IMG/VR virus record: IMGVR_UViG_3300043399_000272
Location: 1 to 64,000 of that record
Reading direction: 5' to 3' (one strand)
DNA length: 64,000 nucleotides
The notes under the pieces are model-generated. The model was not told where the DNA came from, searched no databases, and saw nothing but the letters and a program-made list of their open reading frames with translations. This document shows positions 1-64,000 of this stretch, piece after piece (position 1 is the first letter of the stretch; the number at the start of each line of letters is the position of its first letter). A program made the translations under genes and the position numbers.

Positions 1-254
1 TTAATCTTGTCACGACTAAACTTAATTGCGCCGTTCCACGCCTTGAATGTGCTTGCCGAAGGTCCCCATACGTCTTTGTTATTATCGGTCCCTATGCCGC
101 CAGCAAAACATTTTTCCATGCTATCAACACATTCCTGAACAATCAACTCGGCGAACTTTTCCAATTCATCGTTGTCAAATACTGTAAGCCCATCATTGTC
201 AGTATCGGGATGTTTAAGAGCCTGTTCAGCAAGTTCTCGAATTCGGGGGTTCAT
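1..254 (-). CDS. hypothetical protein (partial), MNxRIxELAEQA...FAELIV family paralog
   Basis: Read by hand: MNPRIRELAEQA...EKFAELIVQEC; runs off the window edge; shares motifs with the next three ORFs. Confidence 0.75.
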   Translation of the reverse strand, partial: MNPRIRELAEQALKHPDTDNDGLTVFDNDELEKFAELIVQECVDSMEKCFAGGIGTDNNKDVWGPSASTFKAWNGAIKFSRDKI

Positions 255-502
255 TCTTCAACTCCGTAACGGGACAGAAGATATTCACTGATTACATAAG
301 AACCAGTTCTAAAATCAGTATCGGGACTTGCTCGACCCTTAGCCAATACTGCCTCAGCACAGTCCTTGATAATCAACTCGGTGAGTTTTTCTGTGTAGGT
401 CGCAAGCCAAGAGAATTGTTTATTACGATCCTCAGTCCAACTTTCAGCCTGATCGGCGTGGTCCTCGGCTTTTTGAGAAAGTTCATCAAGTAATTTGTTC
501 AT
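251..502 (-). CDS. hypothetical protein, same paralog family
   Basis: ORF track; ELIIKDC and C-terminal YGVEE motifs; overlapping start/stop coupling. Confidence 0.75.
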   Translation of the reverse strand: MNKLLDELSQKAEDHADQAESWTEDRNKQFSWLATYTEKLTELIIKDCAEAVLAKGRASPDTDFRTGSYVISEYLLSRYGVEE

Positions 503-705
503 TATTCAACTCCGAAATGTTTTGCCAGTTCTTCTGATGCTTCTTTTACATCCTTACCGCCGAATTCATCCTCAAGTAGATATCCAGCAGTCTTACGCAT
601 ACATTCCCTGACAATCAACTCAGCGAACACTTGGTCGCGAATATCTGGATCGTCCCCACCTTGTTCGTCAGCTTGTTCAACCAGTTCCCAAAATCGTTCG
701 TTCAT
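502..705 (-). CDS. hypothetical protein, same paralog family
   Basis: MNERFWELVEQA...FAELIVREC...HFGVE. Confidence 0.8.
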   Translation of the reverse strand: MNERFWELVEQADEQGGDDPDIRDQVFAELIVRECMRKTAGYLLEDEFGGKDVKEASEELAKHFGVE

Positions 706-956
706 TGTTCAACTCCGAAATGTTCAATCAAAGCATAGGCAAAATCTTTAGCAGGATTCTCGCTAACAATGTTGGCTATGTCGTTTTCAGTTTGCTTTTC
801 TATTGCTACTCGGGCACATTCCCTCACAATCAACTCGGCGAACTTTTTCATTTCTTCTTCACAGGTTTCATTATGGTATTCCAAATACCAAATATCTTTG
901 TAATCTTCATAAAAAAATCCTGCTTGTATAGCAAGTTCTTTAATTCGTTCGTTCAT
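702..956 (-). CDS. hypothetical protein, same paralog family
   Basis: MNERIKELAIQA...FAELIVREC...HFGVEQ; the start could be 968. Confidence 0.8.
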   Translation of the reverse strand: MNERIKELAIQAGFFYEDYKDIWYLEYHNETCEEEMKKFAELIVRECARVAIEKQTENDIANIVSENPAKDFAYALIEHFGVEQ

Positions 957-1038
957 TTTAGAATCCATCCTTGATGATTGCCAGGCCCATGATGACGACA
1001 GGCATCAATACGATAACAAGATTAGTGATAGCGGTCAT

Positions 1039-1236
1039 TTACATTTCCTCCATTTGTTCGTCAGTTACTTCAACCAGTTCAGCACCATCATCGCTGTAAA
1101 AACGATTGACGATATCAACGAGGTCTCGGGGCGTGATGCGGTGACCTTCAAAAATCAGGTCACTAGAATAAAACACTTTGACCCAATCACCGGACTCCAT
1201 TGAGTTAGTGACTACACGAATTTCAAGCTTGCTCAT
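1039..1236 (-). CDS. hypothetical protein
   Basis: ORF track; ATGA overlap with the upstream gene. Confidence 0.7.
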   Translation of the reverse strand: MSKLEIRVVTNSMESGDWVKVFYSSDLIFEGHRITPRDLVDIVNRFYSDDGAELVEVTDEQMEEM

Positions 1237-1445
1237 ACCAGTTCTCCGGTTTCATCGTTGACACAGCCTAGGTAGACTGCCTTAATCATGTCATCATCCA
1301 TTGGTTCAAAATTAGCGTCACACCAGTTGATATAATCTAGTGCTGCCTCTTTAGTATCAAATTCTCTTTCCCATTTAACCTTATACAGGTTAGGCTCACC
1401 GTTCTCTACGGGGTGGACTTGGACGATGTGAAAGTATTTGGTCAT
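1233..1445 (-). CDS. hypothetical protein
   Basis: ORF track; GGAG SD upstream. Confidence 0.7.
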   Translation of the reverse strand: MTKYFHIVQVHPVENGEPNLYKVKWEREFDTKEAALDYINWCDANFEPMDDDMIKAVYLGCVNDETGELV

Positions 1446-1449
1446 GTTA

Positions 1450-1611
1450 TTACTCCGTAACTACTTCGCAAATTTCGTAGTGGTTGTCAACAAAATCGTA
1501 GGCTTCGTCTTCGGTGGTGAAGCGACCCAACTCCATACCCAACCAACGCTCGGGTCCGGTGCCATCAACATCGCCGCCGAATTCTACTTGGTATACAACA
1601 AATTGGGTCAT
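1450..1611 (-). CDS. small hypothetical protein (MTQFVVYQVEFGGD...)
   Basis: Read by hand; fills the gap in the operon with an ATGA overlap. Confidence 0.6.
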   Translation of the reverse strand: MTQFVVYQVEFGGDVDGTGPERWLGMELGRFTTEDEAYDFVDNHYEICEVVTE

Positions 1612-1808
1612 TTCAGTGCTTCCTTGCGAGTTTTGAACGGGCCTGCTACTTTAGTGAAGCCTTCTTGTGCGTGGTATTGATCCAGCGTCATACGACCTTC
1701 GATTTGGCTAGCGTTTTCTGCCCAACGATGTGCAGTTTCAGTGCCATCTGCCTTGCGAACCTTGTACCAAACAAAACGAATGTAACTCACTGCTCGTCCT
1801 TTAATCAA
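1608..1808 (-). CDS. hypothetical protein
   Basis: ORF track; the true start is probably the GTG after AAGGA near 1790. Confidence 0.6.
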   Translation of the reverse strand: MIKGRAVSYIRFVWYKVRKADGTETAHRWAENASQIEGRMTLDQYHAQEGFTKVAGPFKTRKEALK

Positions 1809-1819
1809 TCAATACATGT

Positions 1820-1848
1820 ATTATATGTCCAAAACCATTTATCGTCAA
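1820..1848 (-). promoter_or_regulatory. sigma70-type early promoter
   Basis: TTGACG-17-TATAAT on the minus strand. Confidence 0.75.
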
Positions 1849-2096
1849 CCTTTGCTGTCCTTGAGGTAGTCAAACAAGTGTGCCTTATCGTAAGCATTTT
1901 TGACTACAGGAAGGTTGTTACGCCAAATTGCGAACTTTCGTATTACATTTTCTACCCCGTTCAATGACCAGTTACGGAAGGGTGGAATCAGTGCTAAGAT
2001 TATAGCACATAGTAAGAAAAGTATTACAAAGGGGACAAAGGGAGCGGTAATACTATAGAATACAATATTGAGTTTTGCGTTAGGGCTTAGTTTCAT
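1845..2096 (-). CDS. hypothetical membrane protein
   Basis: Long hydrophobic segment at residues ~11-37. Confidence 0.7.
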   Translation of the reverse strand: MKLSPNAKLNIVFYSITAPFVPFVILFLLCAIILALIPPFRNWSLNGVENVIRKFAIWRNNLPVVKNAYDKAHLFDYLKDSKG

Positions 2097-2097
2097 T

Positions 2098-2610
2098 TTA
2101 GACCTTCACAGTTGCGCGGGGGTTGTTGATAGTCAGTGTTTGGTCTTCTGCCTCGTCACGGACAGTCAGTTTGCGATTCATAATGCCGTAACTTGCCATG
2201 AAAGGCTTTTTAGCGATAGCAATAACTTCAACACGGCGCACTTCGTTTTTACTGGCAATCATCAGTGTATCGCCAACACCGATTTCGTTACCATAGCGAT
2301 CAAAAGGAACGCACATGTCCATGTAAACATCATCATAGTTTACGCCTTCTTCGGTGATTACAACTTTAGGCTGACTACCCAGTTTAGGGATAGGACGATA
2401 CATTGGACGAGAAACTTCCTCCAACCAGATGCCTTCATAAACACCTTGGTCGTATTTGTCTTTTGCCATTGCCGCAACTTGGTGGCTGTCAAACTTTTCC
2501 AAGACAAATTGCTCGGGGTAATCCTGAACACCGATTTGCTGACCGTCAATGACCAGACCCTTGAGGTCACCGGTCAAGATTTTGTAGCGATGGGGATAAG
2601 TGCGAGCCAT
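2098..2610 (-). CDS. hypothetical protein
   Basis: 170-aa ORF directly after a promoter. Confidence 0.75.
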   Translation of the reverse strand: MARTYPHRYKILTGDLKGLVIDGQQIGVQDYPEQFVLEKFDSHQVAAMAKDKYDQGVYEGIWLEEVSRPMYRPIPKLGSQPKVVITEEGVNYDDVYMDMCVPFDRYGNEIGVGDTLMIASKNEVRRVEVIAIAKKPFMASYGIMNRKLTVRDEAEDQTLTINNPRATVKV

Positions 2611-2639
2611 TTGTGTCTTTCAGTGAATCAATACTATGT

Positions 2640-2668
2640 ATTATATGCCCAAACCGATTATTAGTCAA
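2640..2668 (-). promoter_or_regulatory. sigma70-type early promoter
   Basis: TTGACT-17-TATAAT; spacer shares ATCGGTTTGGGCA with 2851-2879. Confidence 0.75.
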
Positions 2669-2675
2669 CCTTAGG

Positions 2676-2819
2676 TCATACAGCCCAACAGTCGTCAATA
2701 TCAACAACATAGAATTTTCCGGCAGATTTGATCTTAGCCTTGAACGGACCAACATACTTTACAAACACCCCGGTTTCTTCGCTCAGTGTCTCGGGGTTGA
2801 TAAAAGTTACCTTATCCAT
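2676..2819 (-). CDS. small hypothetical protein (47 aa, MDKVTFINPE...)
   Basis: Read by hand; GGAG SD; lies after a promoter. Confidence 0.6.
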   Translation of the reverse strand: MDKVTFINPETLSEETGVFVKYVGPFKAKIKSAGKFYVVDIDDCWAV

Positions 2820-2850
2820 TGCTTACTCCGTTTTCTCATTCAATACATGT

Positions 2851-2879
2851 ATTATATGCCCAAACCGATTTATTGTCAA
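2851..2879 (-). promoter_or_regulatory. sigma70-type early promoter
   Basis: Perfect TTGACA-17-TATAAT. Confidence 0.8.
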
Positions 2880-2991
2880 CCGCGGATATAACGCCAACCA
2901 AGTCGTTCGCCGCTGTAGTAAAACAACTTACCACACCAGTCTTGGAACTGACCCATTTGTTGCTCCAGTCGGTCCTTGTCAGAGATATACA

Positions 2992-3321
2992 TTATTTGAC
3001 TCCAAAAGTATTGAGTTGGGGTTGCAGGGTGTTAATCAATTCAGTCTCGCGGGCATGAGCAGGACGCTTACCACGCACGACCTCGATAACACCGAACACA
3101 AAACGCTCGGCTCCACGCTCACGCAATGCACGGCTCAGACCCCAATTCTTGTTTTCAGCAAGGGCCCTTTGCATGTGTTTTTGCATACGACGGTTGAGAG
3201 TTTTGCGTACATTGCCTTTAAATGACAAAGCGGTAAGACCAATGTAATACTCAAGTGTTACAACATCCTGGATGTAGTAGATTACTTGGTTACGATCGGA
3301 CCTGCGCTTGCGTTTCATCAT
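2992..3321 (-). CDS. GIY-YIG family nuclease-like protein
   Basis: VIYYI...YYIG motif, R...H, E..LI...LN; the ATG at 3321 coincides with the predicted +1. Confidence 0.7.
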   Translation of the reverse strand: MMKRKRRSDRNQVIYYIQDVVTLEYYIGLTALSFKGNVRKTLNRRMQKHMQRALAENKNWGLSRALRERGAERFVFGVIEVVRGKRPAHARETELINTLQPQLNTFGVK

Positions 3322-3327
3322 TTTTGT

Positions 3328-3356
3328 ATTATGACACACCTTGGATTTATTGTCAA
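3328..3356 (-). promoter_or_regulatory. sigma70-type promoter (leaderless transcript)
   Basis: TTGACA-17-CATAAT; ATG 7 nt downstream. Confidence 0.65.
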
Positions 3357-3514
3357 GTTTTGGGCAAGAAATTTACTTTGGTATTCCCCTGAAATTTACT
3401 TTGGTGTTTCTTGTGCATCAGAGTACACCTCAGGGAAAAGTATCGGTCCTAGCGTTCCTGACAGGCGAAAATGAATACTTTAGTTACTGAAATTGTAAGT
3501 AGATAGTATTCATT

Positions 3515-4042
3515 TTAACATGCGAATTCCTTGACCAGCATCGTGACAAAATCCTCGCTACTATCGCCCAAGTCTTTCTCGCCTTGCGGGTAGACAAAAA
3601 CATCACCGTACTTTGCTAATTTTTCACCAGCATCGTCACCGTCGCAAACTACAACGACCAAGCGGTTCAATGTTTTCAACCAGTTCTTAAAATCAGCACC
3701 AGGATTGTTACTCAAAACTGCAACTGCGCTAACTCCTCGGCTAGTCAATCTTGCGGCATCGAACAGTCCCTCACAGACAAACAAAACATGAGGGGTAAGG
3801 TGTAAACTTTCGACACCCCAAACTGCGACTGTGGGTTGACTGCGGTATGTGAAATACTTACCTTGCTTGGGGTTGTTTTGGGGCTTCTTTTCACCCTCAG
3901 GGCGGTATTGTTGGTAGCCAACTAATGCACCCGAGAGATTGTACAGGAAGAAAGTCGCAACACGATTTTTCTCGTCCACCATAGGACGATGCAACTCAAG
4001 GTTGAGGTGTCTGTCTTTGAGGTGTTCTGTAACTGTTTTCAT
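3515..4042 (-). CDS. Toprim-domain (primase-like) protein
   Basis: VCEGLFDA and VVCDGDDAG Toprim motifs, KDLGD. Confidence 0.8.
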   Translation of the reverse strand: MKTVTEHLKDRHLNLELHRPMVDEKNRVATFFLYNLSGALVGYQQYRPEGEKKPQNNPKQGKYFTYRSQPTVAVWGVESLHLTPHVLFVCEGLFDAARLTSRGVSAVAVLSNNPGADFKNWLKTLNRLVVVVCDGDDAGEKLAKYGDVFVYPQGEKDLGDSSEDFVTMLVKEFAC

Positions 4043-4048
4043 ACCTCA

Positions 4049-4077
4049 ATTATAAACCCAAACTGATTATTAGTCAA
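4049..4077 (-). promoter_or_regulatory. sigma70-type promoter (leaderless transcript)
   Basis: TTGACT-17-TATAAT; ATG 7 nt downstream. Confidence 0.65.
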
Positions 4078-4097
4078 GTTTGGGTTGTAGTACTTAG

Positions 4098-4286
4098 TTA
4101 CACTTTTGTGATTTCAGCACGCCAGAAGTAATCAGGAGTGCCTCCTTCTTCCCAACGGGCCTTGTAGGCTTTGGCTTCCTCTAGGGTAGTGAAATACTTA
4201 GTGTCGTTAGGATCAACTCGCTGACCCCATCCACGCTCATATTCAGTGACGGTGACTTTGTAAACACCACTCAGTTTGACTTCCAT
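4098..4286 (-). CDS. hypothetical protein
   Basis: AGGAG SD; EYERGWGQR motif. Confidence 0.75.
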   Translation of the reverse strand: MEVKLSGVYKVTVTEYERGWGQRVDPNDTKYFTTLEEAKAYKARWEEGGTPDYFWRAEITKV

Positions 4287-4333
4287 TTCCCACTCCTTTC
4301 GTCTACTGTACTTACAGTTTACTACTGAGCGGA

Positions 4334-4765
4334 TTATTTGTCAACTATTGCCAGTGCATCAGAAAAGACTTGGTCTAATCTATGTTTAACATCGAGTTCC
4401 CAAGGAAGATTTTCATAATCTTGAAATGACATATTTTCTGGCATTTCTTTAGTAATAAAAACACCATGCCAATAACTAGAACCATCACGTTTTATTTTCA
4501 AAACACCAATATGCTTTTGATGTACATGTATTAATTCGTGAGTTAATATTTTAGGAATCTGTTCTAATGGAACATTTACATTTATACCTACTCTGTTAAT
4601 ACGATACATATCAATACCTCCATAAATGTTTTGTCCTAAATCGTATAAACAAACATCAATTAACGGGGGTAATTCAATGACTTTAGATACAGCAATAGTA
4701 AATCTGTTTATTATTGCCTCTTGTTGGTATCTAGGTTTATTGTCTTGGTAATAAAACCTAACCAT
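4334..4765 (-). CDS. zincin-like metallopeptidase
   Basis: HELIHVHQ (HExxH) and downstream LPWE. Confidence 0.7.
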   Translation of the reverse strand: MVRFYYQDNKPRYQQEAIINRFTIAVSKVIELPPLIDVCLYDLGQNIYGGIDMYRINRVGINVNVPLEQIPKILTHELIHVHQKHIGVLKIKRDGSSYWHGVFITKEMPENMSFQDYENLPWELDVKHRLDQVFSDALAIVDK

Positions 4766-5226
4766 TAAACACTTGTAGATTTTTCTATTGGCTTTGTATA
4801 TTCGTAATTAACAGTATCTACATTTTCACGAAATACAATTGCTCCATTACGCAAATGGAATCGTCTAGCTAATTCAGTTTTCGGACTTAATGTAACAAAG
4901 CGAGTTACGCTGGGATATTCACGCTGTATGCCCTTTACTGATTCTATTAATAATTCTTGACCCTTACCTGCTTTATAACTCCATATTGTATAAAATACAG
5001 CAGTAGTAGGTACTTGGGTAGTATTATTTAAATCATCAACATTTTCAGGAACAAAATCATGGAAACTTACACAAACCATTGCGTCTGGTTTTTCTTCATC
5101 GCTAGTTAATGCGGCGACCATTCTACCGTTCGATACTCTAAAATCTTTAGGAATATCTGGACGAACAGGATCGTCTTTAATAAATTCAAGTAGTTTGTGT
5201 GTTAGGTCTTTGATGAAGGTAAGCAT
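4765..5226 (-). CDS. conserved phage protein, possibly GNAT-like fold
   Basis: DDPVRP, FYTIWSY..GKG, VTLSP...RFHLRNGA. Confidence 0.6.
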   Translation of the reverse strand: MLTFIKDLTHKLLEFIKDDPVRPDIPKDFRVSNGRMVAALTSDEEKPDAMVCVSFHDFVPENVDDLNNTTQVPTTAVFYTIWSYKAGKGQELLIESVKGIQREYPSVTRFVTLSPKTELARRFHLRNGAIVFRENVDTVNYEYTKPIEKSTSV

Positions 5227-5264
5227 GATAAGTGTATTTATACATAACGTATAAAATACGTATA

Positions 5265-6023
5265 TTATGCATTATAAATTGATTTTAGTAACCTGTCAAC
5301 TACTGCTTGTCGTTCATGTTTTGTTTTTGCTCCCAAAACGGTTATGTTGTACAAATGATTATTTGCGTTGATAATCATAGTTACACAAAAGCCAGCAGCC
5401 TTGGTAAACCCTGTTTTGATAGCTACTACTCCATCACGACCGAAATACTGACTGGTTGAATTAGTGGTAATCTTTAATTTCTTTTTACCTTGTTTAGAAT
5501 TCACAGTTACAGTTTTAGATTTGGCAGCATCACGCACTATGTCAAATTCTTGCATTGCTTTAGATAACAAGATAATATCAGATATTGTGCTATAGTTCAT
5601 AGGACTTAATCCAGTTGGTTCTACAAACCCAGTATTATTCATATTCAAATCACGTGAATGTTGATTCATCTTGTGAATAAAATAACTGTACCCGATCGGG
5701 AAGTTTTCTGCTAATGTTTGCGCGGCTAGATTATCACTACTGATTAGTGTGAGTTTGATCAAGTCTAATCTACTTAATGACATTCCTTTACTGATTTTAG
5801 TATTAGGAGTCTTTTTACTAGTGACGGTTAATATTTCATCCAAATCCTGATTCTCTTTTAGAATAGTATAAACCGTCATTAACTTACTAATACTAGCAAT
5901 ACTTAATTCAGAGTTATCCAATGAACCTTCTAGGATTTTGTCGTTGGTTATATCATATGCTACGGCCGTAGGTTGAGCAAAAGCGGCGAACGGTAATAAT
6001 AAAAATATAAAAATTTTAAGCAT
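5265..6023 (-). CDS. D-Ala-D-Ala peptidase (peptidase S11, PBP7-like)
   Basis: Signal peptide; SISK (SxxK), SDN and KTG motifs. Confidence 0.9.
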   Translation of the reverse strand: MLKIFIFLLLPFAAFAQPTAVAYDITNDKILEGSLDNSELSIASISKLMTVYTILKENQDLDEILTVTSKKTPNTKISKGMSLSRLDLIKLTLISSDNLAAQTLAENFPIGYSYFIHKMNQHSRDLNMNNTGFVEPTGLSPMNYSTISDIILLSKAMQEFDIVRDAAKSKTVTVNSKQGKKKLKITTNSTSQYFGRDGVVAIKTGFTKAAGFCVTMIINANNHLYNITVLGAKTKHERQAVVDRLLKSIYNA

Positions 6024-6087
6024 AATATATTTAGTTTATCATAAATTACATGAATTAGTCAAAAGTAACGGATAATCCGTAATAACC

Positions 6088-6116
6088 AAAAAAATAGGGG
6101 CCGAAGCCCCTATTTT
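6088..6116. terminator. intrinsic terminator
   Basis: AAAATAGGGG-CCGAAG-CCCCTATTTT hairpin with a U-tract on the minus strand. Confidence 0.8.
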
Positions 6117-6738
6117 AACCTGGTCCATAGACCTCTTCTCGGCTTTTCATTCCAACCAAGCCCCCTTCTGCTTCGATTCGTTTGAATACATCCTCAAGCA
6201 AAATAGGTCTAAAGTCAGTCTGCTCTACACAAACACAGTGATATCGAGGATCAACTACTTCCTCTTCTACTGTAAAGGGTCTAGGATCATACTTACTAGT
6301 CCTTTCAACCTTGACACTTTTCATCACACGGTGAGCATGAAGATGTCCGTGAATGTTAGTACCAAATCGACCAAGGTTGCTTTCATGCACAGGGATGTGA
6401 CTGAGGATACAACCATTCATCACATGATACGCACGAATATCCCTAAAGTAAGGAGTGTAGTCCTCAAGTCTAAAGATATCGTGGTTGCCCTTGATAAGCA
6501 CCTTGTCGCCATTAAGTCTTGCAAGAGTCTTAAGGGCTTTGCGATTGATTACAACATCCCCGAGGTGATAGACTTTATCATTGGGACGAACTGTTTCATT
6601 CCAACGACGGATCATTTCTTCATCCATTTCCTCGGGACTATCCCAAGGACGGAGTTTCGTCACACCATCGGGGCCCATGAACCTACAAACACCTGTGTGA
6701 CCAAAGTGTGTATCACTAACTAAAAATACCGCGGGCAT
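6115..6738 (-). CDS. calcineurin-like metallophosphoesterase
   Basis: DTHFGH, HLGD, GNHD, SH, HGHLH motifs. Confidence 0.9.
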   Translation of the reverse strand: MPAVFLVSDTHFGHTGVCRFMGPDGVTKLRPWDSPEEMDEEMIRRWNETVRPNDKVYHLGDVVINRKALKTLARLNGDKVLIKGNHDIFRLEDYTPYFRDIRAYHVMNGCILSHIPVHESNLGRFGTNIHGHLHAHRVMKSVKVERTSKYDPRPFTVEEEVVDPRYHCVCVEQTDFRPILLEDVFKRIEAEGGLVGMKSREEVYGPG

Positions 6739-6739
6739 T

Positions 6740-6967
6740 TTATGCTCCTCTCAATTCTAATTTCTTATTCAGATAAGCAACAAACTCGGTATAGAATTTA
6801 GTACCAAAGTCTGGATGCCTTTTCAGGTCACCGACTGTTTTGTCACGTAATGCAACCATGTCTTCGGTTGACATATCATTGTAATAACGTTCCAAATCAA
6901 ATGTCGGTTGACCTTCGGCAGTTGTTGTTCTGTATTTCAACAGAAAGGCTTGTCGTTCTGTAGTCAC
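6740..6967 (-). CDS. hypothetical protein
   Basis: ORF track; operon context. Confidence 0.65.
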   Translation of the reverse strand: MTTERQAFLLKYRTTTAEGQPTFDLERYYNDMSTEDMVALRDKTVGDLKRHPDFGTKFYTEFVAYLNKKLELRGA

Positions 6968-7176
6968 TTTCGTTTTCCAACCTTGCTTACAACATCAGCC
7001 TTGCTTTGTTGCAACTGAGCCAAGAACCTGCGATAGACACGCAATGCGGCGATGCTCATTGGGTCTTCCTTACCTTCCAGTTCTTGGATACGGTCTTGTA
7101 ATTCTTTCTCTTTAGCACGATGACGTTCAACATCGGCTTTGAGACCTTTAGCATCGCCCCAGAAAAACTTAGTCAT
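6964..7176 (-). CDS. hypothetical coiled-coil protein
   Basis: AGGAG SD. Confidence 0.7.
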   Translation of the reverse strand: MTKFFWGDAKGLKADVERHRAKEKELQDRIQELEGKEDPMSIAALRVYRRFLAQLQQSKADVVSKVGKRK

Positions 7177-7190
7177 ATCGTGCTCCTTTC

Positions 7191-7385
7191 TTAAAAGTTA
7201 AAACTGCGAACCCACTCAAACCTAGTTGATGCAGGTACCCATCGGAATTGTTGCTTTTTACGCTCGGCTTGCTCCCAATCAACACAGAGCATAACCCAAC
7301 CACGATCGGTAGAGAAACCCACAGTGTCGGCAACACGGACGACTTGAAAAAGTCTACCTTGCATCTTTGCGACTACAACTGTCAT
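7191..7385 (-). CDS. hypothetical protein
   Basis: AGGAG SD; TTGACA-17-TATAAT promoter at ~7415-7443. Confidence 0.7.
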   Translation of the reverse strand: MTVVVAKMQGRLFQVVRVADTVGFSTDRGWVMLCVDWEQAERKKQQFRWVPASTRFEWVRSFNF

Positions 7386-7452
7386 TTTGGGCTCCTTTCA
7401 TAATCTATTCCATTATTATATGCCCAAAATGATTTATTGTCAATGTAATACT

Positions 7453-7917
7453 TTATGATGCATACCAGATTTCCTTAAAACCTTCATTTTCAGAAGGCAT
7501 GTCGAAGTTTTCAATCATGCTACTCATAACATGATCCGGAATGTTTTTACCAGGACGGTTTGCCAAACGCTTGGCTAATTCTTCTTTTTCGGGTGTAGCA
7601 AATACTATAGCAATATGCTCATAGTCTTGTAACATGTTGAACTTACGCTGGCGGCTCTTTACAGTTGTCGATGTTTGATCCCAAATAATATCTTTGCCTT
7701 GTTCTCGGGCTTCAACTACTTTGTCAGTCATTAAAGTTACAGCGATTGGCATATATTCATCAAATACCTCAGAATATGTTTTGCCCTGCTCTTTAGCATA
7801 CGCTTCTACAAATTCATCAGTGGAAACAATTACACACTCGTTAATCCAATTTTGATTCTTGACCCAAGTAGATTTACCTGAGCCAGGAACTCCTACTAAT
7901 TGATAGCACTTAGACAT
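7453..7917 (-). CDS. P-loop kinase (AAA_33 / polynucleotide-kinase-like)
   Basis: GVPGSGKST Walker A, STD, DQT, RxxxR lid. Confidence 0.85.
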   Translation of the reverse strand: MSKCYQLVGVPGSGKSTWVKNQNWINECVIVSTDEFVEAYAKEQGKTYSEVFDEYMPIAVTLMTDKVVEAREQGKDIIWDQTSTTVKSRQRKFNMLQDYEHIAIVFATPEKEELAKRLANRPGKNIPDHVMSSMIENFDMPSENEGFKEIWYAS

Positions 7918-8137
7918 ATTCTTTCTTTACTCGTCCAATACGGCTTGATTTGTTCCAGTCGTATGCAACACCGTCAGGAGTCTTACCGTCTTTTACAGAG
8001 TCAACACCAAACATGCCGCAGATTTCAAAGTCATCACTAGATATAGTGACAAATTCGTTCATCACCTTTGCGGTGTGCATTGCTTCTTCTAAAGTCATAA
8101 CCTCGAATGTTACTTTTGAACCTGTTACTTTAATCAT
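7910..8137 (-). CDS. hypothetical protein
   Basis: ORF track; overlaps both neighbours. Confidence 0.7.
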   Translation of the reverse strand: MIKVTGSKVTFEVMTLEEAMHTAKVMNEFVTISSDDFEICGMFGVDSVKDGKTPDGVAYDWNKSSRIGRVKKEYV

Positions 8138-8624
8138 AATTATCTTCTTTCATGTTGGGGACAATTATCCCACTATCTAAAACTGTACCATTGATATTGT
8201 GTGGTTCGTTTTCATCATAAGTCCAACCCAACACTTTCATCATCTTGTGTTTGACCATTAAGTTGGGGCTACGAAAGGTCTCGGTGTCATCGAATCCCAT
8301 CATTACGCCAACTTCACAGACTGCACCACTGCGACATACACCGGCGACACAATGCACGATAACATCCATGCGATTGTCTAATGCATGTTGCAACAGTTTA
8401 ACAAGTTTGTCAGCCTGTTCGTCAGTGATTTTGAATTCTTCACCCCAAGGGTCATTAAGTTCAAGGTCTAGGAACTCAAATTGATGAATCTCTTTAAACT
8501 GATATTTAGGGGTGGGGAACTCCATTGCAGGATCAACAATTTGAATCAGCATGGAATTCTCGCCAACACGGGTATGATATCCTTTTGGTATATCGGCAAG
8601 TGCTACGTTTTGAATCCAAGGCAT
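8130..8624 (-). CDS. Cys-dependent (PTP/DSP-like) phosphatase
   Basis: HCVAGVCRS (HCx5R); start moved to MPWIQN because the upstream part is a tRNA. Confidence 0.8.
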   Translation of the reverse strand: MPWIQNVALADIPKGYHTRVGENSMLIQIVDPAMEFPTPKYQFKEIHQFEFLDLELNDPWGEEFKITDEQADKLVKLLQHALDNRMDVIVHCVAGVCRSGAVCEVGVMMGFDDTETFRSPNLMVKHKMMKVLGWTYDENEPHNINGTVLDSGIIVPNMKEDNYD

Positions 8625-8641
8625 GATAACTCTCTTTTGTT

Positions 8642-8728
8642 TGGTACCCTGAGGGAGATTCGAACTCCCAGCTATTCGCTTAACCCACGACCTCAACGTG
8701 GTGACTCTACCAATTCGTCCACCAGGGC
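8642..8728 (-). tRNA. tRNA-Leu(GAG)
   Basis: Cloverleaf, loop TTGAGGT, long V arm, encoded CCA. Confidence 0.85.
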
Positions 8729-9188
8729 ATAATGTATTGTAAATTGTTTTGGGATTTTTGTCAACCGCTTAAAGAGCACCCTAGTTGCACTAAATGAATA
8801 TTAAAGTATTAAAATAAAGAACGTGTCGTTAGAAAGACTATTTGCGGTTGTTCGTCTAGGATGCTTTTGGAAGTACACTACCTTTTCACTAACAGAGCCT
8901 GTCTTATCGGCAGGGTGCGTAATATACTTTCAAAATTGTCGGCTACTCTCACTACAAAGCCCCGACATGAGTTTAAGGTGCTGTCCTACTTTATTGAATC
9001 TGGACAATTAAGTTATGCCCCACGACAGTTTTAAGTATCCCATGTAAGCGGGACTTAAGGTCAAGTTCGTGCGTACCTAGCAGTTTCTATGGTGATTGCC
9101 CCACCCACTTTAGATAACGTCAAAGTGTAAACCGAGTGATTGAGAGCAAGCACGTGTTTTCACAGAGGTGCTTGGCATATACTACTAT

Positions 9189-10625
9189 TTAGACCTTTTC
9201 AGGCAAATCGTAGCGATCCTTCATAACGGTCTTCAACATGACAGCTTCGGGTGTGAAGTCTTCCAAGTCGTTAGCCATTACAGAAGTAGCCAGCGCAGGG
9301 CTGAAGCCAGAAACAAGAGCGGTACCACTCTTATCGAACTTGACAGGGGTGTTGCCATAGGCAGCGTTCAAGTTCCAGAAAACTACACGAGGTAGTTCGT
9401 AGCCAGCTTCCTTGTACTTGCGTTCCATCATCTTGATGGCAGATTCATCCTTACCGTCAACAGCTCCGTCGAACTGCATGTCGGAGAAGATTACAAGAGT
9501 ACCAGGCATTTCTGCTTGTGGGACCTTGTTCTGAACCGCAGTCTTAAGGATCAAATCAAACGCCGCGTTCAAGTTAGTGTTAGCCACTTCGCCAGTGTTC
9601 ATTTGGTCAATCTTTTGATTGATGTTACCCTTAAGGTTGACTAGCTTCGGAGTACGGCTGAATGTTAGGAAACAGTCAGCAAACTTACCCTTGTTCTTGT
9701 CAGCAAAGTACAAGCCCAGAGATAGTGCAACATCCAAGCAGGACAAGCCAGACTTGGAGTTGTAACCACCTGCGGCGCAAGTCATAGAGCCGCTAGAGTC
9801 TACCATAGGTAGAACATCTGCATCACCGATGTAGTTAGGTAGTGCATCCCATTGTGCTTGTAGCGCATCAAGTTCTGTCTTAGACATGGACTTGCGGCTC
9901 CAGCTGTTGATAGCACCCTTCAATACATCGTAAGGGTATACTGCACCGGCGTTGATTTTAACGCCAGCTTCACCCTTCACCAACTTAGTTACGTATTCAG
10001 CGTAAGTTGTGCCGTGACGGCCAAACGCCTTCTTGTAACGTGCATGTGCCACAGAGGGAACATGGTTATAGTTGATGTTGTCCCAGTCGTTGGCACACAT
10101 TTGTGTTTCAACAACATTAGTCAAAGCAACAAGGCTCTTGCGATATTGCTTAGGAGTCATACCGAAGAATTCACGGATTTCACGTGCTACTTCGCCCTTA
10201 CGTGGAGTCCACTTTGCCGCCAAGCCGTTACGTGCGCGGAGCGCATCACCAAGCATAGTATATGCCTTGGCCTTTAGAGGCTTGGTCTTAAACACAAGTA
10301 GGTCATCGTAACGACCCAATTCAGGGACCTTTGCCATCAGACGCATAGCATCTTCTGGATTAGTCTTTTCCAGATACTGCAAGATATCACGGAAAAGTTG
10401 ACGTTCACCGGAACCACCACGAGCATCACGTGCCCATTGTGCGATACGGAGAGCCAGATCGGAGTTTTCTACGTAAGCCGCAGTGAAAGCAGGAACGATG
10501 TTCTTGCCACGGCTTGCACCGATGTTATAGAACAAGTCAACACATGCGTTAGCACTGGACTTGCGAGCCTTCATACCATTTGTGGTACGAGTAGATTGGT
10601 TCTTGATTGCTTCTGCGAATTGCAT
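9189..10625 (-). CDS. DUF2828-family helical + vWA protein (Ro60/TROVE-like)
   Basis: RDARGGSGER, GRYDDL, LAAKWTPR, MIDAS-type VDSSGSM, IFSDMQFD, VFWNL, LVSGFSP; AGGAG SD. Confidence 0.85.
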   Translation of the reverse strand: MQFAEAIKNQSTRTTNGMKARKSSANACVDLFYNIGASRGKNIVPAFTAAYVENSDLALRIAQWARDARGGSGERQLFRDILQYLEKTNPEDAMRLMAKVPELGRYDDLLVFKTKPLKAKAYTMLGDALRARNGLAAKWTPRKGEVAREIREFFGMTPKQYRKSLVALTNVVETQMCANDWDNINYNHVPSVAHARYKKAFGRHGTTYAEYVTKLVKGEAGVKINAGAVYPYDVLKGAINSWSRKSMSKTELDALQAQWDALPNYIGDADVLPMVDSSGSMTCAAGGYNSKSGLSCLDVALSLGLYFADKNKGKFADCFLTFSRTPKLVNLKGNINQKIDQMNTGEVANTNLNAAFDLILKTAVQNKVPQAEMPGTLVIFSDMQFDGAVDGKDESAIKMMERKYKEAGYELPRVVFWNLNAAYGNTPVKFDKSGTALVSGFSPALATSVMANDLEDFTPEAVMLKTVMKDRYDLPEKV

Positions 10626-10652
10626 AGTACTCTCCTTTCTATGATTTTATGC

Positions 10653-10712
10653 AACAGGATGCGCTTTTAGTTTCATTTACAGTGAAATTTTAAAGTTGCT
10701 GAATGCATCCTA
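10653..10712 (-). ncRNA. CAGCA-handle RNA 1 (5' leader of the DUF2828 gene; Tyr-type anticodon hairpin)
   Basis: UAGGAUGC-AUUCAGCAA...UUUCA-CUGUAAA-UGAAA...GCAUCCUG. Confidence 0.7.
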
Positions 10713-10719
10713 AAAAAGA

Positions 10720-10748
10720 ATTATACTACAGTTTTGTTTATTTGTCAA
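10720..10748 (-). promoter_or_regulatory. sigma70-type promoter
   Basis: Perfect TTGACA-17-TATAAT; predicted +1 at ~10713, the 5' end of handle RNA 1. Confidence 0.85.
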
Positions 10749-10764
10749 CTGTAGTATAGATACG

Positions 10765-10931
10765 ACAGGATCGTTGTTGGCTGCTTTTAGTATACTCAGG
10801 CCACCACTCTGAGTTTGCTAGTCTTGCTTCAATAAGCACCTTCAAGGCTAGGCAGTTTTACGTGCTTCGCTCCAGTAACTTACCACAGTGTCTAGCGGAT
10901 CATATAAATGATAATTGCTGTACCGATCCTA
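10765..10931 (-). ncRNA. CAGCA-handle RNA 2 (multi-hairpin module)
   Basis: UAGGAUCG-GUACAGCAA...CGAUCCUG. Confidence 0.65.
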
Positions 10932-10941
10932 AAAAATAAAA

Positions 10942-11169
10942 ACGGGATGTTCGGAGACGTAATTTTATTTTCTGGTTCTGCTCTGGTTACTCCCAGAACC
11001 CTAGCAACGATTCACGTTGCCTAGCTAGTGTTGTGTCTGTACTAGCATCATAGAATGTCTTTCCAATCTGTCATCAGTTCCGTTAGCGTCTAGTTTCCTA
11101 GATAAACCCTTTGGGGGCACCGTCTACTGCATTAGTTCAGTATGTTTTTAAATGCTGTAATCATCCCTA
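10942..11169 (-). ncRNA. CAGCA-handle RNA 3 (~230-nt multi-hairpin module)
   Basis: UAGGGAUG-AUUACAGCA...CAUCCCG. Confidence 0.65.
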
Positions 11170-11188
11170 CAAATCATTTAATAAACGT

Positions 11189-11216
11189 ATTATACATAAT
11201 TTTGGTTATCTGTCAA
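11189..11216 (-). promoter_or_regulatory. sigma70-type promoter for handle RNAs 3 and 2
   Basis: TTGACA-16-TATAAT. Confidence 0.7.
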
Positions 11217-11237
11217 ACAATTTCGGATAAATACTCT

Positions 11238-11846
11238 ATGAACTTATACGAAGAATTAGAGTTACCCAAAAACTGTTCTCCTGAACAAATTAAACAACAA
11301 TACCGTCATATGGCAGGTATTCATCATCCTGACAAAGGCGGAGATGCTGAAAAGTTCAAAAGAATAAAACTCGCCTATGAAGTATTAAGTGACCCTTCCC
11401 GTAGAAAAACATACGATGAGACCAATGTTATCAGCGAGAGTAATGGCATACGCAATGAAGCGTTAAACACACTATCTCTGGTATTCTTTAAAGTAATTTC
11501 TTCTATCGATTTACATAATGGTAACTTAGTAGAAGCGATGAAAACTGAAATAGCAGGTGGTAACGCCAAACTAGATGCTGATGCTGCCAACTGTAAAAAA
11601 TATATTTTAAATCTCGAATTAGCTAAACAAAAATTAATATTCAAAAATCCAGTAGATGAAAATATATTACTAGGATTTTTAGAAACTCAACTTAGCGCCA
11701 GACAGAATGATTTGCGTGTTATTGCACATCAAAGAGAAGTAAATGATTTAATGTTGATATTATTAGAAGACTATATGTATGGGTTCTTAGAACTACCCAC
11801 ACATATACCTGATGTAGTCAATGACGAGGGTAATCCTAATCCTTGA
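11238..11846 (+). CDS. J-domain (DnaJ-like) protein
   Basis: LYEELEL...HHPDKGGD...AYEVLSD; ATG just after TAAATA. Confidence 0.85.
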   Translation: MNLYEELELPKNCSPEQIKQQYRHMAGIHHPDKGGDAEKFKRIKLAYEVLSDPSRRKTYDETNVISESNGIRNEALNTLSLVFFKVISSIDLHNGNLVEAMKTEIAGGNAKLDADAANCKKYILNLELAKQKLIFKNPVDENILLGFLETQLSARQNDLRVIAHQREVNDLMLILLEDYMYGFLELPTHIPDVVNDEGNPNP

Positions 11847-11862
11847 CTGTTTATTAACTGAT

Positions 11863-11938
11863 TGGTGGAGGTGACAGGACTCGAACCCGCTACCTTCTGA
11901 ATGCAAATCAGACGCTCTCCCAGCTGAGCTACACCCCC
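11863..11938 (-). tRNA. tRNA-Ala(TGC)
   Basis: Canonical cloverleaf, G3:U70, CCA. Confidence 0.95.
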
Positions 11939-11947
11939 ACTAGTGTT

Positions 11948-12154
11948 TTATTTATACCGAATACGTTTGAGGTAATCTTTACCTACAAGCCCTTCTTCAA
12001 TTTCCGTAAGTGCAGTAACTACTGGACCATGCTTAATATCTAATTTTGGTCTATGACCATTTCGTAATTCACGAACTCGCTGACTTGCAACGAGAATCAA
12101 ATCATACCTATTTCCAATTTGTTCTACTGCTTTTTCGCTACTAATTCTTGCCAT
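11948..12154 (-). CDS. rpoZ: RNA polymerase omega subunit homolog
   Basis: MARISSEKAVEQIGNRYDLILVASQRVREL...TALTEIEEG. Confidence 0.85.
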   Translation of the reverse strand: MARISSEKAVEQIGNRYDLILVASQRVRELRNGHRPKLDIKHGPVVTALTEIEEGLVGKDYLKRIRYK

Positions 12155-12158
12155 ATAT

Positions 12159-12482
12159 TCACCAATAATAAATGTGTGGTTTGCGACCGACACCGGGATA
12201 ATCTTCATCAATAAGTTCCTCAATAGGACACTTAACAATTTTCTTTTCCCACTGCTTGCCACGAGCACGTTGAGGCTGATTCATAAATTCACGGATGAAC
12301 CAACTAGGTTCAGTCATCCAATGATTTTCAGTGTCAACATGCTTCTTTTTCTTTGTCAGTACACCGCGATATTCAAGGAAGCAAAAGCGATATGGCCAAG
12401 CTCCACAGCGGTAATACCTGTAATCCCATTGTTGTTCAGGAAACCTGATTTTAGTGGGACGGTCTTTATACGTTCTAGACAT
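12159..12482 (-). CDS. basic hypothetical protein (MSRTYKD...)
   Basis: AAGGAG SD. Confidence 0.7.
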   Translation of the reverse strand: MSRTYKDRPTKIRFPEQQWDYRYYRCGAWPYRFCFLEYRGVLTKKKKHVDTENHWMTEPSWFIREFMNQPQRARGKQWEKKIVKCPIEELIDEDYPGVGRKPHIYYW

Positions 12483-12537
12483 GTTTTTCTCCTTAACATC
12501 TAAAATCGCATATTAACCTCTACTTTCTTTTTAAATT

Positions 12538-12613
12538 TGGAGCGGGCAAAGAGACTCGAACTCTCGACATTCACCTTGGCAAGGTGACGCTCTACCAACT
12601 GAGCTATACCCGC
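12538..12613 (-). tRNA. tRNA-Gly(GCC)
   Basis: Canonical, U73, CCA. Confidence 0.95.
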
Positions 12614-12614
12614 A

Positions 12615-12764
12615 TTAACTTGGTATCATATGAGGCATAAAGGGAACTGCTCTGGGTCCATGACGTTGTTGTAAAAGCATTCGTGCTTCTTCTGCACTGT
12701 TTGCACCAACACGGTCTTTGAACTCTTTACCGTTTACTCTAATTGTTGCCTCAAATAATTTCAT
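12615..12764 (-). CDS. small hypothetical protein (MKLFEATIR...)
   Basis: Lies between two tRNAs. Confidence 0.6.
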   Translation of the reverse strand: MKLFEATIRVNGKEFKDRVGANSAEEARMLLQQRHGPRAVPFMPHMIPS

Positions 12765-12770
12765 ATTCTT

Positions 12771-12846
12771 TGGTGGATCGTGACAGGCTCGAACTGCCGA
12801 CATTCTGCGTGTAAGGCAGACACTCTACCAACTGAGTTAACGATCC
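12771..12846 (-). tRNA. tRNA-Val(TAC)
   Basis: Canonical cloverleaf. Confidence 0.95.
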
Positions 12847-12856
12847 TATATCTTAT

Positions 12857-13036
12857 TTAGCCGCCTTGCTCACTATCTTTAATTTCTGTTTGCTGAGCAA
12901 TACGTTCAAATTCTTCGTCCTCTTGAAGTTGTTCTTCTTCAAGGCGTTTGTCTTTACGGAAGATTCTGTCAAAGTTATTAGCGAATTCTTCCTGACTTAC
13001 ACTAAATGGTCTTGGACTAGAACCTTTGCCGCTCAT
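12857..13036 (-). CDS. small hypothetical protein (MSGKGSSPRPFSV...)
   Basis: Read by hand, 59 aa; ATGA overlap. Confidence 0.7.
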   Translation of the reverse strand: MSGKGSSPRPFSVSQEEFANNFDRIFRKDKRLEEEQLQEDEEFERIAQQTEIKDSEQGG

Positions 13037-13203
13037 TTTTCATTATCCTTAACTTTGACAAAACTGCGTGATTCACCTTGTGCAATTTCAACGAAACTAC
13101 GAATGAATGCCCCGCGGGCGTGTGCATCACGAATAGTAGCGGCACGGCGCTTAATTGCTTTTGAAATCTTCACTGCCTTCGGGCTATATCCTCTACAAGT
13201 CAT
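13033..13203 (-). CDS. small basic hypothetical protein (MTCRGYSPKAVK...)
   Basis: Read by hand; AAGGAG SD. Confidence 0.7.
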   Translation of the reverse strand: MTCRGYSPKAVKISKAIKRRAATIRDAHARGAFIRSFVEIAQGESRSFVKVKDNEK

Positions 13204-13223
13204 AATTACTCCTTTAGTTTAAG

Positions 13224-13299
13224 TGGTCTCGGTAGAGGGATTTGAACCCCCACCACATGCTCCCAAAGCATGGACGCTACCAGGTTACGCCATACCGAG
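13224..13299 (-). tRNA. tRNA-Pro(TGG)
   Basis: Cloverleaf, loop TTTGGGA. Confidence 0.9.
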
Positions 13300-13866
13300 T
13301 TTAAATCTATTTACATAGTCATCAACTATGTGTTGAATTTCTCCTGCGTATCTGCTATGTAGATACTGATGATGTGTGGGACATAATGGAACTAGATTTT
13401 CAGGTCTATCATCAAAATGATCCTCATTATAATGATGGACTGCTACAATCTTATTTTCACCACATACTACACACTCTTTTTTATGATTCGCAAAACATTT
13501 ATATTGATACGAATCACCTTTAAAATTACCATTGTTCTCGCCAACTTTGAAAAAGCTATTAGCGCAACTTTTGCTACAAGTTCCCTTTGAAGTCTTGTAA
13601 TTTTTTATAGGTTTTCCGCAAAAATTACATTCTTTCAGATTAGCAGGATTCATGTAGCAATGATGCTCATGTTTCTTTATATTAGCGATCCCGTATTCTT
13701 CTCCACAAAATCTACATTTTCTTTTCCTAGCGTTTATCTCACTGAACCCGCCTGTACCAGGATTAGATAAATGTGCGATGAATGCTTTCAAAGACTTGTA
13801 GTTTTTGTTGTTCTTAGGACTAGTAAAAGTTCCGTCAGTGTTTTGATATTGTATGTATTGTTGCAT
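13285..13866 (-). CDS. HNH endonuclease with Zn-finger repeats
   Basis: CxxC repeats; VHH...NLVPLCPTHH. Confidence 0.8.
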   Translation of the reverse strand: MQQYIQYQNTDGTFTSPKNNKNYKSLKAFIAHLSNPGTGGFSEINARKRKCRFCGEEYGIANIKKHEHHCYMNPANLKECNFCGKPIKNYKTSKGTCSKSCANSFFKVGENNGNFKGDSYQYKCFANHKKECVVCGENKIVAVHHYNEDHFDDRPENLVPLCPTHHQYLHSRYAGEIQHIVDDYVNRFKLGMA

Positions 13867-13924
13867 ACACTTATTTATGCTCGGAGTGCTAAATTTGAGA
13901 TTTTATGCACTCTGACCAAAGATT

Positions 13925-13993
13925 TGGTTGCGGGTAAGGATTCGAACCTCTGGGCCGAGCTTATGAGACTGACCTATCACCTGATTTCCCGCG
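13925..13993 (-). tRNA. degenerate tRNA-fMet-like (CAT)
   Basis: CGCGGG/CCCGCA-ACCA with C1:A72, loop CTCATAA, reduced D arm. Confidence 0.55.
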
Positions 13994-14013
13994 TAGATAT
14001 TTAACTGAATTAT

Positions 14014-14135
14014 AACAGGTTCTCTTTTTTCGTGCTACCATTACACTACAGTGACGACCAATTCACTGCCGGGATTCGAACTCGGACCTTCTTTTTTCCA
14101 GAAAGATAAAATTTAAATTGCTGAAAAGAACCTAA
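14014..14135 (-). ncRNA. CAGCA-handle RNA 4: circularly permuted tRNA (Ser GGA-type arm), YrlA-like
   Basis: Handle, anticodon arm, T arm (UUCGAAU), closed acceptor CAGUGA/UCACUG, D arm, handle. Confidence 0.75.
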
Positions 14136-14147
14136 TGGTCAAATGTG

Positions 14148-14224
14148 TGGTGCCCTCAGCGGGACTTGAACCCGCAGAATCCTGATTTTGAGTCAGGCAC
14201 GTATACCAATTCCATCACAAGGGC
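14148..14224 (-). tRNA. tRNA-Leu(CAA), short variable loop
   Basis: 77-nt cloverleaf. Confidence 0.85.
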
Positions 14225-14225
14225 G

Positions 14226-14399
14226 TTACTTACTCCTGCGATATTCGATCTTCATTTGTTCAGAAATGTTGAAAGAATTCAACAACCCTGCATCTTTGTC
14301 CGCTTTAATTTGCGGCCAAAATTGATTAGGGTCGTATTTCTCGCCAGAGACTGTTACGGTTTTGTATAGTTTGTCGTTGATGTAAATTTTGATTTCCAT
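14226..14399 (-). CDS. small hypothetical protein (MEIKIYINDK...)
   Basis: Read by hand; TAAATA 5 nt upstream. Confidence 0.6.
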   Translation of the reverse strand: MEIKIYINDKLYKTVTVSGEKYDPNQFWPQIKADKDAGLLNSFNISEQMKIEYRRSK

Positions 14400-14417
14400 A
14401 ACAGTATTTATGATATT

Positions 14418-14494
14418 TGGTGCCCCAGAGGAGACTCGAACTCCTAAAATTTGGCTTCTAAGACCAACACGTATACCAATTCCGTCACCGGGGC
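14418..14494 (-). tRNA. tRNA-Leu(TAG), short variable loop
   Basis: 77-nt cloverleaf. Confidence 0.85.
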
Positions 14495-14606
14495 AATTAA
14501 TTTTTAAAGAACAAAGTAAAGTATATCAAATAAAATTTACTTTGTCAAATGTTTTGGTTAACTGTTTCTCATCCTATACATTGTAAACAATGAGAAACAC
14601 TTTTAT

Positions 14607-14680
14607 TGGAGCGGGGTAAGAGAATCGAACTCTCCGCATCAGCTTGGAAGGCTGAGGTATTACCACTATACGAACCCCGC
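14607..14680 (-). tRNA. tRNA-Gly(TCC)
   Basis: Canonical cloverleaf. Confidence 0.95.
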
Positions 14681-14693
14681 GATAAATATATTT

Positions 14694-14858
14694 ATGTATA
14701 CATACGATGCTATTACAAAAACCGGGTTACATATTCATTTATCAATGAACGAGAACGCAGATTGTTACATCCTAGTATACGATTTGTATACCTATGATAT
14801 TGAAATGAAATTCTTTACAGACCAAGAGGCTGCTAAAAGATTTATCAATTCTCTATAA
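14694..14858 (+). CDS. small hypothetical protein (MYTYDAITK...)
   Basis: Read by hand; TAAATA upstream. Confidence 0.5.
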   Translation: MYTYDAITKTGLHIHLSMNENADCYILVYDLYTYDIEMKFFTDQEAAKRFINSL

Positions 14859-14860
14859 TA

Positions 14861-15286
14861 TTAATCATCTAATGGCACTTCTTGCCAGGAGCTATCTCCC
14901 ATCAATTTCACTGCCATAACAAACTTATTATGTTCACCTGGACCAGCACACCATCTTTGAGGATGAGTATGACATAACCAGTTTATATTCTTGTATGAAT
15001 CATTATAAACATAATAAGTGTGTCCATGTACTACTCTAAATCCATAAACGCATTTGTGCATTATGTCACTAACTGCCATGCGATTTACAAGTGATTCGGC
15101 TTGTCTTTTTAAGACTTCTACCTGCTCCATAATACGTTCATACTCTAGTTGAGCATGTAGCTTACCAGTATTAAGTATTATATCTTTTTCTTTTTCTACA
15201 TTGATAGGAGCAAAAGAAGGACTGCCTAATTCCATTGGATACGGCAAACTGTTTCTCTTGTCTCTGTCCTCTTTAGTTAAATCCAT
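14861..15286 (-). CDS. DUF2452-like protein
   Basis: SLPYPMELGSPSFAP...GHTYYVY...DSSW; start corrected to exclude the tRNA. Confidence 0.65.
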   Translation of the reverse strand: MDLTKEDRDKRNSLPYPMELGSPSFAPINVEKEKDIILNTGKLHAQLEYERIMEQVEVLKRQAESLVNRMAVSDIMHKCVYGFRVVHGHTYYVYNDSYKNINWLCHTHPQRWCAGPGEHNKFVMAVKLMGDSSWQEVPLDD

Positions 15287-15333
15287 AATAGTCAGAATTA
15301 TATATCGCTTGACGATGTTTGTCAAATATAAAT

Positions 15334-15433
15334 TGGTGCCCCTAGCAGGACTCGAACCTGCACACGCTGGCTTATCTGGCCAGTGCTTTGACGGAGTATA
15401 AGGCCGCTTCTTTACCAATTAAGCTATAGGGGC
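15334..15433 (-). tRNA. tRNA-like RNA with a TAT loop plus an extra GAT-loop arm
   Basis: Normal acceptor, D and T arms; loops CTTATAC and CAGATAA. Confidence 0.6.
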
Positions 15434-15445
15434 AATAAATACAAC

Positions 15446-15640
15446 ATGAACCGAACAGACGCTATTAAACTAGTAGAAGAATTGTTAGAGTTATATGCTA
15501 ACAAAAACTACGGTTCGGCTCAGATGGTAGCCATATATCAGCGAGGTTATCTCACAGGAGTACTGGCTGATCTAATCCGTTTAGATTTCTACGCAGAACA
15601 CAAAATCAGGCAGAAAATTGAGGAGCGTAGAAAAAAATAA
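15446..15640 (+). CDS. hypothetical protein
   Basis: TAAATA 4 nt upstream of the ATG. Confidence 0.65.
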   Translation: MNRTDAIKLVEELLELYANKNYGSAQMVAIYQRGYLTGVLADLIRLDFYAEHKIRQKIEERRKK

Positions 15641-15644
15641 TATT

Positions 15645-15718
15645 TGGCATCCCCCCAGGGATTCGAACCCCGACCAAGGGTTTTGGAGACCCGTATGCTG
15701 CCGTTACACTAGGGAGAT
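15645..15718 (-). tRNA. tRNA-Trp(CCA)
   Basis: Cloverleaf, G73. Confidence 0.9.
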
Positions 15719-15725
15719 ATCATCT

Positions 15726-15815
15726 TGGTGGAAGCGGTGAGATTCGAACTCACGGGACTCGTAAAAGACCGACGGTTTTCAAGACCGTTGCGTTAAACCA
15801 CTCTGCCACGCTTCC
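15726..15815 (-). tRNA. tRNA-Ser(TGA)
   Basis: Long V arm. Confidence 0.9.
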
Positions 15816-15816
15816 A

Positions 15817-15999
15817 TTAAGTTTTTTTATCAATACTATTACCTTTATCAGGAGTTCTCTCTACTACACCGTGTCGAGTGTACACCTCACATGTAATAAC
15901 TTTTTTACCTGTTACAGGATTTTGTATTGTCTTGTAAATTCTTGTTTGTATAGAATCTCTTACATAGTTTACAAGATGTTGAACACTGGTTACTATCAT
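15817..15999 (-). CDS. hypothetical protein
   Basis: TAAATA upstream. Confidence 0.55.
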   Translation of the reverse strand: MIVTSVQHLVNYVRDSIQTRIYKTIQNPVTGKKVITCEVYTRHGVVERTPDKGNSIDKKT

Positions 16000-16013
16000 A
16001 GATAATATTTATT

Positions 16014-16092
16014 TACCATATAGAAACACACTAGTACCCTACTGATTCCTGCTAGCGGTTTGTTTCAGACCGTAATGTGTTTTTATATGGTA
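16014..16092 (-). repeat. long-stem element L1 (18-bp inverted repeat)
   Basis: TACCATATAGAAACACAC...ATGTGTTTTTATATGGTA; overlaps the tRNA-Lys CCA. Confidence 0.7.
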
Positions 16093-16164
16093 GACGCTGT
16101 GGGATTCGAACCCACGACTCTCGGATTAAAAGTCCGATACTCTAGCCAACTGAGTTAAGCGTCC
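16088..16164 (-). tRNA. tRNA-Lys(TTT)
   Basis: Canonical cloverleaf. Confidence 0.95.
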
Positions 16165-16170
16165 ATGAAT

Positions 16171-16245
16171 TGGTCCCAGTGCTGAGATTCGAACTCAGTT
16201 CTCTCGGCTTAAGAGGCCGGACTTCACCGTCAAAGTTTCTCTGGG
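16171..16245 (-). tRNA. tRNA-Lys(CTT), atypical
   Basis: Cloverleaf with an atypical D region and an acceptor mismatch. Confidence 0.75.
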
Positions 16246-16272
16246 ATAGTACGTATTATAACTTGATTTTAC

Positions 16273-16346
16273 GTGCCATCCCTAGACCAATACATGAACG
16301 TCTAAGAATGACACTAACGTTTACCTCGTTTCATGTCAATCTCCTT
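16273..16346 (-). other. mini-ORF MKRGKR-UAG followed by a 15-bp hairpin
   Basis: AAGGAG SD, ATG at 16334, TAG at 16314-16316, stem 16300-16314 / 16273-16287. Confidence 0.55.
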
Positions 16347-16370
16347 AAAAAAATGTAAACTGAATTATTG

Positions 16371-16433
16371 TCAAAACTTTCGTAGGACAATGTACAACAT
16401 CACAAAAAGAACAATTATAACTATGATTGCCAT
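16371..16433 (-). CDS. 20-aa hydrophobic peptide (MAIIVIIVLFVMLYIVLRKF)
   Basis: AAGGAG SD; single TM-like segment. Confidence 0.5.
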   Translation of the reverse strand: MAIIVIIVLFVMLYIVLRKF

Positions 16434-16454
16434 ATCATTCTCCTTGTTAGTGTT

Positions 16455-16529
16455 TGGAGGTCAGGGTAGGAATTTAACCTACCTAATACGGGTTTGCAAT
16501 CCGTCGCATAAACGATCTGCCACCTGACC
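16455..16529 (-). tRNA. tRNA-Cys(GCA)
   Basis: Cloverleaf, U73, atypical T loop TTAAATT. Confidence 0.85.
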
Positions 16530-16538
16530 ATAAATTCT

Positions 16539-16632
16539 TGGCAGAGAGTGAGGGATTCGAACCCTCGGTGCTAGTTTTTGCTAGCACGCTTTCTTAGCAG
16601 GAAAGTGATTTAAGCCTCTCATCCAACTCTCT
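16539..16632 (-). tRNA. tRNA-Ser(GCT)
   Basis: Long V arm, G73. Confidence 0.9.
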
Positions 16633-16637
16633 ATAAA

Positions 16638-16811
16638 ACCATAAATTAGTGTACTTGGGTTGGCAGACTGTAAACAGACATTACCTTTCTATTATTGTAA
16701 TGTCATAGTGGTTGTACGTTTGCAACCATACAACCACCGGAGTCTGGCAGATATATTAATTGATTCAAAATATTACTATGTATATTAAAACCAAGTACAC
16801 TAACTTATGGT
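16638..16811 (-). repeat. long-stem element L2 (~21-bp inverted repeat)
   Basis: ACCATAAATTAGTGTACTTGG...CCAAGTACACTAACTTATGGT. Confidence 0.7.
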
Positions 16812-16884
16812 GCGCCCACTAGGACTTGAACCTAGGACCAATGGATTATGAGTCCACTGCTCTGACCAACTGAGCTATAGGCGC
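16808..16884 (-). tRNA. tRNA-Ile2/Met(CAT)
   Basis: Loop CTCATAA; C4 and C5 in the acceptor suggest Ile2. Confidence 0.85.
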
Positions 16885-16894
16885 ACTTGTTCAA

Positions 16895-17077
16895 ACCATA
16901 TTATAATACACTCCCAATGCATGTCAAGCACTGTAACTTTGTAGTATACCTTAAGCCAGAGTTTCGAACCTCTGAGATATAGCACTAGTCAAAAGCGACC
17001 TTTCGATCCTTTAAAAACTCTTGACTCCACGGGCAAGCTAGGTCCCCCGATATGACAAGAATGTACTATAATATGGT
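16895..17077 (-). repeat. long-stem element L3 (19-bp inverted repeat)
   Basis: ACCATATTATAATACACTC...GAATGTACTATAATATGGT. Confidence 0.7.
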
Positions 17078-17158
17078 GCGCCTAGCCGGAATCGAACCAG
17101 CACGACCGAAGTCGGGAGATTTTAAGTCTCCTGTGTCTACCTATTTCACCATAGGCGC
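17074..17158 (-). tRNA. tRNA-Leu(TAA)
   Basis: Long V arm. Confidence 0.9.
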
Positions 17159-17397
17159 AAAATTGTTAAACAAATTTTTAAAGAACAGACGATAGTATAT
17201 ATCATCTATTATTTGTTGTCAATGAATTTGTGAGCCTGACGCCTCCCTCATTCATCAGCATTTTACCCTTGATATTAAGCCGGCAGGGTTAGAGGTACGT
17301 AGTTCTAGTTGTTACTTGTTTGCTACTAGGATAATTAGTCCCAACTCACAAGGATTTCGAGGCCCTTGCTTTCCCAACATCTACACTCACAAAACTT

Positions 17398-17474
17398 TGG
17401 CGATGCGTACCGGGCTCGAACCGGTGACCACTTGCGTGACAGGCAAGTATTCTAACCAACTGAACTAACGCACC
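17398..17474 (-). tRNA. tRNA-Asp(GTC)
   Basis: Canonical, G73. Confidence 0.95.
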
Positions 17475-17580
17475 ATTATAAAAATCGAAACCAGTACACA
17501 TGGTAGCTAATTTGTGCTTGCACTGCACTCAAGGCAGTGAACAGTCGCCACTCTGTCTTTCCTCTGATTTCAAAAACTTT

Positions 17581-17859
17581 GAAGGATTACACGGCGTTAA
17601 ACTGTCAGCCTATGCTCGTTTAACTTCTGTCCTTCGGCAGCTTGACCGCTGACAATACTTTTTCTTACCCTACTGGACCGACTTACCTTTTGAGCATCGT
17701 TGCTTTCGCAAAGCCCCCGCGCTCCGGCAGGGGTCGGTTTCCGTCTACTCTAGTACTTGTTATTGTCTTAGTATTTGGACGCTCTCCTTTGCACCTGATC
17801 TGTGGGAGATTAAGCAACTGACTTATCCAATCAGTCTAATCAGTCGCTACGATTATTCT
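17581..17859 (-). ncRNA. putative ~280-nt structured RNA
   Basis: GC-richer intergenic stretch with several long-range complementarities and GNRA-like loops. Confidence 0.45.
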
Positions 17860-17946
17860 TGGTGGAGACGACTGGAGTCGAACCAGTAGTGCCTTTCGGG
17901 CGGCGGATTTACAGTCCACTGGGGTTACCAATTTTCCTACATCTCC
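17860..17946 (-). tRNA. tRNA-Tyr(GTA)
   Basis: Long V arm. Confidence 0.9.
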
Positions 17947-17952
17947 ATAATT

Positions 17953-18027
17953 TGGAAGCGCCACGGGGAGTCGAACCCCGCTTCTCAGGATGAAAACCTG
18001 ATGTCCTAACCGATAGACGATGGCGCC
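17953..18027 (-). tRNA. tRNA-Glu(TTC)
   Basis: Cloverleaf. Confidence 0.9.
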
Positions 18028-18047
18028 ATGAATTTGTTTTTATTATT

Positions 18048-18164
18048 AATCACTATATGAAAACACACTTGACAAAACGTGCCTCCCTATTTTGTCGATA
18101 GGTTCCAACGTGAGGATCAAGTACGGTTCGGCGTACCACGATAGTGTGTTTACATATAGTGATT
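18048..18164 (-). repeat. long-stem element L4 (22-bp inverted repeat)
   Basis: AATCACTATATGAAAACACACT...AGTGTGTTTACATATAGTGATT. Confidence 0.7.
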
Positions 18165-18309
18165 GCTTCACAGCAATTTATATGTTGGATAACTTTTTAA
18201 AGAACCTTAGTGATAAGCAAGATTGCTTTCTCACTGTCAATACAAGTATTGTAGCACCGACTTGATTATTTGTCAAATCTTTTTTGTGTAATACTTGTGT
18301 ATTAACATT

Positions 18310-18384
18310 TGGTCCGGCGTAGAGGAATCGAACCTCTATCTATGGCTTAGAAGGCCACTGTTCTATCCGTTGAACTAACGCCAG
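18310..18384 (-). tRNA. tRNA-Arg(TCT)
   Basis: Cloverleaf. Confidence 0.9.
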
Positions 18385-18451
18385 ATAATAGAGATATTAT
18401 ACTTCCTCAAAGAAAAAATGTCAAGTCTTTTTAAGAACTTGACATTTTGAT

Positions 18452-18528
18452 TGGCTCCCCGTCGTGGGCTCGAACCACGGACATTCTGATTAACAGTCAG
18501 ACGCATCTACCAACTGTGCTAACGGGGA
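18452..18528 (-). tRNA. tRNA-Asn(GTT)
   Basis: Cloverleaf, G73. Confidence 0.95.
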
Positions 18529-18535
18529 ATAAACT

Positions 18536-18611
18536 TGGTGCTGGATGTCGGGTTCGAACTGACGACCTTTCGCTTACAAGGCGAGTGCTCTACCAACTGA
18601 GCTAATCCAGC
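18536..18611 (-). tRNA. tRNA-Thr(TGT)
   Basis: Canonical cloverleaf. Confidence 0.95.
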
Positions 18612-18679
18612 TACTGAAATTATTTATATAGAGTGTATCACCGCGATAATTTTTTGTCAACTATCGCGGTGATATCGTC

Positions 18680-19240
18680 CTATGAAAGCAAGATTCTGCT
18701 ATGCTTAGGAACACCTGATAGCAGGTATTCCATTTGGTCAGCACGGATCGTGCGGTTTTGTAGAATCATGTTTTCATAGTGGTTAGGTTCATAAGGAACA
18801 TATAGCAATTCAAGGCCAGCTTCTTTTAGAGTCTTATGACCCTTCTTGCTGTTACATTCTTTACATGCAGTAACCACGTTCATCCAAGTGTTTTCGCCAC
18901 CACGTGCCCGAGGGATAATATGGTCACGACTTAGATTTGTATGGTTAACAAAGTGCCCGCCGCAATATGCACAAACATGTCGGTCACGACCGAACAATGT
19001 TCGGTTGCTTAATGCAACATGACTATGCTTATAAGGGTTGAATCCATGACCCTTGATAGCGATGATACTAGGTGTTTCTAGGTACGACATTGTGCCGTCG
19101 TTTTGAATACCTCCGCGGTACTGTGCGACAACATCACCCATACTCCATGCTACTGAGTTAGTAGCCCAGTATGAAATTGCGTCATCAGTGGAGATCCACT
19201 GCCGGGGAACTCCTGAAATGTCAAGTGCTAGAACAGCCAT
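18680..19240 (-). CDS. HNH endonuclease (McrA-like)
   Basis: RDRHVCAYCG...DHIIPRARGG...NVVTACKECNSKK; AGGAG SD. Confidence 0.9.
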   Translation of the reverse strand: MAVLALDISGVPRQWISTDDAISYWATNSVAWSMGDVVAQYRGGIQNDGTMSYLETPSIIAIKGHGFNPYKHSHVALSNRTLFGRDRHVCAYCGGHFVNHTNLSRDHIIPRARGGENTWMNVVTACKECNSKKGHKTLKEAGLELLYVPYEPNHYENMILQNRTIRADQMEYLLSGVPKHSRILLS

Positions 19241-19286
19241 GCTATACTCCTTCTCTGTTACTGTCTACATGTATTTAGATCCTGTT

Positions 19287-19363
19287 TGGAGGGACATGAG
19301 GGATTTGAACCCCCGACCTTTGGTTTCGAAGACCAAGACTCTTCCGAACTGAGTTAATGTCCC
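19287..19363 (-). tRNA. tRNA-Arg(TCG)
   Basis: Loop CTTCGAA. Confidence 0.9.
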
Positions 19364-19404
19364 ATATATTAATTATACAACAAATACCATTATTTGTCAA
19401 AAAC

Positions 19405-19487
19405 TGGTACCCCCTCTCGGGCTCGAACCGAGAAATTACACTCCTCTGTTTGAGAGAGGCGACTTTACCAAATTTGTCCAAGGGGGC
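19405..19487 (-). tRNA. tRNA-Leu(CAA), second copy
   Basis: Loop CTCAAAC, intermediate V arm. Confidence 0.8.
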
Positions 19488-19490
19488 ATT

Positions 19491-19566
19491 TGGTGCCAAA
19501 GACTGGGATCGAACCAGTGACACACGGATTTTCAATCCGCTGCTCTACCATCTGAGCTACATTGGC
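19491..19566 (-). tRNA. tRNA-Phe(GAA)
   Basis: Canonical cloverleaf. Confidence 0.95.
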
Positions 19567-19567
19567 G

Positions 19568-19741
19568 TTACTTGGGTTCAGGAATCTTCTTTAGTGATTC
19601 TTTTCTTACAAGACAATCACGTTGCGTTCCTAAACGAAAAACTCTCAAGTATTCGACACCATCGATCATCTGAATATCTTTGGTGTCTTTGCAATAAAAT
19701 TTCTCCCTATTACGGAGATTCTCAAAGTAAATAGTTTTCAT
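19568..19741 (-). CDS. small hypothetical protein (MKTIYFENLRN...)
   Basis: Read by hand; AAGGAG SD. Confidence 0.65.
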   Translation of the reverse strand: MKTIYFENLRNREKFYCKDTKDIQMIDGVEYLRVFRLGTQRDCLVRKESLKKIPEPK

Positions 19742-19755
19742 TTTAGTCTCCTTAT

Positions 19756-19830
19756 TGGTATCTCTGCCCAGAGTTGAACTGAGATTTATTCTTTAGGAGA
19801 GAATTGTTCTATCCATTGAACTACAGAGAT
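19756..19830 (-). tRNA. tRNA-Arg(CCT)
   Basis: Loop CTCCTAA. Confidence 0.85.
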
Positions 19831-19833
19831 ATG

Positions 19834-20208
19834 TTATCTTGTTACTTTTGCTCTGGCTGCTACCATGTCTTCAAACGAACCTTTTTCCATCACGTTCGTG
19901 TATGTGTCAGTCAGGCCACTAGCATGGTCTACTACTCTGTTATCACATTCATGGTACGTTCTGATTCTCTCAGTGCCTGCTTGGTATCTTTCAGTGTCCT
20001 CATGAAAATGAGCCTGAACTCTACTCAGACAAGTAATGTATGCTTGACGTTTGTTATCTTCACGACTACGACTATTCGTGCCGTTCGCAGTTATTCCAGT
20101 TGGCTCATGTATACAGCGGCAACAGTTTTGATGTTTGTTGCGATGCTGGCCACCTTTGCCAGTTCCAGAAAACCATTCATATCTAAATTGATCCTCAGTG
20201 ACTTTCAT
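19834..20208 (-). CDS. stand-alone GGQ peptidyl-tRNA hydrolase (RF-1 domain; ArfB/PrfH-like)
   Basis: SGTGKGGQHRNK, HEPTGI, SRSREDNK, ERIRTY...RVVDH. Confidence 0.85.
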   Translation of the reverse strand: MKVTEDQFRYEWFSGTGKGGQHRNKHQNCCRCIHEPTGITANGTNSRSREDNKRQAYITCLSRVQAHFHEDTERYQAGTERIRTYHECDNRVVDHASGLTDTYTNVMEKGSFEDMVAARAKVTR

Positions 20209-20233
20209 ATTGTTCTCCACTGATATTTATAAT

Positions 20234-20324
20234 TGGCAGTGAGTGAGAGATTCGAACTCTCGTGCCGTGTAATACGACCATCATCTTTCCAGGATGCGCC
20301 CTTAAGCCTCTCAGGCAACTCACT
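20234..20324 (-). tRNA. tRNA-Ser(GGA)
   Basis: Long V arm, G73. Confidence 0.9.
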
Positions 20325-20329
20325 ATGTT

Positions 20330-20405
20330 TGGTGTCCAGTACTGGGATCGAACCAGTGACCTCTACCGTGTCAAGGTAGCGTTCATACCGCTGAACTAAC
20401 CGGAC
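20330..20405 (-). tRNA. tRNA-Val(GAC)
   Basis: Canonical cloverleaf. Confidence 0.95.
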
Positions 20406-20470
20406 ATATAAACTACTAAAGTACATGATTCTACTACTTTGAAAGTACTAAGTACTTCAAAGGAAATATC

Positions 20471-20740
20471 ATGAACGATCAACATCTATTACGCACATAC
20501 CTTAACATCATCAATGAGGCAGTTGGTGCCATCAACGAGAAGTGGGGCAAGTCTACTGTAGTTAGCCCAGAAGAAAAAGGCAAATATGCTGGCAAATCTA
20601 AAGCTGAATTACTTAAACAATATAATGCTCTTAAAGCAAGCGGCCCTCATAAGAAAGGTTCTCCCGAGTACGGAAGAATGCGTGAATTAGCATTTGCTAT
20701 TCGTGCAAAAAGTAATTGGGGTAAAGTTAAAGATGAATAA
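20471..20740 (+). CDS. hypothetical protein
   Basis: AAGGA SD; N-terminal LRTYLNIINE motif. Confidence 0.75.
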   Translation: MNDQHLLRTYLNIINEAVGAINEKWGKSTVVSPEEKGKYAGKSKAELLKQYNALKASGPHKKGSPEYGRMRELAFAIRAKSNWGKVKDE

Positions 20741-20948
20741 TGTCATGCGTAACTTTATCAACATACTTAATGAGACACATATATCATATGGTCACAAAAT
20801 AGATAAATCTTCTGCTAACTACACTGACCACGGGGTCGGCGGCGAAGTATGTCACAATTGTAGACATTTCCGTGCACCACATAGATGTGAAATAGTTGAC
20901 GGATACATCGAACCTGGTGGTTGGTGTAGATACTTTGAAGAAGAATAA
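20733..20948 (+). CDS. HiPIP-like iron-sulfur protein
   Basis: Y...CHNCRHF...C...V.G.I...GWC..F pattern; overlapping start. Confidence 0.65.
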   Translation: MNNVMRNFINILNETHISYGHKIDKSSANYTDHGVGGEVCHNCRHFRAPHRCEIVDGYIEPGGWCRYFEEE

Positions 20949-21066
20949 AACGGGATACTTTTCTTGACGAATGCTCTACCTAATGAGCTAATCTGGCATG
21001 AAGCCAAATGTTGGAATCGAACCAACTACCTATCGTTTGATAGAATTTTGCTGTATGTATCCCTAA
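20949..21066 (-). ncRNA. CAGCA-handle RNA 5: circularly permuted tRNA, YrlA-like
   Basis: GGGAUAC-AUACAGCAA, T arm, acceptor closed by a UUCAU loop, D arm, GUAUCCC. Confidence 0.8.
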
Positions 21067-21068
21067 AC

Positions 21069-21146
21069 TGGTCTGGGTAGCAGGATTTGAACCTGCAGCC
21101 TCGAAGTTCCAAGCCTCGCCGTCTACCAAGTTGACAATATACCCAG
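21069..21146 (-). tRNA. tRNA-Pro(TGG), second copy, atypical
   Basis: Loop CTTGGAA (A37). Confidence 0.8.
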
Positions 21147-21153
21147 ATATTTT

Positions 21154-21519
21154 TTACAAACTAGAAATTGTTTTTCTTTTATATTTTCTAGCGTATTCTA
21201 TGCTACCCTTCATTGCGGCAGCACAACAAAATTTGTGATCTTTCCTAAAGATCCATTCATTCAACTTGAATGATTTCAATACTCTATCACCATTCCACCA
21301 TCCACGTTGAGTTTCAATGTAACCTTCTTGTTCAAGTTGGTCTCTCAATTTAGTGAATTCGTCATGGTCTTTATTACTGACACTAACTGCCTTGTCATAA
21401 CCCTTAAGAATTTTGATAAGGTCTTCATGTGTAGGATTGGTGCGGTCTTTAATAAAATCATGTTCAATCCTCACAGACACATCGGTAATGTATTGCTCGT
21501 CAATGACAAATTGTTTCAT
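21154..21519 (-). CDS. hypothetical protein
   Basis: AAGGA SD. Confidence 0.7.
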   Translation of the reverse strand: MKQFVIDEQYITDVSVRIEHDFIKDRTNPTHEDLIKILKGYDKAVSVSNKDHDEFTKLRDQLEQEGYIETQRGWWNGDRVLKSFKLNEWIFRKDHKFCCAAAMKGSIEYARKYKRKTISSL

Positions 21520-21685
21520 AACATTTCCTTATAGATTGGGAGCCTAGCTATCTGTCGTTACACAGCCTCACTAGATTGTCTCGTATACAAGAGTTTATAC
21601 TACCTTACTAATCTACTGATGTGTCACATACCAGCACAGTATGCTAGATTAGAAGGGACTCAATCGTACCGTCTATCCCATAAAT

Positions 21686-21760
21686 TGGTGCTCCTTGAAG
21701 GAATCGAACCTCCACCCCTGGATTACAAAACCAGTCCACTACCATTATGATTAAAAGAGC
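21686..21760 (-). tRNA. tRNA-Thr(TGT), second copy, atypical
   Basis: Loop TTTGTAA. Confidence 0.8.
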
Positions 21761-21765
21761 AATAT

Positions 21766-21888
21766 TGGTGCCGCCGCTAGGATTCGAACCTAGATAACCC
21801 CCTCGACATGGTTAAAGAAAATATGCTGAACGTACTCTAAAACAGAGTCACCCTTTTATAAGGCGTCCTACCGTTAGACGACAGCGGC
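21766..21888 (-). ncRNA. CAGCA-handle RNA 6: tRNA body with the handle in place of the anticodon loop
   Basis: GCCGCUG/CGGCGGC-ACCA, D and T arms; insert ACUCUG-UUU-UAGAGU-ACGUUCAGCAU. Confidence 0.75.
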
Positions 21889-21896
21889 ATTAAATT

Positions 21897-21972
21897 TGGT
21901 GCAGCCAGTGGACTCGAACCACTGCGGGAATCTAGAATGCGGGGGACATGCCCCCTACCCCTCCATTACTGC
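21897..21972 (-). ncRNA. tRNA-like RNA with acceptor and T arm only
   Basis: UUCGAGU T loop and ACCA end; no D arm; GGGGG-CAUGU-CCCCC hairpin. Confidence 0.55.
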
Positions 21973-21977
21973 AAAAC

Positions 21978-22052
21978 TGGCGCCGTAGAAGGGAATCGAA
22001 CCCTCATAGGACGGATAGACAATCCGTTGCATTACCAGTCTACCACTACGGC
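21978..22052 (-). tRNA. tRNA-Asp(GTC), second copy, atypical
   Basis: Loop TTGTCTA (U37), G73. Confidence 0.8.
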
Positions 22053-22062
22053 ATTAATTGAA

Positions 22063-22128
22063 TTTAGGGTGACAGTGCGTTAGTGGCCGATACTGTCATT
22101 CACCACTCGCTTCTACGCATACCCTAAA
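22063..22128 (-). ncRNA. putative compact pseudoknot RNA
   Basis: Four complementary segment pairs in 66 nt. Confidence 0.45.
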
Positions 22129-22132
22129 ATAT

Positions 22133-22207
22133 TGGCTCCGGTGGCTGGGATCGAACCAACGACCAATTGATTAACAGTCAACTGCACTACCGCTGTGCTA
22201 CACCGGA
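22133..22207 (-). tRNA. tRNA-Asn(GTT), second copy
   Basis: Cloverleaf. Confidence 0.9.
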
Positions 22208-22208
22208 A

Positions 22209-22595
22209 TTAAATTTTACAGAAAATACCTTTGAGAATTTTACTTGCCGGTTCAAAGTGTTCTTCCATGATATGATTTGCCATACCATATGCTGTTGTTC
22301 CCATGTCTATGTAATATCTAGGACTGGGCCAACGATTTTGTTTGAACGGATAACTATGAATAAGCAAGCATTCATCACCGACTTTTAACAAGTCTTTCTG
22401 TTTACCAGTACTTATTGCAGTAAGCATTTCAATTGCAACTGCATTGTTACCGATATCAGTTCTTTGAAAGTTATTTGCCATCAAGTGAACCACATAGGCT
22501 TCTACCTCGTGTTCTAGTATGATGCCATTAACACCTTCACTCTCTACTACTAGGTCGTAGCATGATTTAACATAATCAAACCAGTGCTTGCTCAT
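22209..22595 (-). CDS. hypothetical protein
   Basis: VGDECL motif; TAAATA upstream. Confidence 0.75.
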   Translation of the reverse strand: MSKHWFDYVKSCYDLVVESEGVNGIILEHEVEAYVVHLMANNFQRTDIGNNAVAIEMLTAISTGKQKDLLKVGDECLLIHSYPFKQNRWPSPRYYIDMGTTAYGMANHIMEEHFEPASKILKGIFCKI

Positions 22596-22609
22596 AGTAG
22601 TATTTATTC

Positions 22610-22686
22610 TGGTGCCGCCACATGGATTTGAACCATGGACCCCCGCCTTATCAAGACGGTGCTCTAACCAACTGAGCTATGGAGGC
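22610..22686 (-). tRNA. tRNA-Ile(GAT)
   Basis: Cloverleaf. Confidence 0.9.
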
Positions 22687-22691
22687 ATTAC

Positions 22692-22765
22692 TGGTTCCTC
22701 CACCAGGTTACGATCCTGGGTCTCACGATTATCAGTCGTGGGCTCTTCCATTGAGCTATAGAGGA
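22692..22765 (-). tRNA. tRNA-Ile(GAT), second copy, atypical T loop
   Basis: T loop ATCGTAA. Confidence 0.8.
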
Positions 22766-22766
22766 A

Positions 22767-23111
22767 TTAACTTACATAACCCCAGCGATTATTCTTCTGG
22801 GATTTAATTCTTGTTTCATCAAATTCAATTAAGCGAGTTAAGTTAACTGTGCCTGCATGAATCTTTCTATGACAATGCGAACACAACATTACACACTTCT
22901 TAGCCTCTGCCATAAGATTCTCCCATGACATAATTTTGCTAGACAGTGAGAATTCCTTGTGTTCACTGTTCAAATGATGAAAGTCGTAAACGATTGGATC
23001 ATCCTGTAAATCACAGACCGAACATCTATTATCAAACCCTTCTACAAGTTTAACCTTAGTGTTCTTTCTCCACTCTTTTACTTTTTCGTATCTTCTTTCT
23101 TTCGGTGTCAT
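22767..23111 (-). CDS. HNH endonuclease
   Basis: CSVC...DFHH...KCVMLCSHCHRKIH. Confidence 0.85.
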   Translation of the reverse strand: MTPKERRYEKVKEWRKNTKVKLVEGFDNRCSVCDLQDDPIVYDFHHLNSEHKEFSLSSKIMSWENLMAEAKKCVMLCSHCHRKIHAGTVNLTRLIEFDETRIKSQKNNRWGYVS

Positions 23112-23178
23112 AATATTTCCTCAGTTATCTTGTATTTATAACTGATTCACAAAAAATGACACCGGGTATAAACTTCTT

Positions 23179-23256
23179 TGGGGTGGATAGTCGGGATCGA
23201 ACCGACGCAATACCGGAATCACAACCCGGGGCCTTAACCACTTGGCTATACCCACC
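23179..23256 (-). tRNA. tRNA-His(GTG)
   Basis: C73 and encoded G-1. Confidence 0.9.
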
Positions 23257-23267
23257 ACAAAGAAGTC

Positions 23268-23342
23268 TGGTGGAAGTAGTAAGATTCGAACTTACGATAG
23301 GCACCGTATGAAGATGCTGCATTACCACTTTGCTATACTTCC
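23268..23342 (-). tRNA. tRNA-Met(CAT)
   Basis: Loop TTCATAC. Confidence 0.85.
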
Positions 23343-23351
23343 ATTATGAAT

Positions 23352-23423
23352 CAATTTGAAATACACTATTTTTCACCCCATCAGTAGAGTGACCCATCAG
23401 TAGGCGTAGTGTATTTCAAATTG
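23352..23423 (-). repeat. long-stem element L5 (17-bp perfect inverted repeat, internal 12-nt direct repeat)
   Basis: CAATTTGAAATACACTA...TAGTGTATTTCAAATTG; ACCCATCAGTAG x2 inside. Confidence 0.7.
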
Positions 23424-23495
23424 GTGCGGGGTAAGGGAGTCGAACCCTTGACTAAACGTTGGCAACGTTTGATTTTACCGTTAAACTAACCACGC
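23422..23495 (-). tRNA. tRNA-Gly(GCC), second copy, A73
   Basis: Cloverleaf with an atypical discriminator. Confidence 0.8.
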
Positions 23496-23587
23496 ATTAA
23501 ACTGGGCCCTTGAGGTCACCGTCGAAAGTGACATTACCAACTATTAACGGGTTGCGCGCCAGCCGCGTCAAACTCAAGGATAAAACT

Positions 23588-23663
23588 TGGTACCTGAGAC
23601 TGGACTCGAACCAGTATCGCTCACTGTGTAAAAGTGACGTATGACCTCTCTACGCACTCAGGT
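23588..23663 (-). tRNA. tRNA-Val(TAC), second copy
   Basis: Loop TTTACAC. Confidence 0.8.
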
Positions 23664-23670
23664 ATAATCT

Positions 23671-23748
23671 TGGAACACCGGGTCAGATTCGAACTGACGG
23701 TTTTGCGGATTTGCAATCCACTGCATTGGGCCTCTCTGCCACCGGTGC
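23671..23748 (-). tRNA. tRNA-Cys(GCA), second copy
   Basis: U73. Confidence 0.85.
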
Positions 23749-23755
23749 ATAAATT

Positions 23756-23831
23756 TGGTGCTGATACCGAGAGTCGAACTCGGGACCTCATCATTACCAA
23801 TGATGTATTCTACCAACTGAACTATATCAGC
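23756..23831 (-). tRNA. tRNA-Thr(GGT)
   Basis: Canonical cloverleaf. Confidence 0.95.
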
Positions 23832-23833
23832 AT

Positions 23834-23899
23834 AACAGGATCGTTTTTTACGGTTTAGATTAGAAGTCTAATGTATTTTGATTGCTGAACCGATCCTAA
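23834..23899 (-). ncRNA. CAGCA-handle RNA 7 (Arg UCU-type anticodon hairpin)
   Basis: UAGGAUCG-GUUCAGCAA...UUAGA-CUUCUAA-UCUAA...CGAUCCUG. Confidence 0.75.
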
Positions 23900-23903
23900 A
23901 ACT

Positions 23904-23980
23904 TGGCGCGTCTGGCAGGATTCGAACCCACGACCCCTTGGTTCGTAGCCAAGTACTCTATCCAACTGAGCTACAGACGC
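23904..23980 (-). tRNA. tRNA-Arg(ACG)
   Basis: Canonical cloverleaf. Confidence 0.95.
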
Positions 23981-24075
23981 ATAAATTCGTGCCGCTTCTT
24001 GGGACTTGTACCCCAGTTACTCCATTCCCTTGTCGCGGCTCCGAGGGCGAGTCTGTTTTCTTCTAGCTAGAATTC

Positions 24076-24151
24076 TGGCACCCCCTGATGGACTCGAACC
24101 ACCGAATGTCGGAATCAAAATCCGATGCCTTACCAACTTGGCGAAGGAGGT
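24076..24151 (-). tRNA. tRNA-Gln(TTG)
   Basis: Loop TTTTGAT, G73. Confidence 0.9.
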
Positions 24152-24158
24152 ATAATAT

Positions 24159-24221
24159 AACAGGATGCTGGTTTGCTTTTTTCCAAATAAAAAGTTTTTT
24201 AATTTGCTGGAAGCATCCTAA
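24159..24221 (-). ncRNA. CAGCA-handle RNA 8
   Basis: UAGGAUGC-UUCCAGCAA...CUUUUU-AUUUGGA-AAAAAG...GCAUCCUG. Confidence 0.7.
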
Positions 24222-24225
24222 AACT

Positions 24226-24300
24226 TGGTGGAAGCCGAGGGAGTTGAACCCTTCTAGACAGCGATCTTGCAAGGATCACCCGTAGCCCGCTACTGCCCCC
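24226..24300 (-). tRNA. tRNA-Ala(TGC), second copy, atypical D arm
   Basis: G3:U70, A73, loop CTTGCAA. Confidence 0.75.
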
Positions 24301-24308
24301 AAATTGTA

Positions 24309-24386
24309 TGGTGTGTCCTGCAAGAATCGAACTTGCTTCTACGATTTTTCAGACCGTCGCTGAATGACCACACTAGCTCAAGACAC
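24309..24386 (-). tRNA. tRNA-Phe(GAA), second copy, atypical
   Basis: Loop CTGAAAA. Confidence 0.8.
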
Positions 24387-24390
24387 ATAT

Positions 24391-24477
24391 TGGTGGAGCC
24401 CTAAGGAATCGAACCTCTTGCCACCACCCACCTTATTATGGCTACGATTTTACAGACCGCAAGCGGGAAAGGGCTCC
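24391..24477 (-). tRNA. D-armless tRNA-Tyr(GTA)-like RNA
   Basis: Perfect acceptor stem, loop CTGTAAA, no D hairpin. Confidence 0.65.
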
Positions 24478-24487
24478 ATTAAATTGT

Positions 24488-24562
24488 TGGTATCCTGTAT
24501 GGGTTTTGATCCCATCTCACTAGTTTGAAGGACTAGCGGCCACACCAGCTGCCTCACAGGAT
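24488..24562 (-). tRNA. tRNA-Glu(TTC), second copy, atypical
   Basis: Loop CCTTCAA (C33), T loop ATCAAAA. Confidence 0.7.
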
Positions 24563-24571
24563 ATATATTGT

Positions 24572-24649
24572 TGGCAAGGGTGACTGGATTCGAACCAGTG
24601 ATGACGATTTCAAAGACCGTTGCCTTAGGCCAGACTAGGCGACACCCCA
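24572..24649 (-). tRNA. tRNA-Gln(TTG), second copy
   Basis: Loop CTTTGAA, G73. Confidence 0.85.
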
Positions 24650-24655
24650 ACATAA

Positions 24656-24733
24656 ATGCTATTCAATAATATACAGGCGAACTCCGTCAGAGGGAGCCGT
24701 ATGATGTTTGTCCTGTATACTAATGAATAGCAT
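24656..24733 (-). repeat. long-stem element L6 (22-bp inverted repeat)
   Basis: ATGCTATTCAATAATATACAGG...CCTGTATACTAATGAATAGCAT. Confidence 0.7.
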
Positions 24734-24882
24734 CTTTCGATGCTATGTCAGGGTCTGTGCCCTGACCAGTGATTTTACTTTCTGCGTTACCGCCACAGAT
24801 TTCATCCTACTGTCCGCCCGTTTACAACTTATTATAGTGTGTTGCGAGGACCTCGTTCCCTCATTCTAACACTGTTAATCAT

Positions 24883-25044
24883 TTAAAACCTTACTAGCCT
24901 TTTAAGCTGATTCAGTTTTTCATGATCCTTCTTGGCTCGCTCATACTTGTTACGTATAAGCTGCCTAACTTGTTCTTGCGACAAAGTGTGATTTTTTAAC
25001 CAATCCTTTTTGTCAGAAGAACCAGATTCTAGATCCTTTGTCAT
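24883..25044 (-). CDS. small basic protein (53 aa, MTKDLESG...)
   Basis: Read by hand; first ORF after the attenuator. Confidence 0.5.
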   Translation of the reverse strand: MTKDLESGSSDKKDWLKNHTLSQEQVRQLIRNKYERAKKDHEKLNQLKRLVRF

Positions 25045-25087
25045 TTTATGTCAAACCTTTTTGTGTTGTATTTTTACTACAGTACAT

Positions 25088-25128
25088 AAACAAAAACCCC
25101 TGGGACTTTTTAGTTTCCCAGGGGCTTC
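25088..25128 (-). terminator. intrinsic terminator of the putative attenuator
   Basis: CCCCUGGGA-loop-UCCCAGGGG-UUUUUGUUU; the 5' arm is complementary to 25175-25183. Confidence 0.85.
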
Positions 25129-25144
25129 TTAGATTCTGTTGAGA

Positions 25145-25318
25145 TTAGATTCTTGGAATCTTTTCTCCTTCTATGAAGCCCCTAGATAATCCCTGGTCAT
25201 CATTGCCACGGCAAATACTAGGTGTGTTATAACCCTCAAAGGCCCATGACATCGCGGACACTGGAGCTATTGCTCTGGTGCTCGTATGTTTCGGCAGTTG
25301 ATGGTTAAATTGTTTCAT
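25145..25318 (-). CDS. putative pan-codon leader peptide (57 aa)
   Basis: MKQFNHQLPKHTSTRAIAPVSAMSWAFEGYNTPSICRGNDDQGLSRGFIEGEKIPRI; codons 7-46 are all different. Confidence 0.7.
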   Translation of the reverse strand: MKQFNHQLPKHTSTRAIAPVSAMSWAFEGYNTPSICRGNDDQGLSRGFIEGEKIPRI

Positions 25319-25396
25319 AGTAATCTATTTAGTCCTGGTTAAAAAATTTGTCTTTTAAGTCGCCTTTTCTGCGCCTTTTGTTAATTCGATGAACGA

Positions 25397-25425
25397 AGTA
25401 TACTTGTATTTAGATTAATTGTCAA
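25397..25425 (-). promoter_or_regulatory. sigma70-type promoter at the head of the tRNA array
   Basis: TTGACA-17-TATACT; a TAAATA late-type motif also lies at 25326-25331. Confidence 0.75.
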
Positions 25426-25470
25426 CACCTAGAAAAAACTTTGTTGCCCAAAATAGAATTTAAATACTTT

Positions 25471-27012
25471 ATGTTATTTAATCCCACCGAGTATACAACA
25501 GTTTTTCTTAGTTTTGACGAACCTAACGCTGACACCAACTATCAACACTTACTAACACTATGCCCTGGAGCATTACGTGTGCATGGCGTTAAGGGTAGTG
25601 ACACCGCTCACAAAGCAGTCGCACAAATTAGTCAAACGAAAAATGTAATTATAGTAGATGCCGACAATTTTGTCAAGCCTGATTTTTATTCTCAGACTTA
25701 CGAGATTGGCAACACCGACCTTACCTCTACTGTACTCAGCTTCACAGCACATAACAAGATAAATGGGCAACAATACGGGAATGGTGGCATCAAAGTATGG
25801 CCTGTAGAGTTGCTAAAAAGTATGAAAACGCATGAAAATTCTGATAATGCTAGTACTTTAGTAGACTTTGATTTCAGCAACTATAAACAAATGAACTATG
25901 TTGCTAGTGAGGTCAGATATGCTAGCCATAGACAAGCATGGCGTGCTGGCTTCCGTGAGGGTGTCAAACTTATGCTAGACAATGGGCAGTACCAACGTGA
26001 TATACATAACATCGACTGGCGCAACTATGACAGACTTTGGAACTGGATGCACATCGGCAGTGATGTTGAGCATGGGTACTGGGCTATACACGGAGCACGG
26101 TTTGGATGCTGGAATGCTGTTAGAAAATTTGACCTATCCAAACTACACAACTTTGAGTATTTGGACTATTTGTTTGACCTTTTCAAAGATACGAACTTTG
26201 TAGATGGTTGTGAACAATTCGGGCATCACATACAAACATTGACTAATGACAGACGTATAGGCACAGTCTACAGTCCTAGACTTAGTAAAGAGTATAGAGA
26301 ATCAGTCAAGCCCTGTTTGCGTATGCCCAATGACGAACCCTATGACATTGTGTTTATTAGCTACAACGAATTAAACGCAGACAAAAACTACCGTGAACTA
26401 ATAAAACGATTCCCGAGGGCTAAGCGAATTGACGGAGTACAGGGCATACACAATGCACACATAGAAGCAGCAAAACTATGTTCTACAGACTATTTCTGGG
26501 TCGTAGACGGTGACGCAGAAATTGTTCCCGAATTTAATTTTGATTATGTTGTCCCATTCTATGACACATTAAAAGTTAGGGTGTGGCGTGCTGAAAATCC
26601 AGTTAACGGCTTGACATATGGCTACGGAGGTGTTAAACTATTACCTAGAATAGCCACGGTTCGTATGCGTACAGATAGACCCGACATGACTACAAGTATC
26701 TGTAAGGATTACGAGCCAATCTTTGTTGTTAGTAATATAACACGTTTTGATACTGATCCATTTAATACTTGGCGAAGTGCATTTAGAGAATGTACTAAGC
26801 TAGCAAGTCAAGTAATAGACAACTCATACGAAAGTATAGAACGACTAGATATTTGGTGTTCAGTGGGTGATAATGACTACGCAATAGACGGAGCAAAAGC
26901 AGGTCGTGAGTATGGCACTTATAATAAAGACAATTTGACAGCATTAAGAAAGATAAACGACTTCATGTGGATGCGTGAACAGTATGACAGATTTTACAAA
27001 AATACCCTTTGA
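25471..27012 (+). CDS. tandem glycosyltransferase-like (GT-A, DxD) domain protein
   Basis: Two homologous halves: F.S..E.NAD, AH, VDAD/VDGD, YG.GG.K, WR..FRE. Confidence 0.75.
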   Translation: MLFNPTEYTTVFLSFDEPNADTNYQHLLTLCPGALRVHGVKGSDTAHKAVAQISQTKNVIIVDADNFVKPDFYSQTYEIGNTDLTSTVLSFTAHNKINGQQYGNGGIKVWPVELLKSMKTHENSDNASTLVDFDFSNYKQMNYVASEVRYASHRQAWRAGFREGVKLMLDNGQYQRDIHNIDWRNYDRLWNWMHIGSDVEHGYWAIHGARFGCWNAVRKFDLSKLHNFEYLDYLFDLFKDTNFVDGCEQFGHHIQTLTNDRRIGTVYSPRLSKEYRESVKPCLRMPNDEPYDIVFISYNELNADKNYRELIKRFPRAKRIDGVQGIHNAHIEAAKLCSTDYFWVVDGDAEIVPEFNFDYVVPFYDTLKVRVWRAENPVNGLTYGYGGVKLLPRIATVRMRTDRPDMTTSICKDYEPIFVVSNITRFDTDPFNTWRSAFRECTKLASQVIDNSYESIERLDIWCSVGDNDYAIDGAKAGREYGTYNKDNLTALRKINDFMWMREQYDRFYKNTL

Positions 27013-27946
27013 CCGTATAGTTAAGTTCGGTCAAGACACTATGCTAGACAAGAACTTGTTTAGTATTAGCTGGATACTGGGTAGATTCTGTAATTACAAA
27101 TGTAGCTATTGTTGGCCTTACGCTAATGGCGACAAGCCAGATCACTTAGAATTAGAGTTGTATAAGAGAACAATGGATGAGATTCGCTGTCAGGCGGCAT
27201 TAAATGGGTTCACAAGTTTTCATTGGTCGTTTAGTGGCGGAGAACCAACCGCATATAAACATGTAATAGAACTCAGTCAAAAGGTTTTATTAGACAGTAT
27301 TCATATGACTACCAATCTAAGCCCGGGATTTCAGTTTTGGGATCGATGGTTGAATTCTACTGTGTTGAGTAGGCGCAGAAGTTTAACTGCTAGCTTTCAC
27401 CATGAGTTTGCTAACGAACAAGAGTTTGGAGACAAGATACTACACTTAATGAATAGTGGTGTGTTAGTAACCATAAATCAAGTTATGGTTCCAGAAAAGT
27501 TTGACGAGTTGTATGAGCGTTGTATAAGATTCAACGATAGAGGTATTAACGTAACACTAAAGCCCCAATCTGATCCTACAGCAAGTCGTGTCGTAGATGG
27601 CTACAGTGATGAAATGATGAACAAAATGAGAACAGGTTTTCCGCAACATTTCAACGACACCGACATACTACAAGTCAAACTAATAGACGATGAAAATAAA
27701 GTTTGGCATCTGGATCAAGCTGAAAGATTTAACAGTTATGGGTTTAACAAGTTTACCAATTGGACTTGTAATTCTGGATACCAAAGTATTATAATTAGAG
27801 GTAATGAGGTTAAGCGTGGTTATAGTTGCCACGACAAACCATTAGGAACACTCACTGACGGATTTAAAATCTTTGAAGAAAAACAAAGATGTATAACTCC
27901 TTCATGTGTAAGTAGCGCAGATAGTAAGATACCAAAATGCAAATAG
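26984..27946 (+). CDS. radical SAM protein
   Basis: CNYKCSYC, SGGEPT, C-terminal Cys cluster. Confidence 0.9.
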   Translation: MTDFTKIPFDRIVKFGQDTMLDKNLFSISWILGRFCNYKCSYCWPYANGDKPDHLELELYKRTMDEIRCQAALNGFTSFHWSFSGGEPTAYKHVIELSQKVLLDSIHMTTNLSPGFQFWDRWLNSTVLSRRRSLTASFHHEFANEQEFGDKILHLMNSGVLVTINQVMVPEKFDELYERCIRFNDRGINVTLKPQSDPTASRVVDGYSDEMMNKMRTGFPQHFNDTDILQVKLIDDENKVWHLDQAERFNSYGFNKFTNWTCNSGYQSIIIRGNEVKRGYSCHDKPLGTLTDGFKIFEEKQRCITPSCVSSADSKIPKCK

Positions 27947-28554
27947 ATACAGAACATTTACATCACTGGATGAGAGCCATACGACAAAGCAATAATCCTA
28001 TGCGTACTATGGATGCTTTCTGGAGTGGACAGATTAAAAGCAAAGAATGGCTAATCAATTGTTTGGGGCAAGTTGTTGATAAGCCTGTTACAGTTGACAT
28101 TCACGGAGGATGGGTAGGTGTACTTGCTAGTATGTTATTTCAAAGCAACATTCCATGTACGTATATTCGTAGCGTAGACATTGACCCATTGTGCGAACAT
28201 ACAGCAAATACAATGAATCAAATAGAATATGACAGCGGTAGATTTAGAGCTATCACCTCAGATATGTGTGACATACGCAGTGATACTGATGTTATTATAA
28301 ACACTAGCGCGGAGCATATAACACAAGATCAATATGATTTGTGGCTGTCAGGACTACCCAACAATTCCTTAATTGTCATTCAGGGAAATAATTATGACAT
28401 TCCTGAGCATGTTAGAATCAGCAAAGACTTAGATGACTTTGCCGAACAATCACAGTTAGACATAGATTTTATCGGAGAACTCGATTTACCGATATATAAA
28501 AGATACATGATTATAGGGAGAAAACATGGATACAACAGTTCGTACACTGGTTAA
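27937..28554 (+). CDS. SAM-dependent methyltransferase-like protein
   Basis: IHGGWVGVLA, SVDIDP, INTSAEH. Confidence 0.75.
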   Translation: MQIDTEHLHHWMRAIRQSNNPMRTMDAFWSGQIKSKEWLINCLGQVVDKPVTVDIHGGWVGVLASMLFQSNIPCTYIRSVDIDPLCEHTANTMNQIEYDSGRFRAITSDMCDIRSDTDVIINTSAEHITQDQYDLWLSGLPNNSLIVIQGNNYDIPEHVRISKDLDDFAEQSQLDIDFIGELDLPIYKRYMIIGRKHGYNSSYTG

Positions 28555-28948
28555 GACGTTAAGTTACAGAATTACAGCGGCAGCGACTGTATTTCTATTG
28601 AGCATTCTTTTGGCTTATGGATCTGGCTTTGGAGTCAAGTTCCTAATCATCACACTTACTCTAGGTTATGTAATCTATTTCACACATGAATTCTTGTGGA
28701 ATAAGTTTAACTTACTACGAGTAGACGGTGATGATAAGCCTATGCGTAGTCTTATCAAAACGATTAGCTGGCGTATTACTAGCTTTATTGTTATGTTCTT
28801 TATTAGCAAGGCTTTGGGCTTGTCGAATGAGGACGCACTATATTGGGTAATCGCTAACAATATCGCATTCTTGGTTGTACATTACCTACACGAACGTGTG
28901 TGGAATCGTATTACTTGGGGTAAAAAATCTATTCTAGCAACAGCATAA
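28526..28948 (+). CDS. tandem DUF2061-like membrane protein
   Basis: Two repeats of KT.S.RI...Y..HE..W. Confidence 0.75.
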   Translation: MDTTVRTLVKTLSYRITAAATVFLLSILLAYGSGFGVKFLIITLTLGYVIYFTHEFLWNKFNLLRVDGDDKPMRSLIKTISWRITSFIVMFFISKALGLSNEDALYWVIANNIAFLVVHYLHERVWNRITWGKKSILATA

Positions 28949-29889
28949 AAGTACTTCATTTAGAAGTTACTAATAAGTGTCAAGCAAGTTGTCCCATGTG
29001 CGCCCGAAATTTACAGGGCGGCATGGACAACCCTTTTATGTCCTTAAGTGAAATCACATTTGAGGATTTTAAGTCGTGGTTTAGTGTTGACTTCATTAAA
29101 CAATTAGACAAGTTATATATGTGCGGTAACTTAGGCGATCCAATCATTGCCAAAGACACAATAGAAATATTCAGTTATTGTAGAGAAATCAACCCAGATA
29201 TGTGGTTGAGTATGAATACTAACGGCAGTGCCAGAACACGTAGATTCTGGGAACAACTAGCAGAATTAAGAGTAGTTGTCAGGTTTGGAATAGATGGTTT
29301 GTCCGATACACATAGTTTATACAGAAAAGGTACAGACTTTGATACTATTATCAAAAACGCAACAACATTCATTAGACATGGTGGTATGGCTATTTGGGAC
29401 ATGTTAATATTTGAACACAATAAAGACCAAGTAGACGAATGCCATGAACTAAGTAAAGAATTAGGATTTAGTGAATTCGTACCCAAGAATACAGCCAGAT
29501 TCAAAGAAGATAAATTAGATGTAATAGATAGAACTGGAAAGAAAATCTATACACTATATCCTAGCGATAAGAGTAAAAAACTAATAAAGAACGAGATAAA
29601 GCCTAGCGAGATTAAGTGTAAGGTAAAGTTTGGTAGCTTATATGTTACTAGTAACGGTATTGTTACTCCTTGTTGTTGGCTTGGTATTGATGAATTACCG
29701 CATCATAATCCTAGTAGAATAGATTATCTTACTAAAATTGGTAAGTTCTATTCACTAAAAGAAAATACATTACAAGAAATCTTTGACAGTAAAGTATTTG
29801 AAAAGATTGAAGAAACGTGGAGTTCTGATCCATTAACCGAATGTAGCAAACAGTGTGGAAGTTATGACAGATTCAATAGTCAATTCTAA
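28927..29889 (+). CDS. radical SAM/SPASM protein with no ATG upstream of its CxxxCxxC motif
   Basis: Frame open from 28924: KIYSSNSIKVLHLEVTNKCQASCPMC; start uncertain. Confidence 0.75.
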   Translation: MYSSNSIKVLHLEVTNKCQASCPMCARNLQGGMDNPFMSLSEITFEDFKSWFSVDFIKQLDKLYMCGNLGDPIIAKDTIEIFSYCREINPDMWLSMNTNGSARTRRFWEQLAELRVVVRFGIDGLSDTHSLYRKGTDFDTIIKNATTFIRHGGMAIWDMLIFEHNKDQVDECHELSKELGFSEFVPKNTARFKEDKLDVIDRTGKKIYTLYPSDKSKKLIKNEIKPSEIKCKVKFGSLYVTSNGIVTPCCWLGIDELPHHNPSRIDYLTKIGKFYSLKENTLQEIFDSKVFEKIEETWSSDPLTECSKQCGSYDRFNSQF

Positions 29890-31201
29890 AACGTTCTGCC
29901 CACTACCTTTTATACATATGGCAACAAGACCTAACGGTGATGTTCGTGTATGTTGTACTGCTAACGCTAGTGGTGCTGATATTGTAGACAGTAAAGAGAT
30001 AGGGCTTGTGACACAAAACGGAATCAAAATGAATCTACGTAGTCATACTATAGAAGAAGTATGGAACTCTGATAGTATGCGTAGAACACGTTTACAGATT
30101 AGTGAAGGTACGATACCCGAAAGCTGTACTAAATGCTTTGAAGAAGAAAATAAGGGAATAAAAAGTAAACGCAATTGGGAAACGATAGTCTGGAGTGAAA
30201 GACTGAACTTACATGATATCGTAACTAAGATGAATGTTGATGGAAGCATGCCAGTAGAAATTCCATACTTTGATTTAAGACTAGGAAATCTATGTAATTT
30301 AAAATGCGTGATGTGCAGCCCGCATGATAGTTCTAGCTGGATCAAAGATTATAAAATACAATATCCAAAGTACAAATCAATCTCACTAATTAATGATAGT
30401 CAGTGGGATAGAACTATGGACTATACATGGTACAAGAAGGGTTCGTTTATTGATTCTATGAAGAATCAAATCAAGTATATCAAAGAATTGTACTTTGCTG
30501 GCGGCGAGCCACTATTGATTCCAGAACACTATAGTATATTACAATGGCTTGTTGACGAAGGACATAGCAAAAATGTTATACTGAGATACAACTCAAATGG
30601 AACTGAGTTGCCAGAACATTTAATTAAATTATGGGAACAGTTCAAGTTAGTCAAGTTTAATTTCAGTATTGACGCTTACGGAGACAAAAACGATTATATA
30701 CGTTATCCAAGCAAGTGGACTGATATTGCTAGTAACTTACATATGTTAGACGAAACCGCAGACAATATTGTTGTCAATGTTGCGTGTGCTGTTAATTTAC
30801 TAAATGTCTGTTACTTAGACGAATTAGTAGACTGGAAAATGGGTCAGAATTTCACTAAGGTTAATACAAAACAGTATGGGGCTGGACTGATTGGATTACA
30901 TTTAGTATATTTGCCTAGCTATCTAAACGTCAGAGTATTACCCGAGCACATCAAGCGCCAAGCTACACTAAAGATTAATCAACTGTTAAAACGATATAGT
31001 GATAGAGACTTTGATGCTGATCCATACGGAAAACAACGATGGATTGGCTTGATTAACTATATGAGTATTGATTGGACTCATAAACTACACGACTGTGTAG
31101 AATACTTAAAAACAACTGACGAAACTAGGGGTACGGATTTTACTAAAACTTTTCCAATATTGAGTGAATTGGAAGAGCATAGTCTATTCCTTCAAAAGTA
31201 A
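29864..31201 (+). CDS. twitch-domain radical SAM protein
   Basis: FCPLPF...VCC, CNLKCVMC, AGGEP. Confidence 0.9.
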   Translation: MTDSIVNSKTFCPLPFIHMATRPNGDVRVCCTANASGADIVDSKEIGLVTQNGIKMNLRSHTIEEVWNSDSMRRTRLQISEGTIPESCTKCFEEENKGIKSKRNWETIVWSERLNLHDIVTKMNVDGSMPVEIPYFDLRLGNLCNLKCVMCSPHDSSSWIKDYKIQYPKYKSISLINDSQWDRTMDYTWYKKGSFIDSMKNQIKYIKELYFAGGEPLLIPEHYSILQWLVDEGHSKNVILRYNSNGTELPEHLIKLWEQFKLVKFNFSIDAYGDKNDYIRYPSKWTDIASNLHMLDETADNIVVNVACAVNLLNVCYLDELVDWKMGQNFTKVNTKQYGAGLIGLHLVYLPSYLNVRVLPEHIKRQATLKINQLLKRYSDRDFDADPYGKQRWIGLINYMSIDWTHKLHDCVEYLKTTDETRGTDFTKTFPILSELEEHSLFLQK

Positions 31202-31315
31202 CTTTTATATACTTGATGTTGTGTAGTTAGTATATCTTCACGTACTATTCTTTGGTTTAGTAGTTTATGCATATAAATATCTTATACCTATATACTGTAT
31301 AGACGACAATAAATT

Positions 31316-31942
31316 ATGATTTACAATAACCTTTGTTTATTGGGCGACAATGTAAAGTTGAAGCTACAAATAGATACACATTCTATATTGAATAAACTAC
31401 AAGAATTCGATGCTGAGTGGGTGCCCTATAACCAAAAGAAAGATACAGTTAATAACCGTTATGGGTTAGCATTAACTAGTCACAGTGGTTCAGTAAATGA
31501 TACAGAACATTTAAACAGCTTTGGCTACGCTAAACGTAATTTAGATATTGAATTGCGTGAGGATAATTTCAACAAATATACTGAGGCAATGTATCAATTA
31601 ACTGAGATTAAAGATATTGTAGATTTATTTCCAGATATCGGTCGTGTACATATATTGCGTGTAGGTAAGGGAGGATACTTTCCACCACATAGAGACTTCC
31701 CACAATTAAATCCCGAGTATGTTAGACTTAGTTGTGTGTTCGGGAAGTGTAAGCCAGAAAACTATTGTATGTTATATGATGGTAGACCCTTTTATCAGGA
31801 TCCAGGATTCTTTTATTTCAACAATTATATCAAGGATCATAGTCTATTCAGTTTTAGTGACTATGTTTATGTCGTTATATTAACAGTTAAAATGACTGAG
31901 GACACATACAATAAAATCGTCAAATACAGCATGGTAGAATGA
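31316..31942 (+). CDS. Asp/Asn beta-hydroxylase-like 2OG-Fe(II) oxygenase
   Basis: PPHRD...N...H. Confidence 0.7.
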   Translation: MIYNNLCLLGDNVKLKLQIDTHSILNKLQEFDAEWVPYNQKKDTVNNRYGLALTSHSGSVNDTEHLNSFGYAKRNLDIELREDNFNKYTEAMYQLTEIKDIVDLFPDIGRVHILRVGKGGYFPPHRDFPQLNPEYVRLSCVFGKCKPENYCMLYDGRPFYQDPGFFYFNNYIKDHSLFSFSDYVYVVILTVKMTEDTYNKIVKYSMVE

Positions 31943-32856
31943 TTAGTTACGAAAACCCAGACAAAGTTAATTGGTTTCTAGTTAGTTGGACGCTTAGTAA
32001 TAAGTGTAACTACCGTTGTAATTATTGCCCCGAACACTTACACAGTGGGTATACGGGTTGGCCTGAATATTCTACAATAGAGCGATTCATTAAAAACTTT
32101 AGTGTAGACAAAGAAATATGCTATAGAATCAGCGGTGGAGAGCCTACATATTGGAAACACTTTATGGGTATGGCACGACTAGTTAAAGAGTGCGGTCATA
32201 CATTTAGCTTTATTACAAACGGTAGTCAGACAGTTGATTATTATATAGATATCAGTAGATATACTGATGGAATGATAATCAGTTATCACCCACAATACGC
32301 CGACATTTCACATATAATTAAAGTTGCTAATAGTGTAGATTGTCCCGTAGCACTTAACTTAATGATGGTTAAGGAAGACTTTAATGAAATGCTTATTACC
32401 GCTAAGAATATCTATGAGAATACGGATAAATTAGCAATATGGCCCAAGATAGTATTAGACAAATCTAATATAGATAATATTTCAAACAAGCCCACTGAGT
32501 ATACACAGGAACAATTAGATATTATAAAGAACTGGCAATATTTCCGCAAACTAGATGATAGTAAACTACATCGTGGAAATATATTATTAGACGGTGTTAA
32601 AACTGACGCAAACGAATTAATATTAAAAGGACAAAACTGTCATAGAAACTGGGAATGCTATGGTGGTTTAGATATGATTAATATAGATATGTGGGGCAAT
32701 ATCTATCGCAGTGACTGTCAAAATGGTGGCCCATTAGGTAATATTGAAAGATATAGATTACCTACAGTACCTATTCGTTGCGATATGAATAGTTGTAACT
32801 GTTTAAGCGATATTTACTTACGCAAAAATAAAATCGAACTCAGGACAAACATCTAA
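31939..32856 (+). CDS. radical SAM protein
   Basis: CNYRCNYC, SGGEPT. Confidence 0.9.
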   Translation: MISYENPDKVNWFLVSWTLSNKCNYRCNYCPEHLHSGYTGWPEYSTIERFIKNFSVDKEICYRISGGEPTYWKHFMGMARLVKECGHTFSFITNGSQTVDYYIDISRYTDGMIISYHPQYADISHIIKVANSVDCPVALNLMMVKEDFNEMLITAKNIYENTDKLAIWPKIVLDKSNIDNISNKPTEYTQEQLDIIKNWQYFRKLDDSKLHRGNILLDGVKTDANELILKGQNCHRNWECYGGLDMINIDMWGNIYRSDCQNGGPLGNIERYRLPTVPIRCDMNSCNCLSDIYLRKNKIELRTNI

Positions 32857-33891
32857 TATATTTGTCCCGCGAATCTCGTCTAATCGTTTAGTATATTCAA
32901 CAAATACAGGCAATTGATCGGCTAATGTAATATCATGCCAAAACCCTGTACCGTGTAATATATCTTTAGGCAATAATGTAGGATTTAAGTACTCGGGCGT
33001 AGTAACAGTATTATTGAAATACATATCATATTTGGGGTAGTTCATTATAAAATACTTCATAGTTTCCCCGAAGTGTCTGACGTTATAAGTCATTACGGTT
33101 CCTGCTAATATAACTCTATCAAACTTATTAAATCGTGGTAAGTTACTTAAAAACTGTTCCCATGTATAGTTTTGTCCCCCGCGGATATATTCATAGAGTT
33201 TACCTGTAGCTTCTACACTAATATGAATCTTGGTTTTAAACTGAGTTAATAGTTCTTCAAACTCTGGATTTTCAGTCGTTCCATTAGTAGATAAATCAAT
33301 TGTTACTTGTTTGTTCAGATTAAGTTCTATTAACTTATTCAACAACTTGATATTACTTTCTTCCATAAAGGGTTCCCCGCCCTTTATATTGACATATTCT
33401 AAGTTCTTTAAATAACTGGGATATTCAAATAACCTATCGATAATATCGTTACTAATGATTCTGTAACCAAAGTCAGGATGATTGATAGGTCTTTCAATAC
33501 CCAACTCATGTAGTTTAATATCTTCTTTAATCCATGCTGTACTATTCACCCCAGAACACATAACGCATTTTAAATTACACTTATTAGATATATTAACTTC
33601 TAAAAATCTGATATCGTTTGTGGGTGTTCTAGGAACGTGACTTAATATCTGGTCAAAGAATATACGACGGCTATGATTATTAATACTTTCTTTCTTTTCG
33701 CATTGAATACATTGTTTAGGTAATATACCTTTTTCTATAGATGTTTGTGTGGATAATAGTCCTGGGTGCTGTAATAAGCTAGGTAAACTATCTTCATGTA
33801 TATTACCATTGCGTCCTGTGTATACACAATCAGGGGTTATGTCCCCATTAAATCTAACACTTATTGCCTTCCAGGGCGCTAAACATTTCAT
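32818..33891 (-). CDS. twitch-domain radical SAM protein
   Basis: CLAPW, CNLKCVMC, KGGEPF. Confidence 0.9.
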   Translation of the reverse strand: MKCLAPWKAISVRFNGDITPDCVYTGRNGNIHEDSLPSLLQHPGLLSTQTSIEKGILPKQCIQCEKKESINNHSRRIFFDQILSHVPRTPTNDIRFLEVNISNKCNLKCVMCSGVNSTAWIKEDIKLHELGIERPINHPDFGYRIISNDIIDRLFEYPSYLKNLEYVNIKGGEPFMEESNIKLLNKLIELNLNKQVTIDLSTNGTTENPEFEELLTQFKTKIHISVEATGKLYEYIRGGQNYTWEQFLSNLPRFNKFDRVILAGTVMTYNVRHFGETMKYFIMNYPKYDMYFNNTVTTPEYLNPTLLPKDILHGTGFWHDITLADQLPVFVEYTKRLDEIRGTNILDVCPEFDFIFA

Positions 33892-35027
33892 AAATCAATT
33901 ACCTCTGATTCAAATCTATCATTGAAAATATACATATGATGTGTTTCTTTTACTGTGTCGTAGCTTAGCACATGTATTTTATCTTTATAAATTACTGGTC
34001 TACCAAACATTTGATTTTCAAAATGATATACTCTAAATATAAGCCCACTCTCATTGATTACAAATATAGGACATTGAGGGGTTCCACCGGGAAAGAACCA
34101 AGCAAAACCCTTGTATTCAATACCCGTTCTATATCTATATTTGCCACCGTGACTAATACCAATATCAATACTTTTACTATCTTTAGTTACTGTATCAAAT
34201 ACTACTCCATAATTACTATCTTGTGTAAATTCGTCCCCATAAGGCATTCCAATAATCTTATTACCTAATCTAACCATGCTATTATACTTCTTAGCAAAGT
34301 CTGGTATATTAAGTTTATGTAATAATACTTCTCCGGTTACCGTGTCAAACTCTACAGCTTCATTTAATCCTGGTTGTTCTCCATATGGCAATGAATATAG
34401 TTTGTTACCTATAGCAATTAAATCTGTAAATTTTCTTGTAATCTCTGGGTTTACAGGTATGTAATAGTATGTGAAGTATTCTCCATTATAACACACTAAA
34501 TCATTGTATCCGGGCTGATCACCTCTAGGCATACTATAATAACTACCGTTACAATATACTGTTCCCATATGTGCTTTTTCAACACTTTCAAAGGGAATTA
34601 ATTCAGGTTTATTATCTTTAATATAGAGACAATATTGTGTGCCACTATAACCTAATGGGAAACTAAATGCTGTTTCATTATCACTTGCCCCGCTGTAAAA
34701 CTGTCCCTTACCTTTAGCTAAAACTTGATGATATTCTGGCTTATCGCCGGATAGTTTCAATACAGTTCCATAATCATTCTCATATATGCCATAGGGTATA
34801 AACCATGAATCATTTCCCACAGTTACAACACAGTTTGTTTTACTAACGGCTGGGGGTAGTTCTGTGTCAATATACGATACAGTTCCGTCATACTTCATTA
34901 TCTTGTTATAATCTACACAACGTTCTGTACTAAAAGGAGGACTAATCAAATATCCATTATGTGTATATAATAATAGATGTTTGATATTACCTTCACGATA
35001 CCAATCTTGAAATGCTTTATAACTCAT
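33888..35027 (-). CDS. beta-propeller-like repeat protein
   Basis: Repeated Y..PYG/PRG units. Confidence 0.6.
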   Translation of the reverse strand: MSYKAFQDWYREGNIKHLLLYTHNGYLISPPFSTERCVDYNKIMKYDGTVSYIDTELPPAVSKTNCVVTVGNDSWFIPYGIYENDYGTVLKLSGDKPEYHQVLAKGKGQFYSGASDNETAFSFPLGYSGTQYCLYIKDNKPELIPFESVEKAHMGTVYCNGSYYSMPRGDQPGYNDLVCYNGEYFTYYYIPVNPEITRKFTDLIAIGNKLYSLPYGEQPGLNEAVEFDTVTGEVLLHKLNIPDFAKKYNSMVRLGNKIIGMPYGDEFTQDSNYGVVFDTVTKDSKSIDIGISHGGKYRYRTGIEYKGFAWFFPGGTPQCPIFVINESGLIFRVYHFENQMFGRPVIYKDKIHVLSYDTVKETHHMYIFNDRFESEVIDL

Positions 35028-36282
35028 TTAAATCTATGGTTTTAATTACTTTTTCAGTTATAGTGTCAAACACTAATATAGTTTGAAACCTATCGCTTTC
35101 GCCGTAAGGGAAAGCAAATATTACATCATCTATTAAAAGACATTGATTATACTTTTCTATCGTGGTATTATCCGTAAAATATTCGCTTATGTCAATAGTA
35201 TAATGGGTATCGTTATTAGTGTCAACGACCAATACTTCCGTTAAATCCCCATATTGTTTCCAATTACTTTCTGGTTCACAAACACATCCTCCGCGAGGAA
35301 TATAATAGATTTTACCTTGACTATTCTCACAGCCCGCAAAATACTTTTTACTTTCTTTGCCTATATTTAAATCGTGTATATAATATACTAGTGAATCACT
35401 GTTGCTATCTATAACTAGCATTTCACTCCAGTCTTCCTCGTGGCCTGCGGGAGGGAAATAAATCTTACCATTTTTAGCGACAGTATGACTATAGTATTTT
35501 CTACTGGTTTCTTTTAATTGGGTATGTTCATAATGCCATTTACCGTTGTTATACATACACAACAAATCAAAGTTTTTATTCTCACTATAGGGCGGGGCAT
35601 ATAGTTTATTATTGGCTTTAGCCAACGTAGTATATTTCTTATTGCTGAAACCCTCTTCGTCAATCTCAAACCACATAGGACTCATATTCGATAGTTTATA
35701 TGAATAATTATCACAATCGAACTCTATTCTATATGGGAAATAGGGCTTTTCTATACGTTCGCCGCGGGGTAATCCATGTATAGTATTACCCAATAATTGT
35801 GTAGTATGCCACTTCTTTTTATCGTTTATGTCACAACATATATTCTTAAAGACAATCGATTTAGTAACTGTGTCAAATATCAAAACAAAATTAAACTCAT
35901 CCTCAGTCCCATAAGGTAACGCAATGATTTTATCTTTATACAAATGTCCTTGAATGTACTTTCCACGTTCTTTAAAGCCTATATTAATGTATGAGACCTC
36001 GTCTGTATTACAATCTACGATTAATATCCTACCCTCGTTATATGGTAAAAAGTATAGTTTCTCATTATGTAATATACCCGTAGTCCACTTCTCAGTCGAT
36101 TCATCTACTGATAATGGAATCTTTTTGATACTGTATGTCTTTGGATTAAGTTTCAACATATAGTTGATTGATTCATTTAATCCATAGGGAGGCAAATAAA
36201 TCATATTATTTGATCCTAAAGTACCATAACTAAATGCCTGCGGCGTCATTAAATCTTTCTCCAAAACCTGAACGTAAGTCAC
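35017..36282 (-). CDS. beta-propeller-like repeat protein
   Basis: Repeated KIY.PP/PYG...LV.D units; the start may be further downstream. Confidence 0.6.
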   Translation of the reverse strand: MTYVQVLEKDLMTPQAFSYGTLGSNNMIYLPPYGLNESINYMLKLNPKTYSIKKIPLSVDESTEKWTTGILHNEKLYFLPYNEGRILIVDCNTDEVSYINIGFKERGKYIQGHLYKDKIIALPYGTEDEFNFVLIFDTVTKSIVFKNICCDINDKKKWHTTQLLGNTIHGLPRGERIEKPYFPYRIEFDCDNYSYKLSNMSPMWFEIDEEGFSNKKYTTLAKANNKLYAPPYSENKNFDLLCMYNNGKWHYEHTQLKETSRKYYSHTVAKNGKIYFPPAGHEEDWSEMLVIDSNSDSLVYYIHDLNIGKESKKYFAGCENSQGKIYYIPRGGCVCEPESNWKQYGDLTEVLVVDTNNDTHYTIDISEYFTDNTTIEKYNQCLLIDDVIFAFPYGESDRFQTILVFDTITEKVIKTIDLNEL

Positions 36283-36682
36283 TGTGTAACTTGTTCATAT
36301 ATTCATACTCACTGTAAATCCCTATGTTGTCCCAGTCAATTAGTTTGAATGTATTGTCGGGACAATATATGATATTGCTTAATACCCAATCACCATGCAC
36401 ATAGGGCTTTGTTTCTTCTATATTCTCTAAACAGTATTGATATACACTTTTAATAAGACTATCAGTATGTTCTAGTTTACTTACCGGGGTGCCAACTATT
36501 TCATTGAAACTTATCCAATTACTACCATATTCATAAACATATTCATGTGATACAAAATGTCGTAATAATCTAACATGCTCAACAATCCATTGAGGCTTGA
36601 CATTATACCATATTTTGATATATTTACCATTCTTGTAAAATACTCTACGACCCTTGTCAATATTAGATTTAACTAAAATCAT
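36230..36682 (-). CDS. small kinase-like (APH/RIO-type) protein
   Basis: HGDWVLSNI and LIDWD motifs. Confidence 0.7.
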   Translation of the reverse strand: MILVKSNIDKGRRVFYKNGKYIKIWYNVKPQWIVEHVRLLRHFVSHEYVYEYGSNWISFNEIVGTPVSKLEHTDSLIKSVYQYCLENIEETKPYVHGDWVLSNIIYCPDNTFKLIDWDNIGIYSEYEYMNKLHSDLRSGFGERFNDAAGI

Positions 36683-37709
36683 AATGTTCTGCTACTAACG
36701 GCAAGTACTCACATATATCTATGTTTCTATGTTGGTCTAATGTCTTTGTCATTGTTACAAACTTATCAACCTCAGACTGATTTATTAGACTATTTTTCAG
36801 ATATTCAGTATGTTTGGGTAGGGCATACTTTTCCCGCATGCTAATTGGCATGTTTTTAATATCAAAATGTGTGGGATTTATCAGTATTGTATCATAATGC
36901 GGTATATTATATCTATCGCAATAGTCCCAAAGTTGTTGAATATATGGATAATTGTATATCTGAATAGTGGGTGTGATACTGACATTCAACCCATATGTAG
37001 CCGAAACATGTAGATTATTCTCTATTGTTCCCCAGTCACTCCCGTAACGTATATAGTCATTAACTTTTCCTATACCATCGATGCTAAAGGCTAAATTAAC
37101 AGTATTAAATTCGCTTAATAAATTCAATAATTTATTATTGGTCAGTGTGCCATTTGTATTAAATCTCAACTGTACGTTTCTATCTAATTTGTCTATGAAC
37201 TTGTCTAAGCCCTTAACCATAAAGGGCTCTCCTCCCGTCAAATAGACTTCTTTTAGTGTAGGAATATTAGCCAATTGATCTATTAAATCTTCACGGAACC
37301 AATTGAATTCTTCTGCTACAATATTTCCCCAGGGACTATTCTTGCCCAATTGTTTATGTTCTAGCATAAGAGAACTAGAACTATGTGGGCCGCACATTAC
37401 ACAGCGTAAATTACATTGATTACTGAATCTGATATCTAAGTGGCTTAACCCCGGGCCATATACCGTTGGACGTTGTCTCATGCTTTGTATTCCAGATTCT
37501 TCATCTGTTTTACAACGTAAGCAACTATCAGGAAAAACATCATTTTCCAATGATTGTTTTGCTTGCTTGTGTACTGGACTGTCTAACCACTGTTCTATTG
37601 TATGTGTTTTAATGTTGTACCCATGGTCTGGTTCTATGCTAGCGCAACATAATCTATACTCGCCGTTGGTTCTGACACAGACTTGATGGTCTAGGTATTT
37701 ACATTTCAT
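36669..37709 (-). CDS. twitch-domain radical SAM protein
   Basis: CNLRCVMC, TGGEPF; start at MKCKY after TAAATA. Confidence 0.9.
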   Translation of the reverse strand: MKCKYLDHQVCVRTNGEYRLCCASIEPDHGYNIKTHTIEQWLDSPVHKQAKQSLENDVFPDSCLRCKTDEESGIQSMRQRPTVYGPGLSHLDIRFSNQCNLRCVMCGPHSSSSLMLEHKQLGKNSPWGNIVAEEFNWFREDLIDQLANIPTLKEVYLTGGEPFMVKGLDKFIDKLDRNVQLRFNTNGTLTNNKLLNLLSEFNTVNLAFSIDGIGKVNDYIRYGSDWGTIENNLHVSATYGLNVSITPTIQIYNYPYIQQLWDYCDRYNIPHYDTILINPTHFDIKNMPISMREKYALPKHTEYLKNSLINQSEVDKFVTMTKTLDQHRNIDICEYLPLVAEHYDFS

Positions 37710-37750
37710 CACATATTTATAGGGTAGTCTATTTTCCATTAAATATCTAC

Positions 37751-38464
37751 ATGTACCCCAAAGAATTAATTGAATTTATTGAAGAAAATAAGAAAAATCA
37801 ATTTCAGCATCGATACCCAGACTTCTTTGACCCAAAATGGGTAGTCACTGAGAGTCACTATCCATGGTTCAGACTGAGTGTATTTGATAATATGCCCTGG
37901 CATGATATGTATCTTGAGGCTGAAAAACTCATAGACAAATTTCACGTACACCGTGACGATTATGGGCATGGATGGCGTAGTTTAACTATTCATGGAGTCA
38001 ATGAGGATAGTCAGAGTTTGAACAGTTATGGTGAACGTGATCAAGTATTAAAAGAGTTACACTATACATGGGTAGCAGAACAATGTCCAACTGTTAAAAA
38101 GTTCTTAACAGATGTATGGCCAGCAGAATATCTAAATCGTGTTCGCTTTATGTTATTAGAGCCCGGGGGCTATATATTACCACATCAGGATAGACCGGAC
38201 AGTGAGCGTAGATTGAGTGTTTGTAATATCAGTTTAAATCACCCAGAGGGCTGTGAATTTATATTTAAAGACCATGGCGTAGTTCCATTTGACAATAATG
38301 GGTCAGCGTTTCTAGTTGATATATCTAATAAACATGCATATATTAACAATTCTGACAAGCCAAGAATTCATATGATAATTCACTATGAAATTGGAAATAA
38401 ATTACGTGATTTCTTCTATGTATTGCGTAAAAGTTATTATACCAATAGGATGAAAAATGCGTGA
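37751..38464 (+). CDS. Asp/Asn beta-hydroxylase-like oxygenase
   Basis: LEPGGYILPHQD...H...N.S...RIH. Confidence 0.8.
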   Translation: MYPKELIEFIEENKKNQFQHRYPDFFDPKWVVTESHYPWFRLSVFDNMPWHDMYLEAEKLIDKFHVHRDDYGHGWRSLTIHGVNEDSQSLNSYGERDQVLKELHYTWVAEQCPTVKKFLTDVWPAEYLNRVRFMLLEPGGYILPHQDRPDSERRLSVCNISLNHPEGCEFIFKDHGVVPFDNNGSAFLVDISNKHAYINNSDKPRIHMIIHYEIGNKLRDFFYVLRKSYYTNRMKNA

Positions 38465-39932
38465 TTGGAATAGCATAACATACGATAGATATCTCAGTGA
38501 CAATAAACTTTACACTAAAGTAGGGCACGGGATATTAGATATTAGCCGTGATATTACTAATGAAAAACTACGTAAAAGAACATTTGATTTAACATTCTGG
38601 ATGGTAAATCAATGCTTGAAAATGGGCTTTGGAACATATCGTGGGTACAATCATAGTATAAAAGAACTGTTAACCGAGAGTTTAAATAACGGTGATGAAT
38701 TGTGTATCATACAAGCACAAGGTATGATGAGTTTAAGATTAGCTCACATCGTTACTTTATCTGTAGACTATTTTAAAAAGAATCCTGATAGTTTTGTAGT
38801 GGGTCATATTATGAACCGTAAGGGTAGATATCCCGGACTACATCGTCAGATATTGATTGTTAATTTAAGTGTATGGGATAAATTAGGACGTCCGGAATAT
38901 TTAGAAAATGGATTTTATTGGGACCGTAAATTTATTGGATGTAATTATTCTGTCAGTGAGAATAAAATAGCCAGTGAATATACTCCCGAATATATAGAAC
39001 CTAGCCCGGGGGAAACTAAGTTTGATGTGACAGAAGATGGCAGTAATTGGATTGACTTAGCACTACGTAATAATATACGCATAGATAATTTAAACTTAGA
39101 AATGCGTGAGTGTAAGGTCTTTATCTATCCATATGAAGAATCCGATAAGTTAATGGAATGTTGGGATAATCTACAGAATATTGCATTGATTGACAGTATA
39201 CAAAACTATGGGGCTAGGTCTTGGTTTCGCAAGCAAAGTTACCAAGAGTTTATTGAAAAAGACAGAGTATATGCTTTCAATACTGAACGATTAAGTGCTG
39301 AGGGTATACGTAGTCCAGGGCCAATAGATAGTTTATATTGTGCGGCAGCGGGTTTCAAACCATTGGCATTGTTACGTAATAATGGTTTCCATGATAAAAC
39401 AGTTGTGCATTACTTTGATTGGTGTCCGGCTAGTCTCAATTATAAAAAGCATTTATTAGAAACATGGGATGGTTACGACTTAGACAAATGGTTATTAGAA
39501 AATGACGGATTATATAATTTTAGCTCTACTTATCGCGGTACTTATTTTGAATTCTGGCAATTGGAGCTAAGTAAAGAATTCGGGTCACGTGAAGAATTTA
39601 AACAGTTATGGGACAGATACCGTAAACTAGAACATCAATATCATATTATTGATATCGTAAACGAACCAGAGAAATTATTTAATTTAATGGGCCCGGGCAA
39701 TAACACATTATGGACTACTAATATATGGGCTAGTCTACAGTTACATTGGAATATAGAACCTGAAATCTTAGAAGAAAAATACAAACATTTTGAGAGTTTG
39801 ATACCAGATAATCTTACATTATACGGACAAGATTACATGGCTAGAGACTTACAAGACCGTGTACGTGGCAATCTAAAATTATCGCACCCACACTATAAAT
39901 CCACCAATAAATATATCAATATGGGACTATAG
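38457..39932 (+). CDS. hypothetical protein (possible transferase)
   Basis: 491-aa ORF in the operon. Confidence 0.7.
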   Translation: MRDWNSITYDRYLSDNKLYTKVGHGILDISRDITNEKLRKRTFDLTFWMVNQCLKMGFGTYRGYNHSIKELLTESLNNGDELCIIQAQGMMSLRLAHIVTLSVDYFKKNPDSFVVGHIMNRKGRYPGLHRQILIVNLSVWDKLGRPEYLENGFYWDRKFIGCNYSVSENKIASEYTPEYIEPSPGETKFDVTEDGSNWIDLALRNNIRIDNLNLEMRECKVFIYPYEESDKLMECWDNLQNIALIDSIQNYGARSWFRKQSYQEFIEKDRVYAFNTERLSAEGIRSPGPIDSLYCAAAGFKPLALLRNNGFHDKTVVHYFDWCPASLNYKKHLLETWDGYDLDKWLLENDGLYNFSSTYRGTYFEFWQLELSKEFGSREEFKQLWDRYRKLEHQYHIIDIVNEPEKLFNLMGPGNNTLWTTNIWASLQLHWNIEPEILEEKYKHFESLIPDNLTLYGQDYMARDLQDRVRGNLKLSHPHYKSTNKYINMGL

Positions 39933-39933
39933 T

Positions 39934-40671
39934 ATGGACAGAGTTATTAAAGACTATGATAGTAAAGATATCACAACAGACTTTTTATACAACACAAATG
40001 ACTGGGATCTTGTTGAATTGAACTATAAACTAGATCCTAACAAGTTAACTAGCTGGTATAAAGAGTTATCTACTAATTTTGACTATATGCGTTTTAGATT
40101 CGACAAGTTTCCCGAGAAACTAGAATTAGAAATAAGCAAACGTATGGTTGAGGAAGGATATTGCGGATATTATTGCGGTCCTATAGATGGTATTACATTA
40201 GCATGGCCCAAAGAAAAATATGAGCCATTACCCCCGCCCGTTCAGGCTAATTTAAGTTTGTTCCCAGAAGTTAATAGAGAGACATTTATTGACGATGCTA
40301 AGATAATGACTAAATTTAAAATGGGCTATTTAAAAGAAATGATAGACGTTTTGGGAGAAGACAGTTTCCGTCAAGCTATTATAACTACACATCATCCCGG
40401 TATGTATATTCGTCAGCATATAGATAGTAAGGTATTAAAACTACATATACCTGTAGAAACGCACGAAAACGCACTATTTCATTTTGGCGAGAATAAAGAA
40501 AGAAGTTACCATATGAAATTGGGACATATCTATATTTTGAATACAGGGTATTGGCACGGTACTACAAATGAGGGCGATAAATTACGCAGTCATATCATTA
40601 CCCGAATAATAGAAAGTCACGTTAGTTACGTATTAGGATTAAACAATGAGGTTAGTACAGAATTACAGTAA
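39934..40671 (+). CDS. Asp/Asn beta-hydroxylase-like oxygenase
   Basis: HID...LHIP...NTG.WHGT.N.G...RSH. Confidence 0.8.
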   Translation: MDRVIKDYDSKDITTDFLYNTNDWDLVELNYKLDPNKLTSWYKELSTNFDYMRFRFDKFPEKLELEISKRMVEEGYCGYYCGPIDGITLAWPKEKYEPLPPPVQANLSLFPEVNRETFIDDAKIMTKFKMGYLKEMIDVLGEDSFRQAIITTHHPGMYIRQHIDSKVLKLHIPVETHENALFHFGENKERSYHMKLGHIYILNTGYWHGTTNEGDKLRSHIITRIIESHVSYVLGLNNEVSTELQ

Positions 40672-41374
40672 CTTGTCAATAGACTTTATCAACAGTAACG
40701 ATTGGGATTTAATTGTACTAAACAAAAAAGTAGACAGTGTAAATCTATTGAATTGGTACGTTGAAATAGAAGATAGATTAAGTTACTTACGCTGTAACTT
40801 ATACAAAAACAAAGACTTATTAAAGCCCGCGGTCAAAGGTTATTTTACTAATAAAGAGAAGGAAAACTTCTTTGATTTGAGTAAAGCAGACGAACGATTA
40901 TTAAACAGTTACGCATTATCTTGGCCAGTACAAAAAGATATACCATTACCCCCGCCCTGGGCATGTAATTTAGAGTTATACCCAGAACTACAAGAATATT
41001 ATAACGGTGACGATTTAATTAAAGATTTTGATTATAATAACTGGGTCTACTTAGACCAATATATGTTTGGGGCATGGAAAAACTTAGTAGATGAAATAGG
41101 TATCTATTTTAGAAACCCAAGAATTGCACAGCATTTAAATGGATTAATATTACCTCAGCATACAGACGGAATGACAGTTAGATTACATATTCCTATTACT
41201 ACAGATAATAGTTATTTCTATTGGGGTGAAACACCCTATAAACTAATGCCCGGAAATATGTACTTAATTAATACTAGATTAAGTCACGGTACAACTAATT
41301 ACGGGCCAACTAGAGCAAACATAATTAGTGATATAGATGATAAAGATATAATGGATATACTATGCTTAAAATGA
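40646..41374 (+). CDS. Asp/Asn beta-hydroxylase-like oxygenase
   Basis: HTD...RLHIP...NT..SHGT.N. Confidence 0.8.
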   Translation: MRLVQNYSNLSIDFINSNDWDLIVLNKKVDSVNLLNWYVEIEDRLSYLRCNLYKNKDLLKPAVKGYFTNKEKENFFDLSKADERLLNSYALSWPVQKDIPLPPPWACNLELYPELQEYYNGDDLIKDFDYNNWVYLDQYMFGAWKNLVDEIGIYFRNPRIAQHLNGLILPQHTDGMTVRLHIPITTDNSYFYWGETPYKLMPGNMYLINTRLSHGTTNYGPTRANIISDIDDKDIMDILCLK

Positions 41375-42006
41375 AACGATATATCCAACACTTTGAACCC
41401 GTAGATTTAGGGTTTGTAGTTAAGAAATACTTCCCAGTTGATATTGATAAACTACGTGAATGGTTCCATAACTTAGAAAATGATTATAACGATTGGAAGT
41501 TTATTATCGGGGAAAATCATCATGTATGGAATGAACCTATTGTAGATATGACAGGACAAACTGGGCATATATTACCCGATGATGTTTATTACTATACACT
41601 ATGTTATAACGGTGACGTAGAAGGACCATTACCCTTTGAGCGCGGATGTGCTAAACCCGAATATCACGATATAGATGAAGATTTATTATATCCTAGAAAA
41701 TGCTTTAATGGATACGCATTGGACTTAATACAGAATATGCCTGTACGCAGTAAACGCTGGTTAGTTACTGTACATACTCCCGGAACTAAATTAATTACAC
41801 ATACTGATAGCCCAGACAAAATACGTGTACATATTCCAATATATACTAACGATGACAGCAATTGGATCATCGACGGAGTAGAATATCATATGGAACCTGG
41901 ATATGCTTATCTAGTTAATACTACTCTTCCGCATAGTGTAGAGAATCGTGGAACTACAAATAGAATACATTTATATGGGAAAGTATGGACAGAGGATTTT
42001 CTATGA
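41362..42006 (+). CDS. Asp/Asn beta-hydroxylase-like oxygenase
   Basis: HTD...RVHIP...PHSVEN...RIH. Confidence 0.8.
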   Translation: MLKMKRYIQHFEPVDLGFVVKKYFPVDIDKLREWFHNLENDYNDWKFIIGENHHVWNEPIVDMTGQTGHILPDDVYYYTLCYNGDVEGPLPFERGCAKPEYHDIDEDLLYPRKCFNGYALDLIQNMPVRSKRWLVTVHTPGTKLITHTDSPDKIRVHIPIYTNDDSNWIIDGVEYHMEPGYAYLVNTTLPHSVENRGTTNRIHLYGKVWTEDFL

Positions 42007-42446
42007 AAGTAACTGTGTATAGTATGAATAATTTTGGTAAGTCAGTATATAATGACGATACTGTAGATGATTATCATCATAGTCGTTTTATCTGTATACA
42101 TAGTACTAACTGGGTACATAGTTTACCATACTTTGATAGACCACATAATAATGTATTGAATCTAAACTTTGACGATGTGAATGATGATTGTACTAAAACC
42201 GTACAATGGTTTAATAATACAACAAAGACTATTACCGCACGTAAAATGACTGTTATTCAAGCTAAACAGATATTAGAATTCGTGGGTAATAGCACAGATA
42301 TTCATGTATATTGTGCTAAGGGTAAAAGCCGTAGTACAGCAGTTGCTAAGTATCTATTAGATAAAAAAAACATAGATAGCTCACATATTAGTGAGTATAA
42401 CCATTATGTATATAATCTATTGAAAGAAGTAGATGTACAAGATTAA
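42003..42446 (+). CDS. Cys-dependent phosphatase-like protein
   Basis: YCAKGKSRS (Cx5R), FDD. Confidence 0.75.
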   Translation: MKVTVYSMNNFGKSVYNDDTVDDYHHSRFICIHSTNWVHSLPYFDRPHNNVLNLNFDDVNDDCTKTVQWFNNTTKTITARKMTVIQAKQILEFVGNSTDIHVYCAKGKSRSTAVAKYLLDKKNIDSSHISEYNHYVYNLLKEVDVQD

Positions 42447-43026
42447 ACGGTTAGATAATATTAAGTTCGATTTAAATGAACTACGTGAATACTATCAAAA
42501 CGTGATAGAAAAATACCCACATCTTAAATGGGAAGCACGGTTAAGTAATATCGATAGAAAAACGCACAAAATAGAAGATGTTTATAGTTATGCTATACAA
42601 ACTAATCTAGTTGATATTAACAAACCCTGTCCTCCTTATCATATTAAACATGATGAACAGATTATAGAATCCGACGACTTCTCTAAGCCAACTGACTTAG
42701 TATTTGGATTTGCTAAAAAAATTATAGATACATTACCCAATGTCAGACAAACGGTTATCAGTTGTCATCCAAAAGGAACTTATATCGATACTCATATAGA
42801 TAATGACGAGTTTTTAAAAATACACATTCCCATATATACTACGGACAGTAGTTATTTCTTTTTTGACGATGAAAAGTTTGTATTAGAAGCCGGGTATGCG
42901 TATCTAGTAAATACCAGCATTAACCACGGCACTGATAATCAAGGTGACAATGATAGAATACATTTTATCACTAAGTTTAGTAAGTCCGATATCGATGTAA
43001 TTTTAAACACAGAATATGAACTTTGA
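42433..43026 (+). CDS. Asp/Asn beta-hydroxylase-like oxygenase
   Basis: HID...IHIP...HGTDN...RIH. Confidence 0.8.
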   Translation: MYKIKRLDNIKFDLNELREYYQNVIEKYPHLKWEARLSNIDRKTHKIEDVYSYAIQTNLVDINKPCPPYHIKHDEQIIESDDFSKPTDLVFGFAKKIIDTLPNVRQTVISCHPKGTYIDTHIDNDEFLKIHIPIYTTDSSYFFFDDEKFVLEAGYAYLVNTSINHGTDNQGDNDRIHFITKFSKSDIDVILNTEYEL

Positions 43027-43624
43027 CATAAAAGAACTACCTAATGTACATTTTGACTATAATGAGTTATTGGACTATTTCAATAATGTAGTTAAAAACA
43101 ACGAACAGTTAAGATTTACTATCCCGCCCAGAGATTTATCTATTGACCAAAATATATATCCTCCAAATTTTGATGATAGTGTGGGTATATATGGCTATGG
43201 AATACAAAGCAATTTAGACGATGTTACGAAACCATTAGTTCCGCCCGGTGATTTTAAACAGATAAAAAGCAAGAATAGTTTTACTAAGCCCACTGTATTA
43301 TTACAGGGTTTCGCACAAAAATTATTAGATGCGTTTCCATATTGTGAAGAACTGGGTATAACTTGTCATATACCCGGTAGTAAACTTCACCCGCATATAG
43401 ATAAAGATAATCATATGCGTATACATTTACCTATTCAATCTACAGATAAAAGTTATTTTATATATGAGAATAGGTATGTTTTAGAGCCCGGAAAATGTTA
43501 TCTAGTTAATACTAAACGAACACATAGTACAGAAAATCACGGTGACTTAGATAGAATACATTTACTATTCAAAGTCCCATTAGATAAGATTGACGAGATT
43601 ATCTCAAAAGACTATTGGGTATAA
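43016..43624 (+). CDS. Asp/Asn beta-hydroxylase-like oxygenase
   Basis: HID...RIHLP...HSTEN...RIH. Confidence 0.8.
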   Translation: MNFDIKELPNVHFDYNELLDYFNNVVKNNEQLRFTIPPRDLSIDQNIYPPNFDDSVGIYGYGIQSNLDDVTKPLVPPGDFKQIKSKNSFTKPTVLLQGFAQKLLDAFPYCEELGITCHIPGSKLHPHIDKDNHMRIHLPIQSTDKSYFIYENRYVLEPGKCYLVNTKRTHSTENHGDLDRIHLLFKVPLDKIDEIISKDYWV

Positions 43625-44213
43625 TCTTACTTCGTTCTTCTAAATAGAATTCGTGGTTTACTTTATATATGTTTTGAGTTGTATTGTATAGTACAACATT
43701 TTCTTTATATAAAGACCAAAAGCCACGTTTCTCCATTAATGGCATAATAGTCTTATTCATCTTATAAGATTTAGCGCCTTGATTACTATTTACGTTAGTT
43801 GATATAAAGAACTTAGCATTTGGATTTATATCCAATATGTCTAAAATCTGTACGTATAAAAAATATCCAAAGTGTATCTTTATAGCGTTTTTGAATAGAT
43901 TGCTACATAATGTAGGCATGTAACCTGGCAATTGTGCGCCACGAAACAAACAACGATAGCTGTCAGGATCAACTTCTGGTAAGTGATGTACTCCGGCGAT
44001 ACTGAATATGTTGCCCCTATCGATATCTACTGCGATGTGATATTTGCCATAGGGCATTTTCATCTGCTCTAGTTTCATCGCTTTGAAACTAGAGTTATTA
44101 ACATAGCCTAATGTGCTACATAACTCACAGAAGATTTGAAGTCTATCATAATATTCTTCCGTGAGTTCTACAATTTTAAATCTGGGTTTTCCAGGTACTA
44201 TTAACGGCAGCAT
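43599..44213 (-). CDS. hypothetical protein (possibly GNAT-like)
   Basis: ORF track; YRCLFRG motif. Confidence 0.6.
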   Translation of the reverse strand: MLPLIVPGKPRFKIVELTEEYYDRLQIFCELCSTLGYVNNSSFKAMKLEQMKMPYGKYHIAVDIDRGNIFSIAGVHHLPEVDPDSYRCLFRGAQLPGYMPTLCSNLFKNAIKIHFGYFLYVQILDILDINPNAKFFISTNVNSNQGAKSYKMNKTIMPLMEKRGFWSLYKENVVLYNTTQNIYKVNHEFYLEERSKIIPNSLLR

Positions 44214-44826
44214 TTTTCCTACGTAGATATTTTTTAGTATTTACATCAAACAAATCGCCGGTGTGAAAACCATTGACAACGCATTCACCCTCATCGGTAA
44301 ATTCGATTGAATACCCGTCACGTGGCTTAAAGTCAAACTCAGTACCATTGTATGCGACAAAAACGGGAGGGGGCAATTCTGTACTACCATACCAGTTTGC
44401 TACAGTCTGTACTCCTTTGTTACGCAATGAATCAATCATTTCTTGGGGCACATCCATGCTACCCATAGTCATATATTTTACACAACTCATGTCTAAGTTA
44501 TGCCATTCTTTTGTTCCATTCAACACTTCCACGTGTTTGGGAATCAATGCGATATGTGTAGGTCTATACGTATTGAAAAGTTTTGTATATGTATAGGGAT
44601 CAAAGTTAGCAGAGATAAGTTTAGCTGACGACAACTGGGCGGGTAATGCTGAAATTGTATAGTGTGCTATAACGTTGCTAGGAAAGATATTCAATACAGT
44701 ATCATTGCTAGTCATGTTCATTTCTTGTATACTACGATACGCACATTTATAGATATACTCCCAAGAATGTTGTATCTCTTTAGGTTCTTTAGTACTACCG
44801 GACGTGTGAAGGATTAAGTTGCTCAT
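44176..44826 (-). CDS. minimal AMP-binding (adenylate-forming) enzyme
   Basis: TSGSTKEPK, YGSTE and TGD motifs. Confidence 0.8.
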   Translation of the reverse strand: MSNLILHTSGSTKEPKEIQHSWEYIYKCAYRSIQEMNMTSNDTVLNIFPSNVIAHYTISALPAQLSSAKLISANFDPYTYTKLFNTYRPTHIALIPKHVEVLNGTKEWHNLDMSCVKYMTMGSMDVPQEMIDSLRNKGVQTVANWYGSTELPPPVFVAYNGTEFDFKPRDGYSIEFTDEGECVVNGFHTGDLFDVNTKKYLRRKNAAVNSTWKTQI

Positions 44827-45656
44827 AGTGATTTTATTATCATGTTATGCGCTATGCTATGTATACCAATACCCGGATGACCTGTATAACTATCACCTAA
44901 TAGTCTAACGTCTCGGGCATAGCAGAAATTAATGTCTGATGAATTAGTATCAACATCTACTATGTTGGGTACGTTTTGTTTCGCAAAACTGTCGTGTTTT
45001 TCGAAACTAATTTCTATCAGTTTTATACCTAATCTTTTACATGTAGCTCTAACCATGTGTTGGTATATGTTTGCTTCTTGGTAATAGAAATCAGCATCAC
45101 GCATCTTATTATACAATTCTATTTGAGGGTTGTACATACTATCGGGTAAATGCTTACCATAACATAGTACAAACTTGTCTTTAACGTAAAACGTATATCC
45201 AGTACAAGGAGCATATTCCATCACTAGAATTTTAGGTAGTTTGTACCCACTGTTAATTAAGTTAAAGAAGTTGATTACTTGTGCCTTACAGCTATAAGTT
45301 GCTCCGGCGCAATTTATAAAGTCTAAGTTAAGTTCTTTGGCTACTGTATTACTAAATCTATCATCTTCGTGTAGTCCTATACCCATTGAATAGCTAGTAC
45401 CACTAAAGAAGATGTAATTATCATCTACTTGATTTAGATTTTTACTCATACGTAACCCGTCACTATTAAACGTGTAGGTTATTTCTTTGTCAAGGTAGAT
45501 CCAATTTGTTCTATTCTTTTTGTTTCGTTCGAATAGTTGTTCGGTGTCAGTTGCATAAAAGTTTGTTGTGATGTTAGGAACCATAGATTCGTGCCTGTAT
45601 GGAAACGAATATATGGGTAAGTCAACTACAGTGTTTAATACAACTTTATTTTCCAT
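44823..45656 (-). CDS. SGNH-like hypothetical protein
   Basis: FN..G.R, GTSYSMGIG, HPG...H. Confidence 0.6.
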   Translation of the reverse strand: MENKVVLNTVVDLPIYSFPYRHESMVPNITTNFYATDTEQLFERNKKNRTNWIYLDKEITYTFNSDGLRMSKNLNQVDDNYIFFSGTSYSMGIGLHEDDRFSNTVAKELNLDFINCAGATYSCKAQVINFFNLINSGYKLPKILVMEYAPCTGYTFYVKDKFVLCYGKHLPDSMYNPQIELYNKMRDADFYYQEANIYQHMVRATCKRLGIKLIEISFEKHDSFAKQNVPNIVDVDTNSSDINFCYARDVRLLGDSYTGHPGIGIHSIAHNMIIKSL

Positions 45657-45667
45657 TATTTGATGGC

Positions 45668-46234
45668 TTAATTTTTTTCCTCATTGTCATCAATACAAAT
45701 CCAACCCAATTTCAGTAAGTCTTCTCGCACTTCATCGGTGACTACGCTTTCACTGACAAATTGAGTTTTAGTGTATAGATAATACTCTTGTTGCTCTTTA
45801 GATAATTCATTGTATTCTTCGTCAGAAATATCGTTGCGAATGCCAGAACAATACCAATCAATATAGTCACCTTTCTCAACCATATTAGCAAGAATGCCAC
45901 CAGCACAGCGCCAGCTAGCGGACCAGCGCTTATTGGTTAAGATAGGCCATACATCATTTTTAATAAATTCATTATTACACATCGCGGCATATAGATTTTG
46001 TGCATATGCTTCACTTGCTTTAGCTTTGTCACAAATCCACTTAGTGGAGCGAAGGTCATACTCCATGTTGTCTACTTTCCATTCGTCAGTAGCTTCATGT
46101 TCTCTACGTAGCTCTTCCCAAGACTTATAAAACTCAATCATGTGTTGGGCTTCTTCGGGTGTTTTCTCACCTTCTTCAACACGTTTGAGTTCGCATTCAA
46201 TGTGGAATGATCCGCGATCTGGACTAGTATTCAT
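45668..46234 (-). CDS. conserved phage hypothetical protein
   Basis: YAQNLYAAMCN, GDYIDWYCSG. Confidence 0.75.
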   Translation of the reverse strand: MNTSPDRGSFHIECELKRVEEGEKTPEEAQHMIEFYKSWEELRREHEATDEWKVDNMEYDLRSTKWICDKAKASEAYAQNLYAAMCNNEFIKNDVWPILTNKRWSASWRCAGGILANMVEKGDYIDWYCSGIRNDISDEEYNELSKEQQEYYLYTKTQFVSESVVTDEVREDLLKLGWICIDDNEEKN

Positions 46235-46776
46235 TGCTTTTTATAGTTTTTTGCGTAAAAAATATGATTACCGATCTGAACTACTCTTTTGTGTGGCCAA
46301 TTAGGTTCAACACTTGTATTGTGGAAAAACAAAGTAGATTTTGTCACAACATCTTTGTATGCATCATGTACCATAACTTGATATGCGGTATCCATTGCTT
46401 TCAAATATCTAGGATCGTTTTTGTTTGGGGTTGTTTTACCCTCACATACCCAACTGAACTGACATATTTTTTTATCGTCAATTTTAGTTACTTGATATAT
46501 TACTTTGCATGGGTCAGCACCGAAACCGTGACGGACTCTATTCATAACAACTCTAGCTACTGCGGCTTGACCTGTAACAGTCTCTGACCCGGCTTCATAA
46601 AAAATATTGTTTGCCATACAAATAAGTTGCTTCATATCTATTTTTTTAACAGAATTGGCAATTTGGTCTGAGGTGTGTGCTATGTTAGTTTTTACCTTTG
46701 CGGGCATTAACAAACTAACAAAAATTAAAGAAAGTAATACTAAAATTTTAGTATTAACGTATAGAATGTGCTTCAT
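46231..46776 (-). CDS. cell wall hydrolase (SleB / Hydrolase_2)
   Basis: NIFYEAGSE, VVMNRV, QFSW, IGNHIFY. Confidence 0.9.
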   Translation of the reverse strand: MKHILYVNTKILVLLSLIFVSLLMPAKVKTNIAHTSDQIANSVKKIDMKQLICMANNIFYEAGSETVTGQAAVARVVMNRVRHGFGADPCKVIYQVTKIDDKKICQFSWVCEGKTTPNKNDPRYLKAMDTAYQVMVHDAYKDVVTKSTLFFHNTSVEPNWPHKRVVQIGNHIFYAKNYKKQ

Positions 46777-46855
46777 TGATTTCCTTTCCTCAGGCTACTA
46801 TAAGTATACGCCCGATTTTGAGTTTTGCACAATGATTTTGGTTATATAACCAAAA

Positions 46856-48889
46856 TCACAAATTGTCCCAACAATCGCAATTACACAATACAACTTGGTT
46901 AACTGCTTCGTCAGGAGTTACGACTGAATCGCACACTGGCTGAATCAGTATAGATAGATTTGTTGGTATTAGTGTCGTTTCACTTGAACCAGCAAGACTA
47001 CCCGGAATAGTTGCAGCACCAGTAACTATTGGTACATTACTTATCTGACTGCAACTCGTAAATCCATTGATAGGTAATTCGTTTAGTGTTTTTCCAGTTG
47101 GTCTTGGTAGTACCAACTCACTAGAACTGTTGACATCATTATCTTGTTCAGTTCCAGTAAGACCCAAACGAATAGCATTTCTAGCTTCACGCATGGCACC
47201 AATCGTACTATTACCACCAATGGTTGCTCTATTGCATATGTTTTCGATAACTAGTGCCATGCCCTTAACTTCAGTGTTTTGAGCATAACTATCTAAACTT
47301 TCTTCAAACGCAATGATATCCATACTAGTAGTTTCTAAATCACTAACATTAGGTATAGCGATACTCCTAGCTGTTTGTTCGATTTGCAAGAAAGAACCAA
47401 ACTGAGAATATGTAGCGTTTAATTGATTAGCTAATGTTGCTTTTGTATTTTTGATATTGGTAATTTCTTGATTAGCACGATTGATTAGTATCTGCATAGT
47501 TGAATAGTCAGTTGAATTCATGACCGTCAACATCTCATTGTATATTGCATCTAGTTGAAGTGACTGAACATTTTTAATTTGCGTTTGCAAATCTTCCCAA
47601 CGATAATGTAGATTTGTCATAGACCCGAAGAAATCACACATATTGTATGAGCCGTCACTGTTAGAGCCTTTAGCCAAACTGTTCAACACACTGTTTGCCA
47701 TTTGTGGATTAGTGGGTGTCGTAGTTCCGCTAATATTTACCAATCCCTCAGTATTTTCTAAGTTAAAAACTACTTGACTGAATTTTTCAATATTCATTGA
47801 CTGAATGTTTTTAATTTGTAACATAGCTAAACTAAATGCATCACACGTAGCTGCTAATTCGGCTGGCACCATGTTTCGTAGTCTAGTGCCTAGACTTACG
47901 CCTGAATTTAAATTAGGACTATTTCCTGAATAGATTAGATAATATGTCTTACTGTTAGTTGGTTGGACAGTTCCATTGAATACTGGGAAAGTTAATGTCT
48001 TATAACTATTGGGGAATAATTTCTTTACATCTAATAAATCTGCTAATGTTTCAAGTCCAATAGTTTGACAATTCAACGGAATCATTGCTTCAGCTAAGTC
48101 ATTACCCACGATGACACAAAATGCGCTGTACATCAAACGCTGTTGTTCTAACGTAGGTGTCTCGCCCTCTATCAGTCTTGTTAACATAGAAGTAGACATT
48201 CCAGCACTCAACAATGCTAGATTAATAGACTTAGTTAGTGCTTGATTTTTATATAACGTTCTTAACAGATTTACGGGTTCTCCAAACGTATTGATAGATG
48301 TTAAATCAATTGCTTTACCTAAAGTAATTAAATCTTGTCCCCAGTAGAATGTACTTAACGAAACACCAGTGATATCACTGGTAATCAAATCATTCATGTT
48401 ACTATAGATTCCGTCCAAGAAAGTAATGCTGTTATTAGCTGACTTTATTACATCATTGAGTTGATTTTTCTTAGAAAAACAGGTAGATAATGTATTAGTG
48501 AAGTCGCTGTAAGACCCGTTGTTTAGATAAAATTCATTATATGCTTGATATGGAATTAGTCGTAGCCATCCAAATCTTGTGATTTGACCTGTGTAAGTAT
48601 TGGTGTATGTCGATGGCTTGCTATTTCCTAATGCAGGGATCGTTGTACTTCCAATAGAAATTAAGTTCTGGTATACGGTTGAAGAAATTCCAGAACCAAT
48701 CTTTTGATAAGCTAGATTAATTACAGTTGATAATTTTGCTAACACAGTTGATGAGACTGTTGTACCCTGAGTATAGTTGCTTAAAGATGTGCTTGAACCC
48801 ATATAGGTGACTGCATCTGAATTAATGTTAAATCCAGAATTTTGTAATAGGTCCCCTAAGGAATTAATCTTTAACGGTGTTAGACTCAT
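46856..48889 (-). CDS. putative baseplate/tail structural protein
   Basis: 677 aa, S/T/N-rich, coupled to the PAAR gene. Confidence 0.6.
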   Translation of the reverse strand: MSLTPLKINSLGDLLQNSGFNINSDAVTYMGSSTSLSNYTQGTTVSSTVLAKLSTVINLAYQKIGSGISSTVYQNLISIGSTTIPALGNSKPSTYTNTYTGQITRFGWLRLIPYQAYNEFYLNNGSYSDFTNTLSTCFSKKNQLNDVIKSANNSITFLDGIYSNMNDLITSDITGVSLSTFYWGQDLITLGKAIDLTSINTFGEPVNLLRTLYKNQALTKSINLALLSAGMSTSMLTRLIEGETPTLEQQRLMYSAFCVIVGNDLAEAMIPLNCQTIGLETLADLLDVKKLFPNSYKTLTFPVFNGTVQPTNSKTYYLIYSGNSPNLNSGVSLGTRLRNMVPAELAATCDAFSLAMLQIKNIQSMNIEKFSQVVFNLENTEGLVNISGTTTPTNPQMANSVLNSLAKGSNSDGSYNMCDFFGSMTNLHYRWEDLQTQIKNVQSLQLDAIYNEMLTVMNSTDYSTMQILINRANQEITNIKNTKATLANQLNATYSQFGSFLQIEQTARSIAIPNVSDLETTSMDIIAFEESLDSYAQNTEVKGMALVIENICNRATIGGNSTIGAMREARNAIRLGLTGTEQDNDVNSSSELVLPRPTGKTLNELPINGFTSCSQISNVPIVTGAATIPGSLAGSSETTLIPTNLSILIQPVCDSVVTPDEAVNQVVLCNCDCWDNL

Positions 48890-49167
48890 GGTACGTAAAC
48901 GTCTGGACTACCTTCAACTATGCTATGACCACAACTATTTCCCGATCCAACTCTTAACACAGGATCACCTTCAGCAAATACAGTAGGGCTTCCGTCGGTT
49001 GTAGTCGCATTTTTGTGTGGGGGGTGTGGTCTACCGTAAGGTGCGTGAGGAGTAATAGGACTAACGTGTAACCCAACTGGTTTTCCATTTGCAAACACTG
49101 TTCCGGCACCACGAATAATCTTTCCGCCGGTTGTGTTTTGATCTCCTTGTCTGCTTAATGCTGGCAT
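48886..49167 (-). CDS. PAAR spike-tip protein
   Basis: GSPTVFAEG.PV.RVG...CGH...GSPDV. Confidence 0.85.
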   Translation of the reverse strand: MPALSRQGDQNTTGGKIIRGAGTVFANGKPVGLHVSPITPHAPYGRPHPPHKNATTTDGSPTVFAEGDPVLRVGSGNSCGHSIVEGSPDVYVP

Positions 49168-49168
49168 T

Positions 49169-49468
49169 TTATCCTAATATAATTTTTTTCTCAGGAACTT
49201 TAATTCCTGTAGTCGCTTCTAGGTACTTCATTTTAACACTATCTTCTGCTTCACAGTACATAGCAATACTATTAATATTTATCATGACGGATGATCCAGG
49301 GTCTGCGGTAAACAAACTGGGAATTAATCCAACTCCCTGTGCGCTAGGTGCAACTGATAATGGGTCTGTGACTGAGATATAATTATCTTTAGTCTCTGCG
49401 ACCTTAGCAATCATTTCTTCGCCTGAATTAAATTTAAGGGTATAAACTTTACCTACTTCTATTGTCAT
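49169..49468 (-). CDS. Sm-like phage protein
   Basis: TLKFNSGEEMIAK and C-terminal TTGIKVP. Confidence 0.6.
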   Translation of the reverse strand: MTIEVGKVYTLKFNSGEEMIAKVAETKDNYISVTDPLSVAPSAQGVGLIPSLFTADPGSSVMININSIAMYCEAEDSVKMKYLEATTGIKVPEKKIILG

Positions 49469-49698
49469 TATTTGCTTTCTGTTAATTTTTGTTTAAGTTC
49501 TGTGAATCCACCAATTAATTCACCATCTAAAAAGATTTGCGGAACGGTTCTTGCTGTAGGAACTGCTTCTAATAAATCTTCTTTCGTGTATCCATCACCG
49601 ATTTTACGTTCTTCGTATTGGATTCCTTTTTGTGTTAGTAATGCCTTTGCTTGTTCGCAGTAGGGGCATTGATATTTGCTCCACACTATAGCTTTCAT
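49468..49698 (-). CDS. glutaredoxin
   Basis: CPYC, TVPQIF, IGGF. Confidence 0.95.
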   Translation of the reverse strand: MKAIVWSKYQCPYCEQAKALLTQKGIQYEERKIGDGYTKEDLLEAVPTARTVPQIFLDGELIGGFTELKQKLTESK

Positions 49699-49708
49699 AA
49701 TATTTCCT

Positions 49709-50011
49709 TTATTTTTTAGTTTTTTCGGGTAGTTTAATCACACATGGACTATCAATTTTTACACTCATTTGGTGTACGGACTGACTCCATGACAACAATT
49801 TGTCTGATAGCCAATCTAAAAACTTGACCCTAATGCATCGTTCTTTTTGTTCAATACGTTGCAGATTGTTCCAAACACTAAGAGTAGTGTCTTTAGCTTG
49901 AGCCCATTCGCGGCGTTTGCTTTCTTTTAGTATATATTCCGTCGTTTCTTTTGCTATTTCTACACGTTTTTGTTTTTCTTCTGGGGTTAATTCTTGTGTT
50001 GTTGACGACAT
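49709..50011 (-). CDS. hypothetical protein
   Basis: AAGGAG SD. Confidence 0.7.
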   Translation of the reverse strand: MSSTTQELTPEEKQKRVEIAKETTEYILKESKRREWAQAKDTTLSVWNNLQRIEQKERCIRVKFLDWLSDKLLSWSQSVHQMSVKIDSPCVIKLPEKTKK

Positions 50012-50221
50012 AGTAACTCCTTAATATATTATATATAGTCTATTGAAAAATGTAAAGTATTAATTGTTAAAAGTGGGAGTTTATCCAAATTTGATAAATA
50101 ATAGATAAAAGAATAAATTTTGCCTAGTAACTTGTATAGAGGAACGAAGATGGCGTGGTATGAGGACTGTTGTCCTTTGCTGGCTACCTGTATATAAGTT
50201 ATAGCAGTATAAGGATAAAAC

Positions 50222-53200
50222 ATGGCCATTAAAGTTTGTAATACCACAATCATCAACAACAGTTGTCAACTAGATAACGTTCAAAACTTCAATGCATCGG
50301 GGACTAACTTCTTTGCTGGAACCAATGCAGGTAGTTGCAATAACGCTAGCGGCGTAAATAACACATTTATCGGGTCTGGTGCAGGCCAAGCTAACACTTC
50401 TGGTAATAACAACACATTCATTGGTTTAAATGCTGGCCAATGCAACACTACCGGCAATCACAACTTCTTTGCAGGACAATGTGCTGGTTTTAAGAATACA
50501 ACTGGTATCAATAATATCTTCATCGGTCAAAACACTGGTAGGTGTAATACCACAGGAACTTATAATACTTTCATAGGATATGGCGCTGGCGGATATAACG
50601 TTTCAGGTCGTAATAACGTCTTTATAGGAAAAAATGCCGGTAACACCAACTCATACGGTAATAAAAACGTCTTTATAGGTGAAACGGCTGGTCAGAACAA
50701 TTCAATAGGTAAATATAATACTTTCGTCGGGGCGGGCGCGGGTTATAGTAATACAACCGGTTGCGGTAATACCTTGATCGGTTATTACGCTGGTAACAGT
50801 ACTACATCAGGGGTAGATAATACTTTTATAGGTAAATATGCAGGGCGCTATAATACATTTGGTAATTTTAACGTCTTTTTAGGATGTAGCGCTGGTTTAA
50901 AAAACACAACCGGTATTAACAACTTCTTCGCTGGTCAGTGTGCAGGTTTATGTAACACAACCGGTACTAACAACACATTTATTGGATGCAATGCAGGTTG
51001 TGCAGTAACAACTGGCAGTAATAACTTGATTATTGGATCTTATGCGGGCACTGCTGGACTAAGCAACACTATTCGTCTACAAGCAGGTACTCAGTGCTTA
51101 CAAGTTTCAGGTGGCTCATTAACAGTCAACGGAGCTGCTGTTGGTGGCTCAAGTGCATTCAATGTATGCAATACAACTAACATTGTAAGCTGTATCGGTG
51201 GTACAGGTGGTACTGGCACTGATAACTTCTTTGCTGGACAATGTGCAGGTTACAATAACACGACTGGTTGTAGCAACACCTTCATAGGTCAATGTGCTGG
51301 CTATTCTAACACAACTGGTGCATGTAATTTCTTTGTTGGTCAATGTGCTGGCTATTCTAACACAACTGGGTGTCATAACGTCTTTGCCGGTTTCTGTGCT
51401 GGTTATAGAAACACAAGCGGCGTAGATAATATATTTTTCGGCCGTCGTGCCGGTATGTGTAATACTACTGCTCAATCCAACGTATTTATAGGATATAATG
51501 CTGGATCCCGTAGTACAACCGGCGGTTCTAATACATTTATCGGAGCATCTGCTGGTGCATACAATGTATCAGGTACTAAGAATATATTTATTGGTGAAGG
51601 TGCAGGTTTAAGCAGCACATACGGTTCACAAAACATTTTTCTAGGAGAGAAAACAGGATTTTATAACATATCCGGTTGCTATAATACTTTCATTGGTGCC
51701 AGGGCTGGATATTGCAACACATCTGGTAATTACAACTTCTTTGCTGGAAAATGTGCGGGTTATAATAACACAACCGGTACTAACAACACATTCATTGGTT
51801 TAAATGCTGGCCAATGTAACACAACTGGTACTAACAACTTCTTTGCTGGACAATGTGCTGGTTTTAAGAATACAACCGGCAGCTGTAATGTCTTTATAGG
51901 ACAAAATGCTGGTCTATGTAACACAACCGGTACTGATAACTTCTTTGTTGGGGGTGAAGCTGGTTTATATAACACAACTGGTAAATATAACGTCTTTGCC
52001 GGGCGAGCTGCAGGTTGTAAAAATACCACCGGCGGAATAAACGTTTTTATAGGGTATCTAGCTGGCAGATTTAATACATCCGGTACTTATAATACTTTCA
52101 TCGGCGGCAATGCCGGTTACAGTAACACATTCGGAAAAAATAATACTTTCATCGGCGGCGCCGCCGGTTACAGTAACACAACCGGTAATTATAATACGTT
52201 TATAGGAAAAAATGCTGGCTACTGTAATACAACTGGAAGTAACAACTTTATCACTGGTTACTATGCAGGTTTCAAAACATCAACTGGTACTAATAACTTC
52301 ATTGCCGGTCTGTGTGCAGGTTATAATACCTCAAGTGGTACAAACAATACATTCCTTGGTTGCAATGCAGGTTGTAGTGTAACTACTGGTTCTAATAACT
52401 TAATCATTGGTAGTTATGCAGGTAGTGCTGGATTAAGCAACACTATTCGTCTACAAGCAGGTACTCAGTGTCTACAGGTATCAGGTGGCTCATTAACAGT
52501 CAATGGAGCTGCTGTTGGTGGTTCAAGTGCATTCAACGTATGCAACACAACTAACATCGTAAGCTGTATCAGCGGTACAGGTGGTACTGGTTCTGATAAC
52601 TTCTTTGCTGGTCTATGTGCTGGTTCGGCAACAACGACCGGTACTGATAACATCTTTATTGGTGAGTGTGCAGGCAGATGTAACACAACCGGAAGTTTTA
52701 ACTTTTTTGCAGGTATGTGTGCTGGTTTCAAAAATACAACTGGAATTAGAAATACTTTCATCGGTCGACAAGCTGGTTATTGTAACGTCACTGGTTGCCT
52801 CAATAATTATATAGGTGCCTATACCGGTTACTATGGAACTAGTGCTTCTTGGAATAATTTGTTCGGAGATCAAGCAGGATATGCTATAACAACTGGTTCA
52901 TGTAACAACTTAATGGGAGGCATTGCTGGAGGTAACATAACAACTGGTTGTAATAATCAGATGATGGGTTATGCTGCTGGAAGATATACTACTACAGGTT
53001 CTTTTAATGTATTTTTAGGTGGTTGTGCAGGTTTCCGTAATACAACTGGCCTTGGCAACATATCTATAGGTCTATGTGCTGGTGCTTGTAACACAACCGG
53101 TAAATATAACACAATAATAGGTTACAAGTCAGGAGTGTGCAGTAACTCAGTCAATAATGTCTTTATAGGTACATATACAGGTTACTTCACTACAACCGGC

Positions 53201-54409
53201 AACAACAACGTCTTCATCGGTAATTCTGCAGGATACTGTAACGTAAGTGGCGTAGATAACATATTCATAGGTGAATCTACTGGCTTTAAAAATACTTTTG
53301 GTAACCATAACGTGTTCATGGGTTGCGGAACTGGATGTAATAACACAACCGGTTCTTATAATACTTTCATCGGGCGTTATGCAGGTACTGCGAACACAAA
53401 CGGTGTTAACAATATATTTGTTGGTTGGAATGCTGGATGTAGTAACACAACCGGTAATGACAACATTTTCTTAGGTAGACAGTCTGGTCGATCAGTTACA
53501 ACCGGCGGTTGTAATTTCTTTGCTGGTTTCTGTGCTGGTTTCTGTAACACAACAGGTATTAATAACACATTCATAGGTCAATGTGCTGGTTATTGTAACG
53601 TCTCCGGTACTTGCAACATCATCATCGGTGATTACGTAGGTACTTCAAACATGACCAACAACATCTTCTTGAAGGCAGGTACTAACTGTATGCAAGTTTG
53701 TGGTTCTGGTTGCGTATTAGTTAACGGTTCTGCTCTTGTACCACTAGGTAACGGTGAAGGATTCTTCAACGATGCAATTCAAGGTGGTTCATGTTATGCA
53801 TTGACAACATCAATGGCAACTGCAATTACATTTGGTGCAGATGCGATTGTTCATTCGTTGTTCATCTCTAACATTAATACAACAACATGCATCACCGTTG
53901 ATAGTAACTTCACTCCATCAGGTGGTTCTGCTATTGGTCTATTCTGTGCGATTCCGGTGCCAATTCGTTCATCTGTTGAAATGCTCAAGAAGCCACAAGT
54001 TGTTAAGAACGGTGACGTTATTGCACTTAAGGCATCTAATGCATCATCGGCATACGCAACAATCGTTTACGAAAATGCACAAAATTCTAACTATATGAGA
54101 AGTGCTGCACTAGCAACAACTTCGTCAGTAGCTTTGTATACATCTACAACATACAAGTCAGTTGTTGAAAGTATTAAGATAGCGAACGTTGACTCTGCTG
54201 GAAACAACCACGGTATTACAATTACCTGGACTGATTCATCGAATGTGATTAAGAGTTACTTGTGTTATGAATTGATTATTCCAGCAGGAGCTACAGTTGA
54301 GTTGAGTGATAATCCAAAGTTCATGGCTATTGGTGATAAGATTGCTATTCAAGGAACAACTGCTAATGTATTGAGCGTATTTGTATCTGCTAAAAATATA
54401 ACAGTATAA
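50222..54409 (+). CDS. Cys-rich repeat fibre/adhesin-like virion protein
   Basis: Dozens of ~16-aa NTTGxxNxFIGxxAG repeats in three blocks with a duplicated linker. Confidence 0.75.
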   Translation: MAIKVCNTTIINNSCQLDNVQNFNASGTNFFAGTNAGSCNNASGVNNTFIGSGAGQANTSGNNNTFIGLNAGQCNTTGNHNFFAGQCAGFKNTTGINNIFIGQNTGRCNTTGTYNTFIGYGAGGYNVSGRNNVFIGKNAGNTNSYGNKNVFIGETAGQNNSIGKYNTFVGAGAGYSNTTGCGNTLIGYYAGNSTTSGVDNTFIGKYAGRYNTFGNFNVFLGCSAGLKNTTGINNFFAGQCAGLCNTTGTNNTFIGCNAGCAVTTGSNNLIIGSYAGTAGLSNTIRLQAGTQCLQVSGGSLTVNGAAVGGSSAFNVCNTTNIVSCIGGTGGTGTDNFFAGQCAGYNNTTGCSNTFIGQCAGYSNTTGACNFFVGQCAGYSNTTGCHNVFAGFCAGYRNTSGVDNIFFGRRAGMCNTTAQSNVFIGYNAGSRSTTGGSNTFIGASAGAYNVSGTKNIFIGEGAGLSSTYGSQNIFLGEKTGFYNISGCYNTFIGARAGYCNTSGNYNFFAGKCAGYNNTTGTNNTFIGLNAGQCNTTGTNNFFAGQCAGFKNTTGSCNVFIGQNAGLCNTTGTDNFFVGGEAGLYNTTGKYNVFAGRAAGCKNTTGGINVFIGYLAGRFNTSGTYNTFIGGNAGYSNTFGKNNTFIGGAAGYSNTTGNYNTFIGKNAGYCNTTGSNNFITGYYAGFKTSTGTNNFIAGLCAGYNTSSGTNNTFLGCNAGCSVTTGSNNLIIGSYAGSAGLSNTIRLQAGTQCLQVSGGSLTVNGAAVGGSSAFNVCNTTNIVSCISGTGGTGSDNFFAGLCAGSATTTGTDNIFIGECAGRCNTTGSFNFFAGMCAGFKNTTGIRNTFIGRQAGYCNVTGCLNNYIGAYTGYYGTSASWNNLFGDQAGYAITTGSCNNLMGGIAGGNITTGCNNQMMGYAAGRYTTTGSFNVFLGGCAGFRNTTGLGNISIGLCAGACNTTGKYNTIIGYKSGVCSNSVNNVFIGTYTGYFTTTGNNNVFIGNSAGYCNVSGVDNIFIGESTGFKNTFGNHNVFMGCGTGCNNTTGSYNTFIGRYAGTANTNGVNNIFVGWNAGCSNTTGNDNIFLGRQSGRSVTTGGCNFFAGFCAGFCNTTGINNTFIGQCAGYCNVSGTCNIIIGDYVGTSNMTNNIFLKAGTNCMQVCGSGCVLVNGSALVPLGNGEGFFNDAIQGGSCYALTTSMATAITFGADAIVHSLFISNINTTTCITVDSNFTPSGGSAIGLFCAIPVPIRSSVEMLKKPQVVKNGDVIALKASNASSAYATIVYENAQNSNYMRSAALATTSSVALYTSTTYKSVVESIKIANVDSAGNNHGITITWTDSSNVIKSYLCYELIIPAGATVELSDNPKFMAIGDKIAIQGTTANVLSVFVSAKNITV

Positions 54410-54421
54410 TATTGAGATTAT

Positions 54422-54811
54422 ATGGCAGAAACTAACACTACTGGAGCATTCTGGGGATATGATGTAAGGGCTAGGCAACTAGGTGGTTACTGGCCCACTT
54501 CATATTACAGTCCGCCATTATGGTATGGAAGTAGAGGTACGTTTGGTGGCGGTGATGGTCCATCCAATGTAATAGATTATGTTACTATTGCTACTACTGG
54601 TAATGCAACAGATTTCGGTGACTTAACTATTGCTAGGGAAAATCCAGCTGCTTGTGCAAATGGCACTCGCGGAGTGTTTGGTGGAGGTGAATATAGTGGA
54701 GGTAATTATAATGTTATTGATTATGTTACTATTGCTACACCAAGTAATGCTATAAACTTTGGTAATTTGTCAGTTGGAAGACGTTTTTTAGCTGCATGTT
54801 CAGGAACTTAA
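54422..54811 (+). CDS. short beta-propeller-repeat virion protein
   Basis: Two IDYVTIA..GNA.DFG.L repeats. Confidence 0.7.
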   Translation: MAETNTTGAFWGYDVRARQLGGYWPTSYYSPPLWYGSRGTFGGGDGPSNVIDYVTIATTGNATDFGDLTIARENPAACANGTRGVFGGGEYSGGNYNVIDYVTIATPSNAINFGNLSVGRRFLAACSGT

Positions 54812-54814
54812 ATT

Positions 54815-55786
54815 ATGGCAACAAAAGGAATTTTTTCAATACAAACAGTATACAATCTGCAACGTAGTTCGTCTTGGCCTACTACATATCAGCCAGCAAC
54901 TCCACCAGGTGAATTGTATGGTTGGTTCGGTGGCGCATACAATGTATCGTCAGTGAGCAGAATAGATTATGCTAATGATTCCGGTACAGCAACTGCACGA
55001 GGACCGTTGTCTGTCGGAAGATTTATGATTGGCGCTTCAGGAAACGGCAATTATGGTTGGTTCGCTGGCGGCGGATGGTCACCTAACATTTCTACCGTAG
55101 ATAGAATTGATTATTCAAATGACAATGCTACTGCAAGTGTTAGAGGACCATTAACTGGAACAGTTTATGCTGCAGGTTCTTCCGGAAATGCTGATTATTC
55201 ATGGGTCGGCGGCGGCAACAATCCAACGATTGACCGGATTGACAGAATCACTTATGCAAGTGATACAGGTACTGCAAGTACTAGAGGGCCGCTCAGCGCC
55301 TCAGGTAAATATTTTGCTGCACACGGTAACAGTAGTTATGGTTGGTATGCTAATGGAAAGGTAGTACCGGGGCCGACACCCACAGATAGAAGTGCAGTGT
55401 ATCGGATCCAATATGCAAGTGATACTAATACCGCAAGTACTAGAGGACCGTTGAGTTCTGCAAGATACGGTGTTAGTGCAACTAGTAACGGCAATTATGG
55501 TTGGTTTGCAGGAGGTTACACAAGTGTGCAATTCTCTACGATAGACCGTATTGACTATGCAAGTGATACCGGTACTGCAAGTGTTAGGGGGCCAATGGTA
55601 ACAGGAAAAACTCATGCAGGTGGTACTGGTACTACTACGTATGGGTATCTCGCATCAGGTGGTTGGCCTACATTATCTAATATACAACGTATTCAATATT
55701 CCAATGATTCCGTCGCTACATCAAATGTGGGTCTATTAGACAGAACTGCTACAGGAATGGGAGCAGTCGGCGGTTATGCAGGATAA
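54815..55786 (+). CDS. beta-propeller repeat virion protein
   Basis: Six YGWF.GG...RI.YA.D..TAS.RG.L repeats. Confidence 0.75.
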   Translation: MATKGIFSIQTVYNLQRSSSWPTTYQPATPPGELYGWFGGAYNVSSVSRIDYANDSGTATARGPLSVGRFMIGASGNGNYGWFAGGGWSPNISTVDRIDYSNDNATASVRGPLTGTVYAAGSSGNADYSWVGGGNNPTIDRIDRITYASDTGTASTRGPLSASGKYFAAHGNSSYGWYANGKVVPGPTPTDRSAVYRIQYASDTNTASTRGPLSSARYGVSATSNGNYGWFAGGYTSVQFSTIDRIDYASDTGTASVRGPMVTGKTHAGGTGTTTYGYLASGGWPTLSNIQRIQYSNDSVATSNVGLLDRTATGMGAVGGYAG

Positions 55787-55872
55787 CCAACATTAGCATT
55801 TGATAAAACGTTTAGTAAAGACTAAAAATTTATTTTAGACTAAATATATTATAAAACACATAGGAGATATTC

Positions 55873-56142
55873 ATGGAAAACGAGACACGCACATTAGAAC
55901 AAATTCAAGCAACTATTAGTGCTGCACGTGACAGCGTTTGGGTTGTTACTGATGAACTTCAAAAAATAGCAGACGGTGAAGCTGCAACTGCTGAACGTAA
56001 AGGTAATATTGAGCGTAATGTTAGTCATTTGAAACTTGTTGTTGCGGCCCAAGACGTTATTGATTCTGGTGAAGATATCAGTGATTTAATCGCAGCTATT
56101 GCCGCAGGCGAAAGCAAATTAGCAGAAAATATTTGGTCTTAA
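55873..56142 (+). CDS. hypothetical protein
   Basis: AGGAG SD. Confidence 0.75.
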   Translation: MENETRTLEQIQATISAARDSVWVVTDELQKIADGEAATAERKGNIERNVSHLKLVVAAQDVIDSGEDISDLIAAIAAGESKLAENIWS

Positions 56143-56163
56143 TAATTTACTTCAATGACTTAT

Positions 56164-56194
56164 AAAAACAGGACTTTTATAGTCCTGTTTTTTT
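56164..56194 (+). terminator. intrinsic terminator
   Basis: AAAAACAGGAC-TTTTATA-GTCCTGTTTTTTT. Confidence 0.8.
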
Positions 56195-56231
56195 ACCTAT
56201 AAATAAAATACTATAATTTACGTCAAACACT

Positions 56232-57071
56232 ATGAATCATGAATTTCTATTTTATTCTGGGTTACCACGCTCTGGTGGAACCATGCTTGCATCAGTATTA
56301 AACCAACATCCGGATCTATATGTCTCATCATTAAGTCCTACAATTGAGCTTTTGTATCATTGTGAAGAATATTTCAAAACTAGCGATCCTTTTATCGCCG
56401 ACCCAAATCACATAGGTAAAAATGCAATTTTAAGGTCGATGCCACAGCAATACTATGCTCATATTGAGAAAAAGTATATTGTTGATAATAGCAGAGGTTG
56501 GCCAAACAATATTCAACGAATAAAAGATCATATCACGCCTGATCCAAAAATTGTTTGTATCGTAAGAGACATACCAAGTATTCTAGCAAGTTTTATTACT
56601 TTAGCAGAGAATGAACAAAACAAAAGAAAAAACTTCATTGATTTATGGTTACTCGAAAACAATTTAGATTTGACTACTGAGAATAGGTGTATGTATTTGA
56701 TGCAACCAATCGGGATCGTCAATCAAAGTTTGTGGAGTATGTATCAAGGATATTCTAGTCCCGATAGCCACAGATTGCATATAGTCGAATATGATGATTT
56801 AGTTTCTAGCCCCGATGAGGTACTATACAACATTACTAAGTTTTGGGGTGTCAGTAACCATAAATTTGACTTTAACAACATTAAAAATGTGACTCCTGTA
56901 GATGATATGTCATATGGGTTTGATGGAATGCATGATGTGCGTCCTGTATTAAAGAATAGAAATTTAGATCCTGAAAAAATCCTTGGTAAAAAGTTAGTTG
57001 AACAATATTCTGGTTTAGAGTACTGGAGAAAAAGTAAAAAAATGAATAAATATAAAGTATTCGGAATATAA
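56232..57071 (+). CDS. sulfotransferase family protein
   Basis: SGLPRSGGT PAPS-binding loop; VRD...ILAS; YDDLV. Confidence 0.85.
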   Translation: MNHEFLFYSGLPRSGGTMLASVLNQHPDLYVSSLSPTIELLYHCEEYFKTSDPFIADPNHIGKNAILRSMPQQYYAHIEKKYIVDNSRGWPNNIQRIKDHITPDPKIVCIVRDIPSILASFITLAENEQNKRKNFIDLWLLENNLDLTTENRCMYLMQPIGIVNQSLWSMYQGYSSPDSHRLHIVEYDDLVSSPDEVLYNITKFWGVSNHKFDFNNIKNVTPVDDMSYGFDGMHDVRPVLKNRNLDPEKILGKKLVEQYSGLEYWRKSKKMNKYKVFGI

Positions 57072-57083
57072 TTTAGGAGCTTT

Positions 57084-58094
57084 ATGGCGGAAACTAACAC
57101 AACTGGTGCATTTTGGGGGTCTGATGTACGAGCAAGACAATTAGGCGGTTATTGGCCCACTACATATCAACCAGCAACTCCACCGGGAGAATTATATGGT
57201 TGGTTCGGTGGTGGTAAACCATCTCCATCAATAGACGCTTCGTTGGTCGATAGAATCGAGTATGCAAATGACACTGCGACAGCTAGCGTTAGAGGTCCCT
57301 TAACTGTAGTCAGACACAGGTTTACCGCAGCCGGTAATGGAAATTATGGTTGGTTTGGAGGGGGCAGACCAGACGTGCTTTCTAGCGTAGATCGTGTAGA
57401 TTATGCTAGCGACAGTTCTACTGCTAGTGCGAGAGGACCACTAAGTGCAGCAAGATATCTATTAGCAGCAACTGGTAATACTGATTACGGTTGGTTCGGT
57501 GGCGGTGGTAATGGTACCCCCAGTGTTTTAAGCACAGTTGATCGTATAACATATTCAAGTGATACAGGAACTGCCGGTGTTAGAGGAAGTTTATATGAAA
57601 TAATATTTCAACTTGCTGCAACAGGTAATAGTAACTATGGTTGGTTCGGGGGCGGAACAATAAATAATGGACCTGTACCAACTCAACGTTCATACTTAAC
57701 ACGAATTACATATTCAAGTGATTTAAGTACATCAAGTGTAAGAGGAAATTTAAATTCTACTGTAGTGGCGCCAGCAGCAGCCGGCAATAGTAACTATGGT
57801 TGGTGGGGCGGTGGAGTCGACCAGATTAATTCTTTATTGTTATCTAGGGTGGATAGAGTTGATTATGCAAGTGACACCGGACTCGCTAGCGTTAGAGGTC
57901 CGTTAACTGTAAACAGGTACTTATTTACTGCAACCGGTAATGCTGATTATGGTTATTTTGGTGCAGGTAGTCCCAATCTAATGTCATCAGTAGATCGCAT
58001 CACTTATGCGAGTGATTCTACTGCTGCATCATCAAGGGGTCCTCTAAGCGCAGGTAGATATGGATTAGCTGCTACTGGCGGGTATCCGGGATAA
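57084..58094 (+). CDS. beta-propeller repeat virion protein
   Basis: Same repeat type as 54815; same N terminus as 54422. Confidence 0.75.
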   Translation: MAETNTTGAFWGSDVRARQLGGYWPTTYQPATPPGELYGWFGGGKPSPSIDASLVDRIEYANDTATASVRGPLTVVRHRFTAAGNGNYGWFGGGRPDVLSSVDRVDYASDSSTASARGPLSAARYLLAATGNTDYGWFGGGGNGTPSVLSTVDRITYSSDTGTAGVRGSLYEIIFQLAATGNSNYGWFGGGTINNGPVPTQRSYLTRITYSSDLSTSSVRGNLNSTVVAPAAAGNSNYGWWGGGVDQINSLLLSRVDRVDYASDTGLASVRGPLTVNRYLFTATGNADYGYFGAGSPNLMSSVDRITYASDSTAASSRGPLSAGRYGLAATGGYPG

Positions 58095-58101
58095 TAAAAA
58101 T

Positions 58102-59058
58102 ATGAGTCAAATAACAGATGTTTTCACATTAAATGAAGTATATGAATTAATATTAGATGGGGTATGGCCCACTACATATTATCAACCAGTATGGTACGGT
58201 AGTAGAGGTACATTTGGTGGCGGCACCACTGGGTCGATCTCTAATGTAATTGATTATATTACTATTGCTAGTACCGGCAATGCTACAGATTTTGGTGATT
58301 TAACTGTTGGTAGACAAGGATTAGCTGCTTGTTCTAATGGGACAAGAGGTGTATTTGGTGGCGGTAGTAATGGTCCAATTTCAAATGTAATTGATTACAT
58401 TACTATTGCCACAACTGGTAACGCTACAGACTTCGGCGATTTAACTGTTAGTGGCAGGGAAGGTGTGAGTGCTTGTTCTAATGGGACAAGAGGTGTATTT
58501 GGTGGTGGATATGCTTCAAATGCAAATTCTAATGTAATTGATTATATTACGATTGCTACTACCGGCAATGCTACAGATTTTGGTGATTTGACTGCTGCCA
58601 GATATTCTGTAGGTGCATGTTCTGATTCTACTCGTGGTGTATTTGGTGGTGGATTTGGCGACTCAGCATATACCAATAAAATAGATTATGTTACAATTGC
58701 TACTACAGGTAATGCTACTAACTTTGGTAATTTAACAAATTTTAGAAGTGCTTTAGCTGCATGTTCTGATTCTACTCGTGGTGTATTTGGTGGTGGTAAT
58801 ACCGGTTCGCTCTCTAATGTAATTGATTATATTACTATTCAAACAACAGGCAATGCAACTAGTTTCGGTACTTTAACTGTTGCTAGAAAGGAGCTGTCTT
58901 CTTGTTCAAATGGAACAATAGGTGTATTTGGTGGTGGTTATACTACCGTAAATTCTAATGTAATTGATTATATTACTATTGCTAGTACCGGCAATGCTAC
59001 AGATTTTGGTGATTTAACTGTTAGTAGACAATCATTAGCTTCTTGCTCAGGAACTTAA
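58102..59058 (+). CDS. beta-propeller repeat virion protein
   Basis: Six RGVFGGG...IDYITIA.TGNATDFGDL repeats. Confidence 0.75.
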   Translation: MSQITDVFTLNEVYELILDGVWPTTYYQPVWYGSRGTFGGGTTGSISNVIDYITIASTGNATDFGDLTVGRQGLAACSNGTRGVFGGGSNGPISNVIDYITIATTGNATDFGDLTVSGREGVSACSNGTRGVFGGGYASNANSNVIDYITIATTGNATDFGDLTAARYSVGACSDSTRGVFGGGFGDSAYTNKIDYVTIATTGNATNFGNLTNFRSALAACSDSTRGVFGGGNTGSLSNVIDYITIQTTGNATSFGTLTVARKELSSCSNGTIGVFGGGYTTVNSNVIDYITIASTGNATDFGDLTVSRQSLASCSGT

Positions 59059-59112
59059 TTACTCGTATTCCAATCAGTATATAAATATATAGACCATTAT
59101 AGGTAATTATAT

Positions 59113-59925
59113 ATGACTACTGAACTATCAACCTCTGTTTCCTTTAATATTCCAACTATCGCAGAAAACAAAATTAACGCTGTAGCTGTTGCAAAAGTAA
59201 ATCAATTTTTACCCGAACTAACAGAAAAGACAAAGGCATTTGATCGTAGTAATAGTCAAACTACATTGGCATTAATGACATTGACTATGCTGAATGGTCA
59301 ATCACCAATGCGAATGATGAGACAGATTCTCGCAGAAGTTGAGAGTCGTAAAATGGCTTTAGCAGAAGCACAAGTCAATCATGCTAAATTAGTAAAAGAA
59401 ATTTCTCAACTACAAAATAGTACAGATTTAGTTGAGCAAGCCGAATGTCGTCAAAAGCAATTCAGTCTTGTTTTGATGGAATCAAAAATCAACGGAGCTT
59501 TCAAGGATATTGCGACATTAATCGATGCTTATGAAAACATAAAGTCAAAGAACAATATTGATGAATGGGATGAAGCAACGTTCGAAGCTGAAGAAAAACG
59601 TCACCATGTTCGTAGAGGATTTGAGTTAATGTATCGCAATATACTTGAAGGCGGTAGGGCACAGACTGCTACTATCGAATATCTACAACAGTATGGCGTT
59701 CACCCACAAGTTTCACTTACAGAAGTCACTGGGTACATTCAAGTAACTGCTATGAAAATTGCTGACGGTCAATTACCTCATTCAAATGATCTTGAAGACT
59801 TTTTAGATCATATGGCAGAGAAATATTATAAAAGTGTTGATAAAACATCAGAACGCATTTTTGGTGTTAAGGATTTTACTAATACTGACTACATGTTTAG
59901 ACTAACCGATAGTTCAGATAATTGA
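59113..59925 (+). CDS. coiled-coil hypothetical protein (fibre-locus associated)
   Basis: 270-aa ORF. Confidence 0.7.
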   Translation: MTTELSTSVSFNIPTIAENKINAVAVAKVNQFLPELTEKTKAFDRSNSQTTLALMTLTMLNGQSPMRMMRQILAEVESRKMALAEAQVNHAKLVKEISQLQNSTDLVEQAECRQKQFSLVLMESKINGAFKDIATLIDAYENIKSKNNIDEWDEATFEAEEKRHHVRRGFELMYRNILEGGRAQTATIEYLQQYGVHPQVSLTEVTGYIQVTAMKIADGQLPHSNDLEDFLDHMAEKYYKSVDKTSERIFGVKDFTNTDYMFRLTDSSDN

Positions 59926-59976
59926 ACATGCTCATTTTACACACTAAATAACTCTGATTATACAGGAGTTTTATTA

Positions 59977-60633
59977 ATGTCAGTATTGATTGCAATGCCG
60001 TGCTACGGTGGAGTTGTTTCGGATAAAACAACTAATTCACTTTTCAATTTAGGAAAATTGTTTGTTCGTAATAATATACCTCATGGGCTACTAACTATTG
60101 CCAACGAGTCGTTGATCTCCAAAGGTCGTTCACGTATTGCAAATTTTTTCATCAACAATACAGAGTTTGAATATCTATTCTTTCTTGATGCAGATGTAGG
60201 TTTCAATCCTCCTGACATGTTGAAGTTGTTTTCTCATCAAAAAGATATAGTATGTGGTGCTTACCCAATGAAGTCTATACCACTCAAGTGGAACTATACC
60301 CTGACAAACCCAATGCAGCGTGAGGGGGACCTTGTTGCAATCGACCGCATAGGTATTGGGTTTTCATTAATTCATAGAAGTGTTTTTGAAAAACTTACTG
60401 AAAAATACGGACATGAATTAAAGTACAGACCAAATAGTGAAAGTACTAATAGTCCACCAACACCAGCTGAAATTGAAAACTCATATCACTTTTTCTCTGA
60501 ACTTAGAGAGAATGACGTTTTTCTCCCTGAAGATTTGAGTTTCTTTGAAAGAGCTAAAAGATGTGGCATTCAACCTTGGTTAGATGTTTCTATTAATCTT
60601 GCTCACGTTGGCTCACATGTATTTCAAGAATGA
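59977..60633 (+). CDS. glycosyltransferase (GT-A)
   Basis: AMPCYGG, FLDAD, G.GF.LI.R, EDLSF, L.HVG. Confidence 0.8.
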   Translation: MSVLIAMPCYGGVVSDKTTNSLFNLGKLFVRNNIPHGLLTIANESLISKGRSRIANFFINNTEFEYLFFLDADVGFNPPDMLKLFSHQKDIVCGAYPMKSIPLKWNYTLTNPMQREGDLVAIDRIGIGFSLIHRSVFEKLTEKYGHELKYRPNSESTNSPPTPAEIENSYHFFSELRENDVFLPEDLSFFERAKRCGIQPWLDVSINLAHVGSHVFQE

Positions 60634-62456
60634 TTTCAGGCGCTACCGAATCCTCATATAAATTTTTATTTGAACATCTAAAAGTACCAGAAGATGTTGA
60701 AATAGACCATATCCCTAACAGGCTGATTCAATCAAACAAACCCATAAAGATATTATGGGCGCATTCAAACATTGACCAGCCCATGTATCTGGGAACAGAT
60801 TGGGGCAAGATTACTCATGTAGTGTGTGTATCAAAGTGGGAGAAGGAACAGTTTTTAAAATACAGTCCTGTACCAGAGTCAAAAATAACAGTAATACGCA
60901 ATGGGGTCGCTGATTACTTTTATACTGGTAAAAAAGAAAAAACTCTTATATACGCAAGCACTCCATTTAGGGGACTTGAATACTTACCGTATATCTTTAC
61001 CCGAGTTTTAGAAAAACACCCTGATGCAAAACTCAAAGTGTTTTCTGCTATGAATTTGTATGGATTGGAAGATTCAATTGAGCAAAAGAAATTATATAAA
61101 GAATTAATGTCTTTGCCAAATACAGAATATTCTCCTGCTATATCACACACAGAATTAGCAGACGAATTTGCAAAGGCTTATATATTTGCATATCCAAACA
61201 CATGGGAAGAAACATTCTGTGTTGCATTGGCTGAAGCAATGATTTCTGGATGCATTCCAGTTATATCAGATATAGGTGCTTTACCAGAAACATCAATGGG
61301 TTTTGGTGAAATTGTTAAAATGACTGGTAAGAACTCACCTTCTGGTTGGATACCCGACAGGATATTTTTAGACAATTTTGCAAACAAAATCATATGGGTT
61401 TTAGACAAGTATAAATATAACTCTAGTAAAGAAAATTCTTTTAAAGAATATTACAGTTGGGAGTCTATCTCTAAGGAATGGCTACAACTTTTAAACAAAT
61501 TGACAAATAAGGCAAACACAATGACAAAAGCAAGTATTTCCACTCTAGTGAATGAAACCGGTTCTGATATTGCAGCAGACGCAAAGGTGTTGAAGAAAGT
61601 ATACGATGAAGTATTCAAGTGGGAAGAATACGATAAAGAACATGCACAAGGTCGTTCTAATTTCCAAATTGAAAAGTTCATCGCACTAGACAATTTTACA
61701 ATTGCATCATCTTTCAATGCTTTATTGAAGAACCGTAGAATTATGGCAGAGGGCCTATTCAGTAAAGTAACTGAGATGAAGGAAAAGCAACGTGAATTTG
61801 AGTATAAGTGGAAAGATAAACCAAAGAACGACCCTATTGAATGGTTTGACAATCAAGGAAACAAAAAATTATGTTGGTATGATCTTGATTCAATGAATCT
61901 TGAAAACTTCTTAAAGTCTTCTGAACTTGAGATTCGTGACCGTGTGCAACAGATTGAGTTCTTTGACAAGTTACTAAACAAACTTATTGAGATGAACGGT
62001 GGTCCAATCACACGTGAACAGTTTGAAAAAGAAGATCACATTTACTGGGAACGTAGATTTGCGAACCAAGCGTTTGACGAAATGGTATCTCACAAGACTG
62101 GTATCAGCATCGGTAACATTCACAGTATGCGCCGTGGCACTGCACCTACATTAGTGTCTGATGATGTTAATAGAATTAAAAACGGATATCCTGACCTAGG
62201 CAAAGCTCTGTTGGGTGATCCATCTGAGTTACTACTAGGACTACAGGAAAAAGTAATGCAAGGTATTGAAGAAGTTACTGGAACTAGTCTTGCTCTAGGC
62301 AATGAATCTATCACACAACGATTAGATAATATGCATTCAGATCAAGTAAAACCTTCATTTGGTTCTGATGGTCAGCAATCAACTATGTCACCTAAAACTG
62401 TTCAGCAGTCTATTCCATCACCCAAAAAATTGTTTAACTCTGAATACAAAAAATAA
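60630..62456 (+). CDS. GT4 glycosyltransferase fused to a coiled-coil domain
   Basis: STPFRGL, ETFCVALAEAM..G, GALPE; unrelated C-terminal half. Confidence 0.8.
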   Translation: MISGATESSYKFLFEHLKVPEDVEIDHIPNRLIQSNKPIKILWAHSNIDQPMYLGTDWGKITHVVCVSKWEKEQFLKYSPVPESKITVIRNGVADYFYTGKKEKTLIYASTPFRGLEYLPYIFTRVLEKHPDAKLKVFSAMNLYGLEDSIEQKKLYKELMSLPNTEYSPAISHTELADEFAKAYIFAYPNTWEETFCVALAEAMISGCIPVISDIGALPETSMGFGEIVKMTGKNSPSGWIPDRIFLDNFANKIIWVLDKYKYNSSKENSFKEYYSWESISKEWLQLLNKLTNKANTMTKASISTLVNETGSDIAADAKVLKKVYDEVFKWEEYDKEHAQGRSNFQIEKFIALDNFTIASSFNALLKNRRIMAEGLFSKVTEMKEKQREFEYKWKDKPKNDPIEWFDNQGNKKLCWYDLDSMNLENFLKSSELEIRDRVQQIEFFDKLLNKLIEMNGGPITREQFEKEDHIYWERRFANQAFDEMVSHKTGISIGNIHSMRRGTAPTLVSDDVNRIKNGYPDLGKALLGDPSELLLGLQEKVMQGIEEVTGTSLALGNESITQRLDNMHSDQVKPSFGSDGQQSTMSPKTVQQSIPSPKKLFNSEYKK

Positions 62457-62467
62457 TTTGAAAGACT

Positions 62468-63130
62468 TTGATGAAAGATAACTTACTATCCAATATTTTA
62501 ATTAAGCCCAATGTCATTTCTAAAGAGGGTCTTGCCTTTATCACAGATTATGTTAGACAACAAAACAAAATTGATCTGTCTGTGTTTGATCCTGAAGAAA
62601 CTAACAAGTCAGGGAAGACTTCGTTCACGGTTGACAAAAAAGTACGTGATACACAAATGATAGATATTTCTGGCATCATGGATACTATCGTAGACTTATA
62701 TAGAGACATTGTTTTTAATATCATCAATCCAGCATATGATTTTGAGATTAGGGATTCTGAAGCTCCGCAGTTATTATCTTATTCAGTAGGCGGACATTAC
62801 TTGCCGCACGTAGACGGTCAATCATTATGGAAAGCTCCTGACGGAGAAGTATTATGGAGGAAATCAACAGATCGTGACTTGAGTACTGTTCTTTTTCTAA
62901 ACGATGATTTTGAAGGGGGTGATTTTGTATTCCCAGAACTTAGAGTCAGAATTCGTCCTGAGCCTGGTATGCTAGTATGCTTCCCTTCAACTTTTAGTTA
63001 TTTACATGGTGTAGAACCAGTAACTAAAGGACATCGTTTATCTATGGTAAATTGGATGACTGTCAAGGGTTTCACGACACTAGATGAAGAAACTAAGATT
63101 ATTAACGATAAATATAATATCAAAGGATAA
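62468..63130 (+). CDS. prolyl-4-hydroxylase-like 2OG-Fe(II) oxygenase
   Basis: HVD...FLNDDFEGG...HGV.PVT.G.R. Confidence 0.85.
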   Translation: MMKDNLLSNILIKPNVISKEGLAFITDYVRQQNKIDLSVFDPEETNKSGKTSFTVDKKVRDTQMIDISGIMDTIVDLYRDIVFNIINPAYDFEIRDSEAPQLLSYSVGGHYLPHVDGQSLWKAPDGEVLWRKSTDRDLSTVLFLNDDFEGGDFVFPELRVRIRPEPGMLVCFPSTFSYLHGVEPVTKGHRLSMVNWMTVKGFTTLDEETKIINDKYNIKG

Positions 63131-63135
63131 TAATT

Positions 63136-63501
63136 ATGCAATATTTAAAACACTACTACGTTGACAGCAGCAATCCATCAATATATTTAACTGAGAGCAA
63201 CATAGCACCGAACGGAAAAACACATCCGTTGATAGATGGGTTAGATGTAAAGATTTGGATCAATGAGCCACAATCAACAGTAGATTACTGTTTATCTGTA
63301 TGTCCAGATACTACTACTGTTACAGTAGTAACAGGCATTGAAGTATTAACATTTGATCAATGGGCAGATCAAGCAGAATCTCACTTCAATGAAGTCAAAG
63401 GTGATAGTTCCATAGTAATGAATAAGTCTAGTTTAGAAACAGTCATGCAGGCTTACTATGATTTAGCTGTTGAAAACGCTCCAGATATACCGCAACCATA
63501 A
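63136..63501 (+). CDS. hypothetical protein
   Basis: AAGGA SD. Confidence 0.7.
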   Translation: MQYLKHYYVDSSNPSIYLTESNIAPNGKTHPLIDGLDVKIWINEPQSTVDYCLSVCPDTTTVTVVTGIEVLTFDQWADQAESHFNEVKGDSSIVMNKSSLETVMQAYYDLAVENAPDIPQP

Positions 63502-63506
63502 AAAAT

Positions 63507-64000
63507 ATGAAGTTCAAGTATGCAGTTGTAGATGATTTCTACAATAATCCATATGATATAAGAAAATACGCACTGTCATTAGATTACCCCGAACCTTTTG
63601 AGGGATATACATATCCGGGAAGGAACTCTACGAAAAGTGTATATGACCAATCACTGCATAACGAGATAGAAAAAATTTGCGGTAGTAAACTTAGATATCC
63701 TAAATCTGATACGGAGGCGGGATATTTTAGACTTTCAACAGAAAACGACACGTTTGAACAATATATTCACGTTGATCCTGGTTGGGATATTGCTGGGGTA
63801 TTGTATTTAAATCCACCAAATCAGTGCGAAATTGAAGGTGGTACTAGTTTTTGGATGCACAAAAAATTAGGAATTGAGCATTGTCCTAGAAACCCTGAAG
63901 AAGCCGCACTATTAGGTTATGATACGTATCATAGTATTCGTGAAAACTTAATTTACGGGGACGGATTAGATGACACTAAATGGTTAAAGTACTTAATGGT
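63507..64000 (+). CDS. DUF6445-like 2OG oxygenase (partial)
   Basis: Read by hand: VVDDFYNNP...YPG...IHVD...AGVLYLNP...GGTSFW; runs off the window edge. Confidence 0.75.
   Translation, partial: MKFKYAVVDDFYNNPYDIRKYALSLDYPEPFEGYTYPGRNSTKSVYDQSLHNEIEKICGSKLRYPKSDTEAGYFRLSTENDTFEQYIHVDPGWDIAGVLYLNPPNQCEIEGGTSFWMHKKLGIEHCPRNPEEAALLGYDTYHSIRENLIYGDGLDDTKWLKYLM

What the first reader, a model, noticed from the sequence alone, without database searches (positions are those of the whole stretch)
9189..24221. Family of eight modular CAGCA-handle RNAs with a Ro60-like DUF2828 protein (Y-RNA-like system)
Seen: eight minus-strand elements at 10653-10712, 10765-10931, 10942-11169, 14014-14135, 20949-21066, 21766-21888, 23834-23899 and 24159-24221. 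They share a helix starting UAGG or UAGA with compensatory changes (GGAUGC/GCAUCC, GGAUCG/CGAUCC, GGUUCU/AGAACC, GGGAUAC/GUAUCCC, GAGU/ACUC). The helix is followed by an unpaired NNNCAGCA(A/U) with an A-rich strand opposite, while the interiors differ. Three copies lie in tandem directly upstream of the DUF2828/vWA gene; several others sit flush between tRNAs, so tRNA processing would release them. Established: bacterial Ro60 (Rsr) binds a conserved stem of Y RNAs, and YrlA RNAs carry a permuted tRNA-like module; as I recall it, their motif is GNCGA-type rather than CAGCA. Inference: DUF2828 is a Ro60-like ring protein that binds this different handle and is tethered to varied RNA effector or decoy modules in translation-targeted conflict.
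Basis: partly seen in the sequence, partly recalled or inferred. Interest (0 to 1): 0.9.

Follow-up and report, generated by a model that had tools for sequence, protein, structure and literature searches.

The report
Ro60-like protein with tRNA-mimic small RNAs
A giant phage, and many gut and freshwater bacteria and phages, encode a Ro60-shaped protein next to an unannotated family of small RNAs that share one closing "handle" and carry copies of tRNA parts. It looks like a second Y-RNA-type system for tRNA damage or repair, and its handle also matches an orphan RNA class of social amoebae.

Summary
A covariance model of the handle finds exactly seven in 64 kb; the eighth is a tRNA-shaped, circularly permuted form. 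The handle is a 6-9 bp terminal helix, single-stranded U-N-A-CAGCA(A/U), an A-rich return strand and a 3' UGUU tail.

Linkage to DUF2828 holds widely. 72 of 76 close relatives have a copy about 30 nt upstream of the start codon. In 80 distant loci (34-62% identity), 85 of 86 hits lie on the gene strand, and 77 lie in the 1 kb upstream.

The protein model (pLDDT 92) matches only Ro60/TROVE structures over its full length. In Clostridia the gene sits with RtcB, RlaP and WYL regulators, like rsr-yrlA-rtcB.

One new point: the variable interiors are tRNA parts, namely exact anticodon loops (Lys, Arg, Tyr, Thr), T-arms or whole permuted tRNAs.

No Rfam family reaches threshold. The nearest are YrlA and, unexpectedly, Dictyostelium Class I RNA.

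Protein-RNA binding and function remain inferred. I rate this a new variant of the Ro60/Y-RNA kind.

The parts
9189..10625 (-). Gene for a 478-aa DUF2828 + DUF7788 protein: a Ro60-like helical domain followed by a vWA domain with a MIDAS site
   Evidence: Pfam PF11443 (1.3e-26) and PF25043 (4.5e-42). PHROG 850 'RNA-binding protein'. AF2 model pLDDT 92.2. The top six PDB fold matches are all Ro60/TROVE. D276, S278, S280, T350 and D382 are invariant.
10720..10748 (-). Sigma-70 consensus promoter (TTGACA-17-TATAAT) driving E1 and the DUF2828 mRNA
   Evidence: 12 of 12 consensus match. The -10 hexamer ends 7-8 nt before the UAGG of E1.
10651..10716 (-). E1: a short handle RNA in the 5' leader of the gene. 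Its interior hairpin UUUCA-CUGUAAA-UGAAA carries the tRNA-Tyr anticodon loop
   Evidence: R2 65.3 bits. Fold. The loop is identical to that of the phage tRNA-Tyr. Orthologues end a median of 30 nt upstream of the ATG in 72 of 76 related loci. RF01414 scores 25.0 bits.
10762..10935 (-). E2: a handle RNA of about 170 nt with a conserved structured interior of unknown identity
   Evidence: R2 38.3 bits. In the alignment of 12 orthologues, 16 of 34 predicted pairs show compensatory changes.
10939..11172 (-). E3: a handle RNA of about 230 nt (GGGAUG/CAUCCC helix, CAGCAU) with a large structured interior
   Evidence: R2 18.2 bits, E 0.041. Fold z-score -3.1 with the closing helix formed.
11189..11216 (-). 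Sigma-70 consensus promoter (TTGACA-16-TATAAT) driving E3 and E2
   Evidence: 12 of 12 consensus match.
14012..14138 (-). E4: handle plus a circularly permuted whole-tRNA mimic (anticodon-like hairpin with loop CUGGAAA, T-arm, closed acceptor stem, D-arm)
   Evidence: R2 34.1 bits. Sequence read. Anticodon-type hairpin found. Orthologues keep the T-loop UUCGAAU. RF01414 scores 21.7 bits.
20947..21068 (-). E5: handle plus a YrlA-like tRNA module (hairpin, T-arm, 7-bp closed acceptor stem, D-arm)
   Evidence: R2 39.8 bits. The minimum-energy fold shows exactly these arms, z-score -5.2. YrlA RF02553 gives a partial hit of 26.5 bits on 20973-21030.
21766..21888 (-). E6: a tRNA-framed variant with acceptor stem, D-arm, T-arm and CCA. 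Between the D-arm and the T-arm lies a loop-closed handle followed by ACGUU-CAGCAU
   Evidence: Rfam tRNA 40.4 bits, but not called by ARAGORN. Sequence and fold. The same architecture occurs in L064, L121 and Citrobacter phage Ci1, where it is annotated 'tRNA-Pseudo'.
23832..23902 (-). E7: a short handle RNA between tRNA-Arg and tRNA-Thr. Its interior hairpin UUAGA-CUUCUAA-UCUAA carries the tRNA-Arg(UCU) anticodon loop
   Evidence: R2 63.2 bits. Loop identity. Flanks.
24157..24224 (-). E8: a short handle RNA between tRNA-Ala and tRNA-Gln
   Evidence: R2 64.0 bits. The best match to Rfam Dicty_Class_I_RNA: 32.5 bits, full model length.
8642..24649 (-). Array of 46 tRNA genes in which the gene and the handle RNAs are embedded (context)
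   Evidence: ARAGORN and Rfam.
6115..8696 (-). Same-strand genes downstream that resemble RNA end-healing enzymes: a DSP/PTP-like phosphatase (8130-8696), an AAA_33 P-loop kinase (7453-7917) and a metallophosphoesterase (6115-6738). Context only; it is not shown that they belong to the system
   Evidence: Pfam hits. The phosphatase and Metallophos_2 hits fall below the curated cut-offs. AAA_33 scores 77 bits.

Best explanation
The 478-aa DUF2828/DUF7788 protein is a divergent Ro60: a TROVE-like helical domain plus a vWA/MIDAS domain. The eight RNAs are its Y-RNA counterparts.

Handle. Each RNA is closed by the same handle: a terminal helix of 6-9 bp formed by the two ends, then single-stranded U-N-A-CAGCA(A/U) on the 5' side, an A-rich stretch on the 3' side, and a UGUU tail. 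I infer that the protein recognises this handle, as Ro60 recognises the conserved stem of Y RNAs.

Cargo. The handle carries interchangeable tRNA-mimic modules:
- bare anticodon stem-loops whose 7-nt loops equal real tRNA loops (Tyr in E1, Arg-UCU in E7; Lys, Thr and Ser in relatives);
- T-arm, acceptor and D-arm modules like those of YrlA (E5);
- whole circularly permuted tRNAs (E4);
- a tRNA frame with the handle inserted (E6);
- larger modules of unknown kind (E2, E3).

Production. The RNAs are made from strong promoters just upstream of the gene, or are released from the tRNA array by tRNA end-processing.

Function (inferred from context). The particle acts on damaged tRNA. In bacteria it sits in RtcB/RlaP repair operons behind WYL regulators. 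In phages it sits in tRNA arrays beside kinase, phosphatase or RNA-ligase genes. The tRNA-like modules could present substrate look-alikes to anticodon nucleases (decoy), or they could recruit tRNA-handling and repair enzymes to the Ro-like protein (scaffold).

Shown: the RNA family, its covariation, its linkage to the gene, the protein fold, the operon syntax and the tRNA-loop identities. Inferred: binding, processing, and the choice between decoy and scaffold.
For: RNA family.
- Motif count 10 against 0.96 expected.
- The model finds 7 hits and nothing else in the window.
- Helix covariation: 7 of 8 pairs, 96.6% paired.
- 196 copies on the gene strand against 1 on the other, in 79 related loci.

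Linkage.
- 72 of 76 close loci have a copy 0-120 nt upstream of the ATG.
- In 80 loci at 34-62% protein identity, 85 of 86 hits are on the gene strand. 77 of them fall in the 1 kb upstream, which is 5% of the sequence searched. 47 of 77 testable loci are positive.
- Cultured phages RSP15 and BUCT-ZZ01 are positive.

Protein.
- The six full-length fold matches are all Ro60/TROVE.
- The top sequence-profile hits to PDB are TROVE/Ro60.
- vWA_Ro60 is hit by 10 of 72 members.
- Independent HHpred note in the Ochrobactrum phage record.

Context.
- RtcB in 24 loci, a WYL + WCX regulator pair in 28, RlaP in 6.
- RNA ligase beside the gene in phage GAP32.

Modules.
- 59 of 196 unique RNAs have a 5-bp/7-nt hairpin with a tRNA-type loop, against 5.5 expected. 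17 are T-loops. The rest are mostly CUUUUAA, CUUCUAA, CUGUAAA and CUUGUAA, identical to the loops of tRNA-Lys, Arg, Tyr and Thr.
- These include the tRNAs cut by PARIS AriB (Lys, Thr, Asn; PMC12409363) and by retron-Eco7 PtuAB and PrrC (Tyr, Lys; PMC11555353).

Analogy. YrlA RNAs lie within 4 kb of Ro60 genes on the same strand and carry T, D and acceptor-like arms (PMC4201824).
Against: - No experiment or structure shows the protein touching the RNA.
- Pfam TROVE is never hit by sequence. TM-scores to Ro60 are moderate (0.40-0.62). I did not check that a closed ring with a central hole is kept.
- 30 of 77 distant loci, and phages GAP32, OC and Ci1, show no linear handle near the gene.
- E1 lies in the mRNA leader with no terminator after it, so it could act in cis.
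- The model-fitted alignments and the many closely related loci inflate the counts.
- The hairpin statistic uses simple shuffles of sequences that are not independent.
- Anticodon mimicry fits a decoy, a scaffold or a sensor equally well.
Confidence: 0.7

Rival explanations
1. The handle elements are cis-acting leaders. The copy in the 5' UTR is bound by the protein or by a metabolite to autoregulate DUF2828 translation. The other copies are by-products or decoys of that loop rather than functional trans-acting RNAs.
For: E1 starts at the predicted transcription start and runs into the ribosome-binding site with no terminator between. 72 of 76 close loci keep a copy a median of 30 nt before the ATG.
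Against: Five of the eight copies lie 3-14 kb from the gene, flush between tRNAs. Tandem arrays of 2-4 copies with different interiors are the rule. E3 and E2 have their own consensus promoter. RSP15 has copies on both sides of the gene. Autoregulation by E1 is compatible with the main explanation and need not replace it.
Confidence: 0.12
2. The handle is recognised by another factor, such as RtcB, an RNA ligase, a tRNA-processing enzyme or a host chaperone. DUF2828 is merely co-regulated in the same repair operon.
For: RtcB is adjacent in 24 distant loci and RNA ligase in GAP32. The A-rich and U-rich single strands are typical chaperone sites (my own knowledge). The same handle occurs in Dictyostelium Class I RNAs, whose only proven direct binder is the RRM protein Rnp1A.
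Against: DUF2828 is the only gene present in all 160 fetched loci by construction, and the RNA follows it where RtcB is absent, as in the window, L127 and BUCT-ZZ01. GAP32 has the ligase but no handle nearby. The protein's only structural relatives are proteins that bind RNAs of this type.
Confidence: 0.1
3. The elements are decayed or rearranged tRNA genes and spacer hairpins of the tRNA array (tRNA-array debris) with no function of their own.
For: They sit inside a 46-tRNA array. Several contain T-arms, D-arms and anticodon loops. One scores as tRNA.
Against: The non-tRNA part, the handle, is the most conserved part, and it covaries. The elements occur upstream of DUF2828 in bacterial chromosomal loci without tRNA arrays. 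Strand bias is 196:1 and 85:1.
Confidence: 0.03

Closest known systems
Bacterial Ro60 (Rsr) with YrlA/YrlB Y RNAs, as in the Salmonella rsr-yrlBA-rtcBA operon and in mycobacteriophages (PMC4201824; Rfam RF02553)
   Same: The protein has a helical TROVE-type domain plus a vWA/MIDAS domain. The RNAs are encoded just upstream on the same strand, often several in tandem and processed from one transcript. The two RNA ends form the protein-binding stem. Some RNAs carry a module with T-arm, acceptor-like stem and D-arm (E4, E5; L099 scores 37.7 bits on YrlA). RtcB is adjacent.
   Different: The protein is not detectable as TROVE by sequence; it is Pfam DUF2828/DUF7788. The handle is a perfect helix plus single-stranded U-N-A-CAGCAA and a UGUU tail, not GNCGAAN0-1G or GGUCCGA. 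Many RNAs carry only an anticodon stem-loop, or a full permuted tRNA with its anticodon arm, which YrlA lacks. There are up to eight RNAs per genome, scattered in a tRNA array. The regulators are of WYL/WCX type rather than RtcR.
Class I RNAs of dictyostelid social amoebae (Rfam RF01414; PMC7919456)
   Same: About 60 nt long. [quoted passage not shown] An unpaired conserved motif, CCUUACAGCAA, lies right after the 5' strand, with the same near-invariant U, C, C, A and A positions. The interior is variable and A-rich. The 3' end is CUGU, with its C paired to the 5' G. The Rfam model aligns end to end with six phage elements at 21.7-32.5 bits.
   Different: They are eukaryotic genes with a DUSE promoter and were reported as unique to Dictyostelia. 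All phage scores are below the gathering score of 41.5. The known direct binder is the RRM protein Rnp1A. No link to a DUF2828 protein has been reported or could be tested here.
Phage-encoded tRNAs that neutralise tRNA-cleaving defence systems (T5 tRNA-Lys/Thr/Asn against PARIS; T5 tRNA-Tyr against retron-Eco7; PMC11464382, PMC12409363, PMC11555353)
   Same: Phage-borne RNAs in a tRNA-rich region that display the anticodon loops of Lys(UUU), Thr(UGU) and Tyr(GUA), the very targets of those nucleases.
   Different: The handle RNAs are not tRNAs. Most lack an acceptor end and could not be charged, so they cannot replace a cut tRNA in translation. They could at most act as decoys, baits or recruiters.

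Membership tests
Ro60/TROVE proteins (Pfam PF05731 + PF25045) | TROVE domain recognisable by sequence | tested here: not met
   No PF05731 hit for the window protein or for any of 72 homologues, even at E<=1. NCBIfam gives no hit.
Ro60/TROVE proteins (Pfam PF05731 + PF25045) | Fold: helical-repeat domain followed by a vWA domain, superposable on solved Ro60 structures | tested here: met
   The six best PDB matches are 9kop, 1yvp, 9l5y, 9nfa, 2nvo and 9nen, over 511-574 columns, E 1e-8 to 2e-6, TMq 0.40-0.62. The next hits are isolated vWA domains at E>3e-3. I did not inspect whether the ring is closed.
Ro60/TROVE proteins (Pfam PF05731 + PF25045) | vWA domain with a MIDAS motif, of Ro60 type | tested here: met
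   DxSxS (D276, S278, S280), T350 and D382 are invariant in 72 sequences. PF25045 vWA_Ro60 is hit by 10 of 72 members (best E 5e-4). The profile's best PDB sequence hits are the Ro60 vWA regions.
Ro60/TROVE proteins (Pfam PF05731 + PF25045) | Binds a cognate small RNA through a conserved terminal stem | not testable with these tools
   Only genomic linkage is shown.
YrlA Y RNA (Rfam RF02553) | Reaches the Rfam gathering score (69 bits) | tested here: not met
   Best scores are 26.5 bits in the window and 37.7 bits in L099.
YrlA Y RNA (Rfam RF02553) | GNCGAAN0-1G motif near the 5' end (the presumed Rsr site) | tested here: not met
   All elements have U-N-A-CAGCA(A/U) instead. The YrlA motif definition is from PMC4201824.
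YrlA Y RNA (Rfam RF02553) | tRNA-like domain with T-arm, acceptor-like stem and D-arm | tested here: met
   Met for E4 and E5 and for many orthologues. Not met for E1, E7 and E8, which carry only an anticodon-type hairpin or none.
YrlA Y RNA (Rfam RF02553) | Encoded within about 4 kb of the Ro60 gene on the same strand | tested here: met
   Met with respect to the DUF2828 gene.
Dictyostelium Class I RNA (Rfam RF01414) | Reaches the Rfam gathering score (41.5 bits) | tested here: not met
   Scores are 32.5, 30.6, 26.3, 25.0, 24.3 and 21.7 bits.
Dictyostelium Class I RNA (Rfam RF01414) | Short 5'/3' stem starting with G; adjacent unpaired 11-nt motif with conserved U3, C6, C9, A10, A11; 3' CUGU | tested here: met
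   Shown by the end-to-end alignment and the consensus. The feature list is from PMC7919456. U3 is present in most copies but not all.
Dictyostelium Class I RNA (Rfam RF01414) | DUSE promoter about 60 nt upstream; a dictyostelid gene | tested here: not met
   These are phage and bacterial loci with sigma-70 promoters or tRNA-array transcription.
tRNA (Rfam RF00005), for the element at 21766-21888 | Cloverleaf with an anticodon arm | tested here: not met
   It scores 40.4 bits (cut-off 29) through the acceptor, D and T arms. The anticodon arm is replaced by about 55 nt holding the closed handle and CAGCAU, and ARAGORN does not call it.

The most novel reading that the evidence does not exclude
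The G-stem / U-N-A-CAGCAA / CUGU handle may mark one RNP class shared by bacteria, phages and eukaryotes. Under this reading, Dictyostelium Class I RNAs are the eukaryotic members of this family. They have been an abundant orphan RNA class since 2004 and are held to be unique to social amoebae. Their missing partner would be a DUF2828/DUF7788 Ro-like protein, possibly DDB_G0281243, the protein of unknown function recovered in the DdR-21 pull-down. By extension, the uncharacterised eukaryotic DUF2828 proteins, plant ones included, would be RNA-bound Ro-like particles.
Probability: 0.3. Interest if true: 0.9.

Novelty: new variant of a known kind. Interest (0 to 1): 0.8.

Why it matters
Ro60/Y-RNA particles are known from animals and from about 5% of bacteria, and what their tRNA-like Y RNAs are for is still unsettled.

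This finding adds a second, sequence-unrelated-looking branch: a large protein family (6026 clusters at 50% identity) that is functionally uncharacterised in the literature I could search. It also adds an RNA family absent from Rfam.

The cargo is explicit. It consists of anticodon loops of the tRNAs that defence nucleases cut, and whole permuted tRNAs. That turns the open question of why Y RNAs mimic tRNA into a testable one: decoy, bait or repair scaffold.

Tractable systems exist: Ralstonia phage RSP15, Synechococcus elongatus phage BUCT-ZZ01, Citrobacter phage Ci1 and cultured gut Clostridia.

The finding would also annotate many unexplained gaps in phage tRNA arrays, as well as 'pseudo-tRNAs' such as the one in Ci1.

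If the match to Dictyostelium Class I RNAs reflects a shared protein partner, it would give a mechanism to a 20-year-old orphan RNA class.

Tried and rejected
- Single-sequence structure prediction gave an unusable model (pLDDT 40). It was replaced by the alignment-based model.
- My first generic stem+CAGCA scanners were too permissive. I used only the strict scanner and the covariance models.
- GAP32 (Rak2-like jumbo phage), Ochrobactrum phage OC and Citrobacter phage Ci1 show no linear handle within 4-6 kb of the gene. The RNA is therefore not universal there, or is too divergent to detect.
- Look-ups of two distant representatives returned only 2-4 kb contigs with no informative neighbours.
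- I tried to learn whether Dictyostelium encodes a DUF2828 protein and what DDB_G0281243 is. Literature searches found nothing. The proteome files in the Kjellin supplement are truncated and lack it. Avesson 2011 is not held. The question stays open.
- Burroughs & Aravind 2016 (Rot/TROVE scaffolds in RNA repair) is not held. I could not check whether it already counts DUF2828 among TROVE-like proteins.
- I considered and rejected three other readings: repeat DNA or mobile-element ends, excluded by strand bias and RNA-type covariation including G-U pairs; transcription terminators, excluded because there is no T-run after a GC-rich hairpin and none was called; and riboswitches, excluded because the interiors are not conserved.

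Full report
WHAT IS THERE

The window is the first 64 kb of a 260-kb viral contig, IMGVR_UViG_3300043399_000272. It carries 46 tRNA genes on the minus strand between 8642 and 24649. The ORF at 9189-10625 (-) encodes a 478-aa protein with Pfam DUF2828 (1.3e-26) and DUF7788 (4.5e-42).

I read all eight reported elements on the minus strand. Seven share this plan:
- U-rich leader;
- UAGG(N3-5), pairing with a 3' strand that ends CC(U)G;
- 2-4 unpaired bases;
- CAGCA(A/U);
- a variable interior;
- an A-rich stretch;
- the 3' strand of the helix;
- UGUU(A/U).

The eighth, at 21766-21888, has a tRNA acceptor stem, D-arm, T-arm and CCA. Its handle helix is closed by a loop (ACUC-UGUUUUA-GAGU) and followed by ACGUU-CAGCAU. 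It is the same parts in circularly permuted order. Rfam scores it as tRNA (40.4 bits), but ARAGORN does not call it.

IS IT MORE THAN CHANCE?

TAGGN{5,9}CAGCAW occurs 10 times against 0.96 expected, and no shuffle of 100 reached 10.

In 79 related viral loci (76-98% protein identity), a strict scanner found 196 handles on the gene strand and 1 on the other. These comprise 140 distinct sequences.

An alignment of 32 short elements has an 8-bp closing helix that is 100% paired, with two perfectly covarying pairs. After adding distant relatives, 7 of 8 pairs show changes on both sides and 96.6% of cells are paired, against 32-51% for slid partners. That alignment is fitted to the model, which favours the structure.

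The second model (R2) finds exactly seven hits in the window at E<=5, all at the reported places.

LINKAGE TO THE GENE

In the close clade, 72 of 76 loci with enough upstream DNA have a handle RNA ending 0-120 nt (median 30) before the start codon.

A scan of one genome per species found 80 loci whose protein is only 34-62% identical. They come from Clostridia, Chloroflexota, Proteobacteria and other phyla, and many are probably phage or prophage DNA. In these loci R2 gave 86 hits at E<=1:
- 85 are on the gene strand;
- 77 lie in the 1 kb upstream of the gene, which is 5% of the strand-bases searched;
- four more lie just downstream;
- 47 of 77 testable loci are positive.

The helices there are entirely different (AAGACGG/CCGUCUU, AAGGCAC/GUGCCUU, GGCUACC/GGUAGCC), while U-N-A-CAGCAA and the G/UGUU tail persist. 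Tandem arrays of three to six elements precede the gene in L099 and L121.

Cultured phages also have the RNA. Ralstonia phage RSP15 has five hits of 25-53 bits in unannotated gaps of its tRNA array. Synechococcus phage BUCT-ZZ01 has two to three in tandem upstream of the gene.

GAP32, Ochrobactrum phage OC and 30 distant loci have no detectable copy nearby.

THE PROTEIN

Folded with 72 homologues, the model has pLDDT 92.2 and pTM 0.92.

Its six best PDB matches are all Ro60/TROVE proteins over the full length: Thermus phage Ro60, Xenopus Ro with RNA, human Ro60 and Deinococcus Rsr. E-values run from 1e-8 to 2e-6 and TMq reaches 0.62. Everything after them is an isolated vWA domain.

By sequence, only the vWA part is recognisably Ro60-like, and Pfam TROVE is never hit. 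The MIDAS residues are invariant, as are many arginines and lysines of the helical domain.

Annotators of one phage had already noted the Ro60 likeness by HHpred, and PHROGs calls the family 'RNA-binding protein'. The protein half of the idea is therefore not new. The family is large (6026 clusters at 50% identity), and I found no functional study of it in the searchable literature.

CONTEXT

In the distant cellular loci the recurring neighbours are RtcB (24 loci), a WYL protein plus a WCX-domain protein (28 loci; a PafBC-like pair) and RlaP (6 loci). A metallophosphoesterase gene was seen in the one locus I inspected, L127. This is the same syntax as rsr-yrlBA-rtcBA.

In GAP32 the neighbour is an RNA ligase.

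In the window, the same-strand genes downstream look like a PTP/DSP phosphatase, an AAA_33 kinase and a metallophosphoesterase. The first and third are below Pfam cut-offs. Perfect sigma-70 promoters precede E3 and E1.

Of 196 distinct handle RNAs, 59 contain a 5-bp stem with a 7-nt loop of tRNA type (Y-U-NNN-R-N), against 5.5 expected from shuffles.
- Seventeen are T-loops (UUCGAAU).
- Most of the rest are anticodon loops identical to those of real tRNAs in the same phage: CUUUUAA (Lys, 9), CUUCUAA (Arg-UCU, 9), CUGUAAA (Tyr, 7), CUUGUAA (Thr, 7), then Phe and Ser.

E1 carries the Tyr loop and E7 the Arg loop.

These loops recur in independent distant loci: L099 Ser, L103, L121 and L122 Lys, L093 and L106 Thr, L140 Tyr, L082 Arg.

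The 100-125-nt forms hold an anticodon hairpin, T-arm, closed acceptor stem and D-arm in that order. That is a whole tRNA opened between the D and anticodon arms and joined there to the handle.

The tRNA-framed form (E6) recurs in L064, in L121 and in Citrobacter phage Ci1, where it is annotated as a pseudo-tRNA.

E2 has a conserved structured interior (16 of 34 pairs compensatory) that I could not identify. E3 also folds well (z-score -3.1), and I could not identify its interior either.

HOW IT LIKELY WORKS

By analogy with Ro60 and Y RNA, the protein most likely binds the helix plus the ACAGCAA strand, and perhaps the UGUU tail. It would thereby carry tRNA look-alikes. This is inferred from linkage and fold, not shown.

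Lys, Thr and Tyr, three of the four most frequent anticodon loops, belong to tRNAs cut by PARIS AriB, PrrC and retron-Eco7 PtuAB (PMC12409363, PMC11555353). From memory, Arg tRNAs are the colicin D targets.

Together with the RtcB, RlaP, kinase and phosphatase neighbours, this points to a role in tRNA damage. The particle could act as a decoy or bait for anticodon nucleases, or as a scaffold that brings repair enzymes to tRNA-shaped substrates. I cannot separate these roles. E1 may in addition autoregulate the mRNA.

COMPARISON WITH KNOWN FAMILIES

No Rfam family reaches its gathering score on any element, in the window or in 12 other loci I scanned.

YrlA gives 23-38 bits (cut-off 69) on the tRNA-like modules only. 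Its defining 5' motif, GNCGAAN0-1G (PMC4201824), is absent.

The nearest family for the handle is unexpected: Dictyostelium Class I RNA (RF01414). Its model aligns end to end with six elements at 21.7-32.5 bits (cut-off 41.5). Dividing the reported E-value of the best hit by the 4227 families gives roughly 2e-6 for that single family in 16 kb.

The published definition of Class I RNAs reads like a description of this handle: a 5' G, a short terminal stem, unpaired CCUUACAGCAA with U3, C6, C9, A10 and A11 nearly invariant, a variable interior and a 3' CUGU (PMC7919456). That paper reports the class as unique to Dictyostelia.

One of the four proteins pulled down with Class I RNA DdR-21 is DDB_G0281243, of unknown function (preprint 10.1101/2020.04.05.026054). 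I could not obtain its sequence.

VERDICT

The system is best filed as a new variant of the Ro60/Y-RNA kind:
- a divergent Ro-like protein family;
- its own RNA family, not in Rfam;
- explicit tRNA-part cargo;
- wide distribution in phage tRNA arrays and in Clostridial RtcB operons.

Binding and function need experiments.

Noticed in passing
window 15334-15433 (-): A 100-nt tRNA-like gene that ARAGORN reports with a four-base anticodon (ctcc) and no amino acid. Rfam tRNA scores 57.6 bits. An ORF (14861-15418, DUF2452-like) overlaps it. It may be a tRNA with an insertion or intron.
   Followed up: no
window 24394-24562 (-): Two further tRNA-like matches not called by ARAGORN: 24491-24562 (Rfam tRNA, 36.6 bits) and 24394-24478 (tRNA-Sec-like, 30.8 bits, below cut-off).
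   Followed up: no
window about 21897-21935 (-): A T-arm followed by GCUGCACCA, just upstream of the tRNA-framed handle RNA. It looks like the 3' half of a tRNA that no tool called.
   Followed up: no
window 19834-20220 (-), 18680-19240 (-), 22767-23111 (-): Inside the tRNA array there is a 128-aa RF-1-domain protein (ArfB/peptidyl-tRNA-hydrolase-like) and two HNH endonuclease genes.
   Followed up: no
window 11238-11846 (+): A DnaJ-domain protein gene diverges from the E3 promoter. The listed ORF start at 11142 would overlap E3. The J domain begins at residue 34, so the ATG near 11238 is the likely start.
   Followed up: partly
window 26975-32856 (+): A cluster of four radical-SAM genes, two of them with SPASM domains, after a glycosyltransferase-like ORF. 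It suggests peptide or nucleoside modification.
   Followed up: no
window 50200-53600 (- strand hits; ORF 50222-54409 +): A dense run of CAGCA-containing inverted matches turned up in my loose scanner. They lie antisense inside a 1395-aa ORF, which suggests a repeat-rich coding region unrelated to the handle RNAs.
   Followed up: no
L167 2484-2597 (Citrobacter phage Ci1, OR515478.1 77205-77318): The feature annotated 'tRNA-Pseudo-AAC' has a tRNA frame with a closed helix followed by UAUU-CAGCAU in place of the anticodon arm. This is the same architecture as window 21766-21888. It lies about 600 nt downstream of that phage's DUF2828 gene.
   Followed up: partly
L164 (Ralstonia phage RSP15, NC_030948.1) 2075-2275, 7763-8111, 8309-8380: Five handle RNAs lie in stretches of the RefSeq record that carry no annotation, between tRNA genes on both sides of gp240.
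   Followed up: partly
L127 7008-7141 (Anthropogastromicrobium aceti): A weak manganese-riboswitch match (29.5 bits, cut-off 45) lies upstream of an AI-2E transporter gene next to the DUF2828 locus.
   Followed up: no

What the first reader, a model, noticed from the sequence alone, without database searches (positions are those of the whole stretch)
21766..21888. tRNA with the handle inside its anticodon arm: non-permuted counterpart of the YrlA-like RNAs
Seen: normal tRNA ends (GCCGCUG/CGGCGGC-A-CCA) and normal D and T arms, but the anticodon loop is replaced by about 55 nt. In this insert the handle halves are in reversed order and joined by a UUU loop (AAAAGGGUG-ACUCUG-UUU-UAGAGU-ACGUUCAGCAU). 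The 20949-21066 element is its circular permutation, with ends in the handle and the acceptor closed by a loop. Inference: one genome holds both topologies, so the handle works as a structure and not as an end-processing signal, and this version could be aminoacylated.
Basis: partly seen in the sequence, partly recalled or inferred. Interest (0 to 1): 0.8.

Follow-up and report, generated by a model that had tools for sequence, protein, structure and literature searches.

The report
Phage tRNA carrying a Y-RNA handle
A large phage encodes a tRNA-shaped RNA with a normal CCA end whose anticodon stem carries an extra arm, the same arm that closes the phage's Y-RNA-like small RNAs; this chimera is conserved in many big phages that also encode a Ro60-like protein, and in cultured phages it has been filed as a pseudo-tRNA.

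Summary
The element at 21766-21888 (minus strand) is real and sits head to tail in a 46-tRNA array. Rfam's tRNA model scores it 40.4 bits with a large insert. A 49-nt handle domain interrupts the 5' strand of the anticodon stem, and a 7-nt anticodon-like loop (AUGUCGA) remains. The domain holds an A-rich strand, a hairpin and a GUUCAGCAU box. These are the modules of seven canonical handle RNAs in the window, two of them YrlA-like, in circularly permuted order. I found 37 distinct relatives in viral contigs. All helices covary, the tRNA tertiary nucleotides are invariant, and CCA is kept in 33 of 37. Cultured carriers include Vibrio phage KVP40 (annotated tRNA-Pseudo-3/4/5) and Cronobacter phage S13. 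The DUF2828/DUF7788 protein at 9189-10625 has a Ro60 fold by structure comparison. Best reading: a stable tRNA/Y-RNA chimera that presents a docking arm for the Ro-like protein on a tRNA body with a free end. Binding, charging and lack of splicing are inferred, not shown. I rate it a new variant of a known kind.

The parts
21766..21888 (-). Handle-tRNA, 123 nt: acceptor (RNA 1-7/113-119), D arm (10-24), N26, split anticodon stem, handle domain, anticodon-like hairpin, 4-nt variable loop, T arm (96-112), A73, CCA
   Evidence: Rfam tRNA 40.4 bits. Model R1 finds relatives down to E about 1e-7. Pair counts on 37 distinct sequences. It lies in register in the array, 5 nt before tRNA-Thr and 8 nt after the upstream tRNA-like element.
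21812..21860 (-). Inserted handle domain (RNA 29-77): linker UAUAAAAGG, hairpin, GUUCAGCAU box, linker AUUUUCUUUAA
   Evidence: Bracketed by covarying pairs 27-43 (C-G 25, U-A 10, A-U 1, G.U 1) and 28-42 (U-A 19, G-C 15, C-G 2).
21832..21851 (-). Handle hairpin: G38-C57, bulged U39, G40.A56, A41-U55 through U45-A51, loop (G)UUU(U)
   Evidence: MFE and centroid folds. RNAalifold recovers the same hairpin family-wide. Four of its seven pairs show changes on both sides.
21823..21831 (-). CAGCA box (GUUCAGCAU), the hallmark of the handle's strand a
   Evidence: Same box next to the 5' stem strand of all seven canonical handles. CAGCA was required by my search patterns, so its invariance in A5 is partly by construction; KVP40 copies show CGGCA and CUGCA variants.
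21801..21811 (-). Anticodon-like hairpin CC-AUGUCGA-GG (loop would read GUC)
   Evidence: Aligned with UCC-AUGUCAA-GGA of relatives; predicted by RNAalifold.
20952..21063 (-). Permuted YrlA-like RNA: handle stem GGGAUAC/GUAUCCC, ACAGCAA box, hairpin, T arm, loop-closed acceptor, D arm
   Evidence: Fold z = -5.6; YrlA model positions 27-81 at 26.5 bits, below the gathering score; descriptor.
14017..14133 (-). Second permuted YrlA-like handle RNA (AGGUUCUUU / UCAGCAAU ... AAAAAGAGAACCU)
24161..24220 (-). Short canonical handle RNA, 60 nt
   Evidence: nhmmer half-match E = 0.0011; sub-threshold Rfam Class I hit of 32.5 bits.
23836..23898 (-). Short canonical handle RNA, 63 nt (UAGGAUCG-GUUCAGCAAU ... 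AAAAAA-CGAUCCUG)
10655..10712 (-). Short canonical handle RNA, 58 nt
10766..10931 (-). Long canonical handle RNA, 166 nt
10944..11167 (-). Long canonical handle RNA, about 224 nt (GGGAUG-AUUACAGCAUUU ... CAUCCC)
   Evidence: The nhmmer hit across its 3' end; the fold keeps the terminal stem, z = -2.7.
9189..10625 (-). Ro60-fold protein (Pfam DUF2828 + DUF7788; phrog_850 'RNA-binding protein'), the presumed partner of the handle
   Evidence: Invariant MIDAS motif DxSGS. AlphaFold2 pLDDT 89.8. The only full-length Foldseek matches are Ro60 proteins: 9KOP at 5.9e-9, 1YVP with TM 0.64.
6115..8696 (-). Neighbouring RNA end-healing-type genes: metallophosphoesterase (6115-6738), AAA_33 kinase (7453-7917), DSP/PTP-type phosphatase (8130-8696)
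   Evidence: Pfam and PHROG matches. Their link to the RNA is an inference from context only.

Best explanation
The element is a functional, conserved phage RNA that I call a handle-tRNA. It has an L-shaped tRNA body, is presumably matured like its neighbours in the array, and ends in N73-CCA. The 5' strand of its anticodon stem is interrupted by a roughly 50-nt domain, which forms a three-way junction.

That domain is a helix flanked by an A-rich strand and an NNNCAGCAA strand. It is the same module that closes this phage's Y-RNA-like small RNAs, where the helix is formed by the 5' and 3' ends.

The module is most likely the docking site for the phage's Ro60-fold protein. Because it works as a folded structure, it tolerates either topology. 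In the YrlA-like form the acceptor is closed and the ends lie in the handle. In the handle-tRNA the handle is capped by a loop and the acceptor end is free.

The RNA would therefore tether the Ro-like ring to something that recognises a tRNA with a free CCA end. Candidates are a CCA-adding or repair enzyme, a synthetase, EF-Tu, an exonuclease, or a tRNA-directed host defence nuclease that it decoys. This would serve upkeep or protection of the phage's large tRNA pool.

Shown: the anatomy, its conservation and covariation, the shared modules, the Ro60 fold of the protein, and the genomic linkage. Inferred: protein binding, retention of the insert in the mature RNA, and the downstream partner.
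For: The tRNA body is under selection.
- All seven acceptor pairs, three D pairs and four T pairs show changes on both sides. 97.6% of cells are paired, against 76.7% in shuffles.
- U8, A14, G18, G19, A21 and U54-A58 are invariant in 37 of 37. The 15:48 pair covaries (A:U 33, G:C 2). CCA is intact in 33 of 37.

The handle domain is conserved as a structure.
- The hairpin is recovered by RNAalifold.
- Stems differ between lineages (ACUCUG, UAUCCU, CGAAUUCU, CGGAGCCU) while the box and the A-rich strand stay.

The same modules occur in seven canonical handle RNAs in the window and in many relatives, including E. coli phage SUSP1 directly after its Ro-like gene.

The partner protein has a Ro60 fold. 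It lies within the held stretch in 17 of 54 loci. It is 0.2-12 kb from the RNA in cultured phages S13, BUCT-ZZ01, VS2 and PC-Liy1.

A metatranscriptome contig covers the whole element with the insert retained.

Published precedents: Y RNAs tether Ro60 to PNPase and YrlA mimics tRNA (PMC4201824). A phage Ro60 binds phage Y-like RNAs (PMC12135203). The Ro60-like gp130 of phage Bas63 lies upstream of its tRNAs and counters the Ppl defence (10.1101/2024.10.10.617714).
Against: No binding data exist for this protein family with these RNAs.

The handle does not match the Ro-binding stem of Rfam's YrlA model. Matches cover only the tRNA-like part and stay far below the gathering score.

The Ro-like gene is 11 kb from the candidate in this window, and 37 of 54 held stretches lack it, although many of those are short.

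The RNA evidence is a single assembled contig that extends past both mature ends, so it could come from a precursor or from DNA.

The anticodon-like loop and the clean cloverleaf left after deleting the insert look intron-like.

Part of the family's apparent invariance (CAGCA, CCUG..AAGG, GUUCGAA) was imposed by my search patterns.
Confidence: 0.6

Rival explanations
1. It is an intron-containing tRNA gene. The ~49-nt domain is cut out after transcription and the exons are joined to give an ordinary decoding tRNA (tRNA-Asp GUC in this window).
For: Deleting RNA 29-77 leaves a clean cloverleaf with a 5-bp anticodon stem, a 7-nt loop with U33, and a 4-nt variable loop. In L009 the same scaffold has an ORF weakly similar to GIY-YIG/SegE endonucleases exactly in place of the handle domain, which is how mobile introns behave. 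ARAGORN with introns allowed reports an intron-containing tRNA, though with different and forced boundaries.
Against: The insert is too short for a group I core, there is no Rfam intron hit, and the junction is a three-way junction rather than a bulge-helix-bulge. The insert conserves a module that also exists as free-standing RNAs. The same scaffold carries different 'anticodons' (GUC, UCU, UCC, UGU, UGA) and loops of 8-9 nt. Relatives such as KVP40 Pseudo-4 and Pseudo-5 have no anticodon-like loop at all. The window already has two normal tRNA-Asp(GUC) genes. The only true RNA run shows the insert retained and no skipping joint.
Confidence: 0.12
2. The handle hairpin is a processing site. 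The RNA is cleaved in the hairpin loop, where canonical handle RNAs have their ends, giving a two-piece tRNA-like molecule or tRNA halves held together by the handle stem.
For: In this window's copy the loop region reads CUCUG-UUUU-AGAG. That resembles a canonical 3' end (...CCUG-UU) fused to a canonical 5' leader and start (UUUU-AGG...). Canonical RNAs do end at this position of the helix.
Against: In 36 of 37 family members the loop is a compact GNNA tetraloop (GACA, GUUA, GUCA, GCCA and others) without the U-rich flanks. The metatranscriptome contig runs through the loop.
Confidence: 0.1
3. It is a dead tRNA gene, disrupted by insertion of a mobile or repeated handle sequence, as the 'tRNA-Pseudo' annotation in KVP40 implies.
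For: KVP40 and phi-pp2 annotations and the phi-pp2 paper call these pseudo-forms of low score. tRNA finders miss the element or score it poorly.
Against: There are 37 distinct sequences from many contigs with compensatory changes in every helix, invariant tertiary nucleotides and a retained CCA. That is not what decay looks like.
Confidence: 0.04
4. The resemblance between the insert and the handle is a coincidence in an A/U-rich region.
For: The sequence-only profile gives E = 2.2. The loose descriptor occurs by chance in 28 of 300 shuffled windows.
Against: The same arrangement recurs in 37 distinct relatives with covarying stems, and in cultured phages next to the Ro-like gene.
Confidence: 0.02

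Closest known systems
YrlA, the bacterial and phage Y RNA with a tRNA-like domain (Rfam RF02553; Chen et al. 2014, PMC4201824)
   Same: Both combine T-arm and D-arm tRNA mimicry with a protein-binding stem, are encoded with a Ro60-type protein, and often occur in several copies per genome. The window's elements at 20952-21063 and 14017-14133 have this architecture.
   Different: In YrlA the RNA ends lie in the Ro-binding stem and the acceptor is closed by a loop. Here the acceptor is open with N73-CCA, the handle is a loop-capped arm in the anticodon stem, and an anticodon-like hairpin is kept. The handle (CAGCAA box plus A-rich strand) is not matched by the Rfam model. The candidate gets no YrlA hit, and the sibling scores 26.5 bits against a gathering score of 69.
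Deinococcus radiodurans Yrn1
   Same: It is the precedent for a Y RNA whose tRNA-like parts are oriented differently relative to the ends than in YrlA (PMC4201824).
   Different: In Yrn1 the Ro-binding stem occupies the acceptor position and there is no free CCA acceptor end. Here a true acceptor end coexists with the handle.
'tRNA-Pseudo-3/4/5' of Vibrio phage KVP40, and 'tRNA-OTHER' or the 121-nt 'tRNA-Ser' of phi-pp2 and Cronobacter phage S13
   Same: They are members of the same family (R1 hits at 42.6, 33.9 and 48.1 bits; sequences read).
   Different: They are annotated as pseudogenes or undetermined tRNAs, with no link to Y RNAs or to the Ro-like gene. Some have the handle enclosed by a full anticodon stem instead of the split stem seen here.
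Thermus phage phiLo Ro60 with Yrl1 and Yrl2 (PMC12135203; PDB 9KOP, 9L5Y)
   Same: A phage Ro60-fold protein with phage-encoded Y-like RNAs. It is the best structural match of the window's protein.
   Different: About 15% sequence identity and a different Pfam family (TROVE versus DUF2828/DUF7788). The Yrl RNAs are described with a CGAA motif rather than the CAGCAA box, and no CCA-ended tRNA form is reported.
tmRNA and viral tRNA-like structures
   Same: These are tRNA-shaped acceptor modules that can be charged without acting as ordinary decoders. Six family members carry the G3:U70/A73 alanine identity set, as tmRNA does.
   Different: There is no mRNA-like part and no tmRNA hit. The window's copy lacks G3:U70.
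Dictyostelid Class I RNAs (RF01414; PMC7919456)
   Same: About 60 nt, a short stem joining the 5' and 3' ends, a conserved ...ACAGCAA motif next to the 5' stem strand, and a 3' CUG(U). This is the layout of the short canonical handle RNAs.
   Different: Only one window copy reaches 32.5 bits, below the gathering score of 41.5. None reaches E <= 0.05 in three related loci. The known binding protein is an RRM protein, and no evolutionary link is shown.

Membership tests
tRNA (RF00005) | Acceptor, D and T arms with the conserved tertiary nucleotides (U8, A14, G18-G19, T-loop UUCRA, 15:48 pair) | tested here: met
   40.4 bits against a gathering score of 29; invariant positions and a covarying 15:48 pair; covarying stems.
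tRNA (RF00005) | Continuous 5-bp anticodon stem with a 7-nt loop carrying a lineage-stable anticodon | tested here: not met
   The 5' strand is interrupted by about 49 nt. Loop sequence and length (7-9 nt) vary within one scaffold.
tRNA (RF00005) | Aminoacylation and decoding | not testable with these tools
   Only indirect evidence: CCA kept in 33 of 37, and G3:U70 with A73 in 6 members but not in the window's copy.
YrlA / Y RNA (RF02553) | Score at or above Rfam's gathering score (69 bits) | tested here: not met
   No YrlA hit on the candidate. The sibling at 20973-21030 scores 26.5 bits over the tRNA-like part only.
YrlA / Y RNA (RF02553) | 5' and 3' ends paired in the protein-binding stem, with the acceptor-like stem closed by a loop | tested here: not met
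   The candidate has an open acceptor with CCA and a loop-capped handle. The feature is met by 20952-21063 and 14017-14133.
YrlA / Y RNA (RF02553) | Encoded with a Ro60 orthologue | tested here: met
   A Ro60-fold protein lies at 9189-10625, 11 kb away in the same array region. Linkage is seen in 17 of 54 loci and in cultured phages.
YrlA / Y RNA (RF02553) | Bound by Ro60 | not testable with these tools
   Needs immunoprecipitation or gel-shift assays.
Intron-containing tRNA (group I or bulge-helix-bulge type) | A group I catalytic core, or a bulge-helix-bulge motif at the exon-intron junctions | tested here: not met
   A 49-nt insert, no intron family at E <= 10, and a three-way-junction geometry.
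Intron-containing tRNA (group I or bulge-helix-bulge type) | A spliced product is observed | tested here: inconclusive
   The one metatranscriptome contig retains the insert and shows no skipping joint, but contigs cannot show absence.
Ro60 / TROVE protein (for 9189-10625) | HEAT-repeat ring plus a vWA domain with a MIDAS motif | tested here: met
   Full-length Foldseek matches to Ro60 only (E 6e-9 to 2e-7, TM up to 0.64); invariant DxSGS motif.
Ro60 / TROVE protein (for 9189-10625) | Match to the Pfam TROVE domain, or a significant sequence match to a solved Ro60 | tested here: not met
   Pfam gives DUF2828 and DUF7788 only. The profile against the PDB ranks Ro60 first, but at E = 0.13.
Dictyostelid Class I RNA (RF01414), for the canonical short handles | Score at or above the gathering score (41.5 bits) | tested here: not met
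   The best score is 32.5 bits at 24161-24218. No hits at E <= 0.05 in L008, L014 or L018.

The most novel reading that the evidence does not exclude
Handle-tRNAs are charged. Those with G3:U70 and A73 would be charged by AlaRS whatever their anticodon region. They would act as aminoacylated adaptors or decoys that bring the phage Ro-like ring to the translation or tRNA-repair machinery, or to tRNA-directed defence nucleases. On this reading the CAGCAA-box handle is an ancient ribonucleoprotein module of DUF2828-type Ro proteins, and dictyostelid Class I RNAs are its eukaryotic counterpart.
Probability: 0.15. Interest if true: 0.9.

Novelty: new variant of a known kind. Interest (0 to 1): 0.72.

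Why it matters
Ro60 and its Y RNAs are conserved from bacteria to humans, but why bacterial Y RNAs mimic tRNA is still unclear. This family suggests that the handle, the presumed Ro-binding module, can be grafted onto a complete, CCA-ended tRNA. That implies the tRNA part is used as a tRNA-shaped ligand, not only as a scaffold.

The family occurs in cultured phages (KVP40, Cronobacter S13), and related handle RNAs occur in phages that infect E. coli K-12. A Ro60-like phage protein has just been reported to counter an anti-phage defence. The question of what phage Ro/Y-RNA particles do therefore becomes directly testable.

It also re-labels a set of 'pseudo-tRNAs' in well-known phage genomes as conserved functional RNAs.

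Tried and rejected
- **Swapped-order sequence profile.** An nhmmer profile of the six canonical handles joined in swapped order gave only E = 2.2 at the candidate. The stems covary, so a sequence-only model is the wrong tool.
- **First hairpin descriptor.** It was too strict and missed the window's own copy. I replaced it with a covariance model.
- **ARAGORN with introns.** It gives tRNA-SeC(tca) with a 26-nt intron and an unpaired 26-nt variable arm. I rejected this as a forced fit that the family alignment does not support.
- **Suppressor reading.** I first read CUUUAAC/CUCUAAC as a suppressor anticodon loop (after). I abandoned this once 37 sequences showed the conserved hairpin is UCC-AUGUCAA-GGA.
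- **Closing helix.** A helix GUAN/N'UAC inside the insert is present only in a subset, so it is not part of the consensus.
- **Near-identity search.** A search of deposited phages with 4.3 kb of the array found nothing useful.
- **Cellular genomes.** The scan was truncated, so absence from cells is not proven.
- **Class I RNA.** Membership of the short handles is not supported beyond one sub-threshold hit.
- **Protein atlas.** It gave only viral neighbours for the Ro-like protein, so it does not address a link to eukaryotes.
- **The 61-nt 'skip' in run X3.** Twelve other letters replace the insert in a probably-DNA library at 90% likeness. That is another organism's ordinary tRNA, not splicing.

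Full report
**Context.** The window comes from a 260-kb uncultured phage contig (IMG/VR UViG_3300043399_000272). Locus L001 from that contig is 100% identical over the neighbouring ORF and the 520 nt upstream of it that include the element. The best-holding public runs are freshwater metagenomes. Between 8.6 and 24.7 kb, ARAGORN finds 46 tRNA genes, all on the minus strand. No deposited phage is close at the DNA level.

**The observation.** Read on the minus strand, 21888-21766 has a 7-bp acceptor stem, U8, a D arm (GUCU/GGAC), a perfect T arm (CUAGG-UUCGAAU-CCUAG), A73 and an encoded CCA. It lies 8 nt after the upstream tRNA-like element and 5 nt before tRNA-Thr.
- Rfam's tRNA model matches end to end at 40.4 bits, with a 62-nt insertion in the anticodon arm. 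Default ARAGORN misses it.
- The hairpin ACUCUG-UUU-UAGAGU appears in both the MFE and centroid folds. The whole molecule does not fold better than shuffles (z = -0.8).
- The sibling at 20949-21066 folds as handle stem, hairpin, T arm, loop-closed acceptor and D arm (z = -5.6). It matches the tRNA-like part of Rfam YrlA only weakly.

**The handle is a repeated module.** The gaps of the array hold seven RNAs with the layout 5'-(UU)UAGG-stem-NNNCAGCAA(U) ... A-rich-stem'-CCUG(UU)-3'. Three are short (58-63 nt), two carry a permuted tRNA-like module, and two are long. Related contigs hold many more. The candidate's insert reads AAAAG-GGUGACUCUG-UUU-UAGAGUAC-GUUCAGCAU, which is the 3' half followed by the 5' half.
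- By sequence alone this is not significant. The swapped-order profile gives E = 2.2, and a loose structural descriptor is expected 0.09 times per window.

**Comparative evidence.** The ORF next to the element led to 23 related contigs. Two further versions with different stems appeared there: L008/L010 and L014.
- A covariance model built from the candidate (R1), combined with two pattern scans of the viral collection, gave 54 full-length matches of 117-126 nt. These are 37 distinct sequences, on contigs of up to 524 kb.
- My patterns required CAGCA, GUUCGAA and, in the second scan, CCUG..AAGG. The invariance of those motifs is therefore partly by construction. The stems were not constrained.

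**Revised anatomy.** The family consensus, in order, is:
- acceptor, U8, N9, D arm, N26, then two nucleotides (27-28);
- UAUAAAAGGU, [UAUCCU], GNNA, [AGGAUA], CAGUCAGCAAU, then a linker;
- UCC, AUGUCAA, GGA, then two nucleotides (42-43);
- a 4-nt variable loop, T arm, acceptor, N73, CCA.

The 3' strand of the anticodon stem (39-43) pairs with a split 5' strand, so the handle domain is inserted into the 5' strand of the anticodon stem and an anticodon-like loop remains.
- On a MAFFT alignment (A5), the full structure has 97.6% of cells paired, against 76.7% in shuffles and 39-51% with slid partners. 23 of 28 pairs show changes on both sides.
- The two split pairs read C-G 25, U-A 10, A-U 1, G.U 1 and U-A 19, G-C 15, C-G 2.
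- RNAalifold, given no structure, recovers the acceptor, D stem, handle hairpin, anticodon-like hairpin and T stem.
- In the window's copy the pairs are C26-G91, C27-G90, possibly U28.G89, then C78-G88 and C79-G87 around the loop AUGUCGA.

**A tRNA body under selection.** U8, A14, G18, G19, A21 and U54-U55-C56-R57-A58 are invariant in 37 of 37. The 15:48 pair is A:U in 33 and G:C in 2. CCA is intact in 33 of 37. N73 varies. Six members have G3:U70 with A73. By established identity rules (my own knowledge, not from a paper read here) that set is sufficient for alanine charging of an acceptor helix.
- The anticodon-like loop is not a stable anticodon. One scaffold carries AUGUCAA or AUUCUAA. Another carries AUUGUAA, AUUGAAA or the 9-nt ACUAUGAAG.

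**Cultured phages.** Distant BLAST finds the family in Vibrio phage KVP40 and relatives, Cronobacter phage S13 and Synechococcus phage BUCT-ZZ01.
- KVP40's RefSeq record labels three copies tRNA-Pseudo-3/4/5 and leaves a fourth unannotated. The phi-pp2 paper calls them pseudo-forms of low score (PMC3468402).
- In S13, a 121-nt 'tRNA-Ser', a 113-nt 'tRNA-OTHER' and a permuted YrlA-like RNA follow the Ro-like gene directly.
- These relatives show a second sub-architecture, in which a full 5-bp anticodon stem encloses the handle insert and no anticodon-like loop is left.

**The protein.** The 478-aa product of 9189-10625 matches Pfam DUF2828 and DUF7788 and PHROG 850 'RNA-binding protein'.
- Sequence searches do not reach a solved Ro60 significantly.
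- An AlphaFold2 model built on 51 diverse homologues (pLDDT 89.8, pTM 0.89) has Ro60 proteins as its only full-length structural matches: 9KOP at 5.9e-9, 9L5Y, 1YVR, and 1YVP with TM 0.64. The vWA MIDAS motif is invariant.
- The same family is annotated 'Ro-like RNA binding protein' in mycobacteriophages and is present in 702 phage records.
- The gene lies within the held stretch in 17 of 54 handle-tRNA loci.
- Its neighbours here are a kinase and two phosphatases of the RNA end-healing type.

**Transcript evidence.** In one true metatranscriptome, a 154-nt contig covers 21764-21889 with the insert retained, one other letter and one gap. No joint skips the insert. The only 'skip' is in a probably-DNA library, where 12 other letters replace the insert. 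This is weak support for the unspliced form and cannot exclude splicing.

**Interpretation.** The best-supported reading is a stable tRNA/Y-RNA chimera. The handle is a structural docking module, presumably for the Ro-like protein, displayed either with the RNA ends in it (Y-like, YrlA-like) or as a loop-capped arm on a tRNA with a free CCA end.
- The GNNA cap, at exactly the place where canonical RNAs have their termini, argues that the helix itself is what is recognised, not the ends.
- By analogy with Ro60/Y RNA/PNPase particles (PMC4201824, PMC12135203) and with the anti-defence role reported for the Ro60-like gp130 of phage Bas63 (10.1101/2024.10.10.617714), I infer a tethering or decoy role in upkeep or protection of the phage tRNA pool.
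- Binding, charging and function are not shown.

**Rivals.** An excised intron is the main rival. It is favoured by the clean cloverleaf left after deletion and by L009, where an endonuclease-like ORF replaces the handle domain. It is disfavoured by the conservation of the module, the unstable 'anticodons', the relatives without any anticodon-like loop, the redundancy with two normal tRNA-Asp genes, and the retained insert in RNA. Cleavage in the handle loop, a dead gene, and chance resemblance are less likely, for the reasons given under each rival.

**Novelty.** Y RNAs with tRNA-like domains and phage Ro60 homologues are known. These loci have been visible since the KVP40 genome, but only as pseudo-tRNAs. 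In seven full-text searches of the held library I found no description of a CCA-ended tRNA carrying the Y-like handle in its anticodon stem, nor of the CAGCAA-box handle family. The nearest statement is the Bas63 preprint's guess that some annotated tRNAs may be Y RNAs. I rate it a new variant of a known kind.

Noticed in passing
window 24161-24218 (-); also 23836-23898 and 10655-10712: The short canonical handle RNAs have the layout that defines dictyostelid Class I RNAs: about 60 nt, a stem joining the ends, a ...ACAGCAA motif after the 5' stem strand, and a 3' CUG(U). One copy scores 32.5 bits on RF01414 (gathering score 41.5). The Class I paper reports the class in no other organism.
   Followed up: partly
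L009:2670-3302 (ORF 2704-3249): This locus has the same tRNA scaffold as L008, with identical flanks, but the 41-nt handle domain is replaced by about 535 nt carrying a 181-aa ORF. The ORF has weak GIY-YIG/SegE similarity (E about 0.008, below Pfam's cutoff). I do not know whether this allele is dead, or whether the site tolerates a large insert.
   Followed up: partly
window 15334-15433 (-); L018:15064-15155, L007:16030-16122, L070:179-270, L103:7128-7218, L174:596-689, L175:313-404: A recurrent 91-100-nt tRNA with a UAU anticodon loop (CUUAUAC/UUUAUAU) and a long variable arm whose loop reads CAGAU(A/U)A. ARAGORN calls the window copy 'tRNA-???' with a 4-base anticodon. It looks like a conserved class II-shaped tRNA-Ile(UAU)-like species.
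   Followed up: no
window 21520-21685 (-), upstream of ORF 21154-21519: A ~165-nt leader (GGGAUAGACGG...GAGUCCC...AAUCUAG...UAUACGAGACAAUCUAG...GCUAGGCUCCCAAUCUAUAAGGA) is strongly conserved upstream of the same small ORF in L004, L005, L007, L008, L018 and L020. There is no Rfam match. It may be a structured leader or a small RNA.
   Followed up: no
window 21896-21972, 22056-22130, 24391-24478, 24488-24565, 13880-13990 (all -): Further odd elements in the array: tRNA-like RNAs with T arms and CCA ends but aberrant D or anticodon regions (one hits tRNA-Sec at 30.8 bits, one hits tRNA at 36.6 bits), and a 75-nt stem-closed RNA at 22056-22130. None carries the CAGCAA handle.
   Followed up: partly
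window 17475-17859 and 8729-9188 (-): Two long gaps of 385 and 460 nt, with no ORF of 90 aa or more, no tRNA and no Rfam match, lie inside the array. The second lies just downstream of the Ro-like gene's stop codon on the minus strand. Their sequences look structured by eye.
   Followed up: no
window 26975-31201 (+): A cluster of three radical SAM proteins, two of which carry SPASM domains, lies just past the tRNA array.
   Followed up: no
L331 (Escherichia phage SUSP1, NC_028808.2 84.4-86.3 kb): CAGCAA-box handle RNAs with a different stem (AGACC.../...GGUCU), and a permuted YrlA-like element, lie unannotated between the Ro-like gene and the tRNAs of a phage that infects E. coli MG1655. One of them overlaps an annotated 'hypothetical protein' CDS.
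   Followed up: partly
L024:7715-7805 and L088:7931-8021: Unrelated viral contigs picked up by the pattern scan carry class II-shaped tRNAs with a CUA (amber-reading) anticodon loop. That suggests stop-codon reassignment or suppression in those phages.
   Followed up: no
L021:6911-7022: A permuted handle RNA in which the T arm is followed directly by the D arm, with no acceptor-like stem. This is a third variant of the tRNA-like module.
   Followed up: no

What the first reader, a model, noticed from the sequence alone, without database searches (positions are those of the whole stretch)
23834..24221. Minimal handle RNAs display anticodon stem-loop mimics
Seen: each of the three ~60-nt handle RNAs carries one 5-6-bp hairpin with a 7-nt loop. 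These are CU-UCU-AA (23834 copy, the same loop as tRNA-Arg at 18310), CU-GUA-AA (10653 copy, the same as tRNA-Tyr) and a weaker AU-UUG-GA (24159 copy). Inference: protein-protected anticodon decoys, or sensors whose cleavage reports anticodon-nuclease activity.
Basis: partly seen in the sequence, partly recalled or inferred. Interest (0 to 1): 0.68.

Follow-up and report, generated by a model that had tools for sequence, protein, structure and literature searches.

The report
Phage Ro-partner RNAs displaying tRNA pieces
The three ~60-base elements are real small RNAs of a large family that sits beside a Ro60-like phage protein; a conserved "handle" carries a swappable insert, which in about a third of family members, but clearly in only one of the three copies here, copies a tRNA anticodon arm.

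Summary
The three elements exist on the minus strand, the strand of the 46 tRNA genes. Each has a terminal 7-bp stem and one inner hairpin with a 7-nt loop: CUGUAAA, CUUCUAA and AUUUGGA. The first two loops equal the phage's own tRNA-Tyr and tRNA-Arg(UCU) loops.

They belong to a widespread family, and the window holds seven members, not three. All share A(A/G)G, a covarying stem, a single-stranded CAGCAA, a cargo, the return stem, and C(U/C)UGU. The family is tightly linked to a DUF2828/DUF7788 protein (9189-10625) whose model folds like Ro60. I read them as Y-RNA-like partners of that protein.

Cargo varies. It can be one hairpin, a tRNA body, a YrlA-like T-arm/D-arm module, or long unknown inserts.

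The anticodon-mimic idea is partly supported.
- **23836 copy:** its class keeps a 5-bp stem and CU-NNN-AA loop over many covarying stems, mostly Lys-UUU, Thr-UGU and Arg-UCU.
- **10655 (5'UTR) copy:** orthologues have loops of 6-9 nt.
- **24161 copy:** relatives have loops of 4-7 nt.

A decoy or sensor function is untested.

The handle closely resembles Dictyostelium Class I RNAs, an unexpected lead.

The parts
23836..23897 (-). Handle RNA a2, 62 nt, between tRNA-Arg(ACG) and tRNA-Thr(GGU). Layout: AGGAUCG-GUU-CAGCAA ... UAC-A-[UUAGA CUUCUAA UCUAA]-ACC-GUA ... CGAUCCU-G. The anticodon-arm-like hairpin is at 23855-23871 and its loop at 23860-23866.
24161..24219 (-). Handle RNA a3, 59 nt, between tRNA-Ala and tRNA-Gln. 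Hairpin CUUUUU / AUUUGGA / AAAAAG at 24176-24194. The loop is not conserved in relatives.
   Evidence: best Rfam hit RF01414 at 32.5 bits
10655..10711 (-). Handle RNA a1, 57 nt. It is the 5' leader of the Ro60-like gene and ends 29 nt before the ATG. Hairpin UUUCA / CUGUAAA / UGAAA at 10671-10687.
10766..10930 (-). Handle RNA d, 165 nt. Same handle (AGGAUCG-GUA-CAGCAA ... CGAUCCUG) with a long cargo that is conserved in relatives and of unknown structure.
10943..11167 (-). Handle RNA e, about 225 nt. Variant handle GGGAUGA-UUA-CAGCAU ... CAUCCCG, with a compensating A-U to G-C change in the first pair. It has its own promoter.
14016..14133 (-). Handle RNA Y1, 118 nt. Handle AGGUUCU/AGAACCU enclosing a T-arm-like hairpin, a further hairpin and a D-arm-like hairpin, the layout of YrlA.
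20951..21063 (-). Handle RNA Y2, 113 nt. Handle GGGAUAC/GUAUCCC enclosing a T arm (UUGG UUCGAUU CCAA), a hairpin and a D arm (UAGCUCAUUAGGUAGAGCA).
9189..10625 (-). Ro60-like protein gene, 478 aa. Pfam DUF2828 + DUF7788; PHROG 850 'RNA-binding protein'. A helical ring plus a vWA domain with invariant MIDAS residues D276, S278 and S280.
10720..10748 (-). 12/12 sigma-70-type promoter (TTGACA-17-TATAAT) placing the transcript start a few bases before handle RNA a1.
11189..11216 (-). 12/12 sigma-70-type promoter upstream of handle RNA e.
6115..8696 (-). Possible RNA end-healing genes downstream of the Ro60-like gene: a DSP/PTP-type phosphatase (8130-8696), an AAA_33 P-loop kinase of PNK type (7453-7917) and a calcineurin-like phosphoesterase (6115-6738).
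8642..24649 (-). Array of 46 tRNA genes in which four of the handle RNAs are embedded.

Best explanation
The three elements are small non-coding RNAs of a modular family that I call handle RNAs. I read them as the Y-RNA-like partners of the phage's Ro60-like protein (DUF2828/DUF7788, 9189-10625).

Shown:
- Each RNA has a handle: A(A/G)G, a terminal stem of about 7 bp, 2-4 nt, an invariant single-stranded CAGCAA, then at the 3' end the return strand and C(U/C)UGU.
- The stem sequence covaries between lineages while CAGCAA and the end letters stay fixed.
- The RNAs lie on the gene's strand, as its 5' leader, just upstream or downstream of it, or in the neighbouring tRNA array at a fixed spacing.
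- The protein model folds like Ro60.

Inferred:
- The RNAs are released from the gene's own promoters and from polycistronic tRNA precursors by the tRNA-processing enzymes.
- The Ro60-like ring binds the handle and so stabilises the RNA and presents its cargo.
- The cargo is interchangeable and is often a piece of a tRNA. It can be an anticodon arm alone (a2 and 48 of 164 minimal members), a tRNA body, or a YrlA-like T-arm/D-arm module (Y1, Y2).

Most likely function, inferred only: the complex offers tRNA look-alikes to proteins that act on tRNAs during infection. For the anticodon-arm class, these would be host anticodon-loop nucleases or other anticodon-loop binders, so the RNA would act as bait or competitor. 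This would be part of the counter-defence role already indicated for phage tRNA arrays and for a Ro60-like protein of an E. coli phage.
For: **Family and link to the gene**
- 73 of 77 protein-fetched IMG/VR loci (74-98% identity) carry the exact pattern 25-34 nt before the ATG, and 3 of the 4 misses carry variant handles (CAGCAU or GGGAU..AUCCC), so 76 of 77 have the RNA.
- In 80 loci from GTDB genomes (31-64% identity), a strict definition finds 62 handle RNAs within 700 nt of the gene on its strand and 0 on the other strand. Only 9 occur in the remaining 469 kb.
- An IMG/VR pattern scan that did not require the next two stem pairs found them complementary in 120 of 152 matches, against about 6% by chance.
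- Compensatory A-U to G-C changes occur in the first pair.
- Cultured E. coli phage JH2 has four handle RNAs in the tRNA array next to the gene.

**Protein**
- AlphaFold model: pLDDT 81.5, pTM 0.79. The 13 best PDB matches are all Ro60, over the whole length (E 2e-9 to 3e-5, TMq 0.35-0.61).
- 702 cultured phage records carry it. Some are annotated 'Ro-like RNA binding protein'.

**Processing context**
- The gap to the upstream tRNA is mostly 6-7 nt and to the downstream tRNA mostly 9-10 nt.

**tRNA-like cargo**
-. 35 of the 48 anticodon-arm-like loops are CUU-N-UAA: Lys-UUU 17, Arg-UCU 9, Thr-UGU 9.
- Long members score on Rfam YrlA (48.9 bits, below threshold).

**Precedents**
- Y RNAs with tRNA-like domains lie next to Ro60 genes in bacteria and phages (PMC4201824).
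- Thermus phage Ro60 binds two RNAs encoded upstream of its gene (PMC12135203).
- Bas63 gp130, Ro60-like and next to tRNA genes, counters the Ppl defence system. Its authors guessed that some 'tRNAs' there are Y RNAs (PMC11482910).
- Phage tRNAs evade tRNA-cutting defences (PMC10264068, PMC11555353).
Against: - There is no direct evidence that the RNAs are made or where they end. Only metatranscriptome contigs of relatives were available, and these may contain DNA.
- No binding test was possible.
- The hairpins are thermodynamically weak and the whole-element folds are not better than shuffles.
- Two of the three copies in the finding belong to classes whose loop length and position 33 vary.
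- Most cargos in distant relatives are not anticodon-like: 16 of 69 match a loose definition.
- No RtcB, Rnl1-type or Rnl2-type RNA ligase was found in the 260-kb record, which is 74% complete, so a self-contained repair cycle is not supported.
- The one defence system experimentally linked to a Ro60-like phage protein (Ppl) is not known to cut tRNA (PMC11482910).
Confidence: 0.6

Rival explanations
1. The anticodon-like hairpins are relics. Cargo is picked up from neighbouring tRNA genes by recombination inside tRNA arrays. Only the handle, and perhaps any small hairpin, matters. The loop is not read as an anticodon loop by anything.
For: - Cargo is very diverse and includes whole tRNA bodies and permuted tRNA parts.
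- Loop length drifts between 4 and 9 nt in the 5'UTR class and in the a3 class.
- Units are gained and lost: one metatranscriptome contig joins 24156 to 24225, so it lacks a3 exactly.
Against: - CU-NNN-AA with exactly 5 bp is kept while all five stem pairs change on both sides.
- CUUUUAA occurs on 7 different stems.
- The same architecture recurs under unrelated handles in distant lineages.
- 35 of 48 loops are CUU-N-UAA, far from the spread of anticodons in the arrays.
Confidence: 0.25
2. The RNAs work as in the known Ro60/Y RNA/PNPase machine. The handle binds the Ro60-like ring, and the cargo tethers a host exoribonuclease or another effector, redirecting RNA decay during infection. The resemblance to anticodon arms is incidental to effector binding.
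For: - Deinococcus and Salmonella Y RNAs tether Ro60 to PNPase (PMC4201824).
- Thermus phage Ro60 with its RNAs forms complexes with host PNPase (PMC12135203).
- Y1 and Y2 have the YrlA layout.
Against: Nothing here bears on PNPase. The minimal RNAs lack the large internal loop of classical Y RNAs. The model does not explain selection for particular anticodon-loop sequences.
Confidence: 0.3
3. The elements are cis-acting signals rather than free RNAs. Candidates are an autoregulatory operator in the leader of the Ro60-like gene, and processing or spacer hairpins in the tRNA precursor.
For: - a1 lies 25-34 nt upstream of the start codon in 76 of 77 loci.
- The spacing to flanking tRNAs is fixed.
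Against: - Copies lie kilobases from the gene.
- Cargo ranges from 20 to 220 nt.
- Some copies have their own promoters.
- Giant-virus loci hold tandem arrays.
- A leader copy can be both operator and released RNA, as for Y RNAs co-transcribed with rsr.
Confidence: 0.15
4. The elements are DNA-level repeats: ends of a small mobile element, or sites for the HNH homing endonucleases encoded in the array.
For: - The terminal inverted repeats, and the presence/absence difference between relatives.
- HNH genes lie in the array.
Against: - The strand-specific CAGCAA is always co-oriented with the tRNAs and with the gene (62 against 0).
- Stem sequences covary freely between lineages while pairing is kept.
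- G-U pairs occur on the RNA strand.
- No target-site duplication was seen.
Confidence: 0.04

Closest known systems
Bacterial and phage Y RNAs of the YrlA type with Ro60/Rsr (Rfam RF02553; PMC4201824; Thermus phage phiLo Yrl1/Yrl2, PMC12135203)
   Same: - Encoded beside a Ro60-fold protein gene, often several per locus and upstream of the gene.
- The 5' and 3' ends pair into the presumed protein-binding stem.
- The rest is an effector module that mimics tRNA parts.
- Found in phages with many tRNAs.
- Y1, Y2 and many relatives have the same T-arm / hairpin / D-arm order.
   Different: - The protein belongs to Pfam DUF2828/DUF7788 and is not detected as TROVE by sequence. It matches Ro60 only by fold.
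- The handle has its own signature (CAGCAA, AG...CUGU), which is absent from the YrlA consensus.
- The minimal members are 48-66 nt, against 80-130 nt.
- An anticodon arm as the only cargo is not described for Y RNAs. In YrlA the Ro-binding stem stands in place of the anticodon stem.
Class I RNAs of dictyostelid social amoebae (Rfam RF01414; PMC7919456)
   Same: - About 60 nt, with a start AAG or AG.
- A 6-7-bp terminal stem whose sequence varies while pairing is kept.
- A single-stranded motif directly after the 5' strand. Its near-invariant positions C6, C9, A10 and A11 are the phage CAGCAA. The Rfam consensus is CCUUACAGCAA.
- An end CUGU whose C pairs with the 5' G, an A-rich 3' segment and a variable AU-rich interior.
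- The Rfam model aligns end to end with all three copies and with copies in other loci.
   Different: - Scores are 17-33 bits, below the gathering score of 41.5. GC-richer relatives do not score at all.
- Class I RNAs are eukaryotic, use the DUSE promoter and were reported as unique to Dictyostelia.
- Their known direct binder is the RRM protein Rnp1A/CIBP.
- No link to a DUF2828 protein is on record. One pulled-down protein, DDB_G0281243, is uncharacterised and I could not inspect it.
Phage-encoded tRNAs as counter-defence against tRNA-cutting systems (PMC10264068, PMC11555353), and T4 Pnk/Rnl1 repair of PrrC-cut tRNA-Lys (established knowledge)
   Same: - The same genomic setting, a large phage tRNA array.
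- The commonest mimicked loop is that of tRNA-Lys(UUU), the classical anticodon-nuclease target.
- Kinase and phosphatase genes lie next to the Ro60-like gene.
   Different: - Handle RNAs are not tRNAs. They have no acceptor end, and neither ARAGORN nor the Rfam tRNA model detects the three copies. They cannot be charged.
- No RNA ligase was found in this phage record.
Bas63 gp130, a Ro60-like counter of the Ppl defence system in an E. coli Felixounavirus (PMC11482910)
   Same: - A Ro60-fold protein gene directly beside the tRNA array.
- Felixounaviruses carry the DUF2828 homologue (about 40% identity) and, in phage JH2, four handle RNAs.
   Different: I did not check that gp130 itself is the DUF2828 homologue. 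The paper did not identify the RNAs. Ppl is not known to act on tRNA.

Membership tests
Y RNA / YrlA (partner RNA of a Ro60 protein) | Encoded next to a Ro60 orthologue | tested here: met
   The gene at 9189-10625 has a Ro60 fold. The RNA is its leader in 76 of 77 loci, and distant loci give 62 same-strand against 0 opposite-strand copies.
Y RNA / YrlA (partner RNA of a Ro60 protein) | 5' and 3' ends form a conserved stem supported by covariation | tested here: met
Y RNA / YrlA (partner RNA of a Ro60 protein) | Match to the Rfam models (Y_RNA, YrlA) at gathering score | tested here: not met
   The three copies have no hit. Long relatives reach 28-49 bits on YrlA against a gathering score of 69.
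Y RNA / YrlA (partner RNA of a Ro60 protein) | Physical binding to the Ro60 protein | not testable with these tools
   Needs a pull-down or a gel-shift assay.
Dictyostelium Class I RNA (RF01414) | Covariance-model score at or above the gathering score of 41.5 bits | tested here: not met
   32.5, 25.0 and 17.0 bits, all full-length alignments of model positions 1-56.
Dictyostelium Class I RNA (RF01414) | About 60 nt, AAG/AG start, 6-bp terminal stem, adjacent conserved single-stranded motif, CUGU end | tested here: met
   compared with the description in PMC7919456.
Dictyostelium Class I RNA (RF01414) | DUSE promoter about 60 nt upstream; dictyostelid genome | tested here: not met
   Bacterial-type promoters or tRNA co-transcription, in a phage genome.
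tRNA | Cloverleaf with acceptor end, recognised by ARAGORN or Rfam RF00005 | tested here: not met
   None of the three copies is called.
Anticodon stem-loop mimic | 5-bp stem, 7-nt loop, pyrimidine-32, U33, purine-37 in the copy itself | tested here: met
   All three copies have a 7-nt loop with U33 and purine-37. a1 and a2 have 5-bp stems and C32. a3 has a 6-bp stem and A32.
Anticodon stem-loop mimic | The same features kept in homologues while the stem covaries | tested here: inconclusive
   Met for the a2 class. Not met for the a1 orthologues (loops 4-9 nt, position 33 variable) or for the a3 class.
Anticodon stem-loop mimic | Recognition by an anticodon-loop-directed enzyme | not testable with these tools
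   Needs cleavage or binding assays.

The most novel reading that the evidence does not exclude
Handle RNAs and the Class I RNAs of Dictyostelium are one RNA family, spread over phages, giant viruses, contigs binned with bacterial and archaeal genomes, and social amoebae. Their common partner is a DUF2828 Ro60-like protein. In phage tRNA arrays the family has been adapted to display bare anticodon arms, chiefly Lys-UUU, Thr-UGU and Arg-UCU, as protein-held baits against anticodon-loop nucleases. If so, this would give a 20-year-old orphan class of abundant amoebal RNAs a protein partner and a testable origin. It would also add an RNA-decoy layer to phage counter-defence.
Probability: 0.25. Interest if true: 0.9.

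Novelty: new variant of a known kind. Interest (0 to 1): 0.72.

Why it matters
Ro60-like genes beside phage tRNA arrays are already annotated, and one has been shown to counter a defence system, but their RNA partners were only guessed at.

This analysis gives a simple, searchable signature for those RNAs. It shows that the signature holds from 98% down to about 30% protein identity. It also shows that the RNAs are modular carriers of tRNA pieces.

Three open questions become directly testable in E. coli phages of the Felixounavirus group:
- what phage Ro60-like proteins bind;
- why tRNA arrays contain unannotated spacers;
- whether bare anticodon arms serve as baits for tRNA-cutting defence nucleases.

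The resemblance to Dictyostelium Class I RNAs, if it reflects common descent, would link an orphan eukaryotic RNA class to the Ro60/Y RNA world.

Tried and rejected
- **Known phage by DNA:** a megablast of 22000-26000 found only short tRNA matches.
- **Rfam:** at gathering scores it finds only tRNAs in the window.
- **Ro60 by sequence:** phmmer found nothing. The profile gave only E 0.84 to a TROVE protein in the MIDAS region. The fold search was needed.
- **Expression:** all RNA runs are Logan contigs with at most 12% of the sampled words. They show relatives' tRNA arrays in freshwater and wastewater metatranscriptomes but no ends or strand.
- **Dictyostelium protein link:**
  - The word search with the phage protein and with a giant-virus homologue returned only viral and metagenomic relatives. 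The only source names were 'DUF2828 family protein', 'TROVE domain-containing protein' and JGI's 'Domain of unknown function (DUF2828)'.
  - The ESM Atlas search gave only viral clusters.
  - Avesson 2011 and Aspegren 2004 are not held.
  - DDB_G0281243 appears in one preprint without domain information.
- **GC-richer handle RNAs** from Firmicutes-type loci do not score on RF01414.
- **YrlA-type RNA upstream of the gene in the window (10700-11200):** Rfam gave no match. That stretch instead holds handle RNAs d and e, found with the handle signature.
- **RNA ligases:** RtcB and the Rnl2 type were not found in the record. The Rnl1 search is uninformative because its control found nothing anywhere.
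- **Not done:** I built no covariance model of the family. The big representative protein search and the complex prediction were not used, because neither would have changed the conclusions.
Full report
**Setting**

The window is the first 64 kb of a 260-kb IMG/VR virus record, estimated 74% complete. It carries 46 tRNA genes, all on the minus strand, between 8642 and 24649. No close relative exists among deposited phage genomes at the DNA level.

**Observation**

- The strict pattern occurs three times in the window, against 0.04 expected, and nowhere else in the record.
- The RNA strand is minus. Copies a2 (23836-23897) and a3 (24161-24219) fill tRNA-tRNA spacers. Copy a1 (10655-10711) starts a few bases after a perfect TTGACA-17-TATAAT promoter and ends 29 nt before the ATG of ORF 9189-10625.
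- The three copies share UUUU-AGGAU-NN-NNN-CAGCAA ... NN-AUCCU-GUU, with a GC-to-CG exchange in the stem.
- Each has one inner hairpin with a 7-nt loop: CUGUAAA, CUUCUAA and AUUUGGA.
- The first two loops are identical to the loops of the phage's tRNA-Tyr and tRNA-Arg(UCU). The third equals neither tRNA-Gln loop.
- The hairpins are weak, and whole-element folds are not significantly better than shuffles.

**What the elements belong to**

The ORF downstream of a1 carries Pfam DUF2828 and DUF7788 and matches PHROG 850 'RNA-binding protein'. Sequence searches against solved structures find nothing convincing. An AlphaFold model built on 27 homologues (pLDDT 81.5, pTM 0.79) matches Ro60 over its whole length. 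The 13 best PDB hits are Ro60 of Thermus phage phiLo, Xenopus, Deinococcus and human, ahead of isolated vWA domains.

The link between the RNA and this gene holds at every distance tested.
- **Close relatives.** Eighty IMG/VR loci were fetched by the protein alone (74-98% identity). Of the 77 with enough upstream sequence, 73 show the exact element pattern 25-34 nt before the start codon. Three of the four exceptions carry variant handles (CAGCAU, or GGGAU...AUCCC with a compensating first pair), so 76 of 77 have the RNA.
- **Distant relatives.** Eighty loci were fetched from GTDB species genomes with a protein profile (31-64% identity; many are probably phage contigs in bins). A strict definition was used: seven Watson-Crick pairs, 2-4 nt, CAGCAA, and a G after the return strand. 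It finds 62 RNAs within 700 nt of the gene on its strand and none on the opposite strand. Only nine occur in the other 469 kb.
- **Stem variation.** The stem sequence differs by lineage (AAGACAC, AGGUUAC, AGAGUUG, GAGAUGC, AGACCNN and others). CAGCAA and the ends A(A/G)G ... C(U/C)UGU persist.
- **Unbiased stem test.** In an IMG/VR pattern scan that did not demand them, the next two stem pairs were complementary in 120 of 152 matches.
- **Cultured phages.** The protein is present in 702 cultured phage records, including Felixounavirus, mycobacteriophages (annotated 'Ro-like RNA binding protein'), Listeria, Staphylococcus, Vibrio and jumbo phages. In E. coli phage JH2 four handle RNAs lie in the tRNA array just downstream of the gene.

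**More copies in the window**

Using the general signature on the whole record, all perfect hits fall in the window on the minus strand. Besides a1-a3 there are four more.
- d (10766-10930, 165 nt).
- e (10943-11167), a variant handle with its own 12/12 promoter.
- Y1 (14016-14133) and Y2 (20951-21063). Their cargo is a T-arm-like hairpin, a second hairpin and a D-arm-like hairpin, the order found in YrlA.

The gene is therefore preceded by three handle RNAs, and four more lie in the tRNA array.

**Cargo**

Across loci the cargo falls into several types.
- One small hairpin (48-66 nt RNAs).
- A D arm plus anticodon arm plus T arm, with the handle in place of the acceptor stem.
- An anticodon arm plus a T arm.
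- The YrlA-like permuted module (about 112-120 nt). One example scores 48.9 bits on Rfam YrlA, against a gathering score of 69.
- Conserved long inserts of 150-245 nt of unknown structure.

In tRNA arrays the RNAs sit mostly 6-7 nt after the preceding tRNA and mostly 9-10 nt before the next. This fits release by the tRNA-processing enzymes, which is inferred.

**Test of the anticodon-mimic idea**

I took the best hairpin of each of 164 distinct minimal RNAs.
- **tRNA-adjacent copies (82 with a hairpin call).** 43 have 7-nt loops. Of these, 31 are identical to an anticodon loop among the 1569 tRNAs of the same loci, against a chance rate of 1.9%. 29 are CU-NNN-AA, and 28 of those have exactly 5 bp.
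- **Whole set.** 48 RNAs have the perfect architecture. The loops are CUUUUAA 17, CUUCUAA 9, CUUGUAA 9, CUGUAAA 4, CUUGAAA 3, CUGCAAA 2 and four singletons. So 35 of 48 are CUU-N-UAA.
- **Covariation.** On an alignment of these 48, all five hairpin pairs change on both sides, and the pair next to the loop is A-U in 45. The covariation score is 0.454 against 0.103 in shuffles and at most 0.071 in slid controls. The set was chosen for pairing, so only the diversity of pair types counts as evidence, not the percentage paired.
- **Independent recurrence.** The same architecture recurs under unrelated handles in distant loci.

So a2 belongs to a class in which an anticodon-arm shape is under selection.

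The other two copies do not.
- The 49 distinct leaders orthologous to a1 have loops of 4 to 9 nt (1, 5, 14, 9 and 20 cases for 4, 6, 7, 8 and 9 nt). Position 33 varies, and only a 3' AUAA/UAAA is kept.
- The relatives of a3 keep the CUUUU/AAAAG-type stem with loops of 4-7 nt of varied sequence.

**Mechanism**

Shown:
- a modular RNA with a covarying terminal stem and an invariant single-stranded hexamer;
- obligate neighbourhood with a Ro60-fold protein gene;
- co-orientation with tRNAs.

Inferred:
- the protein binds the handle, as Ro60 binds the terminal stem of Y RNAs, and holds out the cargo;
- cargo made of tRNA pieces addresses proteins that act on tRNA.

For the anticodon-arm class, the simplest reading is bait or competitor for anticodon-loop nucleases. 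The commonest loop is that of tRNA-Lys(UUU), the classical PrrC target (established knowledge). Phage tRNA arrays are already implicated in evading tRNA-cutting defences (PMC10264068, PMC11555353). A Ro60-like protein next to the tRNA array of E. coli phage Bas63 counters the Ppl defence system, and its authors speculated that some neighbouring 'tRNAs' are Y RNAs (PMC11482910).

Downstream of the gene lie a DSP/PTP-type phosphatase, a PNK-type P-loop kinase and a metallophosphoesterase. No RtcB or Rnl2-type RNA ligase was found in the record (the Rnl1 search is uninformative because its control found nothing anywhere), so a closed repair cycle is not supported.

The rivals remain open. They are tRNA relics without loop function, a PNPase-tethering machine as in Deinococcus and Thermus phage phiLo, and cis-acting leader or processing signals. 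A DNA-level repeat is unlikely.

**Comparison with known families**

The system works like Ro60 with YrlA-type Y RNAs (PMC4201824, PMC12135203). However, neither the protein (by sequence) nor the three RNAs (by Rfam) meet those families' formal thresholds, and the handle signature is different.

Unexpectedly, the only Rfam family besides tRNA that aligns with the copies is Dictyostelium Class I RNA.
- The alignments are end to end, at 32.5, 25 and 17 bits for the three copies and 28-33 bits for copies in other loci. All are below the gathering score of 41.5.
- The published description of Class I RNAs fits the handle RNAs point by point. It lists about 60 nt, a start AAG, a 6-bp terminal stem that covaries, and an adjacent 11-nt motif. 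The motif's near-invariant C6, C9, A10 and A11 coincide with CAGCAA in the Rfam consensus CCUUACAGCAA. The description also lists an end CUGU whose C pairs with the 5' G, and a variable interior.
- Giant-virus bins carry tandem handle RNAs beside a DUF2828 homologue.
- Class I RNAs were reported as unique to Dictyostelia, and their known binder is an RRM protein.
- One further pulled-down protein, DDB_G0281243, is uncharacterised, and I could not examine it.

I treat the link as a strong lead, not as a demonstrated homology.

**Expression**

Only assembled contigs of metatranscriptomes were available. They show related tRNA arrays in freshwater and wastewater samples. One contig joins 24156 to 24225, so a relative lacks a3 precisely. 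They give no ends or strand and may contain DNA.

**Verdict**

- The elements are best described as Y-RNA-like partners of a DUF2828 Ro60-like protein that carry tRNA pieces. a2 is a genuine anticodon-arm look-alike.
- This is a new variant of a known kind of system, with a testable and potentially far-reaching link to Dictyostelium Class I RNAs.

Noticed in passing
window 10766-10930, 10943-11167, 14016-14133, 20951-21063 (all minus strand): Four further handle RNAs that the finding did not list. Two have long cargos and lie upstream of the Ro60-like gene. Two are YrlA-like (T arm, hairpin, D arm) and lie inside the tRNA array.
   Followed up: yes
window 15334-15433 (-): ARAGORN calls a 100-nt 'tRNA-???' with a four-base anticodon CUCC. 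Rfam scores it as tRNA at 57.6 bits. It may be an intron-containing or frameshift-suppressor-like tRNA.
   Followed up: no
window 18680-19240 (-) and 22767-23111 (-): HNH endonuclease ORFs are interspersed in the tRNA array. They are probably homing endonucleases.
   Followed up: no
window 19834-20220 (-): An ORF with an RF-1 domain (ArfB / peptidyl-tRNA-hydrolase-like) lies inside the tRNA array.
   Followed up: no
window 6115-8696 (-): A DSP/PTP-type phosphatase, an AAA_33 PNK-type kinase and a calcineurin-like phosphoesterase lie directly downstream of the Ro60-like gene. No RtcB or Rnl2-type RNA ligase was found anywhere in the 260-kb record (the Rnl1 search was uninformative).
   Followed up: partly
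window 23981-24075: A 95-nt GC-rich spacer between tRNA-Arg(ACG) and tRNA-Gln, inside the finding's coordinates, has no tRNA or handle signature. It may be another small RNA.
   Followed up: no
window 24157-24224: One metatranscriptome contig (run X6, record 28) joins 24156 directly to 24225. A related phage therefore lacks handle RNA a3 exactly, so the units are gained or lost as cassettes.
   Followed up: partly
window 23860-23866 and 24182-24188: In a2 and a3 the hairpin loop occupies nucleotides 32-38 counted from the first base of the handle, the standard numbering of a tRNA anticodon loop. In a1 it is 30-36. This may be coincidence.
   Followed up: no
L136:13802-13950, L192:64-252, L195:19-167, L111:46-107: Giant-virus metagenome bins carry tandem arrays of handle RNAs (AGGAUACAUCCAGCAA ... 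GUAUCCUG). In L136 they lie beside a DUF2828 homologue with 27% identity to the phage protein.
   Followed up: partly
L284:6725-7584 (Escherichia phage JH2, NC_029023): Four unannotated handle RNAs (AGACCNN...NNGGUCUG) lie in the tRNA array just downstream of the annotated 'RNA-binding protein'. This makes the system testable in E. coli.
   Followed up: partly
window 11142-11846 (+): A DnaJ-domain ORF on the plus strand overlaps, at its annotated start, the promoter and 5' end of handle RNA e on the minus strand. Its true start may lie further downstream.
   Followed up: no
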